Position numbers and translations under genes: made by a program. The notes beneath the pieces were generated by a model. That model had not been told where the DNA came from and made no database searches. It saw only the letters and a list, made by a program, of their open reading frames with translations. From Laetmonice hystrix (lineage: Eukaryota), in NCBI GenBank assembly GCA_965235115.1, contig OZ249443.1:17112001-17176000 (forward strand): a stretch of 64,000 nucleotides of DNA, given 5' to 3'. Positions 1 through 64,000 of the stretch are shown piece by piece; position 1 is the first letter of the stretch, and every line of letters starts with the position of its first letter.

Positions 1-918
1 AATAAGGTTTCACGGGGAATCATGGACCGGGATTACGGACTGGTCCTGGAGAAGGCACAGCGTCAGCTCGCCAGTCTCCACCTGGAGAAGGTCTTCCAGG
101 ACGGTGTCTCCCCGCTCCGGGTCGCCCAGGAGTACCTGCGATCAGACCTCGTGGTCACTCTAGTGGACCACGGTGCTAACGTGACGATCTGTGACAGCAA
201 GGGGCAGTTCCCTCATCACAAGGCGGTCCTACAGGACGACTGCCTCTCGTTACACCGCATCCTCATCCACCCGCACTGCCCTATAGACATCCGTGATTTC
301 GCAGGCTTCTCGGCTCTTCAACTTAGCTTAAAGGCCATGGAAAAATGCTACAAAGGTTTCCATGGCAGTGTACAAAATGGTGATGCTGAGGGCCTTAGCA
401 GCAGTGCAGTACTTTCAGAAAGTGGCGAGGATTACATGGATACAACTGTGCTGCTTCTCCAGCACGGCGCTGATTACTTTCATCTCGACACGTTTCTGGC
501 TGCTTACTTGAGTGATAAATATCTTCGCATCTTCCAGGCCTTAGTGCATTCTGGGGAAAACCTTCACAAGAAGTTGCTCTGTGCTTGCTTTGATAGACTC
601 AAAAACTACGGTTGTACAACCACATGTGATTGGCTGTCCGAGTTTACAGGTGAACCACAGCCTCTCAAGGATCTGTGTCGTCACACTATCAGACTTCGTT
701 TGAAAACACTCAACAGGGGGCGTTCCGTATGGCAGGCGGTCCAACACCTCCCTCTACCAAAGGTATTACAGGACTTTCTGCTCCTGCAAGAATTCCAAAC
801 TTTTGATTTGCCCAGAACGTTCACCACCGCCTTGCCCACCTGGAGATTCCCAAAGGAGTCTACGAAAAAATCCCATCGCCATCATCACCACCACGAGAAG
901 AGCACTTCCAAATGTTAA
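1..918 (+). CDS. Ankyrin repeat and SOCS box (ASB-family) protein, 3' part / large terminal coding exon (5'-partial)
   Basis: Frame 1 is open from base 1 to TAA at 916-918. Ankyrin-like repeats (GVSPLRVA...LVDHGANVTICDSKGQFPHHKAV...IDIRDFAGFSALQLS; LLLQHGAD). Canonical SOCS box PQPLKDLCRHTIRLRL...VQHLPLPKVLQDFLLL at ~655..786. Specific paralogue not identifiable. Confidence 0.9.
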   Translation, partial: NKVSRGIMDRDYGLVLEKAQRQLASLHLEKVFQDGVSPLRVAQEYLRSDLVVTLVDHGANVTICDSKGQFPHHKAVLQDDCLSLHRILIHPHCPIDIRDFAGFSALQLSLKAMEKCYKGFHGSVQNGDAEGLSSSAVLSESGEDYMDTTVLLLQHGADYFHLDTFLAAYLSDKYLRIFQALVHSGENLHKKLLCACFDRLKNYGCTTTCDWLSEFTGEPQPLKDLCRHTIRLRLKTLNRGRSVWQAVQHLPLPKVLQDFLLLQEFQTFDLPRTFTTALPTWRFPKESTKKSHRHHHHHEKSTSKC

Positions 919-1811
919 TCGATTAATTATAACTGATCATGTTAAAAGTCTCCGCTCCAGTCAAAGGGCTGCTGCCGTAAAAAAATATGGTAGACACTGT
1001 ATCTGTATCCCTCCACCCCAATTCCAAGAACGCTGGTGCTATCCAGAACAGAACAACCCCTGAGTTACTAGGACCAGTGTCAGAAGTTTCTATTTATCAC
1101 AGCCTACACATTATGTACAAAGTCCACCTACATAAACAGCCTCACATATCGAATCACTCGCCCACCACCTCCAATTATAACCAGCTCTCTTACTTATTTC
1201 CGAGAACTTTAGCACACACGCCACTCCCGCCCCCACTCCATCCCAAAAGACCTCGTTCCCTTTTTAGACGTCGTTATTTATCCAACAGAATTGTCCGCGT
1301 CCCATCCGAGTTTTTTGTGCCTAGTCCTGCTGGAGCGTACTTACAGAGAATACAGTTGGTCTTTCTCAGCTAAGCTCCAGAAACACGAGTATAATACATG
1401 TACCAGCCTATGGTGGGATTGAATGAGATCTCCCATGATTTAATTGTAGCCAGTAGATTTTGTAGGGGATTATTGATTGTCTGTGAACTATGATACAGCA
1501 CTGTGTGTGAGTATCATTTTCTGACATACTGACACTTGAACTAGCTATCTAGATGAAGCAATTAGTGATCTAATTTGGACTAAAAACTACATGTTGTACT
1601 TAAGAGGGCTTGTTCATCGTCCATGTCTAATAATGGGGTCTAGAAGATTTCACTTTGAAGACTGACGTTCTTCACGTGGTTTATGTACAATGTAATATAT
1701 TACGAGTTGCCTCAGTTATGATGGTGATCCGATCCGATTTAAGACCATGATCCTGTCCAGTATGAGAGCTTGCGGTTTACAATTTTCACGTGTTTCTGAG
1801 ATTGCAGGCTG

Positions 1812-2147
1812 TAACTTACTCTGGAGACTGTAACTGTACAGTTAACTGTAACTCAATCTGGAGACTGTAACTGTACAGTTAACTGTAACTCACTCTGGAA
1901 ACTGTAACTGTACAGTTAACTGTAACTCACTCTGGAGACTGTAACTGTACAGTTAACTGTAACTCACTCTGGAGACTGTAACTGTACAGTTAACTGTAAC
2001 TGTAACTCACTGTGGAGACTGTAACTGTACAGTTAACTGTAACTGTAACTCACTCTAGAGACTGTAACTGTACAGTTAACTGTAACTGTAACTCACTGTG
2101 GAGACTGTAACTGTACAGTTAACTGTAACTGTAACTCACTCTGGAGA
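1812..2147. repeat. Minisatellite, 37-43 bp unit, ~8 copies
   Basis: Unit ctggagactgtaactgtacagttaactgta(actgta)actcact. Contains the 12-bp palindrome aactgtacagtt. Confidence 0.95.
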
Positions 2148-2370
2148 CAAGAAGTGGATTTCATTCCAGAAACTGTAACGTTGAATGGTAGAGCACTGTT
2201 TTTAATCCGATACCGGTACGTAATTAAAGTAGTTACTTCAACCCATAATCTATCAGATTACCAGACCTTGTGATTCAGATTTTGATGAGTAGAATCAACT
2301 TTAAAACTAAAAAGTTGGTAACAAAAACATTTTCTCATTGATTCCACTTTGTAGTATCCGCACCATCCAT

Positions 2371-2376
2371 AATAAA
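2371..2376 (+). promoter_or_regulatory. Possible polyadenylation signal for the ASB gene
   Basis: First AATAAA I noticed downstream of the stop codon (~1.45 kb). No transcript support. Confidence 0.25.
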
Positions 2377-2880
2377 TGCAAGCTCTCGTATTCAGGTAAC
2401 GATCCCATCTCCTCACATAGGCCTACATACATACATTATAGTGCCATTATAATTCATCCGATGATACTACCAATAAATCAACGTTTTGTATCACCTCTCG
2501 CCAGAGCACTAATTTGTACGTGAGAATTTAAATGATTAATTTATTAACAAAGGTAATGAAACAATAACTGTCACGTATGAAGGACTGAGTACATGAGTAT
2601 TGAATTAAAGAGCTATGTACATGGATAACACGGTTAAAATAAAAATGATTTTTAATTTGTTATAATGGTCCACTATTACCAGGTATGTTTGTGTTAACCT
2701 GTTGTCAAATATTTTACCACAAGATGACAGGTGATCTCTCGTCACGTAGACCCTCTAGATATGCAAGTACCAAAAATTCCAAAGAAAATATAGCCAGCAT
2801 AAAAGCGCAAGCTGTTTAGTACTGCCGCTCGTCAACAGGGGGCGGTTACGTCTCCTGAGCTGTGAGTGATGTCTCAGGTG

Positions 2881-2897
2881 CTGACACCTAGTGGCCA
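2881..2897 (-). promoter_or_regulatory. CTCF-like motif
   Basis: Minus strand TGGCCACTAGGTGTCAG, close to the CTCF core CCACYAGRKGGCR. A weaker opposite-facing site CAACAGGGGGCGG lies at 2833..2845. Confidence 0.4.
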
Positions 2898-3564
2898 CAC
2901 TAAGAAGTTTGAAACCATGTTAGGAGATGTGAGGACACTAAATGCCGAAGTGGGGCGGAACGATGCAGTTTTTACAATAGTGGCATTAATCGGTTAAAAA
3001 ATAATTATATATCGAAGTTTTTTTATCGTTGCAAAGTTGGAAAAACAATGACTGTCAGGATACATCAGAATTTGCTATCTAACAACAGCACTGGCGCCTT
3101 GTACTTATACCTTTACAACACCTGAGATTTCACATAACATTCAACAAATATTGTTGTAAACATTCAATTTGACGCAGATAATCGGATTAGGCTTTCCGCT
3201 TGTCTTGCTGACACTCATATGTTTTCCAACATTTGAATTGATTTAACAGAGTTTCCAAGGGACCGAGTTCAGCATTAGCCAATCTATATATATTTTTCCA
3301 CCAAGCAAAGTTTCTATTTTTCCAGGTTGTGCTTCGCGAACTGGAACAAATAAGATTCTGATGCTGAAATTGGTTCTCTCGTCTTTCTGCGTCCCTTTCT
3401 CGTTTTTTATCGCTGACAAAAACTCAATACGTGGTCTAGGTCTTTCATCCAGTAGAGGCCGACTGAATGTTACAGTACACACCGGTGCAATCAGCACATA
3501 CAAATGTATAGATATTTGCGCCGATCCGTCGGCCCTGGATCCTTTCCAAGCAGCACACAAATAT

Positions 3565-4332
3565 ACACAACATAGTGGTCATACAGTACCTCATTTACCC
3601 CCCAGACCCGTGAAGTGGTCATACAGTACCTCATTTACCCCCCAGACCCGAGAGGTGGTCATACAGTACCTCGTTTACCCCCCAGACCCGAGAGGTGGTC
3701 ATACAGTACCTCATTTACCCCCCAGACCCGTGAAGTGGTCATACAGTACCTCATTTACCCCCCAGACCCGAGAGGTGGTCATACAGTACCTCGTTTACCC
3801 CCCAGACCCGAGAGGTGGTCATACAGTACCTCATTTACCCCCCAGACCCGAGAGGTGGTCATACAGTACCTCATTTACCCCCCAGACCCGAGGGGTGGTC
3901 ATACAGTACCTCATTTACCCCCCAGACCCGAGAGGTGGTCATACAGTACCTCATTTACCCCCCAGACCCGTGAAGTGGTCATACAGTACCTCATTTACCC
4001 CCCAGACCCGAAAGGTGGTCATACAGTACCCGGTACCTCATTTACCCCCCAGACCCGAGAGGTGGTCAAACAGTACCTCATTTACCCCCCAGACCCGAGA
4101 GGTGGTCAAACAGTACTTCATTTACCCCCCAGACCCGAGAGGTGATCATACAGTACCTCATTTACCCCCAGACCCGAGAGGTGGTCATACAGTACCTCAT
4201 TTACCCCCAGACCCAAGAGGTGGTCATACAGTACCTCATTTACCCCCAGACCCAAGAGGTGGTCATACAGTACCTCATTTACCCCCAGACCCAAGAGGTG
4301 GTCATACAGTACCTCATTTACCCCCCAGACCC
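3565..4332. repeat. Minisatellite, 40 bp unit (39 bp in late copies), ~19 copies
   Basis: gtggtcatacagtacctcatttaccccccagacccgagag repeated; period 40 read directly (3601, 3641). Explains ORFs 3361..4470, 3615..4145, 4118..4345 and 4142..4522. Confidence 0.97.
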
Positions 4333-5866
4333 GACGGCAAACCACCCTCCTCTCACAAGGCTGCCCAGACCCGGAAGCACATCAGGCTCCTCTCTGGGCC
4401 AAATTTACACCCCCCCCCCCCCCCAACCCCGGAAGCAACCCACCCTACTCCCAATGCCGCCTCCCCCTAGATTACAGTGTTTTCTGCAGGTTGATAAATA
4501 CCTTTATAAGCTGTCTGTGTGACCGCCCGTCTGTCAGTGTGATAGAGCTATCTCAACCCAACCCAACCCCCCCCCCCCCCCGACCACCCCACCACCACCC
4601 CGCCTGGCCCCTATCCACACCCGTCCCCGTCCTGGACCTTGATCCAGATCTCAATCTCACCCACTGAATCCCCCGGGACGGACGGCACTCATCAATAGGA
4701 CCTGTGTGTCGTTCTCACCCCAGCCATCCCAACATCATCCCTCTTTCTCTCGCTTCCTCATCCGTGCGCTTCAAAAACAAACATTCCAAATATATTCACC
4801 AAGCCTGGCCGACAGATTCCAGGCTTCCGTGAACAGAATGAAATGTTGAAGACGTTCACATTGACACTGACTGGGCACGGCCTTACAGTCAGCTACATCC
4901 GACACAGATTTATAAAAGGTATACTGAGCTACATAAACACAAGGAAAATATAATGCGTCTTCCAGGAAATTTAATGATCTTTCAAAAATCAGTATAACTA
5001 TTAAATAATTTGGTCTGAATTTCTGTAGATGACCCGTTTCTTTCTCCCAGCATCCTTGTCTGGTGCACTCCGCACGTTGATCACACAATGTGCCCATATC
5101 TCAGGGATGACGCAGCATGAACGCTTGCGGTGGATGAGTACGAATAAAATAAAGAGTTAAAAAATCCGTCTCCTCGTAATGAAAATCGTTTCCCCTGCCG
5201 ATATTAGCCGCGGCTTTTTCCCCCCTGCCGCAGCGATACGTTAAGTGGTGCCACCTGTCGTATTTTTTTTGGTTCTCGCTCCCTCTCGCCATTAGCGGGA
5301 CGTCAAATGGCTCGCGGGTGCCATAAGTCGCCACAGGCGCCCTCTACCGGTGTCAATCAGGTAAGGCCGATCAATCACTTATAAACTATACGAGGGCCGA
5401 GCCCGACACTTTGTCATGGTCGGCCCACGTCAATGTCCTGTCAGTGACCCAATATCAATATTCTCAGTGTAAGCTTGTACCAGTACTCGGCCCTACACCC
5501 ACATTGGGTAAACTCACCGTTAATTAACAAAGATATATTTTAATTAAATTAAAAAGACGACTGAGCTGTCTTTGCTTCTAAAACGATGCCAAAGATATAG
5601 CTTCATTTGTTTCTGACAGTGAATCGATTCAATAATTAGTCGTCATATATCATTGTCAACTTTCCATAAAGATACATGACATAAGAAAATAAGAAACCTA
5701 ATCTTTCGGTAAAAATGTCTGTGTACAAATGTGGCATAATGCCATATATTATTTGATCAAACCTCTTTCAAAGACAAGACATAAGTTATAGGTATGCCGT
5801 ACGAGACGGTAAGCACGCACCAGGCCAATTTATTAACTTCATTTTTTAAAAGTACCAGGTACTTAC

Positions 5867-5927
5867 CCTGAGTTCAACCTGGTCCTCCTGCTCTTTGGTC
5901 TTCAATGCATTGTATTCCTTCTCCAAC
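5867..5927 (-). CDS. EVI5: Internal coding exon of an EVI5/EVI5-like TBC-domain Rab-GAP (start of coiled-coil region)
   Basis: Minus strand: ctaat branch point + cacattgtttttgcttgttgcag | G TTG GAG AAG GAA TAC AAT GCA TTG AAG ACC AAA GAG CAG GAG GAC CAG GTT GAA CTC AGG | gtaagt. Peptide LEKEYNALKTKEQEDQVELR matches my recollection of vertebrate EVI5 (K)LEKEYTTIKTKEMEEQVEIK just after the TBC domain. 61 nt, phase 2 in, phase 0 out. Confidence 0.82.
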
Positions 5928-6170
5928 CTGCAACAAGCAAAAACAATGTGATTAGATACATCCCGCTGACCATGCGCAGTGCCTGACAGATAAACAACCC
6001 TGGGCCTGTCAGTTAGGTCTGACAGATAATGCAACCTGGGCCTGACAGATAGACGGTCATCCTGGTTCTGACATATAGGTAAACCTCTGCTTTTTATAGG
6101 TAGTTGCAACCTGGGTCAGACGTACAAGGTTTGACTGGAGGACAGTACATTCTGGCAGATAGAGAACATA

Positions 6171-6613
6171 ATCTGGATCTGATAGATAGAGAGTACATCT
6201 CGGTCTGACAGGTAGACAGGTCTGACAGGTAGACACTAGGTCTGACAGGTCTGACAGGTCTGACAGGTATTTCTGGATCTGAGAGATAGACAGTACATCT
6301 CGGTCTGACAGGTAGACAGGTCTGACAGGTAGACAGGTATATCTGGATCTGAGAGATAGAGAGTACATCTCGGTCTGACAGATAGACAGGTCTGACAGGT
6401 CTGACAGGTATATCTGGATCTAAGAGATAGACACTACATCTCGGTCTGACAGGTAGACAGGTCTGACAGGTCTGACAGGTATATCTGGATCTGAGAGATA
6501 GAGAGTACATCTCGGTCTGACAGATAGACAGGTCTGACAGGTAGACAGGTATATCTGGATCTAAGAGATAGACAGTACATCTCGGTCTGACAGGTAGACA
6601 GGTCTGACAGGTA
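6171..6613. repeat. Compound minisatellite (variable ~60-80 bp unit with GACAGGT sub-repeats)
   Basis: tctggatctgagagatagacagtacatctcggtctgacaggtagacaggtctgacagg... about 6 copies. Explains ORFs 6057..6368 and 6094..6510. Confidence 0.92.
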
Positions 6614-6783
6614 GTCTTGGTGGAGAAATAGTCAGCTCCTCCAAGTCAGTCCCAGCTATGGGCGGCAGGCAGCACACAATTGGAATGCCGCTGGGTCTGG
6701 TCCTGTATTGTACATAGGTCGGTCAATTCTCATGCCAAGAAAGACAAATTGCTCTACTTCTGAAGCAATTAGATTGCCATTAC

Positions 6784-6880
6784 CTTAAAATATTTTTTTT
6801 CTGCATAGATGCTGTGACTTCGACTTGGCATGGGAAAACCTCATTTGTCAATATAGTATCCTCGTTTTTCCAACCCTATT
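6784..6880 (-). other. Candidate 97-nt poison (stop-containing) cassette exon in the EVI5 intron
   Basis: Strong acceptor attattctgttcgtcttgtctttag| and donor TTTTAAG|gtaatg. Stop codons in all three frames. Confidence 0.3.
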
Positions 6881-7613
6881 CTAAAGACAAGACGAACAGA
6901 ATAATACGGTTTTAATTATCAACATTTAAACTACAAGTATAATAACAAAACCAAAACTTTACATGAATTCCGGTGCCAACTTGTACCACGCAAGCCGACA
7001 GGCGGAGGACAGACACATTAGAAATGGGTTAACAGAAACATGTTTGCAGGCCGTGGCGGTCGTCTTCATGTAAATTGCGATCAGATTGCGCCCTGTTCAT
7101 GAAGGGATTGGAAATGTGACGGCGAGAAAAGCAATTACCACCAGTACGCCACCAACGCCTTGCATGTAAATGCCACTAAATGTGCCCGTCACGGCCACCA
7201 TTTCCACGCCAGGCCCGCCATTTGTAACCTCCTAACCCAACCTGCTGTTATGTATTTTTTTTATTTTTATGTCACTCTGTCCTGGGCACATATACCTCCT
7301 GGTTGTCCAGTAATCTGAGCGGACCCGTTTCAATCAGCCTCGGGGCACGTAGTTGGCCAAATGTGTCCACCATCGGAATTCGTTGCCGGGAAATGTAAGG
7401 AAATATCGGGGAATATTTTCCCGGGCCTTGCTACGTCCTACACTTACATATTGGCTCGTACATGGGCTGGTGGTGGGGGTGGGCCTCACTCGGCCTGCGG
7501 GAAGGCTCATCTGGCCTATTGATATCAAATAGCGTGGGTATTTTGAGCATTACATACACCAGTGGACCGTTGCTTGGTTACAATTGACTGTAAGCACATT
7601 TCTCACTCCTTAC

Positions 7614-7640
7614 AGTCCTTGCAGCATTCTCTGAACTGAC
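7614..7640 (-). other. Candidate 27-nt in-frame microexon of EVI5
   Basis: tgaatgcatgcag|GTCAGTTCAGAGAATGCTGCAAGGACT|gtaagg. Frame-preserving and open in the required phase (would add SVQRMLQGL before LEKEY). UGC motifs at the 3' splice site, but a weak pyrimidine tract. Confidence 0.3.
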
Positions 7641-7721
7641 CTGCATGCATTCACCCGCCCATAAAATGAAGGCAATTTGGAAGGCTAACACTGTAATATC
7701 AGCATAAAAAACTGCTCAAAT

Positions 7722-7745
7722 TCCTACCTGCTGGAAAAAAAAACT
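7722..7745 (-). other. Candidate 3-nt microexon (CAG) or tandem-acceptor ratchet point
   Basis: Minus strand gagttttttttttccag|CAG|gtagga: U-tract acceptor followed by CAG (7730..7728) and a donor-like GTAGGA. Confidence 0.3.
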
Positions 7746-9885
7746 CATCTGACGTTGCACTTCAGTTAAATTACAACATCAGACTGGTTTATTTATACTT
7801 TCCCTCATAAAAAGGAAAGAAAATATCACAAAGTGAAATATTGCAGCTGTTTTTGTTTGTTACTACCCAGTTCAAATATTGACAGAGATCTGGCGTTCAC
7901 ACAAATTAAATTTTCTCTTTGTGTTGCCTTCGGTAACGATGCTGGATTTGACTTTACTCATAAAACTGGGACCTGTATCGTTCATTTCAGGACATAAGCC
8001 ACATGGCACTTGTACAGTACGTCCATGGGCATACCCTGACACATGGGTAGAGAGACACACCGATTAAGCGCATGTTCATAGTTACAGACTTGCAGACAGA
8101 CTCATGATTACTGACTGTTTATAAATAGAGTAACATTACGTTGACGGTTGCGAACACTGTGTCCATTGATCCAGACTGGGATAACGTCTGTCGCCGTGTT
8201 TATGGGTACGGATATAATGTACGCCCTGGATAACATCAGCCCTGACACCACGACAATAACCGTACCACCCACACGACCGTGAGTTCTCACTCACAGTTAC
8301 CATTCCCGTAATACCTCCCGCGCACGCCACCAGAGGGGGTATGAGGTCACGTGTTCACGGGTTCACTTTGATCCTGGGCAGATGCTCCAGGTCTCAGTTA
8401 CCGGTTCAACTCCCACGCCCCTCGTTCGGAATCCCTACCCCCTAACTAACCCGCCTTGTGGACCCCTCCAACCCACCCACCCACAAATACAACTACCTCA
8501 TCACATCTGCCTCGCCGGCTCGCCATACCCACACCCAGCCTTGACCTTGGATGACCTTGAGCCGTTTATCACAAGGTCAAAAGCCAGAACGGGCTCGTCT
8601 CGTTCTGAGATACCCTCGTTAAATCATTCAGTAATTCCCCGTGGGAACTTGACCAGCGTTTTAAGCAGCATGGCCGGCAACTCCAGTCATCTATTCCGTT
8701 TATTTTGGGGTGAAATTACCATGAGGCTCATCGTGGCAGACTTGTCGATTCAAATTCTCTTCAGGCCAGCTCTTGTTAGTTAGTGACCCAAACCGTTAAT
8801 CTTGAAGACATGGCATAAATGAATGGCGAGTATTGGGGCCCAAACCCAGAGTGAACTTATAACTGGAATCTAAGCCGATAAATGCCGTCCAGCATATTGA
8901 TCACTTTGCTATCCGATGTATAATTCTTCATTCCAGAACCCCGATCAAATCACTCAGAACTTGAAGATACTTAATCAATTATACTGATCAGGAGACGACC
9001 AAACAGGACAGGTTTCTTTAAAAACATGTTGGGTTCATTCTTGTAAAACTGAGTCGACCTAGCGGCCAGAATAACTGCATCAGTGGACGGTGGTGTACCA
9101 ATGTTATGATGGATGCTCCGATGCCATCACGTCTGTATCAAGCCAGACACAGGCCGGGTCAATGGTCGCCCAGGGAAACCATGGTCACCATGGTAACCTG
9201 TGTGACCTTCACCTTGTACAGTAATGGCAAGGTCACCGTCTCGGTAAGATCAAAGTACTTGTTGGGCTCCTGGCACGCCTCGTGTAGCCCCAACAAATGA
9301 CCGACTGTGATCTTACAGAGACTTTACTCCACCGAAATAGATTTCAACATGAGGAGATGCACCGCTTTGTGAGGAGAGTTATGAATCGGCTACCTTCGTT
9401 AGGAGACAGGGGGAGAAGGGCGTGTTATGTTGGGTAGCTCTAGCAGATGTCTGAGTTACGGCTGGGACGTGTGCCAACACTTCATCAGCCTGAGCTAAGT
9501 GTAGCTGACACGTGACCATACCACCCACCACGGCAAGGCTATCCACTGATTGTGAGAGCTAACCTTGTCGTCTACAGCTGGGATTGGAGCTGTCTCGTCA
9601 TATTTCAGTAAGAGACACGGAATCTGGTCCTCCCTTTCAGAGAAAGCCCATGGAGATAGATACAATTTGTAACGGTACCAGGCAAACACAGAAGCCCGCG
9701 TTGACTACGTCATAGGCATACCGTTACCTAATTCCACCCTCTTTCAACCCTGCCCACACACCGAGTGCTGGTAGACTGTACAGCCCCATCTCTAACCAAT
9801 ACCTATCCGAGGTTAACCACAACGACCTGGTGTAGTTAACACGGGACTTGCCTGGAATTAACATACTCCCTCTAAGGTAACCCCT

Positions 9886-9903
9886 GGCGCCCCCTATCGG
9901 CCA
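9886..9903 (-). promoter_or_regulatory. CTCF-like motif
   Basis: Minus strand TGGCCGATAGGGGGCGCC. Confidence 0.45.
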
Positions 9904-10880
9904 CAACCGGTAGGGCTCACATCTCCCAATCTCCTTCCCTTGTTCTCCGGACTCTCCTAATGAATATTGAGGAGAAGCAGGTCAGGCGAGTAAATAAAAT
10001 ACAATACGACAGCCACTGGCCCAGTTAGAAATACTCGATCAAAGACTTCACCCAGCCCTCTCTTGACGTCGGTGGAACGTACCGAAAAACAAATGGGCTA
10101 CTTTTCAAGTCGGGAAAAGGGGGAAAACACAAAAAGTATGCATACGCTGACTTCTTTGCACTTAAGATGTCATGAATAGATCATGGCAGCGAACCCTCCC
10201 ACGGGTATCAGAATACTACAATCACGCTAAGACACCCCTGCGGGCCATGGAGGAACTAATAACAATATGAACAATCAATGCGCGCTCCACAATAACTACC
10301 ACATATATCCAGTTTCTTGTCACCTTTTGTACGTTTTTGATGACAATAACAAGGAAGGCTGTGAACGGTACTTCGCCTTGGAGAGAAAGTATAATATTTC
10401 TCCTCTTCTGTGCCCGACTTTGTACTCTTAATGACCGAACAGAACTACAGACATACGCCCCGATGTCGAACTGGAGTCAGATTACATATACAGCTGCTAA
10501 TACTATGGATATTTAGCGATGGAGATGTCGGTCAGTAATAATGCAAGGCTGGCAGTACAGGTTTTCTTGCTCAAATTTAGTTCAGGTTTATTTCTTGCGC
10601 TTAGACCTAATGACTCCTGGATCAGGCCCAACCGGAGACCGACAGACAGTTCGAGTTTCATAGATATGGCACATTATTACTTCTCCCATGTTGTCCTTAT
10701 AAAAGTACACATATCAAGTTTGATAATAATTCAGGGTCATCGCATAAATGTCTCGCTTTTCTGTTTATTAAACCTTTCATTGCTACCTATAATACTGAAA
10801 GAGAGATACAGATATTCTCACTCTCGGCCGATACAGGGTGTTCCTGTTGCTGTCATTCGGGCTGCCCGTTTAGAATTGGC

Positions 10881-11053
10881 TGGCTAGTTGCATGACTCTC
10901 CGTTCGTTAATTCCCCATGTATTTTCAATGAGAATTTTAACGAACGGACAGTCATGCAACTGGTCCCTGGCCAGTTGCATGACTCCCCGTTCGTTAATTC
11001 CCCATGTATTTTTAATGAGAATTTTAACGAACGGAGATTCATGCAACTAGCCA
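10881..11053. mobile_element. Head-to-tail dimer of an ~87-bp hairpin (MITE/foldback-like) element
   Basis: Two direct copies (period 87), each a near-perfect inverted repeat gttgcatgact-c-tccgttcgttaa...ttaacgaacgga-c-agtcatgcaac. Perfect 15-bp outer TIR tggctagttgcatga / tcatgcaactagcca. No clear TSD. Confidence 0.6.
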
Positions 11054-12717
11054 TAAGGTTTCCGTATACGTGTAGACCAGTAAACGCCTGGGTCAGGGTA
11101 AAGGTCTTGGCTATATTGGAATCTGACTGGTTTCGAAAGGATCCATTATAGCCCTGGTATGTATATAATGGCCTGCGTATATAGGCAGGTAAAGGTAGGA
11201 ATTCGCGACGGCTTACGCCTTTCTCCACTTAAACCGGTCAAACTCAATTATCACCGGAGTTATCAAATCACACAACCTCACCTTTCCGCACGGGCTTTCC
11301 ACAAAAATATCCCCGTATCTTTACATCTATATTCTGGTTATGAAATATTAAAATAAATAGAAAGATGAAAATTATCCCGCCTTCCGAATGACACTGAATC
11401 GCAAAAGCGGCTAGGCCTACCTTCAAGTACATCCTACAATACAGAGTCAGAAATTACGACTATTCCGTTCGAATATTCCCACCTAAAGACCTGCTGGATG
11501 AGTCGCACCACTGAGATATTATTCAGTTCTTCACCCCACTGCTCGGCTCGCACCAACAATCTGCCCGAGGAACTCTGAGCGAAACGCTACTCCATCAGGA
11601 TCATGCCTGATTAAAATCAATTATTCCTATACTACTACCATGTATATATCCTTACCCCAGGCGCCTACAATCATAAACTGTCTATCAATCCATAAATGTC
11701 CACCTTCCCAGGTGCGTGGTTGACAGACCCTCAGGGTGCACACATTTAATCTCTCTCATATCGTTTTATTTCTCCTTCATGTAATTTTCATAGTTTGAAA
11801 ATTATCGAGTTGCTGCTGATTTCTGAAACGGCATTGGAATTTTATCTTCCTATTGAGTTCACTTCTGATTACCGTCCCTTGATGCCACGCGGGGAGCACT
11901 CAAATCGCTAAATTAATTCTATGAAACTTTTAAATTTATTGCGGTGAGAGCCGATGTGTGGTCTTGGGACATCGTCAGTGAGTTATCCATCCCCTCCTAT
12001 TGTCCAATCTTCACCGAACGCCCAAAGGGAACGGTGGCATCGCATCTCACTGATTACAGTTAGTACCCGCGACTCCCGGTAAGGGCGCTGCTGTCATGTA
12101 ATAACTGTGGCCTCCGGTAGGGGAACACCTACTGGCACATTAAGTTGACGTACACCAACAGGTCATGCCCACGTGACATTCCGATGGGTGGCACTATCGT
12201 GAACCGCTGACTGCTAGTTCCCTTCCCTCTCGCAAGGTGACGCTCACATGACAACCAGGAAACGGTCAAATGGCACGAATGACGGTTACCTTTAAAACCG
12301 TTCAGGTGTGACCAACCGGTCACATTTCAAACCTGCTTTTACCTAGAATCTATCACTGGACCCGCTGGTACCTGGTCAACCTCGGCCCTAGGGTCTGGTC
12401 CAACCATACCGAAATCGACCGGCCGGCCGGGCCAGTGGACCACACTCAATCAAACTCTGCCAGCTCCGCTATTACACAACAAGAATAAAGCTGTTCTCCG
12501 CCATGCAGTAAAGCGTATACACAATGGAACAAGGTCAACGGATCATCACATGAAAAATTTGCCAGTGGATGAAATAGCGATTTAACGCCATACTTGGGTA
12601 CACCGTGTTACATAAACGCAGGGTATACCTAATGGAGTGGTAACACTGTGGTGTGTGCCCCCAGGCGGACGGTACGTGCACTGCACGGCCGATGGCGTTT
12701 TTATGGATATCTGGCAA

Positions 12718-12755
12718 TGGTCACGTGAGTGGTCACGTGAGTGGTCACGTGAGTC
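12718..12755. repeat. Short tandem repeat ggtcacgtgagt x3 (E-box containing)
   Basis: 12-bp unit read directly; each copy carries TCACGTGA. Confidence 0.85.
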
Positions 12756-13667
12756 GCCCAACCAACCTGTCAGTGTCAATTGTTCCTGGCTGATATATCC
12801 CGTAATGGCGACCGAAATGACCTGTTATAGCAATCAGAAAACTTTCCGCCCGACCAACCGGACACGCTACTCCCTGAATATTGCATGATATTATTGTCAG
12901 TCATTTTCTCAAGGAACCAAATGCACCATGAATGCGTCTACAAATAGGAGTGTTTTTTCATAGACATATTATGGTCTCGTTAAGACGGAATTCGATATTT
13001 TGATTCAGGATACAAATTCCTCGTACATTTCTTGTACTGGTCTCGACAGCCTCTCGCTGGCTTATGATAATATGGGTGATCATAGTAAGACGACGAAAGG
13101 GACTTCAAGACAAATCAAGCCGGACACAATAAAACCCTTCTTTCTAATCTCCTGAGACTGCAAAGAAGACGCGATCAGATACTGATATATCAAAGGATCA
13201 CCCGGATGTCCGCGGCCAGGGAGTTCTGATAGGGGGTAGGGGAAGCTGGGGCGGAGAGGGGGTGGGGTTGTACGGGCCCCCGTGATCGAACACTTGCCCC
13301 ATGAGTCGTGGCATGTCTATCAGGGTTGCTTGCCCTGCAATAACCCTGAGTCAAAGGTTGCCACCACGCTGCCATACCTGATCCTGACACAAACTGACCA
13401 GGCACGACAGGAAAACCGTAAAAACATCTTCAGTAATGGATAATGATCCCAGGGGCTGGGATAACTGTACACAGAGGTTAGTGTACACTGACAGCTCTGT
13501 ATAACTCAATCTAGTTTGTTATATTGCCAGAGCAGGACGCTGAACGTTCACTGTATATAGTGGTGTTCATCTCGCTGCCAGCCCCCTACCGAGAGTGTAC
13601 CACACTAGAGCTCTGAGATATTACCAATAATCACCATTTCACCATGTTGACAGTTCATTCCAGATTA

Positions 13668-14380
13668 TAACCATTTCACTGCCAGCTTAGCACAATACAC
13701 CCAAGGTAATTTCCCTGTCAGCTTGGCACACTGACAATACACCCGAGGTAATAACCATTTCACTGTCAGCTTGGCACACTGACAATACACCCGAGGTATA
13801 ATAACCATTTCACTGCCAGCTTAGCACAATACACCCTAGGTAATTTCCCTGTCAGTCTGGCACACTGACAATACACCCTAGGTAACCATTTCACTGTCAG
13901 TCTGGCACACTGACAATACACCCTAGGTAACCATTTCACTGTCAGCTTGGCACATTGACAATACACCCTAGGTAACCATTTCACTGTCAGTCTGGCACAC
14001 TGACAATACACCCTAGGTAACCATTTCCCTGTCAGCTTGGCACATTGACAATACACCCTAGATAACCATTTCACTGTCAGCTTGGCACACTGACAATACA
14101 CCCTAGGTAACCATTTCACTGTCAGCTTGGCACACTGACAATACACCCTAGGTAATAACCATTTCACTGTCAGCTTGGCACACTGACAATACACCCGAGG
14201 TAATAACCATTTCACTGTCCGCTTGGCACACTGACAATACACCCGAGGTAATAACCATTTCACTGTCAGCTTGGCACACTGACAATACACCCGAGGTAAT
14301 AACCATTTCACTGTCAGCTTGGCACACTGACAATACACCCGAGGTAATAACCATTTCACTGTCAGCTATAGCACATTGGC
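13668..14380. repeat. Minisatellite, 45/48 bp unit, ~15 copies
   Basis: ggta(ata)accatttcactgtcagcttggcacactgacaatacacccga/ta. Explains ORFs 13766..14359 and 14148..14354. Confidence 0.97.
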
Positions 14381-14941
14381 AGCTCAGGCCACAAGGTATA
14401 TACCTATAGTCACTTCGCTGTCTGCTCAGAACCAGGAATAGTCACTTCAATGACTCTACTGTAAAAACCTTTTCACTTCATTGTCAGCCAACCATAGACA
14501 TCTCCCTTCTATTCACCACTCATCCCACTTCGCTTGAAGAGGACAGGATGGACCAGTTCGGCATACAGAGAGCCATTCTTCCAGGCCACAGACTGTTGTT
14601 GGGTGTCCGTCCTCCATATTCATGTGAGCCAGCCAGCCCTGAAACCACTCAGCTGACATCACATTGACGATGTCCAGTCCATCGTAAAATTCACCGGTCA
14701 ACCGAAGCTAGAATGAACCAACTTCAATTTCATCGTTCAGCCGCCATGCTCTACCCGAGAGACCATAAACTGTACACCAAGCGGTCAGTTTGTGAAATGG
14801 ACGGCCAGATTCAATCAGAGTGGACAATGTCGATGGTCAGTGGGATGGCGTTTACAAACGGCCGGCCTTGTAAGTAAATGTAACGGAGGGTTGGTGTGCA
14901 CGGGTATCGAGCCCGCCGGACCGGTCAGCGCTCGGTGGCGG

Positions 14942-15072
14942 ACCTACCTTGGCAGCGCTCAGCGCTGGGCCTACCTTGGCAGCGCTCAGCGCTGGGCCTA
15001 CCTTGGCAGCGCTCAGCGCTGGGCCTACCTTGGCAGCGCTCAGCGCTGGGCCTACCTTGGCAGCGCTCAGCC
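14942..15072. repeat. Minisatellite, 27 bp unit, ~5 copies
   Basis: cctaccttggcagcgctcagcgctggg; period 27 (14943, 14970). Confidence 0.95.
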
Positions 15073-15905
15073 TGGCCCCTTTATTCCCCGATGGTAACAT
15101 CACGACCTGTTGTAGGATATGGTGTTGAGTTTTTAAGAGGTCTGTGGACAGGGGGTAGGGAATCTCCACTACTTCCGACCAATGTTCCTGGGTATTTTTT
15201 CCATGGGGACCACCGGCTGGACAGCTTCTTGGAATGTATGTGTGATGGGGGGAAGAGTTGAAAGAGATCACAGCACAGTGTGCCCGCCTTCCCGTCCACC
15301 TCATTTGTCGGCGCCCTCCCAGGCACGGCCGTAGTAAAACACCTGCCTGAAGGCTTTGGGATTTAGGCATCAGAGCCCCGGCACCAGGGTGCGGGTCAGT
15401 TGCCCCATCCATCCAGCCATGCCGGGGAATTCTTACACAGCGTTTCCCTTGTTACGAGCCGGGGCTATGGGCACTGATCAGGCCAGCGGCTTAACCACCT
15501 GTGGCACCTAGTGAAGCTTTTGTCTTGCAGCAGGTGCCCGAAATGACCACTGACTACCAATCAATGCTTACAGAATTGGTGTTGACACCAGCTTACCGTC
15601 TTGACAAGGGATTATTATCACTCAGCCGCCAGGATTGAGGTCAATCATGGTTTCGTGTTCCGATTCACACAGACTGGCTTTCCCGGGCACATTCATCATA
15701 AGTACCAGTTTTAGCAGTACTGGAATCAGCTCCTGATTGTTTTTAAGAATATATCTTTTAGATATTTGAAGCTACTGACACATCAACTAAACTGCAAACA
15801 AGGACACGCTATCAATCAATTTAACCTTCTTTCACAGAGTAATTACATTTAAGGAGGTAAAAGTACTATACTAGTCCCCCTGTTCACTGACCGACAGAAA
15901 TGGCC

Positions 15906-15977
15906 GTTTTCTGGGGCCTTCCCCAAAAACACGTTTTCTGGGGCCTTCCCCAAAAACACGTTTTCTGGGGCCTTCCA
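15906..15977. repeat. Tandem repeat, 27 bp unit, ~2.7 copies
   Basis: gttttctggggccttccccaaaaacac. Confidence 0.9.
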
Positions 15978-16489
15978 CATAGCGGTACCGGTACGTTGCC
16001 GGTCAGTGGTACCAACGAGTACAGTACGACACAGACCAACAGGCCGTGAGAGATGGTTGCCACAAGATTCTCAGAAATCGTACTATCCGATCCCCAGCCC
16101 ATCCTCCAATCTGACATCCAGGTCAATTATACGCCCCAGTGACAACGTCTGTTGACATCAGCACCCAGATATCGAAGCCTGAGCAACCTTATCGCTGCCA
16201 CTGCTGGGACAGTGTACCCTGAAACCTAACTCCCCCTTCCGTTCGGCCACCTACAAAACGGATGGTATTCAAAGCAAAGGTAACCTCACCAAAACCATGG
16301 CCATAGTACATAGTGCCAAAATTAAACAAAATCATCACTAATCATTCACTAGTTGTCTAAAATAAACATGTGACAAACACAATGGGCATTTCCTCTGCTT
16401 TAATATGTGTTTTCTCAGATAAAATTTGGTCAGCATGGTGTAAACAAGGATAAACACCTCTGGTGTCCTACCGGACATTTATAGACCCC

Positions 16490-16620
16490 GGCAACCGGTC
16501 GATCACGTGACTATAGAACCGAGAATTCTGGGTATTAGATGAGGCGGTCGTATTTCCGATACGCATGCGCATCAACTGCTGATTCCGCCGGCTGAGCGCA
16601 CATGACGAGTGCTGGTAGTT
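16490..16620. promoter_or_regulatory. CpG-rich promoter-like patch (E-box + NRF1-like motif)
   Basis: GATCACGTGAC at 16501..16511 and CGCATGCGCA at 16562..16571, in locally CpG-rich sequence. Confidence 0.35.
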
Positions 16621-17035
16621 GGTATATGAACGGCCAACTTGTCGAAACCACGCAAGACTTATCATCTGTCGATAGTCAAACTGTTGTCTGAGTGCAACAA
16701 CACCATAATAAAACTGGAATTGGAATTGGAATTGGTTGTAAGGAAGCTCCGTTTGATAGGATGTGTTTAATCTTTTCGCTCTGTCAGTACCAGTCATTGA
16801 AGCCATGTTAAACCTAGCATGGCAATAAGTCTTGCCTGCTAGGTAATTCTCCACCAGTGCGATCATTTCCATGTGTTTTTTTATAACGGGCTAATATTGA
16901 CAACAGATATTGATTCACACATACTGTGTTAGTAATAAAATATGATGGCGACCAGGATTTATGTGCAGGGATTCTCACTGATACCAATGCTGCGATCCTC
17001 CCTGTCAGTGTGAACCGACTTGTAACCATGATGTC

Positions 17036-17199
17036 CAGTGGCGTACCCAGAAACTGGACCCAGGGGGGTGCTGGAAATAACCAACGTCGTAGGCGCTGCA
17101 AATTGGCAACAAGCACACCGAAAAAACAAGCAAAAAAAAATTTGGCAAATTGAGGGGGGTGCTTGACCCCCCCCCCCCCCCCCCCCGGGTACGCTGCTG
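17036..17199. mobile_element. 164-bp MITE with imperfect TIRs and a 5-bp target-site duplication
   Basis: Left end cagtggcgtaccc, right end gggtacgctgctg (perfect complement would be gggtacgccactg). Flanked on both sides by atgtc (17031..17035, 17200..17204). Internal poly-C/poly-G tracts. Confidence 0.7.
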
Positions 17200-17240
17200 A
17201 TGTCTGTTAATTCGTCTTTATTTATTAACCCTTCTTGCAG

Positions 17241-17282
17241 ACATACTGCACCCTATACCGTTGCCTTACAACCCTTTATCAG
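17241..17282 (+). other. Candidate 42-nt exon on the + strand (antisense to EVI5)
   Basis: tctttatttattaacccttcttgcag|ACATACTGCACCCTATACCGTTGCCTTACAACCCTTTATCAG|gtaagc; strong acceptor and donor. Product unknown. Confidence 0.35.
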
Positions 17283-18199
17283 GTAAGCATACGTTACACG
17301 ACAGCTTCTTCCCTGAACTCGTGTCACAATAACGGTTCCTTACTCGTCAGTGTCCCATACTCATCCCATCCATCCACTAATATAAGATGCCCCTGCCCAT
17401 TGAACTCGAAACACGCACTGCAGTATTTAATCTTAAAGTTAGAGAGCTTGCAACATTAAAAATTACAAGCTTGACACAAATTTCAATGTTTTAAGAGCTC
17501 CCCGGTAGGGAAACAAGACTACTTCCTGGTTTTACATTTGTTAAAAAACCCATACATCTTTTATAGATAACAAACACAAAATGATGATTGATTGCGACAT
17601 TCTTATGAATTCATGAAACCTATTAATCAAATGATAGAAACCAAATCCATTCCAAGTCTTGTTCAGACTGAGATGCCGATTCGGTATCGAATTCGTTTCA
17701 AACATGACCTGGCGTTTCAATGTTGACTGATTGGTCCAATTTCACCCCAAGCACCACTGGGCCACTCGCATTGATAGATGACTGACTTTCAAGAGTTGAC
17801 ACAAGTGGCCCTGACACTGGAACAGCATCTGGTCGTCCCTACATTACCATGGAAACAGGACAGGTGGAAACAGATAATTCTATTTAAGGCGATTCCACAA
17901 ACGCCACCCAGTCCCCTGGCGGGACTGACGGGACTGGATACTAAACAGCAGACGACAAACCATCGTTCTGGCCAGACCTGGCGGGAAGGTTTCCACACGT
18001 CCAGGCCTGGTCGTTCACCTGCTCCTGACTAAAGAAGGGACTGATTTCTGTGGGTCTAACTGGTCCAGACACTTCACTTACAGATGTAAGTCTAGCCTCG
18101 GTTTTATGCATATTCCACTCGAGTGGGACCGTCGGGTATTGCCCTCCCCATCCAGCCACAGGGCAAACCGCCTCACTGGGACGGTTTCTCCTGTTTGCG

Positions 18200-19118
18200 A
18201 TGTCCCCCTAACTCCATACAGACACAGCAATACAGACACTTCACCGGTACAACCGTCTGACTCGACTATATACTACGATACAGACAGACATAGACAAGTG
18301 ATGTTCCCCCTAACCCCATACAGACACAGCAATACAGACACTTCACCGGTACAACCGTCTGACTCGACTATATACTACGATACAGACAGCCATAGACAAG
18401 TGATGTTCCCCCTAACCCCATACAGACACAGCAATACAGACACTTCACCGGTACAACCGTCTGACTCGACTATATACTACGATACAGACAGACATAGACA
18501 AGTGATGTTCCCCCTAACCCCATACAGACACAGCAATACAGACACTTCACCGGTACAACCGTCTGACTCGACTATATACTACGATACAGACAGACATAGA
18601 CAAGTGATGTTCCCCCTAACCCCATACAGACACAGCAATACAGACACTTCACCGGTACAACAGCCTGACTCGACTATATACTACGATATCGACAGACATA
18701 GACAAGTGATGTTCCCCCTAACCCCATACAGACACAGCAATACAGACACTACACCGGTACAACAGCCTGACTCGACTATATACTACGATATCGACAGCCA
18801 TAGACAAGTGATGTTCCCCCTAACTCCATACAGACACAGCAATACAGACACTTCACCGGTACAACCGTCTGACTCGACTATATACTACGATACAGACAGA
18901 CATAGACAAGTGATGTTCCCCCTAACTCCATACAGACACAGCAATACAGACACTACACCGGTACAACAGCCTGACTCGACTATATACTACGATACAGACA
19001 GACATAGACAAGTGATGTTCCCCCTAACTCCATACAGACACAGCAATACAGACACTTCACCGGTACAACCGTCTGACTCGACTATATACTACGATACAGA
19101 CAGACATAGACAAGTATT
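18200..19118. repeat. Minisatellite, 102 bp unit, ~9 copies
   Basis: atgttccccctaaccccatacagacacagcaatacagacacttcaccggtacaaccgtctgactcgactatatactacgatacagacagacatagacaagtg; period 102 (18301, 18403). Explains ORF 18106..19203. Confidence 0.97.
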
Positions 19119-20323
19119 GACGTTCACTAGGAGACCAAACACGAGCTGTCGCGCCGATTTGAGCAATATAACATCAATGTATCAGACCTCAGTGGTGAAA
19201 TAGTTATTACCTTTATTGTAACTACAGTCTTGACACCTTAAGAGATCGAGATATTCAGCAAAAGGAATAATTCTGGATGGCTAAATGATTACTTTAAACC
19301 AGTACACCTTGTAAGTTTATGAAATCAATATTGTGGAAGCGGTCTGACTAAATTTACCTCAATAATTCAGGTTTTACAAAATCAGTTTCTATATAAAATA
19401 TGAGTTCTTTCACATTACCACAAAACAAGACATACATCCGGTGAGACCTGGTGCGACTGCAGGTGTCAACAGGCCATTTTGCATCACGAACATTTCAAGG
19501 AGAAAGGCAGACAGTTCTGGCATGAAATATAATCTCGCAGACCACGCCAGTCTGTCTGACAGTACCTGTCGCGTTACCACATGTCGAGTTTCTACATGTA
19601 TATATGCAATCAATGTTACATTTGTTCGTTTGTATTCATAAAATATATCCGGAGCGACTTCCGCTTTTTCCACAGCAACTAAGAACCTATGCCCCCCCCC
19701 CCCCCTCCGTCAGTCTGTCTGACATTTAGATTTTTACAGATCGGTGGCACAATACTAATCCGCGCGAACCCATCCATTTCAACAGTTAAACATTTATACG
19801 AGACCAAAAAATGAAAAGTACTAAAAAAAATAGAGAAATGTAAAAATGTCACCGGTGGCCATGGAAAGTGGCTCACCTCCCACGGGACAGATGCGGCGTG
19901 GCGCAGTGACTCGCTTGCCTCCCGCCGACAGATGCCTCTATCAGAACCAAACAGTCTGACACGTCCTGATCAACCGATAGCTGCCTGTAGCCTAACCCCG
20001 GACCCACCGTCAACTCCACCATACCCAGCCTAAAGCTCTTCATTTGCCCAGGGTACCGAGTTCTGACGGAGGTGGCTTTCCTGGCCACGCTTCGTAAGTC
20101 GGAGACTGATGCCTCTAGTGTTGAGACGACCGTTGGTCCCCTGATAAGTGTGAAAGTCCAGCAGATGGGATAACACCCACAAAATAAATGTGATTGACGA
20201 GATTCGTTCATGATATAGATGCTGACACTTCAAACTATCAAGTGTGCTAACATGTATGACGAGAAAAGCCGTGACAAAACGGGTCGTTTCCATAATGGTA
20301 TTTCTATTCCGAGATAGAGCTCA

Positions 20324-20436
20324 TTCTCAACTTGAGTAAAGATTAAGTAAACTACCAGGCTTCTGATTGGCTGGTCTGCTTTGACCAGCCAATCAGAAGC
20401 CTGTTAGATTACTTAAGTCTTTACTCAAGCTAAGAA
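20324..20436. mobile_element. Palindromic MITE-like hairpin
   Basis: Perfect 21-bp stem caggcttctgattggctggtc / gaccagccaatcagaagcctg (20356..20403, 6-nt loop), extended by imperfect outer arms ttctcaacttgagtaaagattaagtaa / ttacttaagtctttactcaagctaagaa. Confidence 0.7.
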
Positions 20437-23400
20437 TCTTTGAAACACTGTGCCCTGTTGTCATAAACGTAACGTTGCGCTTCCAAACTGACGTTTATGA
20501 TAGTATTTCTCAATTTTTAAGACTTTCACAGACCCCCCACTGCAAGCCCTCCCTGCCTTCCCCCATATCAGGCCAAGGAACAGTAACCCTAGAATGGAGA
20601 AGTGTAGTTATATGCTTGCTAATATGGTTGTTTGGTTGGATCTGTTTTGTACTCTGTAATCCTCCAACTGAACAGGTCATCAATGCACCCAGTAAACTGG
20701 GACTGAGCCAGCTCCGATTTCTGCCACGTCAGCCTTGGTCTGGTTCTCCCTGTACTCAGTGAGCCTGAGGTTAGTGGGATCAAATATGTACCCAGTGACC
20801 CTGGACCTCACACACAGATCAACGAGGGACATAGACCGACTGATAATGTCCTATATAATCCGGCCTATATCTCACACTTGGAAAAACTGGTTCCCTGCTG
20901 CCACTGTGAAAACATCCTTGGTCAACTAGTCATCTGTAGTATTCTGTGAGCCAAGGGACGTAGTGAACCTTGTACATGTATGTGAATGATAAACGACAAC
21001 ATAATCTATGGAATCTTTGTCCCAGTGAAATCACTTCCGAAAAGTTACTGCTAGTTACAGTACTCGTCAAATTCCATCTGCAATGTTACTCCTTAAACTG
21101 GTCAACCTTGTACATGATCATTATTCCCATTATAATTTCACTACACGTCCAATTTGAACTTCATGTAATTTCGATATAAATGCTGATATTATTCATGGGG
21201 TTGTCATGCTATATCTAAGAACACGAGATTAAAGGTTCCAATTAACCCAATTGTCCCGGACGGTGGAAGGCTGGAGCTGAGACGTACATGACAATGCTGA
21301 GACTGATTAAGCAGATAGTAAGAATTTGCATACCCTCAAGAGTATCACAGCTCAACACAAGCACTGGTTGCTAATCACTTATTAATACATATATGCCTAA
21401 TTAATTAGTGCATGGAGAGTAATTAATGGTATATCGTCAAGAGTAACCGGCACGTGCGAACCTCCGGTAATTACTGAGAGACAATCAAGAGTAAATCAGT
21501 ACACGGACAGTAATTATTAGTGTACTGTCAGCAGTAAATCAGACTTGGGACATATTGGTTCCTGACTCAATGTATCGGACTGTCCCTGAGATGAAGAGTT
21601 GTGTATCAGATGTTATCATCGACCGATTAACGGTCGCCGGTGAGGGGGTATGGGGGGGGGGGGTATGCCCACCCGGGCGGCCAGATCTCGACGCCATCCA
21701 GACATACCATTCTTTGTTTTTTCTTCATCTCCTTTTCTCTTTTCTTTGACTGCGAACGTTTTCACATTGGCCACTGCAGTGTGGTTACGGAATCCTTCTG
21801 AAGGCGGTGGACTGACTGACAGACACCGACCGCTAGCAGTGGCTGGGTCTATACAGACAGCCGTACACTGTAACGGCGTCCTTGAAGAGCTTTGATGGTG
21901 TAAGTCAACCAGACCTGACCGAGCCCATTTACTTCACCATTACACCACTTTGAAGTCCTGTCATCAACTGCCTCGAGACAAAATGTGAAAAATCAATATA
22001 CAAGGCAGTAGAAATGACTGCTGACCCCTTGCGTGTCAGTCTGGGCTTTGTTGACGAAATAAGCCGTGGCGCTGCCGAGGCAGAGCTCCAGAACGCTGCT
22101 CTACCACTGAACAGAAAATCATAACAGTGGTGCACAAAAACTTCTCATATCAAAAAGATTCCAGACGGATGGAAATCAATAGAACCAGAACGAGAAGCCA
22201 ATGATATTGAATGGAATCCCATGGAAACAACATGGGGACGATTAGGAGTCCCCTCGTGGGAGCTGCCCTCTGGCTGGCTAGTCCCCCACCATACATAACT
22301 CGGAAATAATACATGAATATCTTTACATATGATATATGCACGATATCTGATATACCAACAGATATGATATTCCGTATGTGATGTTACCGTGGGAGGCAAG
22401 GCATGGGCGGTTTGGGCTCTAGTCTTCACTGACATGTACCGATGAGACATATCTGGCTACAACATTCCGCATTCTACTTCTAAAACTGAACCTTTAATTG
22501 CTGTTAGAATAACATAGGGTGGGAAAAAGTCGTGATCAGAGTTGACATTACTACTGCTAACACACAATTCAAACCAAGTCAGCATCGCTAACAGTTATAT
22601 TGTTATCTGGGCCTTCTTACCTCCAATCAATTCATGTTAATACAGTGTAAGTAAGAATAAAAATAGGTCGGAGAAAAGAAACTTCAGAATTTGGGTATTA
22701 GGATGGTTCTTCGAAAGTCTTTTCTTGGACAAAAGTTAATCCGGACACGAAGTCCTCGACATCTCCTCATTTTTAATCCTACTGGGAAGTCTGCCCAATT
22801 AAAGCGGGTGGGCTGACCATCGTTCCTAATTGGGAAGATTGGCTGGCTTGATTAATTATTGATGGAAACCCGATTTTCTAGACATAGGAATCATGTGGCC
22901 TGAATCAGCAGCCATCTCATCCTGGGGTGGACCTCAGCTTGGTGTCCATCTAAACCAAGCTTCTCCCCTCTCTACACGGGTTCATTAGTCATGTATTGTC
23001 CAACAAACCAGCTCAATTGGCATACATCAGTCTCGGTGGCGGTGCCATTAGAACGTGTAAATCGGGTAATAATCATTACCATGTCCCATATTACCGTTTT
23101 ATTAGATCGGGGCACTTGAAATATTCATACATGAATTCCCTGTGACAGTGAAGCCAGCTGGTGCTGTGACTTTGGGACCGGGAAATACGGTAGATTCTGC
23201 GACAGTGGCACCTCAATCATCATAATTACATCGGATGGAATCTAACTGCACAGCGCCACCTAGCCATTCTAACCAGAACTCCACCTGCCGAGGAATGTAC
23301 GAGACGTTCTAAATGTAGATGGTTTTTCCTAATTTTAGAAACGGTCAAAAATACAGTGCAGCATACTTAAAGCGTTGAATATAAATAACCGACTATTTGA

Positions 23401-23525
23401 ACCCTGCCTGTCTCGCTTGGTCTCTACCATTTCTTCTGTCATTCTCCTAAAGTAACCGACCGACATAAAACTATTTTTTAGTTTATGCTCATCTCACCAG
23501 TGCTTGGCTTGGATATTGGGTTACC

Positions 23526-23558
23526 ACTCACCTGAAACGACACAAAGGGAAAGACAGG
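23526..23558 (-). other. Putative recursive splice site (ratchet point), junction 23532/23531
   Basis: Minus strand cctgtctttccctttgtgtcgtttcag|gtgagt: strong pyrimidine tract + CAG directly abutting a consensus donor, on the EVI5 sense strand. Confidence 0.55.
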
Positions 23559-24544
23559 GTAAGCTATAGCCTTTACAAACATCTTAGAATAAACTCATTA
23601 AACATAGAGAAGGTCTTCAGTGGCCGGGTTACCTCCCTATGAGAACCCAGCACACAATGCAGCCTTGCTTATTGTGGCCTTCCGTATATTCATTTCATAA
23701 AGTACACTTCTTATGAATACTGATGATAATCTGAAGCAGTTTGATAATCATACTACCGGAATCTCATTTAAATGATAATCACATTTTTTTTCTTTTACCG
23801 CTCGGTGTATCGGAAACTTTTATACATTTTTCATTGTTTTCTTGATGAAATTCTGTTTCTATTTGAGTTCCCTCATTAGTTACAACATGACTGAGTTGAC
23901 CCAGTTAATCGCCGATAGGATCTTCATGTTATATTCTCTTTTAAGCTTACTTAATCTTTTTCTTCATTTGTAAAAATATGATGATGACAAATTTGTAAGT
24001 ACTACTACAATTAGGACACAATTCAGCTTTGAAAGCCAGCACGTAGGTGGGATTCCAAATTTACTATGCACGTCTCTTGTTGACTTTGATGAAATATGAA
24101 GATAATGGACGTACAGAGAACGATACGTCGAAGAACGCCTATCCCTACAAAAACATCCTTATACTACACAATCACTTTCGTCCTCGACGTGAGAACAAAA
24201 GGTTTCTACAGCAGAAAAAGACGTAAACTATGCTTGGATTAACATAGAGCACTCGATCATCAATGATTTCATTAGACCATAACTTACTTTGGATGACGCG
24301 AAATGTGATGGTAATGAGTCATCAAATTCCAATGTAATAATGGTGACGTCAAATAAAAATCTGTTTTGATTCTCAATAAATGAAGCCCCCTCTAGAATGA
24401 AGACAATACCCGGTACATAGTCCTTATCCAGTATACTACTTACAGAAACTTCGCAAAGTACTGTATATCTCACAGCAAAATACAACCCGAGTCTCCACCA
24501 CTGACACCTCACACCACCGTCAGCCTGTCACAGTTTCCCACGAA

Positions 24545-24901
24545 CCCTACAGGTGCCCGTCTCCCAGCCCCTACACCTACAGGTGCCCGTCTCCGCGCCC
24601 CTGGACCTACAGGTGCCCGTCTCCCAGCCCCTGCCCCTACAGGTGCCCGTCTCCCAGCCCCTGCCCCTACAGGTGCCCTTCTCCGCGCCCCTACACCTAC
24701 AGGTGCCCGTCTCCCAGGTCCTGCCCCTACAGGTGCCCTTCTCCGCGCCCCTACACCTACAGGTGCCCGTCTCCGTGCCCCTACACCTACAGGTGCCCGT
24801 CTCCGTGCCCCTACACCTACAGGTGCCCGTCTCCGTGCCCCTACACCTACAGGTGCCCGTCTCCGCACCCCTTTACCTACAGGTGCCCGTCTCCGCGCCC
24901 C
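24545..24901. repeat. Minisatellite, 30 bp unit, ~12 copies
   Basis: ctacacctacaggtgcccgtctccgtgccc and variants. Explains ORFs 24509..24868 and 24553..24921. Confidence 0.96.
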
Positions 24902-26227
24902 CTGGTTCTCTCACGCAATGATCCAGACGTCCTTGTCTGAAGATATCAGGCCTGTTTGTTAGGGAGGACGAGTTCATTACAAAGCGGAGGACAATCTGCT
25001 TCAAGCCTGATGCTCCACACTAAATTGACCAAAGTGGGCGACTGCGGGGAAGAGCTGGGCGGAGAGAGGGGGGTTGGTGCTGACAATGTCGGGACGGGCG
25101 ACTGTTGCCCTGCTGCCGCGTTTGATTGGTGCTTGTCTCCGCTAACCCGATTACCGTGGTCTGTTTCCTACCTCCCAGCCTGCTGCCCCCCCCCCCCCCA
25201 CCTCAATTACCACTTCCACCACCGACGCCCACCTACATAAACCACCATTTTTTAAATAAAGACCGGCCCTCTACATGTTACACACACTGTGTCCTCCCAG
25301 ACTTTTTTCGCATGAGTTCTTACATTGCGGCTGTGCCTTTCCTGTACAGGATTGAAAGTACCTGATTATGTAATCGAGTACGCATATACACGCTATACAA
25401 ATCCGCGCCACGAGCCCGTAAGCCAGACATGTTTTGTACTGTAAGCAACTGTTTCCCCCCTCGTTTGGCTGCTGTGATTTGACACATGTCACGATCACCT
25501 GCTTCATAAAGGCAGGAATCCTCAACTGAAGTAGGAAACTCAAGTGGTTCAGCAGGCCTGTCTGGCTAGACAGCTGGACCGATGATACAGCTGGCCGGTA
25601 CAGCTGACAAGGTGCCACAGCTGCCAAGGCAGTAGTTCTGGCCAGGAAGGAGATCGAGGTATGATACCTGGCTGGGTAACAAGGCTGGATTAGCTGGAGA
25701 GTAGAGTTGACACAATCCTGGAGAGTATAGAGTTGACACAATCCGACTTGTTTGAATTATTCCTAGTAACAGACAGCTGAACTCTATGCAATCAAAGAAT
25801 CCGACTTTCTACTTCCAACCCTATCATCTAATTATCTTCACGTAATTTGCCTTCATTTATAACCAGTGAGCGTACTAGAGCCTATGTGCGTTGCATCCTC
25901 AGCCACTTTAGTATAGCCAAATGTGGGCCTACTCAAGACTCCAGGATATCTGGCTCCCACAACACCTTGAAATATGACAGCCACGCAGCAGCCGATGCTA
26001 ACAGCTGCTAATGATGCGCCCTCCCGTCGCTGGTCAGGAATAACTCCAATAATTCACGTAATTCCTCGACACGCCGCCGTCAGCGTGAGCCAGGCGGTGT
26101 GATGACATGGTGAGGACGTGATGGGGTTGTCATTTGGTGACGTGGGACTGAGATTGTGCCAGTTGTCACGGTAGGATCCGTCGGTCTGGGGATGTGACGT
26201 GTCCTAACGGTGGTCGATGGGTCTGGT

Positions 26228-26252
26228 TAATGAAGATCACAGGATATGGCGG
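26228..26252. repeat. (GGC)n microsatellite, ~8 units
   Basis: ggcggcggcggcggcggcggcggcg. Confidence 0.9.
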
Positions 26253-27670
26253 CGGCGGCGGCGGCGGCGGCGGGGAGATCACACTGCTCCCACTTACACG
26301 CCATCCTCATATAATATCTATAACTTATACCTATAGGGTGACAACCATCGCAATCTCCTCCACAAATAAATCAATTTCTCACCTTTTAGATGCTCATAAT
26401 TTTATAAAGTCAATGCGGTACAGGCATCGATTGGAAAATATTGCGCAAATCACACAAACACGTGGGTATAAACATTGCTCGTTCTACCAGAACAGAAAAG
26501 CGAGGACGCCTTTCAAGAGCCGTTTCAGTTAGTTCTGTTTTTTTTTCGTCACGGACCTCTCCGTATAGACGTCTGAATCCTGGCTGGAAAACGAAGCCAC
26601 ACTTTCTCCCGAATCCAAAGTTTCAAAATACTGCCGTAAGCGTCACTCGGATATTAATCGCTTGTGGTTGAACGAACCAGAGCCTTGCCAATCCTAGAAC
26701 AATTTCCCATGCAACTCAGTGCGATTCAATGCGACGGACACATTCCTAGAATACCGTTTTTTTTTTCTTTAAAAAAAATAGAATACCGATAAGATAGACT
26801 GAAGTCGTAACAATGGAGGCGGTTTATTTACTTTGACATTATGTGATCTTTGTTTTACAAAATGGACTCGGTCAGCTGCCAGAGTTCATTGTGAGAGATG
26901 GGTATGACATCAGCCGGCTCTGAACACGCTGAGAACCAACACTCCAGGGTCCACAGTGATAAAAGTACTTTGGTCACTCATCAATAAAACTGAAATTTAA
27001 TGAGGGTGAAATCTTTATTTTGTTTTCCCTATGGCTTCTTAAAAGCCAGCAATGGTTATGGGGTTGACGAATGAAGATACACGGACCTTTCGGTGAGGTT
27101 ATTGGACCTGGCCCACCATCGACCGTGGCAATTGTGGGCCGTGACAAGATTGTAGATATGCGGATCTACAATCAAACCATGTTTGTGTGTTAAGTAAGAA
27201 CCAACATGCTCAACTCTCCCGCTGATTTCTCCTGGGACACTCACAACGTCTTCAGAAAGCCATATGCCCCTGACTGTTACCCTCAACTGGTCTCAATAGC
27301 TCAGGGGGTTTCCCGCCATATCCTCCAGTGTGTATCTCCAGTAAAAGCTGCGACTTCCTCCTTTTCCACTCCCAATCCCACAAGGCAATCCTTCATGTTG
27401 GCTTTCAGTTAGAGGCTACCGACTTCATCTTTATGCCTTGCTCACCCCGCCCTAGTGCTAATAAAACCTGACTGCTGCTCACAAGGCGGGTAGTGTTGAC
27501 CAAGCCAGGGCTCCGGTTTGGGCTGGGCTAGCAGAAGCTGGGCAATGAAGAGGTGATATTTGGACAGGCCTATCACACCAACGGTACCTTGGGTGTCTGT
27601 CACCAGGTCCCACACAGATCTCTCTACGACTGCTGCTAATCCGCTTCTCTCTCCGACCCCGGCCCTCCCA

Positions 27671-28030
27671 CACGCTACAGTATAGCACGGCGCCTGACTG
27701 ACACATAACACACTTGTCCAGTTACCCCTGCCACCCACTACAGTACAGCACGGCGCCTGACTGACACATAACACACTTGTCCAGTTACCCCTCCCACCCA
27801 CTACAGTATAGCACGGCGCCTGACTGACACATAACACACTTGTCCAGTTACCCCTCCCACCCACTACAGTACAGCACGGCGCCTGACTGACACATAACAC
27901 ACTTGTCCAGTTACCCCTCCCACCCACTACAGTATAGCACGGCGCCTGACTGACACATATCATACTTGTCCAGTTACCCCTCCCGCCCACTACAATATAG
28001 CACGGCGCCTGACTGACACATAACACATTT
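27671..28030. repeat. Minisatellite, 63 bp unit, ~6 copies
   Basis: ctacagtatagcacggcgcctgactgacacataacacacttgtccagttacccctcccaccca. Explains ORF 27442..28026. Confidence 0.95.
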
Positions 28031-30188
28031 TGTCCAATTACTCCTCCACTTGGGCTTCACAATCCACGGCAAACAACCTGTTTGCGAGAGTCGTACAAGG
28101 TATATCACAACTGAGAACCCACAGGGAAAACAGGAAAAGTGTCACAAAAGATTATTAACCATTTTTAATTATTTTTATTGTTTTTTTCATTACTCAAACT
28201 TTGAGCTTTTACACCCAGCTGGGAAATCAAATAAGAATCAATAAAGGGTGGTATGCTAAATTAAACAAAGGTGGGGGAAAAGTTGTTTTTTTTCTTATTT
28301 GTCCAAAACATTTGCACAGTCCTTGCAGCTCTGCATTATATTTCTTCTCTCATTTTGTTGACAAGGAAGGTCTCGACATCTACCGAAGCCTTGAATTCCT
28401 TCAGGATGGCTCAGCAATGAACGAGGCGCCAAACAATTATCCCCAGCCCGTAATCCCGACATGGGCGTGAATGCCAAAGTCAAAGACCACGTCCAAATAA
28501 AGCCTGTCGTGAATTCTTCCATGTCACAGAACAAGAATGATTGCCAATCAGAAAATATCTCTCTAACTCTCTCCCTTTCTGTGCAACTGCATTTCTTTAA
28601 TACGCCAGATACGCCTTCCTTTCAAATCATAATTTTTACGGTGACTGTTGAAAATCTTGTTGATAAGATTTTCTCATTAATGACGTCGATGACTTCATTC
28701 ATGCCATTCTGACGACGCAGTGCCATTTTGTCGAGAAGTTCAGCCTAGATTACGTCTTCACTCAGGGTGGTGTCATTTCTCAACAGGCCGTTAAATCACC
28801 GTACCGGTTTTATAAACGACGGAAACTGTGATAACGTGCGTTTCTAACTGCAAAACAAACTGAACTGAGTGGAGAAGTAACCATTTATCACGGAGTGGGT
28901 GTAACTTTATCAGCAAGAGATATTTATCTGAAAATTGCAAGTAGGATTTGGCCACAGCTGATTACTAACTTATGCGTTGCTGGGAAGGCGAGCTCGACAC
29001 GTTTCTCAGCCTTCAGGTAACACTTGGCTAACCGACCGCTGTCCCACCTCTCACTCCACCAGCCACAACTCCCTACCAGCCAAATAATGCAGAAGGCACA
29101 ACTTCTGTTGTACAATCTGCGATTACATACAGGGTGGGCCAAAAGTAGGTATAGACTTGACAGTGTACAGCCATTCAACAACTGTATACCTATTTTTGGC
29201 CCAAACGCATGAGTTTCTTTCCACCCCGACTGTTGACACCGACTCACTACTTGTTCGGTAGAGGTCAACAGTTTACACAGTTTACTGAAGTTTCCCGGTA
29301 CTTCAACCCCTGTAGACTTCATTTCTGATTGTTCTGAGGTCTGAGTTCTGAGTTTCAAAGCACGCTGTACCAACGACGGTGTTGATTTAGGGGTGGTGTA
29401 TAGCGTATTACTGTTATGCTGATAGGGCCATCGATGATCCACGATCCTCAAACCCCACTGCCCCGTGTTAGCTCCCGACACTAGTGATAAAGCTCCAATG
29501 GTGCACTGAGATTATTGGCGACCTTCCAGGGCTCGCACTCAGGAGAAGAAGCGTTGCAAGCTGAGATGATATTATGACAAGCCAGACAGACGAACCCTTT
29601 CTGTTAAATCAAAGTGAGGCGGCCGATACATGTGCCATCATGGCGGGGCGGTGGTGGTCAGGTTGGTAGCCATGCAGTCCCAGCAGTGGCGGTGGTGGTA
29701 GCAGCTTAGCTATACCGGCTATGGTTGGCGATCATCGTGCCCACGTCACTTCTATCGTACAGGACATTTCATTTCCTCCACTCTCGGTCCCTCTTTAGAC
29801 CGTGTGTTGGGTCGGTCTGGGCGACAACTGGGAGGTGTTTTTTGACCAGTGGTAACCATTCAACGCCCACTCCCACTAGCCCCAACCCACACTGACTGAC
29901 TGGTTTTCACCATCTTCTCCCGCTCTGCCTCCACTCTCCCACTCTCTCTTCTCCTCACAGCTATTTCCGGTCTCCTATCATATTACACGCTGCACAAAAA
30001 AACTGAAATCAGGACCAGAACTTTTGTAGATTGCAAGATGAAACGTGAGTCAGAATCATAGTACTGCCATGACAGAATGGCTTGGCAAGATTTGTACCAA
30101 ATGTTGAACCCGAAGATCGCATACAATCCTTCAAATTTACGCCCACCAAATGGAACCCTATGGGGACCGATTCCATGGCGCAGGAGAT

Positions 30189-30830
30189 CTGGCGTCTAGA
30201 CTAGAAGATCTCTGTCTAAGTTAAACATACGTCGACAGGAAAGGGACCCATCAAGTGATCTGGCGTCTCAGACTAGAAGATCTCTGTCTAAGTTAAACAT
30301 ACGTCGACAGGAAAGGGACCCATCAAGTTATCTGGCGTCTCAGACTTGAAGATCTCTGTCTAAGTTAAACATACATTGACAGGAAAGGGACCCATCAAGT
30401 GATCTGGCGTCCCAGACTAGAAGATCTCTGTCTAAGTTAAACATACATCGACAGGAAAGGGACCCATCAAGTGATCTGGCGTCCCAGACTAGAAGATCTC
30501 TGTCTAAGTTAAACATACATCGACAGGAAAGGGACCCATCAAGTGATCTGGCGTCTCAGACTTGAAGATCTCTGTCTAAGTTAAACATACATCGACAGGA
30601 AAGGGACCCATCAAGTGATCTGGCGTCTCAGACTTGAAGATCTCTGTCTAAGTTAAACACACATCGACAGGAAAGGGACCCATCAAGTGATCGGGCGTCT
30701 CAGACTAGAAGAGCTCTGTCTAAGTTAAACAGACATCGACAGGAAAGGGACCCATCAAGTGATCTGGCGTCCCAGACTAGAAGATCTCTGTCTAAGTTAA
30801 ACATACATCGACAGGAAAGGGACCCATCAA
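30189..30830. repeat. Minisatellite, 72 bp unit, ~9 copies
   Basis: gatctggcgtctcagactagaagatctctgtctaagttaaacatacatcgacaggaaagggacccatcaagt. Confidence 0.97.
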
Positions 30831-33800
30831 GCGATCGCTTCACTTCACGTAATATAATGGCTGCATGAGCGTGTACTATTATCTTGTTGAGTTTGGAGTG
30901 TTTCTGAAGAGCACTCGACACTTGACGTCCGGGGGTATCATGGAAGGTTCCCTGGCTCCTGCTAATGATGACTGCGAGTAGGGGTGAGTTTGTTGGGATG
31001 TGTTGTTCCCCGCCTGATTTACAATCAGTGGGTGTTAGCAAGGACGAGAAAACGACAGCCCTGGGTGTGAGTGATGGAGAGGGTTTCATGGCGGGTGTGC
31101 CCTGCCATCTCAACAAGGGAATAAATCAACAGAACCAGGTCCAACCCACTGTGTGCCTTTAACAAACCAGTGTATCTATCTCTGTGTGCTCCGAGCACGG
31201 CAAGGTAATACATCGTGCTGCAGATGGTACGAAGCGTGCTGCTGGGTATAATGTTGGAATTATCAGTCCCGATATGGGAAACTGATAGAGATCGCAGGAT
31301 ATCACATACAAGATGTCACGCATTCAACAGGGGGAAATATGTCGATTATGGTGTAAAGTTCAGCGTCATTGCCGCCGTAATATAGGCATTGAGTATATCA
31401 TCTCGGCTATTAACTGTCGTTTGCCATGCACGCGGGAACGAATCTCATATCTCTATCCGGGAGTCGATTGGATGAGCATCCATGGGATGAGAAAAAAAAA
31501 CAATGAAAGATCGTGTGGAGAGATATGAATAAATTGGAAGTGTGCATGCAATGGGTCACAGCGGTAGTGGTTTTCTGGGCGAGTCTGGGAAGACTGGAAT
31601 CTGGCACAACAGGAAGCCCTCTCAGCCCACTCACATAACCCACAACCCCTGCACCCCACCATTCCCCAACCCTTGTGTTTCTATGGTTACCAGGTTATAC
31701 TAGAGGTAAGGATCCTCCTGTTGGAATCCCGGTGTATTGTGAGACAGGCACGGCTGCATCACCTTACCTCTTGACCTGTTTTATAGTAATCTACAATCCG
31801 TTATCATTATAGAGTTTCCCGCCAGCCACAATTTGTTTCCATGAGATTACATTCAGCCATGATGTATGCCATTCTTCCTCAATCCCATTAACCCGAACCG
31901 AACAGCTAACAATGTCAGATTAAACTTCCTTATATCGTATATTCCCAGTCACTTATTGCATAAAAAGATCAATCAGTTAGCCGGAACAGCGAACCGCATT
32001 ACAAAACATTTTGACTATTAGTATTACAGCAGAACAGGGGAAAAGGCAAGTTCTCTATACCAAGCTGCCAGGGGGAATTGATGTCAAACTTGACATCAAA
32101 AGTTGGGAAAGGGGGACACGCTGATCGCCGTCGGCTGACGGATATGGCACGTAATGCACATCGTTCCCAGGCCCCCAAAACATTACCTGTCTTTGAAAGT
32201 ATTACCTGCATCAATAAATTTACCTGATTGGTCAGTTTTTACCGAAAGCTCAGACTGGAACCGCTACCATACGATTAGACCACCACTTTAACATTGGAAG
32301 TTTCCTATTATATATAGAGCCATTCTTTTACTGGGGTGCTTCACAAGTAAAACAGCACGCTTCGATACGGTGAATAGCCTGTCAATCAAATATTTAACAA
32401 ATGTCTGCTTTCATAGCAACGGGGAAAAACTGAGGGCCATGAACCAAACCTTAGCAACCAAGTCATCAAGTTCTGTGCGTAAATACTATCACATCCATCG
32501 TTATAACAATTACCTAGATAAGTCTATCACCGACTGCAATTTCCTAGTTCATCACCGTCACAACTTACAGCTCCCCAAAGTAACGACATTACTTGTTGCA
32601 ATTACCTACACAAGCCATCACTTCTTGCAATTACCCACGTGATTCACTGGCCATCAGGTCTCTCCTTCATTACTTTCTCACTCAAAAAATGGACAAGATT
32701 GCCTTCATTCCGGTCACGACCACCAACTCAACCTGGTAACAGAGGGACACACAAAACTCTGGTAACATATGCACAGGATCATCCCATAGATAAACAAATA
32801 TCAATCTTTAATATGTCAGTCTTCTATATCTGGGAAATCAATTGCCCCTCGGGCCAACGTGTAGGCCCCTATAGATACCACTGCGAACAACGTAAAAGTG
32901 GTAGTTTGAAAGGCAAAAGAACCAAACTGTAGATGGATTAGTTGTTTCTAAGGGGTTCAGACTTGTGGGTCAGCCAGTGGATTTATCAGGCGCGGCTATC
33001 AATTTGTCAGGAACGATGAATTCCTGTATGAGTACCAAGAGGAAAGAGAGGTCAGTGAGGTGTGACTTGAGGCGAGTTGGCGAGGTCCTTCCTGGGACTA
33101 TGGAGACGGCTCAGTGACCTGTCCCATTTCTCACTCTCTTCTCCCGGTGTCTGGCACGGCTGGGGAGAAAGAAATGGGCGACCTGTGGCCTCCAAAAGAG
33201 AACAAGCAGTCTCCAGCCTCCTGGTACTAGATACCCGCTGCAACTTCTGCTGTGCTCAGTACCAGCACGTCATTCTACTGGGTATTTATCACAGTCACAC
33301 TGGTGTGGTAAATGCTCGATGGCCTCCATGTCCCCACCACCCCCTCCCAAATTTTCCACCAGTCACCAAAAAGTCATAATGCTAAAAACAAACTCTTCAT
33401 TTCAACATTTACGCTTTGTGAAAATTAAGCCCAGTTCTCTATATTAGTTTCTTATCTATAGACACACCGTCAGCCGGAGTGGCTCAGTGTCCTGTTCGCC
33501 ACCAATACGTATTAATCTTGATACCATTAACTTCTTGGGATCGACGTCCACAGAAAGGGTCGCGCGATTTTTAGGGATGTTTGCAAAACCATCTCTCGTC
33601 GTAATGTTAATCCATACGCTTGGTTAAACCCAAATGGCGATGTGTGGCCTCCAGGGCCACATTCCCTGATGAAGGCAACGCGTCTTTTTTCTTCATCTTC
33701 TTTTTTTATCCTTTCAGCCTTGCAGTAGGTATCCTGAAGCAGGGAGCAACTTTCTATGGTGCAATACTATGCAGAACCCTACAATCTCGTACACGCAAAC

Positions 33801-34968
33801 CCTTCAGGCACGTATCCACCAATGACTCCTACAAGTCCTCGGAATTTCAAACACCTCTTCGAAACTACCCCTCTTATATAATGCAGCGAGCACCCTAATA
33901 TCAGTTCCTAACATTTTTTGCAGTGTTCCCAGCCTGAAGTTCATCAGGTGAGCCGAAAAAAGAGCATCATTACAGGGGCCTCAGCAATGCGTGCGTCCAC
34001 TGCATGGAAGCGACTCTGGATGTTCTCCACAGTCGGGATCTATAAACACCGACCACCATCTTCTCTTAAGTTCTCCTAGGTTTCCTGCAAGAATAAAAGT
34101 CGGTCCTTCCAACAAGACCAATAAGGCATCTGCCTGCCCTAAGGACCATACAAATTAGGCTCCTTACCTCTGGCCCTTTAATGCCGCCGGTAAGGCGGTA
34201 GGTTTCTGGTTCACTGGACTGATATGCTGCAATAATGCCATAAAGGGGTTGTAATTGGATTTGGCCATCCACCTGGGCCGGCCACCTTTTAGTGGCCTGA
34301 TAATGGTTAGCTAAAGAGTTGAGCACACCCAACCCAACCTCATCCTACTGGCATCCTGTCAGCCATCCACCTTTGCTCATAATGACAGTCCATGTGAGCC
34401 CCTGTGACCTTCTCCTGCTCTTGTATTGACAAAGACTCGAATTTCGCTGTTTTTTTATTGATTTTGGTTGCGCCACATACGAGCGTAGGAACCGAACTTA
34501 TTTCAAGTTGTCTGTTGTCTACAAGCAAACTCCTATAATACCTACTCATGAATTAACTATGGAATCTAACTCTTCAGAATTTTATCAAAAATGGTTGATT
34601 ATTGTAGCAACAAAAGACTACTGACCTGCCACTCCTATGCTGGTCCTGATGATGGTTTGACGTTTTATTCACAGAGAGAGCAGTGTTGGGTTGGGTGTTC
34701 GTACTGGTGGCGCCAACTGTGCCCTGACCTCCAGCGCCCCCGTGTTGCGAAGAGTTGGAGGCGGGTACCGGCATGGTGTAAGTGTACGTGGCTGGTTTTG
34801 GCCCAACACTTGCGCTGCCGGTAGACCCGCGGGCGGCCAGCATGGAGCTACGGGTCGCCTTGAGAACAGTGACCGGCTTGCCCTCCGACCACACCACATA
34901 CATACTCTCCTTCTTTCCCCGGTTCATGATAAAAACGTAAATCCTCGGCGCCCAGTTCTGTCTCGTCA

Positions 34969-35135
34969 TATATCCGTCAATGAGTGATAATTGGGTATAT
35001 TCTATATCCGTCAATCAGTGAAAATTGGGGTATAATCTACATCCGTCAATGAGTGATAAATGTGATATATTCTATATCCATCGAAGAGTGATAATTTGGG
35101 TACACTCAACATCCGCCAAGGAGTGATGATTGGTG
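34969..35135. repeat. Degenerate tandem repeat, ~33-35 bp unit, ~5 copies
   Basis: tatatccgtcaatgagtgataattgggtatattc with progressive divergence. Confidence 0.8.
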
Positions 35136-37492
35136 TGTATACTCCACGGGACATCACATGTAGCAGAAATCACATGGCATCTGGTATGGTCCTTCCTCCG
35201 GTAATTCAACATTTATTTAAGGCGTTGACGATCCCATGGTAGCATGTTTCAGCAGTAGTATACAAATCACAGGGGAAGCTCAATAAAACGACTGTTACCA
35301 ATCAACACGCTATTCATAACAAGGCGTTTGTTGAGATATCGGAGCACTCCTGTAAGTCCTTGATCCTACACGAGAACACCTCCTGATCCAACTGTCCTCT
35401 TGTTGTCAGCGCCTCTGGCATCGCAGCCACACAACCTGTAAACGTCCTAAATTAGGTCCGGCTACACGAGCAGCTTCAAGTCCCATCACAAAACACTCTC
35501 AGACTTCACGCTGACCCTGGACAGTCCCCAACCTTTGTTGGTAAATCCCCATGTCCCAAACCCTTCGGAGAGATGGGGATCCGTTATACCTCCTCCTCCT
35601 CACAGAAAAGGTGGAGTGGGGGGAAGGTAACTGAGGTTTTAAAAAAGGCTGTGTCCCAGAACAGTACGAGAGGGTACACATGTGTCGTCCGCCCAGCGGT
35701 TGGACAGGAGTGCTAGCAACCCGGGCGACAACAATAAAGGGAGAAGTCAAGTACAAGTCTCTGTTGTGGAGAACTGTAAGTTTAATACGGTAGAGACCGG
35801 TGACAGGTGGTTATCATATTAAACGTACAATTACTCTCTTGACCCCCCTTTATTATCATCCCCCGGTTTGCTAGCCCCCCTGTCCAACCGCCGGGTAGAC
35901 GACAAGTGGTGGAGAACCCGGGTATATATCTGATCCGTGTACGGCCTCTGCTCCTCCGACCAAAATAACTGCAGGGAGCCTGCTGAGAAGTGTTGCTAAC
36001 AGTACGCACACAGAAAACTTGATAAAACACATCGCCGATATCTGTACACATTATTAAACAGTGGCTTTGTTCCACTGTCGGCACAACTAATATCTCGTCA
36101 GACACTCTACAGCCCTGGCATACTGGGATTTACATGTATCTACGCCCGAAAGCAAACGAGAAAATGATATGATGAAATGACGCAACTTGAGCGATATCAT
36201 ACATGATGTATTCCTCCGCCCTGAAAATTCCCGTTCTCCCGCGCCTGGGACCCACGAGTCTTGAGCCAGGAGTATAGGACGCGACTAACCTTGTGACCCT
36301 ACGACCCCACGACCCCGGACTTGGACAGCAACAATCCTGACTGATGTACAAGAGTGCAGTGACGACTGTTGGAGCGGGGAAGAGGGGGAGGGGGTGGGGG
36401 AGGGGGTCCAGTAGTTGCCACGTAAGCCATGTCTAATCCTTCAGAAATCCCTGCCATAAATACCACCACATTTTCACAGCTCCTGGCACGCATTCAGAGG
36501 GCCAGAGATCAGTGCTCTCTGTCAGCTCCTTGCCATCTTTCAGCCAGCCACCAGACGCCCCCTCCCCCCCCCCCCCCCCCCTCGCCCCCCAGCCCCCTCC
36601 CCCGCCCTCCGATCCCTCCTCATGCACTCATCCTTAGGTATTTGTACAGTCGGTGTTTGAAGGGTGACCAAAGCCCACAGCTCTGAGTTGATCCCCTCCC
36701 AACAACAACGAATATCACTAAGATATCTCATCTCCCAGGCCTTAACTCTGCTCGTTTCGGACCTCCCTCCCCCATCCACAGATAACCGTGCGCCCCACGG
36801 AGTGGCAATTATAGAATCGATCTTATCCCTAAAATATTGTGTCATTAGAGACAGAGCTTAGGAAATGCCTAGTGATGGCGTTACTTGCTGTCCAGCATTG
36901 CTCCGTGATGTGCATAACGTCAAGCAAGCGATAAGTCCGCTAGATACCGAGGACTTCTGTTGACGTCCTTCATTCTATTTGATAAATCAATGAGGATTAC
37001 CCTCGGAGCTGCCGACTTACAGCACTTGTCTAATTACTTATGATGTAAATAAAATTACTAATCTTGCATCTGTGCTGGGTCTTTTTTTCTTCTCCTAATA
37101 TTTAATCTAACACTGATAAACAAGCCATCAGTTAGAGTCAATGAACCAGCCTTATCTAAACGTGACCTATCTCTATAACAGTGTCCAGGGTGTCCACTTA
37201 GATAGGGGAACTCCAGCATCACTTACAACTTCCCAACCCCCGGAACTATGGCATCCTGGAAGAATCCAGGGATGTTCCCACCTTCTCCATCACCAACCAA
37301 TTAAGGAAAGTGACAAATTAACGGCACTCACACCGTGGGGCTGGTTTTTTAAGGAGCTCCATGTTCCTTAAAGACTCCGCGATGGGGCGCTACAGTTATT
37401 ACACGGTCGTGACGTCACAGGTTTTAGGGTATCACGAATGGTGACGCGGTACTCACCAGGGTATGTTACATACATTAATGCCTAAACCTCGT

Positions 37493-38982
37493 TCATCTAT
37501 TCTTTGACTGACCACTATAACCTCCACCATCAATGTAGTCTGAGAGATGACATTGACTGGCCACTGTAACCTCAACCATCAACCGTAGTCTGAGAGATGA
37601 CATTGACTGGCCACTATAACCTCCACCATCAATGTAGTCTGAGAGATGACATTGACTGGCCACTGTAACCTCAACCATCAACCGTAGTCTGAGAGATGAC
37701 ATTGACTGACCACTATAACCTCCACCATCAATGTCGTCTGAGAGATGACATTGACTGGCCACTGTAACCTCAACCATCAACCGTAGTCTGAGAGATGACA
37801 TTGACTGGCCCCTGTAACCTCCACCATCAACCGTAGTCTGAGAGATGACATTGACTGGCTACTGTAACCTCCACCATCAACCGTAGTCTGAGAGATGACA
37901 TTGACTGGCCACTGTAACCTCCACTATCAACCGTAGTATGAGAGATGACATTGACTGGCCACTGTAACCTCCACCATCAACCGTAGTCTGAGAGATGACA
38001 TTGACTGGCCACTGTAACCTCCACCATCAACCGTAGTCTGAGAGATGACATTGACTGGCCACTGTAACCTCCACCATCAACCGTAGTCTGAGAGATGACA
38101 TTGACTGGCCACTGTAACCTCCACCATCAACCGTAGTCTGAGAGATGACATTGAATGGCCACTGTAACCTCCACCATCAACCGTAGTCTGAGAGATGACA
38201 TTGACTGGCCATTGTAACTTCCACCATCAACCGTAGTCTGAGAGATGACATTGACTGGCCACTGTAACCTCCACCATCAACCGTAGTCTGAGAGATGACA
38301 TTGACTGGCCACTGTAACCTCCACCATCAACCGTAGTCTGAGAGATGACATTGACTGGCTACTGTAACATCCACCATCAACCGTAGTCTGAGAGATGACA
38401 TTGACTGGCTACTGTAACATCCACCATCAACCGTAGTCTGAGAGATGACATTGAATGGCCACTGTAACCTCCACCATCAACCGTAGTCTGAGAGATGACA
38501 TTGACTGGCTACTGTAACCTCCACCATCAACCGTAGTCTGAGAGATGACATTGACTGGCCACTGTAACCTCCACCATCAACCGTAGTCTGAGAGATGACA
38601 TTGACTGGCCACTGTAACCTCCACCATCAACCGTAGTCTGAGAGATGACATTGACTGGCTACTGTAACATCCACCATCAACCGTAGTCTGAGAGATGACA
38701 TTGACTGGCTACTGTAACATCCACCATCAACCGTAGTCTGAGAGATGACATTGAATGGCCACTGTAACCTCCACCATCAACCGTAGTCTGAGAGATGACA
38801 TTGACTGGCCACTGTAACCTCCACCATCAACCGTAGTCTAAGAGATGACATTGACTGGCCACTGTAACTTCTACCATCAACCGAAGTCTGAGAGATGACA
38901 TTGACTGGCTACTGTAACCTCAACCATCAACCGTAGTCTGAGAAATGACATTGACTGGCCACTGTAACCTCAACCATCAACC
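37493..38982. repeat. Minisatellite, 50 bp unit, ~30 copies (largest array in window)
   Basis: ccgtagtctgagagatgacattgactggccactgtaacctccaccatcaa; period 50 (37981, 38031, 38081). Confidence 0.98.
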
Positions 38983-41900
38983 TAAAAGATGACTTTGACC
39001 TTGCTGACGTCCCAGGAGTGCTGGGTCAATACGTCCCCCGTACATCATCCGTCAGTTAATCCTTCTTCTGTCTGACCGACCGATCCACACCCTCCCACTC
39101 CTGCACCCTCTCCCCAATGGACGGTAGAACAGGCTGTGACCCTTGACCTGAGGAACCACTGCCCTTATCTGGGGTGGACAAGGTATCAATCCAAACCCTT
39201 GCAGACCATAGTCACTAACCCATCATGGAAGGTCTATGGGGTATTCTCACTTGGTCAAAACCAAGAAAAACCCATCCAACTCGACGTTCTAATGCTACCT
39301 CTAAAAAAAGGTCCAGTAAATAGATTATTTACTTTGGCTGAATCCATGCATGACCAATTTGCGGGAAGTGTGATTGAACTATGAAGCTTTGATGAAACAA
39401 ACAAAATCCGATTGGCTGTTACAATGTGAGAAATATGATTGGTCGATTTCCACCTGCACCTGATGATAACACATCACTGCTGCCAGACATTTCTCCTTAC
39501 AGATGTATCCAGCACAATGTGGTCAGCGCACGTCCATCAAATCTGCCGTGTTGATCATTCCTTGACGTGTTATGTGACAAGAACAAAGTCCACCTTTCCT
39601 GAAGCCGGGGCTGACCGGCCGGCTGGCGTCAGGATGGAGGCCGCTGACCAACACGACTGTAGACGAATGTTCAAATACAGCCCAGACAACCTCCGCCAGC
39701 TCCATTTACTAGACGTAATTACATCTACTCTAACAGCCACTCCATCCCCTCCTCCTCCTCCTTCCTTCACAACATTTCCTCCACAAACTCATAACTCAAA
39801 CTGTTACCAACTTACAGAGCGTCTCTCTGGACTAACTCCTACCCAATCAACTTTAAATATGGGGACGATTCAACTTGCTCAGAAAGTTCCTACTTTGGAT
39901 GAATTTCTCACTTTTGATTTAACACGACGGATGATAAGGGACGATACAGGTTTACCATGCAACCGTTAGAAACTGGAATGATCTTGGAACATTGAGGAAC
40001 ACATCATTATCTAAATGTTTTCAGAATAAGGAGGCACTGACTCACAACCTGTCTGCTCCCATGTATAGTCTCAGGTCTATTGCTTACACTCCGTAAAGTT
40101 TTCTACAATGTTTCCATTCGTTAACTTCCACATATGACAGAACTTTCACATTAATCCAGGTAATTATACTTTCCACATTCATCACATCACGGGTCTGAGT
40201 ATCTTGTGTCGGGAACAGTAGCGCCTTGGAGTTGGAAGTTTCCCGCCGACTGAAGCGACTCGAGAATCTGTTCCAATCGGACCATCTGCAACCACTGCAC
40301 ACACCAGCCCTCACTTGGCACCAAACGACTCAGTTCGCTACAACCAACCATTTCCTCATTACCACCCTCCTCTCCTCCTACTACTGGGAACGAGAACGTT
40401 TAAATAAATCTAACCACGCGGTCACCCAACCACCCGGTGGAATAACCAACGAGTTACCAGTCTCCAGCCAGTCCTAACCAATTGGTAGCAAGGAAAACAG
40501 GTAAACCTAAAACTAGATCGTAACTCTACAATATGTTCATTCACTTCTAATTACTAGAATATTTACTCTTTTTATTATTAATTAATTATGATTAATATGG
40601 TGTGTGTGGATTAAATAAACACACTTAATTAAATTTGCAAAAAGCCAATATCTGAGAAGGCGAGATATTTTTGCGATATGGGCTATCATAAATTGTTTCC
40701 TATATTTTCAATTACTTACGTCCTATTGGCAGGATGAACTCCACCATCCATTCAGTCAGTTGATGAAGTCTGGTGGTCGTGAGTCACTAAACCCCTGCTC
40801 CGATTTGACACCATTCACACCCCCAACTCAATAACTGTGGACCGCTACAACAATTCCTCTGCTATTTTAGATTTTATGCAGTCCTACAAATACCACTTCT
40901 CGTAATATTACCACCAGACAGCACTGAGCGAGACGGTCCTGAACGAGTTCTCGACATGACCGTAATCAAAGACTGCATCAATGTGTTCACCAGAGCAAAA
41001 TCATTCTCACACATTTGGCGTATTCTAATTTCCACCTCACTCTAAAAGACGAGAATGGCAATGTTTTTCAAGTCAATGTGCTACTACAGCTGAGGCTGCT
41101 ATTCCATCTATTCTGTTCGCAACATTATCATTCTAACAGACCCAACCTTCATTTACTGGTACTAAGACCCTCATGACGTAATATTTTTCTGTGAATACTG
41201 ACCGACGTTATTTATTGAGCACACACTGCCAAATGACTTCTCTATCTAGGATTGGGAGTGATGTGTATTCATTGGTTCTCTGAGACAGGAACGGCTGTAG
41301 GTTCAGTTAATGACATCATCATATATTTACACTCATTATCTCAACCAGCAGAATGTTAGCTGTAGACTATGTAAATGGTGACCTTTCCCGGCCCACTGCC
41401 AAACGAGTCAACATCGTATTCCAGGATACAGCTCAGAGTCATTTACCATCTTCAAAACCCATGGAATTTTCCTACATACCTCACAGAACACATGACTAAT
41501 GCTAAACCTAATGTCCGGTGGAAATCATTCAAGTCATTAGAACCACAGAGTTTATTCTTTACTCCATTTTATACCCACTGATGACAATTAGGACCCGCAT
41601 CTAAACAATGACTCTAAAACTTGATTAACAGATTAACCTGCTTGATTTGCCCCCCCTCCCCCTATTTCATTTGATGGTTATCTATATATTTTTTTACTAC
41701 TTAATCTCCTCTGTCAAAGTCCTGACTCTCATATAAAGGGGCCAGCTGTTGCCCCACATTGCAGGGGGCGCGTTCAGAAACTAAATCTTGCGTAAACCCT
41801 TGCCAACTTCCCTGGTAGCAGCCAGCCAATTTATTGCTTCTCCCTGTCAAATGATGCTGTAACAACTGGCTTCTCCCGGCTGTGTCCCTGGCTCTGGGAC

Positions 41901-44900
41901 CGTGGCCCCTGGGGCCGTGGGGCCGTGGGTGTCCCCTGACTATTGATGGTGCAGCCGGTCGCAGGGTATTCATGTGAAAAGGTTCAATACCTTTCACCAT
42001 GACCGGCTCTATGAGAGGGCTCCCTGGCTTGCCTTTGTAATGCCTTGGATGAGTATTAACTGAGCTCTACCGATGGCTTGCCTTTGAGGGGAGGAGGCTG
42101 GCGCCTATAAAAACACAAGGCGCATCATGCCTTCCCATCTCAGCTCCTCCTTGGGAGTTCCCTTTCAGGCTTGGGTATAGAACTATGGTTTGAGCAAGTG
42201 GCTGTCCCTTTATGTGGACGTGCCAGGGAGGTCCTTATACGACCTCTCAGTGTTTGCACCCGTGGCCCACAACAGAGTCGGCTCGGGGTGTGAGTGAACC
42301 TGGCCCAAGGCTGTGGGGTCGGGAACGGTAGGTCCACACAATGCCAACGTTGGAGAATACACGCTAGGAATACAACTTGGACAGTGGTATACAATACCAT
42401 AGGTCTGACGTAAGCTACGGTAACACTGCCCCTTCAGACCGTGGTGGTCAAGGTTAGGTTAAGAATCAGGCTCGGGATAGGCTGGGTTTTTGTTGGAGGT
42501 AGACTGGGATCATCGGGGAGTTTTAGGTATGGGGCTGGAAATAGTAATAGATAGTTGGGTCTTACCCCGCACATTTCATCGAGAATACGGTTTAGCGAGT
42601 CATATTCTCTTCTCTCTCTCCTCAGAACGGTTACTGACTGTTCTCGAAAACGTCACTACATGTTGGAAACTAAAATACAAATGGATTACTAGAATTCCCT
42701 AGCAGTTGTATTTCCCTTCCCGTCTAATTTATCGGTATCACACAATCTGCCCACAAAGAATCTCCTTTTAGATTGTAAATAGTTTATATTTAAATGTCGC
42801 ATTGTACAGAACTGAGGCCGTTTTTTCCCTATAACACAGAACAATCTGTAACTGACTGACTTGGCCCGGAATTCTCGGTGTATCCGAACTGTGCAGTAAC
42901 GCAGCTACTCCGACGGGTATCAGTTACATGGGTGGGGCAGAGGGGTAAACACACAAATATACACCGCTCTATACAGGCCAAAACGGAACGGGCAGGTTCT
43001 AACTGGGCCATTCTCGACACCTTCTCAAAGGACACACTGTAAACTGTTTGACGTATAGGGCGATTTCACATTCTATACGTTTTCAGTTTTATAATGGTTT
43101 CAGTTTTGCACATCGTTGATATATCTGTGGGCATTTTGACGGTGTATATCCGACCTACATGTATAACTTCTAGGTCTAAAAGCAGATTATAGCTAAGGCG
43201 CATAGGAAGCGATGCTGTGGGCTCTGAGAGATTACCCGTGTGTACCTCCCACCTGTTGGCTCGTTTCACAATGTTAGTGTTTACCCTAGCTGTCATCTTC
43301 CCTTACCCTGATCCCTGCTATACCTGCCATCTTCCTCTAGCGTTCCCTGCCGGACCTGTACATCCTCCCGCACCACGTTCCTTGCTGACCAGACCAATTT
43401 CCCCGTCAATTCGTTCTTTGCTGTTAATTTTCCTTCACCCTGTATCTGTACCCCTATCACCTTCTACCCTTTTCCCCCTACCCCCCTCCTCCACCCTACC
43501 GTAGCCTCATCTGTCCCGCTCATGTTTCCCCTCCCTCCCTAACCTCCCAGTCTTTTCCCGTTGACCTTCATGACTTTACACTCAGTCTAATGGTTGCGAG
43601 TGGCGCCCCCTATGTTGGCGTTCAATGACGTACTAAACCGGCTCAGACTATCAGCAGGGCCCAGGCAAAGTCTGATCAGACTTGCAGGCGTTGATGCAAC
43701 ATTAATGTTGCCTGTTTCTCCACCAAATGCCAGCTGCCTCACCTAGGTCGGCCTCCGACCAGGAGTAAGAGGCAAATTCTAAGAAAAAGACGTTTTCCGA
43801 GTTTGGATACAATTACAAATGACTTGACCTGTCCTATCTAATCTATTACCGTTCTCTTACTTAGACCAAACTCTGTAAATTATCGATTCGTCACGCTGTA
43901 CTTCTTACCCCTTGTGGAATACAGTGAAAGAAACTGTAGTCGGCTGCTACTGAAAAAGTTATGATATTCCATTATTTCGTAACCATTATCTCAGCATGTC
44001 GTCTGGCGAATTTTACAAACTCCATTACTCCCCTCTCTCCAGGAGCCTACATGGTACCCCCTAAATTATCCTCCAAGTTTTTCTTTCAGAACTTTAGACT
44101 AGTCGACGAGTGCCAAACGCCGTCATAGTTATTACATGATGAACTCGGTCACGACCTGGTCACAATAACACAAACGACTCTGTCTCTCCGAGGGGCTAGG
44201 GTCACTGCCAATACCAGAAACTGGGTAAATCTAGGCCACCATGTACCCCCGCCACCCCCGCTAACACAACCCCCACCATACTGTTTGCTAAACTACTATA
44301 TGAGAGTGAACTACAACTCTTAGTATTCCACATCAATGTGGAAAATACACAATACAAAGGAGGAGAACTTGAATCTGCTCGTGTTTAACGGATACACATA
44401 AACTGAAGTCTGGAGTACCCGATGGTTCCTGTATCAGCCTGGTCAGTGGCAGGACGTATAACTCCAGGGATAGTGTCCAGCCACACTGACCACAGCTGAC
44501 CGGTCAAACACTTACTGGAGACATCACACGCTGAGGTTTGTACTCCACACCTCGGCTCCCATCCCGGATGCCGTTAGTTCCCTCCGTATCCTCTGGGTAT
44601 CCCGGTGTGTATATCCAGTGTATCCCGCTCTAAGCCTCCGCTCGGTAAGCCTGGTGGTAGCGGCCGGGTGCTACTGGAGACATGGACCGTCCCAGTGATG
44701 ATGCTGCCATGGTCTAATGTGATCCTGGCCACATGTCTGCTGGGCCGTACATCCCCGGACTGTGGGCCGGCTGTGGCTGGCTGGGGGGTGCGGCGGCTGG
44801 GCCGGGGTCTGAGGGTGGGGGCGGGCGGTGCTGGGCTGGGGGGGGGGGTTCTCCGGCGGTGGAGGGGAACAGGACTGCCTCCCGCTGTCAGTCAGTGTAG

Positions 44901-45049
44901 ATTTACTTCAGTGCTTAGAGTGTTCAGCTGGCGGGCTCATAGAGCGGATCCAAGTCTCTAAGTGTGGGAGACTTGGTGGAGAGGAGGAGGTGGTATCTGT
45001 GCTACTACCAGTGGTTGGGCTGGATGCGGAGTCTGGGAGACCCGCCAGT

Positions 45050-45076
45050 ACCGCAGCAGCAGCAGCAGCAGCAGCA
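45050..45076. repeat. (CAG)n microsatellite
   Basis: cgcagcagcagcagcagcagcagcag. Confidence 0.9.
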
Positions 45077-46149
45077 GTCAGAGCAGCCACTGGTCCTCAG
45101 ACCGGGTCAGGCATGCTGGCCTCACTCCACGTTTTGGTATGCTAACCTTCCTCTTCCACCCGGAGTGTGGCCGGCTTGACTCTGGTCCTATCTCTACATC
45201 CGTCAGCCCTTCCCACCTCTGGACCTGACGGCTGGCTCCAGCTTCCTCCCTCTCTCTCACACACACTCTGAGCTACCGGCTGGCCGGGCAGCTCGCCGGG
45301 CCTGCAGCCCATACACGGGAAATCTAATGTTGCTTCAGTCAATGCCAGTGGCCCGCCAGGAGCAAGCAGTCAGTCACTGGAGCTGGCTGCTGGAGGAAAC
45401 ACACTGACTGGAAGCCAAGGATCACACGACAAGGTCTGGTTTGCTAACACCAACCCTGACCGAATCTGTTCCCACAGTAGGCACAGTGGTTGTCATCCTC
45501 AGGGCCATCCCTGACCAGGTGACAATACTACCTGTTCACTGACAACCACTGCCGTCTGACATAGGGAGTTCAATGTATTCCGACAGTCCCATCACCTGGT
45601 CGTACAGCCCCAGACCTGTCTAGACGAGCCAGACCTCCTTGGATGATCCCGGACGAATTTAAAGTATCAGACGTCCAATATGACTACATCCACCAGCACC
45701 AACCAGGTCTGGCTGGAGTAGACTTAGCTATCAGAGTCTCGGTGCACACGACAAGCATTGGTGCACAAGACCGCCCAAGCTGCACGAGGCCCGCCTTGGT
45801 GCACTGAACCACCCCAGGCACATACGACCAGTCTTTGCACTTCGAAAGAAATTCATTCCTACCGAAAATGGGCCCCATAAGGCCTTTTATGTTAATTCAT
45901 TGCAACATGCAAGCAGAAATATGACCCTGAGGGTGGCATGAAGATAAAAACTTCCTGACCAAATCCAGCGGGTGAAGAACAAACGACATTGGGGGTCTCT
46001 CCGCCACATAGCAAATGGCTCGGGAAATTTATCGACGGCCAGCGAAGAAAACCCTCCAATGAAAACCATGTCACTGCCTGATAACACAAATATCTGATAC
46101 TTTTGTCGATTCGGCTACATCCATCTCGATTTGTTAGCTAACACAATTC

Positions 46150-47125
46150 TGTCTGCTGGCCAATCCCAACACCAGGTCAACGTTACTCCTCCAGTCTGTC
46201 TCCCTCCTCCTGTGTCTACCAACCGGCCCAACACCAGGTCAACGTTACTCCTCCAGTCTGTCTCCCTCCTCCTGTGTCTACCAACCGGCCCAACACCAGG
46301 TCAACGTTACTCCTCCAGTCTGTCTCCCTCCTCCTGTGTCTACCAACCGGCCCAACACCAGGTCAACGTTACTCCTCCAGTCTACGACCGGACCGTCTGT
46401 CTCCCTCCTCCTGTGTCTACCAACCGGCCCAACACCAGGTCAACGTTACTCCTCCAGTCTCCTCCTCCAGTCTACGACCGGACCGTCTGTCTCCCTCCTC
46501 CTGTGTCTACCAACCGGCCCAACACCAGGTCAACGTTACTCCTCCAGTCTCCTCCTCCAGTCTACGACCGGACCGTCTGTCTCCCTCCAACCGGCCCAAC
46601 ACCAGGTCAACGTTACTCCTCCAGTCTGTCTCCCTCCTCCTGTGTATACCAACCGGCCCAACACCAGGTCAACGTTACTCCTCCAGTCTACGACCGGACC
46701 GTCTGTCTCCCTCCTCCTGTGTCTACCAACCGGCCCAACACCAGGTCAACGTTACTCCTCCAGTCTACGACCGGACCGTCTGTCTCCCTCCTCCTGTGTC
46801 TACCAACCGGCCCAACACCAGGTCAACGTTACTCCTCCAGTCTCCTCCTCCAGTCTACGACCGGACCGTCTGTCTCCCTCCAACCGGCCCAACACCAGGT
46901 CAACGTTACTCCTCCAGTCTGTCTCCCTCCTCCTGTGTATACCAACCGGCCCAACACCAGGTCAACGTTACTCCTCCAGTCTACGACCGGACCGTCTGTC
47001 TCCCTCCTCCTGTGTCTACCAACCGGCCCAACACCAGGTCAACGTTACTCCTCCAGTCTCCTCCTCCAGTCTACGATCGGACCGTCTGTCTCCCTCCTCC
47101 TGTGTCTACCAACCGGCCCAATACC
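46150..47125. repeat. Modular minisatellite (constant core + variable linker modules)
   Basis: Core accaaccggcccaacaccaggtcaacgttactcctccagtct, joined by combinations of gtctccctcctcctgtgtct, acgaccggaccgtct and cctcctccagtct. Explains ORFs 46131..47141, 46274..47185 and 46336..47478. Confidence 0.95.
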
Positions 47126-47490
47126 AAGGTCATCCGAGTAATTCTCCTTCAAAGATTGCCTATACCTTCAAGGTTAATTCACTAACCCGTAACTTGAGCA
47201 CATGCAATCAAATAAAGGCGGTTTTTTTTCTGGGTGACCGTAGATTGTTCTACTCGATCATGTTGGAGCTGATCAAACAATCTTATCTCAAATTCTTTAT
47301 CATAAACAACGCACCACAAAGACACCTGAGACTCCAATCTTACTTATCCACACGGATATATGATGAAACATTACTAAAGGCAAAGGGAGAAAATCAGCCA
47401 ACGTTCCTGCAGTGGCTGATTAAAAAATTCTATGTTTATAAGCGTAGTGATTCACTCACAAGGCATCTGAACTGTTGACACAATCTTACT

Positions 47491-47508
47491 ACCGCCACCT
47501 AGTGGCCA
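47491..47508 (-). promoter_or_regulatory. Strong CTCF-like motif
   Basis: Minus strand TGGCCACTAGGTGGCGGT, near-consensus. Confidence 0.55.
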
Positions 47509-47711
47509 TCTGGGACACCAGTACCTTTCCATCCACTGTGAGTCACCACATCACAAAGTCCACAAATCGTCATCGGCTCCACGGCCGGCCACTCTATAGA
47601 GTACCTCAGACCGCTATCAGACAGTCTGTTTTCTTTTCTGTTCATTATATTAAAGACGCACACTGTTATATCAACGTCCTACAGCAGGAAAAAAAGGAAA
47701 ATCAAAACTGA

Positions 47712-47836
47712 ATTCAGTTTTAAGTCATAGGGGACTGACTGTACCAGTCCATGAACTTGTTTTAAGTCACAGGGGACCGACTGTACCTCAGTCCTGGAAT
47801 TTGTTTTACGTCATAGGGGACCGACTGTACCAGTCC
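47712..47836. repeat. Degenerate tandem repeat, ~43 bp unit, 3 copies
   Basis: ttttaagtcataggggac(c/t)gactgtaccagtcc... Confidence 0.85.
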
Positions 47837-48008
47837 AAGTACATTTCCTGAAAATTTATTTAACGGTTACAACACTGAAATACTTTATCCTAACCAAAGA
47901 AAAACCCCGCATATTCCAAATCAATTATTTGAAGAACTTGGAAATATAAGAATATTAGAATGTTTAAAGCACTCACCAGTCACAACTATCTCATTGCAAA
48001 GAATCTTG

Positions 48009-48035
48009 ACTTACCTGCAAAGATAAAAGAAATGG
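48009..48035 (-). other. Putative recursive splice site (ratchet point), junction 48015/48014
   Basis: Minus strand ccatttcttttatctttgcag|gtaagt: strong U-rich tract + CAG directly abutting the perfect donor GTAAGT, on the EVI5 sense strand. Confidence 0.6.
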
Positions 48036-49204
48036 AAAAATAAGTCACACATTTTTCTTCACAGATTCTTATTCAGTTGTACAATTGAATACAACATATG
48101 AAATATTTATCAGGTATTTGAGTTTAATTTGCCGATTGGTTTATATGATCTGGAGCTGCCGGGTTGTTTTGTTGATTGGCTGTGTGTATGTCCGCGACTG
48201 GTGGCAGAGAAAGGTCGGAGGAGACAACCTGTTCGGTGCCACGGCTCACCAGGCCAGGGTGATGAAAGGCTGCAGTCCGACCACAGCCTCGTATCTCACT
48301 GCGGAATCTGGCCTCCAAACCTCCCGCCACCCGCCACCAATATCCCAACTCGTCTCCGGTGAATAAATCATTACCAGCCAAGCGACCATCAATTCTCATG
48401 CTATTGACAAAATTCTTCCAGTTAGCTCAATGATCTGTGTAATACTAAATGTCTGTAGACTTTGCCTATAGACCCAAAGTTATTCATGGCACGCTGACTT
48501 TACCTCTATACTGAACCTAACAGTACGGTCACATTAAAAAACATCCTTTATACATAATTCTTGATGAGAGTCAATGAAGCATACAGAAGTAATGTATACG
48601 TAATCAGATCCTACTGATGGCCTTCACCCGTGCCGGGACTCAGGGATGTCATACGTCATACACTACACTTTCCTCCCCAAACATCTGCCGGTTAAGTGGC
48701 TCCTTTGTGTGCCTTCTCTCCTTTGACCACGACTATACCTGCCCTTGCCATCCTCACAACTCCAGCACATGATCCATTGCACTGACCCTCCAGGCCGTGA
48801 CCTTCAAACCCCTACAGGAGGAATCATTGCTACACCGTGTTCTCCCGGACGCCGGAAGTCCGGCGGCACCCCAAGCAAATTCTATGTCTGATTGAGCGCC
48901 CCTGGCCGGATATTCTTGATACCACTTAGGCCACACGACAGGGACCCTTCAGCCTGGGAGTGCTCGGAGTTTAGAGGGGGGGGCTGGCCCTCCCCAGATC
49001 GACCTACAGACGGCCTGAGTCGAGCCAATTTTCTCACCAAATTTTGTGTGTCTATTCTGATACTCAATTACTACACCGTAACACATGCCCAGCTTCTACC
49101 AGACGCTGTATCTGCCACTCCTGCCCCATCCCCTAGCTAGACCTCACATCCTATAGGCCTCCGCCATATGCTGAGTGCAGCATCTTAATTCTAGCTCCAT
49201 CCAA

Positions 49205-49590
49205 ATGCTGCACCAGCTTCTCTCTACCAATCTAGATGCTGCACCAGCCACTCTATCTCCACCTATATGCTGCACCTTCTACTCCACCTCCATTTAGATG
49301 CTGCACCAACTACTCTTGCTGCACCAGCTACTCTTGTCGCACCAGCTACTCTTGCTGCACCAGCTACTCTTGCTGCACCAGCTACTCTTGTCGCACCAGC
49401 TACTCTTGCTGCACCAGCTACTCTTGTCGCACCAGCTACTCTTGCTGCACCAGCTGCAGTAGGCTAATCTCCATCTAGATGTTGCACCAGCTACTCTTGC
49501 TGCACCAGCTACTCTTGCTGCACCAGCTACTCTTGCTGCACCAGCTGCAGTAGGCTAATCTCCATCTCGATGTTGCACCAGCTACTCTAT
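49205..49590. repeat. Minisatellite, 18 bp core with ctccatctagat junction module
   Basis: gctgcaccagctactctt / gtcgcaccagctactctt repeats. Explains ORFs 49236..49478 and 49267..49467. Confidence 0.93.
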
Positions 49591-52500
49591 CAGGGCCCGG
49601 ACAGAGCGAGCAGTGCCACACTACCACCAGCTCCTCACTGGGACATCCATCAGAGACCAACCAGACAACCGCTCCTATGGCAGCCACCTCTGGATGGCTG
49701 GTCACGCCTACCCAACATGTCCATCCCTGACACGGACAGTCAATGTAAAGTGTAGAAAAGACTAACTGCACCATTCGACAAGGACTTCACCCCGTCTGCC
49801 CTATGGTCCCAGCCTCTATTCTCTCCGCCGAGTGGTATGACTACTGCGTCCCGCAGTAGATTGAAAGGTCTTTGGAAGGTGAACCACGACTAGATTGGTT
49901 TGCCTGCTACAGCAATAACCAGTAAAGCTGTCTTGTGAACTGCGAAGTGTAGGCCATCAATGCTATTGAGTTAACGTACACTACGTCGCAAACGTCATAG
50001 AACCTTTGTTACGTCACAGGAATGATCGGTATTGTCATCTCGTCAAAACTTGTGAAAATCTAAAACCTGAATGTTAACTTGAATCCCAAATTATCACCTT
50101 CGGCCTAATTTATCACAATTGGTAGTAGGAAGTACCTCGCACATACTGAGATAGACGCTTAACTTCCCTTTCAACTGCCTCTTCTGTGTCCCTCCAATGA
50201 AAAGGGGTTATCTGATCAAGGCTACACCAATCCTTTGATTCTGAAGAGAGGCACGTTAGCCCCCGATCTAATCGGACCTCCAATAACAACAACTTCAGCC
50301 CACGTCACGCCAGGTGCCCATGTCTCCGTGGGCGAACCTCTATTGGAGACGACATCATCAAAATAAGTTGGCACCAAATCACGAGGAAATGCCAGCAGCC
50401 ATGTCCAAACGTGGTGTGACCTTTCAGGGGAATGGCACGGAGGTAGAATATGAGAGGGAAGTTACACCCACCCAACTGGTTCAACAGGGGTACTCAAGGT
50501 GATGGTGGAAGGAGGGGTTGTGGTTAAGCCCCTTGTCCACCCTGTTACAATCACTTAACAGTCTCCTTTGATGGAGTACCGCAATTCTTGTTTTAAGCAA
50601 TGAATGATTGAAATCCGAACATTACATCCTAATTGCGCCATTCTCTCACGGTCCTTAAACTGAGAAAGTACGGGTTCTCCACCATTAATCTGGACCTGCC
50701 AAATCTCCGGGCAGGCTCACTATGGCGGGAATACTCCCACACTGCCCTTCAAACACCCTTCAAATCTGTTGTGTTCTCCGCCACCTGAGTACAAGTGGGA
50801 GCTGGGCAGGGGCCCCTAGCAAGCGTTCTTGTCAAGGTCCCTCTGAGATCACTTGAACAAATCTGTTGGCTCTCCCGGCAACCAGTATCAACACGCAAAA
50901 CACCAGGATTGGATCACTAATTTGTTTCCATGAAATGTGCACTGTAATATTTTAAAAGGATTAAGCTCGTAATTTGCAGTGGTCTGACGATTTAAATAGT
51001 TCGAGTGCCGTTGTGCATTCACGCCATAGGATTACCATGTTAATTCTGATTGTAAATATTAATTTTCATATTCCCAGGCCATCAAAGGCTGAAAAAAAAG
51101 TCAAGCAAGCTAAGTTTCTGAAAATGGAGCACTTGAGATGACAGCCGTAGTCGGTTCCATTTATTCGTGATTACCATTGCATGTAGAAAGAAGGTTATCA
51201 CACAACGGCTCCCGTAATTCCAGATATTGAAATCCAACCTTTTTCCCCGCCATCTGCAGTGATGGAATACCTCAAAGCAAAAATCTCCAAGCTAAAGTTT
51301 GAAAACCTTAACAAGTTTTCCGTTTCAGTCAAACTTGATCCACATTTCAGTCAATAGAACCCGCCCACAAAGTCAAATAAAACATGACAATCAGCAGCAT
51401 AATTTCCTGACTGGAAAAAGCCTCGAGTGTGCTCACGGTATAAGCCGGGCTCGGACTGGCTGAAGTAGTATTGTGAAGTTAAGTGCACCAGGCAGTCGTA
51501 ATTTCATTGTCGTGGTTCCAAGTGGCTGGCGTTATTGCCCCTCGTGTACCGGTACGGCGTACCGAGGATCATTTATCAAAAGACACCTGGTTCAATTCTT
51601 ACTCTAATCCATTCTTCCTGTAATGCCGTAAGTGGTTATACGAAAACACTTATTACCTGCACGGCTTTCACACATACAGAACCGGGTAGGACAAAGGTAC
51701 CATGGGTTCACTCGCAGACCTACCATTGCCCCCAGGTCTGGCTCCGTGCGTAGATTAAGATAGTCCATGTGGTCCTTCACATGTCACGAACTGCCCGAGC
51801 CACTCCATACGCGATGAGTTTAAAAGTCCCGAAGGACTAACATGTAAAGTAGACTGCCAACTCGTTGCTCACAGCGCCCAAATTTAAATGATACAGTCAC
51901 TGTGTTCCACGCAACGGTTTCTGCATGCACGTGCACATTACAGAAATGAATTACAAGGAATCGGAACAAATTGTTTTCAATCGAGATCAACTGACATGTG
52001 TAGCCGTCGGTTTGCATGCAACTCAGATCTCCAGTAACAGATTGCGTGCGACAGATTGCCTGCCGTCACTCGACTTTCGCAGAACTAGTCAGGCCAGGCC
52101 ATCAGAACATCACCACCAGACCAATCTTCACCCCAAACTCATTTATCTTTTAACTACAAAGACCGAAAGACTGACTGACGGAAGAAAGAAGGGAAAGAAG
52201 ATAAGAAACAAGGAAAGAACGAACAAAAACACTGGTTTATACATTTTACCTAAGATACCAGGAACGGTCAGGCGTGAATGTTGTCTGAGACATTCAATTC
52301 ACCGGCAACTCACAGGGGTAATCTAAAGAAGTACAGCCACAAATGAAGTCTACTCGATGCATATTACATGAATCCACTGGGCAGACTAGGATGTCCGGGA
52401 GGTCCTAGAAAAACTTTGAATATTCTATTTGCTACGAGATTCAATTGTCACCTAACATCTACCCGATCAAACCCGCCACCGGCCTTTATATAATGTACAC

Positions 52501-55210
52501 AATGTGATTGACCTTCAAAGAAACCTTCCGTCACGTCACAGCAGACGACATCCTGCTCACATCCGTTTCCGGGATACCAATCGTCACCGTGTCGCCACCT
52601 GTCGGCGCTATCTGCCGTCGCCAACTGACAGCCAATCCGTCACCATGGCGACAGATACCGTCACCAAGTCGACTAATGCTGCCACCGTGTCAGCCCAAGC
52701 CATCATTTGGTCCTGGTGGGAATTTCTGACATTCCCCCGACCTGAATACTATTATCAATTGGACTAGTCATTTTGAGACTGCAGAGATGCACTGAATGTT
52801 AAGTGTATGGCGTCGATCCTGGTTTAAACGGATATACAATGTAACACGTATGAGGTTGGGTGTACGTGTAGGATGCATGCACGACTCTCATACTGTCACG
52901 CCAAAATCTACTCTTCTCATAAGAAGAGCCCTCCCCTTAACATCTTTACTTCAGCCCTGCTTAAAGGGCCTCACTTTAAAAAAAACTGAAGCTGGTCCTT
53001 GACCACCAACTGAAGCGTTGCACGGTCAAACACTGACTTGCACTGGCCACAGTGACCCGTCCCCCTGGTGGTGAACCTTAGAACCGATCAGTCGGATATC
53101 CTTCAACCATGAGGCTAAACTGGACGGAGTCTCATCACGATCATTGGAGGAAGGACCACCAGCAGTGTCCCTGTCGGTCCATCCACCATACAGCCCCACA
53201 CTGGTGGTCCCTCCTCCAGGACCGCCCCCGGAGAATTGACCCTGTCTTTCACCCCCTTTCTCTTTCCAGACCATTCAAGAAAGCACTATGTGTGGGATCA
53301 TTTGTCACTTTATAGACAGAACGAAAAAGAATTCTGCCAGACTTAGGAACACACTGATGGTAGTGCGTTGGTTTGGTGGCAATTTTGGAAAGCAACCCCA
53401 CTGATAAAGTTCTTAGAAATCCACCAGAGCCACCCAGAATCAGGCACACCGCCGAACTATACTAGGTTCCTGCAGTTCTAACTTCTATGGCCTTACGAAG
53501 TGGGGGTGAGCACATGTAATACGTAACATAAGTAAAATTGCCACACTTTTGTAGTGTTCAGTATACACATTGCAATATCAGCATATAATCCACCACTGGG
53601 TTCTCAGACCGTCCACCATCGAGATAACCGAAGATCAAGTCTCCAGCCTTTTACCAATAGGTTTAATAGCCTCTGCTACACTCACTATCTACAAAGTCCA
53701 AGGACAAAACCCATCTTCAGCCCCAGGAATCTCTCCCACAACCAGATAGCCAGCATCCCAGAATTCTAAATCCGCCCTATCAGAAGTCGTAGTTCCCCCT
53801 TGAGGACCATGAATCGTGCCAGTTACAGACTTGCAGTCCTCAGAATGCGAGAATCCCCAGACACCAAAGAACCCCTTGGAGTCCCCTTTGCTCCTGAGGC
53901 CGATGTTTTTCCGGGACTTCCCAGCCTCAGATGTTGGTATTTCTACTTTAATCTACTTTTCCTGGGTAGCAAAGCCGACTGTAGTCAGAGACACGTGACC
54001 TGCAGTGGGAAGTCTTGAATTCGTCCCCCTGCGGGCCGGGCCGGGTCTGACGCTGTGGTCAGGGCAGATGCTCAGACTATCTAAGCCGGTTTCTGGGCTC
54101 ACAGAATCCATGAAATATTTAAAGATCTTGAAGGCTGTAGATCCTGACCTTCTCACTAACCTTCAAGGAGACACTTTACATATTGAAGTCGCTTGTTTTG
54201 GTGGCAGTGCTGCTATAAATATAGGGCTCGGCTCCTGGGACACGAATACTCTACGTGAGGGCGGAGGGCTAGGCAAACCTTCAAAGGACATCTCTCGACG
54301 TCCCACTCAGGAGTTATAAGGTGTTTTAAATCTCAATTTTTATCTCCGTGGAACATGGTTATTAGGAATTCAGGGGAATTCTCCCGCCGTCACTGAAGTT
54401 GAAGAAAACGCCATACGTCATATAAGAAATATTTGGAAACTTTCCCGATTAAAATTGACAGCATACTTTTCCGTATCTATTTCCAACGCCCCCTGGCGAC
54501 ATCCCCGGGTATCAATCCATCATTCCTTGGGATATTCCAACTCTAAAGTTCACCATGTGAACTCTAACCCCTCCTATGACCCTCACTCTATCCTATCCTA
54601 CCCAATCAGTCCCAGCAGGGCCCTTCTACATCAGAGAAACAATAGGCGATCACGCCGGGGTGTAGAACATCGAGCCATACCATAAATACATCTTGACCTC
54701 AACTCACCACTCTTGTTAACTCTCTGAGCCGTCCCTAACTAAATTGTCTATACTCCATCACTTGGCACTCTCAAACTCCTGCACTTTGACCTGACAATTT
54801 CCAACTACCGACAGTCTGAACACAATCCATCAAATTGAGCACTTGACCGATGATAAACCCAACAGATCCAATGTACACTAGGAACCTGACGGGCCATTCC
54901 GTGAGGAAGTGACAAGAATCCGAATTCTCTACCAAAACTTTAAAGAAATCTTGACAGGATTCTGTTACAGAACACCTTTCCTGTATCAATACTGGCGACG
55001 TTTTCCCCTCGTCGGTGAGTTTGTTTGGCTTGGCACAGCGTTGCTGCCAACACTCCCTGGTCTTCCAGTTCCAATTCCTCCAGTGTTTCTATCTGCCCCC
55101 AGGTGACTTCCTCCGGTAATTAACCTCGCAACCTTGTACCTGGACGTGCCCAATCAGCACGCTCCATTTACCGGCACACCACACAATGTCCACCTCTGAC
55201 TGTGAGCAGA

Positions 55211-55555
55211 CCCCCACCCACCCACCAACCCACCACCTGTTACCGGCAGCCATGTCTCAGCCCTCACCCACCCACCAACCCACCACCTGTTACCGGCCCC
55301 CACCCACCCACCAACCCACCACCTGTTACCGGCAGCCATGTCTCAGCCCTCACCCACCCACCAACCCACCACCTGTTACCGGCCCCCACACACCCACCAA
55401 CCCACCACCTGTTACCGGCTGCCATGTCTCAGCCCTCACCCACCCACCAACCCACCACCTGTTACCGGCTGCCATGTCTCAGCCCCCCCCCCCCCACACA
55501 CACACACACACACCCACCGACCCACCACCTGTTACCGGCTGCCATGTCTCAGACC
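55211..55555. repeat. C-rich minisatellite (alternating long/short units)
   Basis: cccacccaccaacccaccacctgttaccggc(agccatgtctcagccctca). Explains ORFs 55186..55623, 55202..55636 and 55338..55685. Confidence 0.93.
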
Positions 55556-56053
55556 CCCTCCCAACCACCACCACTACCCGTGTCAACCCCTACTCACTCG
55601 GTCAGCGCACGGACCCATTATAACGGGACTGTGTAACGCTGGTACCGGCGATACATGTAGTCAGTTCTGGCTGTCAGTGGGGTAGGGGGTGGGGGCTACC
55701 TGCCCTTGTGGAGGGCCTGGACAGTGGGGCCCGATTACCACATGGCTAACCACCCCAACCAATGGGTGACCTGGACTGTATGGCTTCCGGATCTGATAGG
55801 GACATTACAGTGGCGAACATTGTACCAGGATACGGCAGGGGGACGAGGGGAGGTGATTACTTGCGACGATCATTTTACGACAGCTATTACCGTCAGGAGT
55901 CGAGAGCTGATGCTGCAAGCTTCGTAGATAAAAACTCGCGTGCCGCGCAATCCATCCTCACCTAACTCCTTGTGATGGTCGCTCCTATTAAACAGACAGC
56001 TACGGTCACCTTATACAGTCTGGCCCTGTAACGTCAGCCCAGGGAATCTATTG

Positions 56054-56484
56054 GAACCACCTCGAGTCTGGGACCACCTCGGGTCTGGGACCACCTCGGG
56101 TCTGGGAGCACCTCGAGTCTGGGAGCACCTCGAGTCTGGGACCACCTCGGGTCTGGGACCACCTCGAGTCTGGGAGCACCTCGGGTCTGGGAGCACCTCG
56201 AGTTGGGACCACCTCGAGTCTGGGACCACCTCGGGTCTGGGAGCACCTCGAGTCTGGGACCACCTCGGGTCTGGGAGCACCTCGGGTCTGGGAGCACCTC
56301 GAGTCTGGGAGCACCTCGAGTCTGGGACCACCTCGGGTCTGGGACCACCTCGAGTCTGGGAGCACTTCGAGTTTGGCACCACCTCGAGTTGGGACCACCT
56401 CGAGTTGGGACCACCTCGAGTCGGGGACCACCTCGGGTCTGGGACCACCTCGAGTCGGGGACCACCTCGAGTCAGGGACCACCT
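56054..56484. repeat. Minisatellite, 17 bp unit (16-bp variants), ~25 copies
   Basis: accacctcgagtctggg / agcacctcgggtctggg. Explains the five overlapping ORFs at 56011..56581. Confidence 0.96.
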
Positions 56485-57544
56485 CTGTATGGAAATATAT
56501 AATTTCCCATTCGGTAACCAAGGAACTGTTCTGCAACCAAAGGTCCTTTCTACAACCACGGAGCCTTCCGGCAACAACTAATTCTTTCTTTCTCCATCTC
56601 GGACTTCCACATCTTCATAGCCGGATTGGCCCCTCATGACCACCTCTTTTCTGAATCGGTCACAGGGTACTCACGTTACCAGAGGATAGGACCTCTATTA
56701 TAGCGTAGAGCCGTCGATTGTTAAAGAGGCTTACTACCTGGGAAACAGACTGACCGGCCTCACCATCTGTACGTTCAATAACACAGCGATTTCGTTCCTA
56801 ACATTATCGGCCGGTACTCACAAAAATACCATTCATCATTCAGGAGACAACTTGAACAGTTAAAGCAATTCCGAACTTTTGCGGGCATACACTCTATCAC
56901 TGTCGAACATAGCGCCAACCTGTTCTAGTTTCTAACATAATCTATCACTGCGTGGCATTTGTTAGCGTACTTTCTCACCCTGCCCCCTCCTCCCTCCAGT
57001 AAAATCTCATTGGCTTGCGTACTTTGTCATACTGCCTTTCTTTATCACATTCTTGGACACACTTTGTTACGGGCCATTCACACTGCGGCCGATGCCGACG
57101 TTTGTCTACCAGATAGTTTCGAAGTGAACGCTCGCTCACCAACCTCATTGTCAGCGTCGGCTGAGATGTGAACGCCGGGGAGTAGTGAGGATTGGTTTGG
57201 TTTTTAAAAGGTGTCAATCTAAGCGGTATCGGAATGTAGATAAAATTTTCATGTTGTCACGTAACGTCAGGACGACAGCAACAACATCAACAAAAACATC
57301 AACATCAACAACAAAACATGGCTATGTCACTAGAACACACACCCCAGTGTTTCCTGACCTGTCACCTTTGTTTTGGCATACATCAAACCTTAACCTCCCA
57401 GACTCTCTATGTATCTGTGAACGATCGTTTTATGTGGGCGTCCACAACATCACAGCGTCCTCTCTCGAGGTCACTTGTCTGGAAGACCCAGACCGTCCCG
57501 ATCCTCCTGTGAGTTAGTCACTGCTCCAGTTCATCCCTCCAGGG

Positions 57545-57545
<1 letters not shown>

Positions 57546-57599
<54 letters not shown>

Positions 57600-57604
57600 A
57601 TCTA
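57546..57604. repeat. (CT)n microsatellite
   Basis: tatctctctctatctctctctctctc... Confidence 0.95.
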
Positions 57605-58355
57605 AACCAGCACCGTGGTCCGTACTATCACAGCACTCCATGAATGACTCAGACATCAAATTATGTGGATTTTCTTCTGAAACGCCTTGTTCTACTTCAT
57701 TTGCAAAAACACCTCTCGAGGAAGTTCATATCACTAAAAAGGGACCATTCAGAGAAACATTGCAGTGTTTCTCTGTTAACGGTATTAAAACAGTTCATCC
57801 AATAATTCTGGCCTTCAATAATTCACTGCTTTTTCACTTCTGTTTTGTGGAAAGTAATCTTTTAATACGTCAAAAAAGCACGGGCTCAGCAAAAATTCAA
57901 TATCACTTGCTTCATGCTGTCTGAAGTATGGACAAGTTGTATGGACAGGACGAACAACTACATCCAGCATGACCCCTGGGTATGGTGGGATATGTCAAGT
58001 AAAGTAAAGCATGCCCAAGTTGACGGGCCCCTGCCAAAACATATCCATGCAAAAACCAAACCCAGACTTTGTTTTACCTCATCCTGAACTGAATATTGTG
58101 GTTAAGACCCGAACAGTCATCTATACTGTGCTACCACAGTACAATGTACAGCCTTTCGTCCAAGGCAAGTCTAGACTTTCGATCTTGTCCCCTGAAATAC
58201 CTATCCGATGGCAAAATGCTTAGCAAATATTGGCTGGCACCCGAACAATATGTTAATTGAAAGAGATAGATCGACCCCACTCAATAATTCACGGTAATAG
58301 ATCTTTGTGATAGGTCGAAACAGCTGGCCGCCTTATATTCATTTCACATTTATTC

Positions 58356-58382
58356 ACTTACCTGCTGTTTACAGACAAAAGA
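58356..58382 (-). other. Putative recursive splice site or 3-nt (CAG) microexon, junction 58362/58361
   Basis: Minus strand tatcttttgtctgtaaacag|cag|gtaagt: tandem NAG-CAG acceptor abutting a perfect donor. Pyrimidine tract weaker than at 48015 and 23532. Confidence 0.45.
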
Positions 58383-58699
58383 TACCTGACTCATAATTAT
58401 GCTTTCCGGTAAAAGTCTTTTTTTCGCTGAGAACTGACGATACTTTGCCCTTATGAATTTTACATCGCCCAACGTTTCACATGTGCAGACATTGGATGGA
58501 GTAACTTACACCACGTGTATCTGTTCTTCCGTGAAAACGGCCATAAAGCATTGTTTATGTAATTACAATGTATGGCGAACTATAACCCCATTTAAACGTG
58601 GTCGCCTGCCCTTTGCAGACTAAACACTGACCTTCCCTTTGCTTGCGGCCGACGGCCCCCCTTCTCCCCTGACAGTTTAAATGCGCATAGTAACATTAC

Positions 58700-58717
58700 T
58701 AGTGCCACCTGGCGGCA
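58700..58717 (-). promoter_or_regulatory. Strong CTCF-like motif in a CpG/CCAAT-containing patch
   Basis: Minus strand TGCCGCCAGGTGGCACTA. TGCGCA at 58682 and GGCCAATCA at 58741 nearby. Confidence 0.55.
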
Positions 58718-60123
58718 GACTCCCAAACCAGGGCTCCCTCGGCCAATCACGGCTGTAAGTTACGGGACGTTTGGTTGACTACCAGTGGGTCCGTGAACGT
58801 GGACGTTCGCTCCACTATACTCATAAATACTTCACGTCTTCTCTCCTCATTACTCAACATCGACAGTCAGAATACTGAGTTACAAGGAATTCTGCTGTCA
58901 AGGCGAAAACTGGAAGGGGCCCTTTACTACATAATATTCAAAATTATAGAATTATTATGTGCTACTTGAAGCATTAAATTCATGTGGGTCAATTCAACTC
59001 AACTTTCAGTATGGAGAGACCGGTTTTTGAAGATTATGGGGGGGGGGGAGGCCTCCCCACAAATCCGCCACTAAAGAATCGTTCTGTAAATTTTATGCGC
59101 CAGAATTTGTATACGAGTTCCTCCTGTCTCCCTCCATTTTTGTCCTTCTTCATGTTCTTTTCGAGGTCCCATCGGTTGGACCCCCCCCCCCCCCCCCTCA
59201 CCCACACCCACACTGTCCCCAACCATTTCTCTGTATGAATCAAGTATAGCTACATTCGGCACTGATCCATCATCTTTATAATGAAAACCAGTCGGTCTTG
59301 CTTGACAGATAATCAGGCTCCACATTGTCTGTGGTTCATTGGTATTCCCAGCCAGGCATAAACCATGGTCTACTTAATCTGCACCAACTCTTCCTAACAC
59401 CGCTCAAACTGACAATGCTCTCTGAGGACGCCGTCAGCACTGTGAGAGCCTCTCCTCCCCTCCCCCATTCATCATCGAGTCATGGCAGCAATTAATGCTA
59501 TGGTCTAGACACATACCGGGCATAGTCTGGTCAGGTACCGCTACAGACCGTTCACTTGTCAATTAGTTGTTGGCACGGGTATGCATGAGCTAACAGGTGC
59601 GGTAGTGTTCATGCCACTTACGTAGTCAACGTATGAATTGGTTTGACATTGACTGGTTTAGAGAAGCACTGGGAGGTAATATGTATTGCGAGCGCAATAT
59701 TTGTACGGTACCTCTACCCGCTGCTCTGGCCAAATAAGGTCGATTTTTACTTATATATTGTTTGCAATACTAGTTTCCCTGTTCTGTCAGAAATACAGGA
59801 AACAGACAGCGCCATGCAAGACTAGAAGTACTGTAATCACACAGCGCAGCAGAAGTTCATGCGATGACGAAGCCGCTGACAGCGCCACCTGTTAAATGAC
59901 CTTGTCGCTGGCCCATGCCGCAGGCCTCTTTAGGTCGTGCCAGACCTTCCTCATCCCAACGGTTACGATCGCAGTCACTTTGCCCGCCTTGCAGGGGAGC
60001 AACCACAAATGCTGGCTTGACATGACGGCCACCAGTTAAATGCTGTTTCCATTAACCAAACATTGAATCTGTATATCGTGTAAGGTTTACGATATGCTGA
60101 CGACCCTAGCGCTCCAGCGGCCG

Positions 60124-60405
60124 GCTCAGGGTGCCATGACTGGCGGCCCATTGCTGTGGCTCAGGGTGCCATGACTGGCGGCCCATTGCTGTGGCTCAGG
60201 GCGCCATCACTGGCGGCCCATTGCTGTGGCTCAGGGTGCCATGACTGGCGGCCCATTGCTGTGGCTCAGGGCGCCATCACTGGCGGCCCATTGCTGTGGC
60301 TCAGGGTGCCATCACTGGCGGCCTATTGCTGTGGCTCAGGGCGCCATCACTGGCGGCCCATTGCTGTGGCTCAGGGTGCCATCACTGGCGGCCCATTGCT
60401 GTGGT
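60124..60405. repeat. Minisatellite, 35 bp unit, ~8 copies
   Basis: gctcagggtgccatgactggcggcccattgctgtg. Explains ORFs 60156..60523. Confidence 0.96.
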
Positions 60406-63316
60406 CCGTACTGGAGTAAAGTGCTTCCACTGGGTGACCATTATACCAAACAACCACAGACATGAATCTGTATGCGTCATGGAGGCCTCTTGCAGCCTTC
60501 CAACGTCTCACAGATCCGTCTAACGTCAACTAGACCTTTCCAACGTCGCACAGACCTGTCCAGCGTCCCCATGACCTTTCCAACGTCGCACAGTCTATTG
60601 TAAGGTCCCTTAGACTCTTGTATACATACTCAAACTCTTTCAACCTGTCGGCAATCTTATGTGCTAAAACCCCCTTCAAATGTACGTACCGCCTTTCTAG
60701 TGCCTGGAGCTGCAGATTGGTTTAGGGTTCCACAGACCTCCCCCAACTACCTCTGGTGGGTCAATGCATTCTGACCCAACGTCCAACACCCTCCTACACC
60801 ACACCTTTAGACGCCTGCCAATCTCCAGAAAATAATCATTCCTCCTTTTGTTCCTCAAATATATCCTAGACCCCTCAACGTCGTTTTCTAAAACTTCGAT
60901 TCTGACACACTAATAAAGGTTTCACGAAGATCGAGAATCAGGGAATAACGTAAGACCTGGGGTCGGTTCCTCAGTCGTTGGGCAAGTCCCTTGTCTAACG
61001 TGAGCCATGAATGGACTGCTCAACCGGCCTGGACAAAACGGCTAGGCAAGGACGATGACTTTTTGGGGGTTTCAAATGTGACAAAGAAACCGGCCACAGC
61101 AGACCAAGTTACCAGTCGTCACTTAGAAAACATAAATCGACCACGGCATCTCCTTAACCAATCTTACGTCTTAATCCCTTCTACTGAGGTAACAAGTTAT
61201 GGAGAGTAGAAAGCAATCAATAACCATCATTTAAACTTCTTATTCTCTACAGAAAATGCAGGAAGGTGCATTTCTTGCTCACATAAACATGATAAAACGA
61301 CCTGTTAGGAAGGCTTGAAGACGTTTAACAATAACAATGAATCACTGTCAAGTTACATCACACAGTTAATTACATGATGAGATTCGGGACGTAACTTTTC
61401 AAGGTCGCTCGCTTTCAGCTGGCAAGAGAAAAGTGACGGCAGTTTATTTACAACAATATTTATGAATATTTCTTTTTTTTTCGGGAGTCAGCCCTGAAAA
61501 TAATTCAAAGAGCTTTTGTTGGCCGGATGCCTGATGCCACATTGCATCATCCCAAGGGACAATGATGTGAAATAGTCTTTAACAGTTTGTTGGTGTGGCA
61601 AACTACCACAAAAACCTCATCTATCTGCCATCGCAATGCATGCCAACTATAAGATTTGAAGTCCCAATCACTGAATGTTTCATGATGCAGAATTCGGCAG
61701 CATTCAACTCAATAGCCATAACAAAAATCCTTTAAAAGCCACCCGAGCTGGAAATGAAGAATTTGGGGAAGGCAAAACCAAACTAAACTCAAAAAGGGCG
61801 ATAACGAGATCTGCGCATTTTCCAAAACTTCTCAACTGACTTCGAAATGACCGTATGAATAACAGCTGACTAATACTTTCACCAGGAAATGTTTTGAGCC
61901 AGAATACGCGAAAACCCACTCATGTTTTATATTCCCAGTAAAATCATACACGGGTATAGAGGGGTTTCTTGACACCGCCAAAGGTACTGGTATGGGGTTG
62001 ACCTTCAATGACCTTACATCATGACATGCCGGTCTCCCTGCGGGTGGTGTAACCTTGTGTCCAAGTACCACACATCATTGTATCCTGTATCTCCTGTGTG
62101 CCGTTAGCCCGTCATAAGGGCCCCAACACTGCCCCCTCCTCTACTGACGGGCCCTGTCTGGTATTCCGGGTATGCTAGCAATGTGATTTAATGGCCATAA
62201 CCTAACAGCGGCTCAGGATTGCTCAGTAATCATCTGAGCTGATAAATAAACATTGCAATGATAAATAGGTGGTAAGGAGAGAGATTTACAGTTTTTGAAG
62301 AGTCAGGACACAGTTGAGTCAAAGTGGCTTGTAACCATATTTCCCTTATTCCTGAAGAGGTCTAACAGAAACTCATCTTGCTTTGTAAAGCCCTGCGGAT
62401 TTTACAAGGCAAGTGGAAAGGTCATCTTACTCTGGCTTACAGTTATCGTATCCATTCTCCTGCCTTTCGGCCTGACCTATGTACGACACCAAATCACCGT
62501 CTTAATTCTTTCTCTGTGAAAACTACTGGGACGCTATTACCACCAAGACCTTCAGTTATTCCGTCCCTTATAATAATGTTCAACTTGAAGGTTAAGGTAG
62601 GGTAACGGCACCTTACGGTTCAAAATCATTGTTATATAGGGACATTAACCCCGAGCGGTGAGAGGCACCGGCAGCGAACGCCTCAGACGGCTGGGTTACC
62701 GCCACCTCTCCCTGTATTCTCGAGTCTCAATCAGCCACTAGCCACTGGCCACAATCAGCGACTGGCCACTCCGGCCACTGGTCTGGTCACGCGGAGTCTG
62801 ACCACTCGGACTGGACGTGTCCAGTGTTAGCTCACGGTGACCTGTCGGCCCGTCTAGTGGAGCAAGGAGAGCAGTGCATCATCGCAGTCCAAGCAAGTAA
62901 CCCGGCCGGGGCTGACAAGGCCCTGAAGTGCCGCCCCAGCAGTACTTCCTATATCTACCCGACCACTTTGAGCCCGGTGACATGGCATCTGATGACCTTT
63001 CTTACTCTCCTCCCCCAGGGTTCTAGCCCTCTAACTTTCTCACAATCCCGGGGGAGGGTCCCTCAACCTGTGGGCCGTCGATAGCTAGGTGGAGACGTTT
63101 CCACCAGGACATAAACCTCACTACGATCCCTGTGTACTGATCGTGAAGAGCGGGGAGTGGTGATGTGATGACAGGTCACCATTTATCATTTCATCCAAAC
63201 CGAAATCCCTGCTGACCACAAAATATAGCCATTCAGACCCTGTCTAACATCTGCCAATCAATCCGTAACTCTCAATACAAAAAACTTGCAATTCTCTTCA
63301 GGAATTTGGAACTTTC

Positions 63317-63520
63317 GGATTTCGTATGTATCAAAATAAAAGCTCAACTGGATTCCGTATGTATCAAAATAAAAGCTCAAGTGGATTCCGAATGTATCAA
63401 AATAAAAGCTCAAGTGGATTCCGTATGTATCAAAATAAAAGCTCAACTGGATTCCGTATGTATCAAAATAAAAGCTCAACTGAATTTCGTATGTATCAAA
63501 ATAAAAGCTCAAGTGGATTC
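63317..63520. repeat. Minisatellite, 33 bp unit, ~6 copies
   Basis: ggattccgtatgtatcaaaataaaagctcaact/agt. Explains ORFs 63258..63583. Confidence 0.96.
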
Positions 63521-64000
63521 CTCCTTAGTGACTTTAATTACAGACTTCCTGAATTTGATGCGACATGGTACTACATAATTTAAAATGAAAATTCAATTAT
63601 ACTTAATCATTCTAATCCAAATTTAATTCCTTATACGAGTCCAACTAAAAGCACTTTCCAGGTCTGGTTCTGTATTTTCCTTAAACTGTAGTGATAGATA
63701 GGTTTCTCCCAACATACACTCAATCTGTGATCGTCTTAATCGAGTTTAAAACGTATACCTTAAACTAGGTTGTCTGGAAACCAGTTTGGATTCTAAACGC
63801 CAGTACATCGTCTTCACTCATATTATAAACATCTGCATTCGACTAACATCTACAGTCTAATAAATTATTACAAATACGATTCGACAGTCCCTTTGGGACT
63901 AGTTAAATCTGAATTACAAGCTGCTCCTCAAGAAAAACAGTCAAGAATATTGGAATATCTTGAGGTGTATATCAATCTGCTGTGATAAACTTTGAATTTC

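What the first reader, a model, noticed from the sequence alone, without database searches (positions are those of the whole stretch)
5928..64000. Chain of recursive-splicing ratchet points across a >58-kb EVI5 intron
Seen: one EVI5-like exon at 5867..5927 and no recognisable upstream exon (which should end ...KKMK) anywhere up to 64000. The three perfect YAG|GTRAGT 9-mers I found by eye (58362/1, 48015/4, 23532/1) are all on the EVI5 sense strand and each follows a pyrimidine tract. They would cut the intron into pieces of roughly 10, 24 and 18 kb. I saw no equally good site on the + strand. Established: in Drosophila, very long introns are removed stepwise at exactly such zero-nucleotide AG|GT sites; vertebrates use related RS-exons. 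Inference: this animal uses Drosophila-style recursive splicing in a conserved housekeeping gene. To my knowledge this is poorly documented outside insects and vertebrates. My rough estimate is about one bare 9-mer per strand per 64 kb by chance and far fewer with a good tract, so 3 of 3 on the sense strand with tracts is suggestive, not proof.
Basis: partly seen in the sequence, partly recalled or inferred. Interest (0 to 1): 0.75.

Follow-up and report, generated by a model that had tools for sequence, protein, structure and literature searches.

The report
Predicted recursive splice sites, EVI5 intron
A 101-kb intron of an invertebrate (probably annelid) EVI5 gene carries three well-built, evenly spaced sites where an intron-end signal abuts an intron-start signal and a short decoy exon follows, so the intron is probably cut out in four steps as in flies, but no RNA data exist to prove it.

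Summary
The exon at 5867..5927 and the three sense-strand YAG|GTRAGT 9-mers are real. Their bare count is at chance: 3 seen, 2.85 expected on both strands.

The upstream exon (…KKMKK) lies outside the window, at window-equivalent 106772..106878. The intron is therefore 100,844 nt, not 58 kb.

An exhaustive scan of all 569 sense-strand AG|GT sites shows that 48014 and 23531 are exceptional:
- They have the two best pyrimidine tracts and near-perfect donors (permutation P = 0.0006).
- Each has a second donor 38 or 34 nt downstream, which is the fly "RS-exon" architecture.
- A third such site lies outside the window, at about 80127.

Site 58361 has a mediocre tract, a NAGNAG acceptor and no decoy donor, so it is probably chance.

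The three good sites cut the intron into 26.6, 32.1, 24.5 and 17.6 kb. Control sequence (587 kb of strand length) holds no comparable site.

Genome-wide, 7 of 30 tract-CAG|GTAAGT sites carry the downstream donor. The purine-tract control gives 0 of 27, and about 1% is expected.

No RNA run exists, so use of the sites is inferred.

The scan has already noted the same site type in other long introns of this genome (ephrin, dachsous, RBMS, PLC-beta, srGAP, Eph). This is a known mechanism in a new gene and animal group.

The parts
5867..5927 (-). EVI5-like coding exon (61 nt) encoding LEKEYNALKTKEQEDQVELR. Its acceptor at 5927/5928 is the 3' end of the giant intron.
   Evidence: Sequence read. tblastn with EVI5 orthologues. 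Junction and phase checked.
5928..64000 (-). The 3' 58 kb of a 100,844-nt phase-2 intron (genomic C8:17117928-17218771). The 5' 43 kb and the upstream exon (...KKMKK, donor AAA|GTAGGT) lie beyond the window end, at window-equivalent 64001-106878.
   Evidence: Upstream exon found and junction checked. Nine EVI5 orthologues gave no credible (E<1) sense-strand match inside the interval.
47971..48037 (-). Predicted recursive splice element 2, the best of the three. It has a pyrimidine tract at 48018-48037 (17/20 Y) and a CAG|GTAAGT junction between 48015 and 48014. A 38-nt cryptic RS-exon follows at 47977-48014, then a second donor CTG|GTGAGT with its GT at 47976.
   Evidence: Rank 1 of 569 sense AG|GT sites for both the acceptor half and the donor half. 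Downstream donor scores 6.5 at +38. Single copy in the genome. Present in contigs of all three DNA runs, and none of the 40 differences listed (21 more were not shown) falls in the 9-mer or the second donor.
23492..23554 (-). Predicted recursive splice element 3. It has a pyrimidine tract at 23535-23554 (17/20 Y) and a CAG|GTGAGT junction between 23532 and 23531. A 34-nt cryptic RS-exon follows at 23498-23531, then a second donor CTG|GTGAGA with its GT at 23497.
   Evidence: Acceptor-half rank 2 and donor-half rank 5 of 569. Downstream donor scores 5.0 at +34. Single copy.
58356..58364 (-). Bare CAG|GTAAGT 9-mer, probably a chance donor-like motif rather than a ratchet point.
   Evidence: Tract 12/20 with a purine-rich GTAAACAG and a tandem CAGCAG acceptor; acceptor-half rank 21. 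No donor scoring 3 or more within +10..+120. About 1-2 such 9-mers are expected on this strand by chance.

Best explanation
The window holds the 3' 58 kb of a 100.8-kb intron of an EVI5-like RabGAP gene on the minus strand.

Three sense-strand elements are recursive splice sites of the Drosophila 'ratchet point with cryptic RS-exon' type. They lie at window 48014, window 23531 and, outside the window, window-equivalent 80127 (genomic C8:17192127).

Proposed mechanism (inferred, not shown):
1. As each element is transcribed, its strong tract-CAG acceptor and the donor 34-38 nt downstream are recognised together as a tiny exon.
2. The upstream exon (ending ...AAA) is spliced to the element.
3. 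This recreates a donor, AAA|GTRAGT, at the junction.
4. That donor is used for the next step, so the cryptic exon leaves with the next intron segment.

The intron would thus be removed in four pieces of 26.6, 32.1, 24.5 and 17.6 kb and leave no trace in the mRNA. If instead the downstream donor were used, the 34-38 nt exon would be included. Because the intron is phase 2, it would then read AAG TAA or AAG TGA, an immediate stop.

The fourth 9-mer, at 58361, is most likely chance.
For: Gene and intron structure:
- TBC-domain exons lie at C8:17219114-17222586, and the upstream ...KKMKK exon at 17218772-17218878.
- The window exon comes next. The orthologue alignments run on without a gap across the junction.

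Composite motif:
- Among all 569 sense AG|GT sites in the intron, 48014 and 23531 have acceptor-half ranks 1 and 2 and donor-half ranks 1 and 5. Site 80127 has ranks 6 and 1.
- Random re-pairing of the two halves reaches the observed 2nd-best sum in 0.06% of trials and the 3rd-best in 0.3%.
- The antisense strand shows nothing (P 0.1-0.6).

Controls:
- 587 kb of strand length (200 kb random genome on both strands, the intron antisense strand, and the gene flanks) has 0 sites with a composite score of 9 or more.
- The 101-kb sense strand has 3 such sites, scoring 14.5, 14.0 and 9.2. My arithmetic on these counts gives P = 0.003.

Decoy donor:
- The three good sites have a donor scoring 5 or more at +38, +38 and +34.
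- Only 1.7% of intron positions have one at +25..+60. By binomial calculation from that figure, P is about 2e-5 for 3 of 4 sites.

Independence of the sites:
- They are not copies of one repeat, and the three in the window are single copy.

Spacing:
- The longest segment is 32% of the intron. Random cuts do as well in 2% of trials.

Genome-wide class:
- 7 of 30 Y10-N-CAG|GTAAGT sites have GGTRAG 20-50 nt downstream. The purine-tract control gives 0 of 27, and the background is 0.98% (binomial P = 1.5e-8).
- A looser pattern lists about 42 non-satellite sites on contigs C1-C12. They include both 48014 and 80127.
- The list also holds other same-strand pairs about 24 kb apart, on C10 and C11.

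Match to the published definition:
- Published features are juxtaposed acceptor and donor, a short cryptic RS-exon (about 50 nt) that is usually out of frame, and location in very long introns (PMC8605326, PMC6110457).

Relative with a short intron:
- Capitella teleta has the same intron position and phase, but the intron is 4.8 kb and has no such site (best score 0.4). This fits a length-dependent feature.
Against: - No RNA evidence at all. The only public runs that hold this DNA are three genomic data sets of one sample.
- No conservation test was possible. The nearest relative's contigs align only in exons.
- Donor competition is not clearly favourable. On my generic weight matrix the recreated donor AAA|GTRAGT scores about 4.5. 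The decoy donors score 7.5, 6.5 and 5.0. On donor strength alone the cryptic exons might be included rather than skipped.
- The weight matrices are generic metazoan values taken from memory, not trained on this species.
- The genome-wide excess of tract-plus-donor alone is modest. I estimate 30 observed against about 13.6 expected, and 27 in the purine control.
- The finding was picked from a very large scan, so the tract-based statistics carry some selection bias.
Confidence: 0.65

Rival explanations
1. The elements are ordinary short cassette or 'poison' exons of 34-38 nt. They would be spliced in occasionally to give a premature stop and mRNA decay (regulated unproductive splicing), without any recursive re-use of the junction.
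For: - Each element has a good acceptor, a 34-38 nt body and a good downstream donor.
- Inclusion would give an immediate stop, AAG TAA or AAG TGA, because the intron is phase 2.
- On a generic matrix the downstream donors are as strong as or stronger than the recreated AAA|GTRAGT donor.
Against: - A plain cassette exon has no reason to begin with GTRAGT. All three do.
- Genome-wide, the downstream donor is tied to the tract-CAG|GTAAGT combination: 7 of 30 against about 1% expected.
- Even spacing along a 101-kb intron is not expected of poison exons.
- In flies the same architecture is the recursive one (PMC8605326).
Confidence: 0.13
2. All the sites are chance matches in a long, G-rich, repeat-laden intron, picked out by a scan of many windows.
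For: - The bare 9-mer count equals the shuffle expectation.
- The strand bias is partly compositional.
- Site 58361 looks like chance.
- The genome-wide tract-plus-donor excess is only about 2-fold.
Against: - Permutation P = 0.0006.
- 0 comparable sites in 587 kb of control strand length.
- A decoy donor at 3 of 4 sites against a 1.7% background, on a feature not used for selection.
- Spacing P = 0.02.
Confidence: 0.07
3. The signals belong to exons of an unannotated same-strand transcript nested in the intron, such as a non-coding RNA or alternative EVI5 5' exons.
For: Long introns often host other transcripts, and no annotation or RNA data were available to exclude this.
Against: - No open reading frame flanks any site.
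- No Rfam family or tRNA lies in the window.
- EVI5 orthologues gave no credible sense-strand match in the interval.
- The long ORFs in the intron coincide with minisatellite arrays.
- Three separate 34-38 nt exons that each begin with a perfect donor would be an odd gene.
Confidence: 0.05

Closest known systems
Drosophila intronic ratchet points with cryptic RS-exons (Ubx, kuz, Bx; Hatton 1998, Duff 2015, Joseph 2018, Pai 2018; read here as PMC8605326 and PMC6110457)
   Same: - Pyrimidine tract-CAG|GTRAGT on the sense strand of a very long intron.
- A short out-of-frame cryptic exon closed by a second donor.
- Several sites per intron that divide it into similar segments.
- Zero nucleotides expected to remain in the mRNA.
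   Different: - The animal is a spiralian, probably an annelid, not an insect.
- The cryptic exons are shorter, 34-38 nt against about 50 nt.
- The segments are longer, 18-32 kb against a mean of 9 kb in flies (PMC6110457).
- The recreated donor has AAA at -3..-1 and is not clearly stronger than the decoy donor.
- There is no RNA or conservation evidence here.
Vertebrate recursive splicing through RS-exons in long genes (Sibley 2015, as cited in PMC8605326 and 10.1101/2024.12.11.627982)
   Same: - An RS-exon defined by a downstream donor.
- The recreated and downstream donors compete.
- Inclusion gives a premature stop.
- Found in introns of about 50 kb or more.
   Different: - In vertebrates only a few fully suppressed intronic sites are established (nine noted in PMC8605326).
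- This genome seems to have dozens of sites with a fly-like consensus.
Poison (unproductive) cassette exons
   Same: A short exon whose inclusion introduces an immediate stop codon.
   Different: Poison exons do not begin with a consensus donor and are usually conserved in their body. Here the defining feature is the donor at the exon's first base.

Membership tests
Fly-type intronic ratchet point (zero-nucleotide recursive splice site with cryptic RS-exon) | Juxtaposed 3' splice site (pyrimidine tract, YAG) and 5' splice site (GTRAGT) around AG|GT, on the sense strand of the host gene | tested here: met
   Sites 48014, 23531 and 80127 (the last outside the window) have composite scores of 14.5, 14.0 and 9.2. 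The best antisense site scores 6.3 and the best control site 8.0. Site 58361 scores only 6.1.
Fly-type intronic ratchet point (zero-nucleotide recursive splice site with cryptic RS-exon) | Location inside a very long intron (most fly sites are in introns over 40 kb) | tested here: met
   The intron is 100,844 nt with no conserved exon inside. The length criterion is quoted from 10.1101/2024.12.11.627982, citing Pai 2018.
Fly-type intronic ratchet point (zero-nucleotide recursive splice site with cryptic RS-exon) | A downstream donor that defines a short, usually out-of-frame, cryptic RS-exon | tested here: met
   Donors lie at +38 (GAG|GTAAGT), +38 (CTG|GTGAGT) and +34 (CTG|GTGAGA). The background chance is 1.7% per site. 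Lengths of 38, 38 and 34 nt are not multiples of three. The feature is as described in PMC8605326 and PMC6110457.
Fly-type intronic ratchet point (zero-nucleotide recursive splice site with cryptic RS-exon) | The recreated ratchet-point donor outcompetes the RS-exon donor, so the cryptic exon is skipped | tested here: inconclusive
   On a generic matrix the recreated AAA|GTRAGT scores about 4.5, against 7.5, 6.5 and 5.0 for the decoy donors (and my arithmetic). PMC8605326 notes that donor strength alone does not always decide the outcome.
Fly-type intronic ratchet point (zero-nucleotide recursive splice site with cryptic RS-exon) | Strong conservation of the acceptor|donor core in related species | not testable with these tools
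   The only related genomic contigs (L009, L010) align in exons only, at about 80% identity. Capitella's orthologous intron is 4.8 kb and lacks any such site. Two other haplotypes or individuals keep the core, but that is too little divergence to count.
Fly-type intronic ratchet point (zero-nucleotide recursive splice site with cryptic RS-exon) | RNA intermediates: exon-to-ratchet junction reads, segment lariats, saw-tooth nascent coverage | not testable with these tools
   No RNA run holds this locus. The three holders are genomic contigs at even depth of about 30-60.
EVI5 / EVI5-like RabGAP gene (host gene) | A RabGAP-TBC domain followed by a coiled-coil that begins ...KKMKKLEKEY | tested here: met
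   Pfam PF00566 exons lie at C8:17219365-17222181. Orthologues named EVI5 or EVI5-like come from Amphiura, Capitella, Chionoecetes, Leptopilina and Petromyzon. They are collinear in tblastn, with 64% identity to Capitella over 545 aa.

The most novel reading that the evidence does not exclude
Fly-type recursive splicing through cryptic RS-exons is a genome-wide way of removing long introns in a spiralian, probably an annelid. That would make it a shared, possibly ancestral, bilaterian mechanism rather than an insect speciality. The EVI5 intron would be removed in four steps. Because the recreated donor (AAA|GTRAGT) is weak, the three cryptic exons could also act as tunable poison exons that set EVI5 output.
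Probability: 0.55. Interest if true: 0.6.

Novelty: new member of a known kind. Interest (0 to 1): 0.5.

Why it matters
Recursive splicing has been shown experimentally only in flies and a few vertebrates. The library I searched names fruit flies, mice and humans, plus a lungfish test (10.1101/2024.12.11.627982). No paper in it links recursive splicing meaningfully with annelids or with EVI5.

Clear, strand-specific, evenly spaced ratchet-point elements in a spiralian genome would have several consequences:
- They would extend the mechanism to the third large bilaterian branch.
- They would argue that recognising ratchet points through a decoy exon is old.
- They would give a concrete, cheap test: one RT-PCR per site on nuclear RNA.

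For this single locus the gain is modest. The mechanism is known, the scan has already flagged the same architecture in several other long introns of this genome, and nothing is proven without RNA.

Tried and rejected
RNA evidence:
- The look-up of sequencing runs found only three genomic data sets of one sample.
- Read laying on 45015-51014 showed even DNA-like depth and no joints, so it says nothing about splicing.

Conservation:
- The nearest relative's Logan contigs (L009, L010) align only in the TBC exons.
- P0005 (Amphiura) has no contig on record.
- Capitella's orthologous intron is too short to be informative beyond showing no site.

Background sampling:
The control is 587 kb of strand length, not megabases.

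Genome-wide counts:
- The reversed-pattern control of the pattern tool is unreliable here. GGAAT-like and other satellites inflate it, and the forward counts of the loose pattern are dominated by a 37-nt satellite at C12:26.31 Mb.
- I therefore used the purine-tract control and a sample-based background instead.

Other readings rejected:
- The sites are not parts of a repeat family.
- They are not edges of coding exons.
- No Rfam RNA or tRNA lies in the window.
- The long plus-strand ORFs in the intron are not nested genes. They gave no Pfam match or only weak ones and coincide with minisatellite arrays.

Technical:
- My first dinucleotide-shuffle script timed out. I replaced it with Markov expectations.


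Full report
**1. What is in the sequence**

The minus strand at 5867..5927 is a 61-nt exon with acceptor ttgcag| and donor AGG|GTAAGT. It encodes LEKEYNALKTKEQEDQVELR.

The pattern YAGGTRAGT occurs exactly three times in the window, at 58356-58364, 48009-48017 and 23526-23534. All three are on the minus strand.
- One hundred dinucleotide-preserving shuffles give 2.85 +/- 1.62 matches on both strands, and 53 of the 100 reach three.
- The sense strand is G-rich (window-wide G 16,959 against C 13,106 on that strand).
- Markov expectations are therefore 1.2-1.95 for the minus strand and 0.7-0.9 for the plus strand.
CAG|GTRAGT is also simply the consensus donor.

**2. The gene and the true size of the intron**

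The window is G000:C8:17112001-17176000.
- Pfam RabGAP-TBC exons lie upstream on the same strand, at C8:17219365-17222181.
- A 75-aa TBC exon retrieved proteins that their sources name EVI5 or EVI5-like, from Amphiura, Capitella, Chionoecetes, Leptopilina and Petromyzon.
- tblastn of these orthologues against 144 kb around the window gives a collinear minus-strand gene.
- The exon that should end ...KKMKK is at C8:17218772-17218878, window-equivalent 106772-106878.
- It ends ...ATGAAAAA|GTAGGT, and the window exon starts ttgcag|GTTGGAG. The split codon AA|G restores KKMKK-LEKEY.

The intron is therefore C8:17117928-17218771. It is 100,844 nt long and phase 2. The window holds its 3' 58 kb. Nine orthologues gave no credible (E<1) sense-strand match inside it.

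Other introns of the gene are 0.15-13 kb.

Capitella teleta is the nearest named comparator, at 64% identity over 545 aa against 51-57% for the others. The animal is probably an annelid or another spiralian.

In Capitella the intron sits at the same position and phase. It is the longest in that gene, but it is only 4.8 kb and has no ratchet-like site (best composite score 0.4).

**3. Exhaustive scan of the intron**

I scored every AG|GT on both strands with a generic acceptor half (tract at -23..-4 plus position -3) and a generic donor half (+3..+6). The matrices are approximate metazoan frequencies from my own knowledge.

On the sense strand there are 569 sites:

| Site | Acceptor-half rank | Donor-half rank |
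|---|---|---|
| 48014 | 1 | 1 |
| 23531 | 2 | 5 |
| 80127 (new, C8:17192127, outside the window) | 6 | 1 |
| 58361 | 21 | 1 |

- Re-pairing the two halves at random reaches the observed second-best sum in 0.06% of 20,000 trials and the third-best in 0.3%.
- On the antisense strand the same test gives P of 0.1-0.6.
- With one fixed background, the sense strand has three sites scoring 9 or more (14.5, 14.0 and 9.2).
- 587 kb of control strand length has none; its best site scores 8.0. The control is 200 kb of random genome on both strands, the intron antisense strand and the gene flanks. My arithmetic on these counts gives P = (100.8/687.6)^3 = 0.003.
- Genome-wide there are 6,974 CAGGTAAGT, or 0.56 per 100 kb of strand. 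The three in this intron's sense strand are about five times that density.

**4. The decoy-exon architecture**

Only 26 of 7,527 GT dinucleotides on the sense strand score 6 or more as donors.
- Four of these are the candidate sites themselves.
- Two more lie exactly 38 nt downstream of 80127 (GAG|GTAAGT, 7.5) and of 48014 (CTG|GTGAGT, 6.5).
- Site 23531 has CTG|GTGAGA (5.0) at +34. Site 58361 has nothing.
- Only 1.7% of positions have a donor scoring 5 or more at +25..+60. Three of four sites having one has binomial P of about 2e-5.

It is also the architecture that Drosophila work defines. [quoted passage not shown] Strong donors are enriched downstream of recursive sites (PMC6110457).

The cryptic exons here are 38, 38 and 34 nt. 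Because the intron is phase 2, inclusion would read AAG TAA or AAG TGA at once.

The three elements are not copies of one another (local alignment scores of 13-18 in 400 nt, like the reverse-complement controls). The three in the window are single copy in the genome.

**5. Spacing**

The three good sites cut the intron into 26.6, 32.1, 24.5 and 17.6 kb. Three random cuts give a longest piece this short in 2% of trials.

**6. Is this a class in this genome?**

- Y10-N-CAG|GTAAGT occurs 30 times, and Y10-N-CAGGT 3,301 times.
- With about 1.69 million CAGGT, estimated from the 200-kb sample, I expect about 13.6. That is a 2.2-fold excess, which is modest.
- A purine-tract control gives 27, including one tandem array and a small repeat family.
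- The sharper test is the decoy donor. 7 of the 30 have GGTRAG after a gap of 20-50 nt. The purine control has 0 of 27, and the background is 0.98% (binomial P = 1.5e-8).
- A looser pattern (YYYY-N-CAG|GTRAGT, gap, GGTRAG) gives 147 hits, dominated by a 37-nt satellite on C12.
- About 42 non-satellite sites are listed on C1-C12. Among them are 48014 and 80127.
- The list also holds same-strand pairs 24 kb apart on C10 (8015442 and 8039938) and on C11 (18311180 and 18334945).

So the architecture recurs in the genome. Earlier notes of this scan report the same in ephrin, dachsous, RBMS/shep, PLC-beta, srGAP and Eph introns. I used those notes as leads, not as evidence.

**7. What is not shown**

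- No RNA run holds the locus. The three holders are genomic contigs with even depth and no joints.
- Two of them differ from the assembly by about 1-1.5% near 48014. Among the 40 differences listed (21 more were not shown), the nearest are a T>C at -25 and a G>C at +34. These leave the 9-mer, the tract and the second donor intact. That is too little divergence to count as conservation.
- The recreated donor AAA|GTRAGT scores about 4.5 on my matrix, below the decoy donors (7.5, 6.5 and 5.0). I cannot predict that the cryptic exons are skipped. PMC8605326 shows that donor competition matters but is not the only determinant.
- The native donor of the giant intron (AAA|GTAGGT) is weaker still.

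**8. Verdict**

Two of the three named sites, plus one outside the window, are very probably real splice-signal elements of the recursive type. Site 58361 is probably chance.
- I put 0.65 on recursive removal of the intron at these sites, 0.13 on plain poison exons, 0.07 on chance and 0.05 on an unannotated transcript.
- This is a new member of a known kind. The mechanism is well known in flies and vertebrates. It is not described for annelids or for EVI5 in the searched literature. It has already been flagged repeatedly in this genome by the scan.

Noticed in passing
window 22-918 (+): A 298-aa ATG ORF has a SOCS box (E 2e-8) and a sub-threshold ankyrin-repeat match, so it looks like an ASB-like gene. 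It lies antisense inside the next EVI5 intron, between the exon at 5867 and the exon about 13 kb downstream.
   Followed up: partly
window 1809-63521, e.g. 3575-4334, 13709-14375, 18199-19115, 30186-30836, 37504-38982, 46165-47132, 56052-56485: The intron is crowded with about 25 minisatellite arrays (periods 17-293 nt, up to 30 copies). The longest plus-strand ORFs (3361-4470, 18106-19203, 46131-47478) coincide with these arrays and gave no Pfam match or only weak ones, so they are repeat artefacts, not nested genes.
   Followed up: partly
window 1-64000: There is a strong, uniform strand asymmetry. The plus strand has C over G in every 4-kb bin (GC skew -0.04 to -0.28), so the EVI5 sense strand is G-rich. 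This raises the chance expectation of G-rich motifs such as donors on the sense strand. It may reflect transcription-coupled mutation bias or the C-rich minisatellites.
   Followed up: no
G000:C10:8015442 and 8039938 (+); G000:C11:18311180 and 18334945 (-); also C12:13993217 and 14111218 (-): These are same-strand pairs of tract-CAG|GTAAGT sites with a decoy donor, about 24 kb (or 118 kb) apart. They are candidates for other recursively spliced long introns.
   Followed up: no
G000:C12:26313537-26315939 and beyond; C1:2320168-2321532; C1:3678684-3680064; C7:8365139-8366628: Satellites with periods of 37, 52, about 61 and 59 nt have units that contain CAGGTAAGT. They inflate naive genome-wide counts of donor-like or ratchet-like motifs and must be removed from any census.
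   Followed up: no
L031:2410-7253 (Capitella teleta KB308499.1): The orthologous EVI5 intron in Capitella has the same position and phase (...ATGAAAAA|GTAAGT ... ttctgcag|A). It is the longest intron of that 8.4-kb gene (4.8 kb against 0.4 kb or less) but has no ratchet-like site. The intron has grown about 20-fold in the window's species.
   Followed up: yes
window-equivalent 106766-106771 (genomic C8:17218766-17218771, outside the window): The native donor of the 101-kb intron is weak (AAA|GTAGGT). Each predicted ratchet point would replace it with a better hexamer (GTAAGT or GTGAGT).
   Followed up: partly
window 47092-49071: Contigs of runs X1 and X2 differ from the assembly by about 1-1.5% here, while X3 is identical. 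The runs labelled as one sample therefore carry at least two or three haplotypes. None of the 40 differences listed (21 more were not shown) falls in the 9-mer at 48009-48017 or the second donor at 47971-47979.
   Followed up: partly
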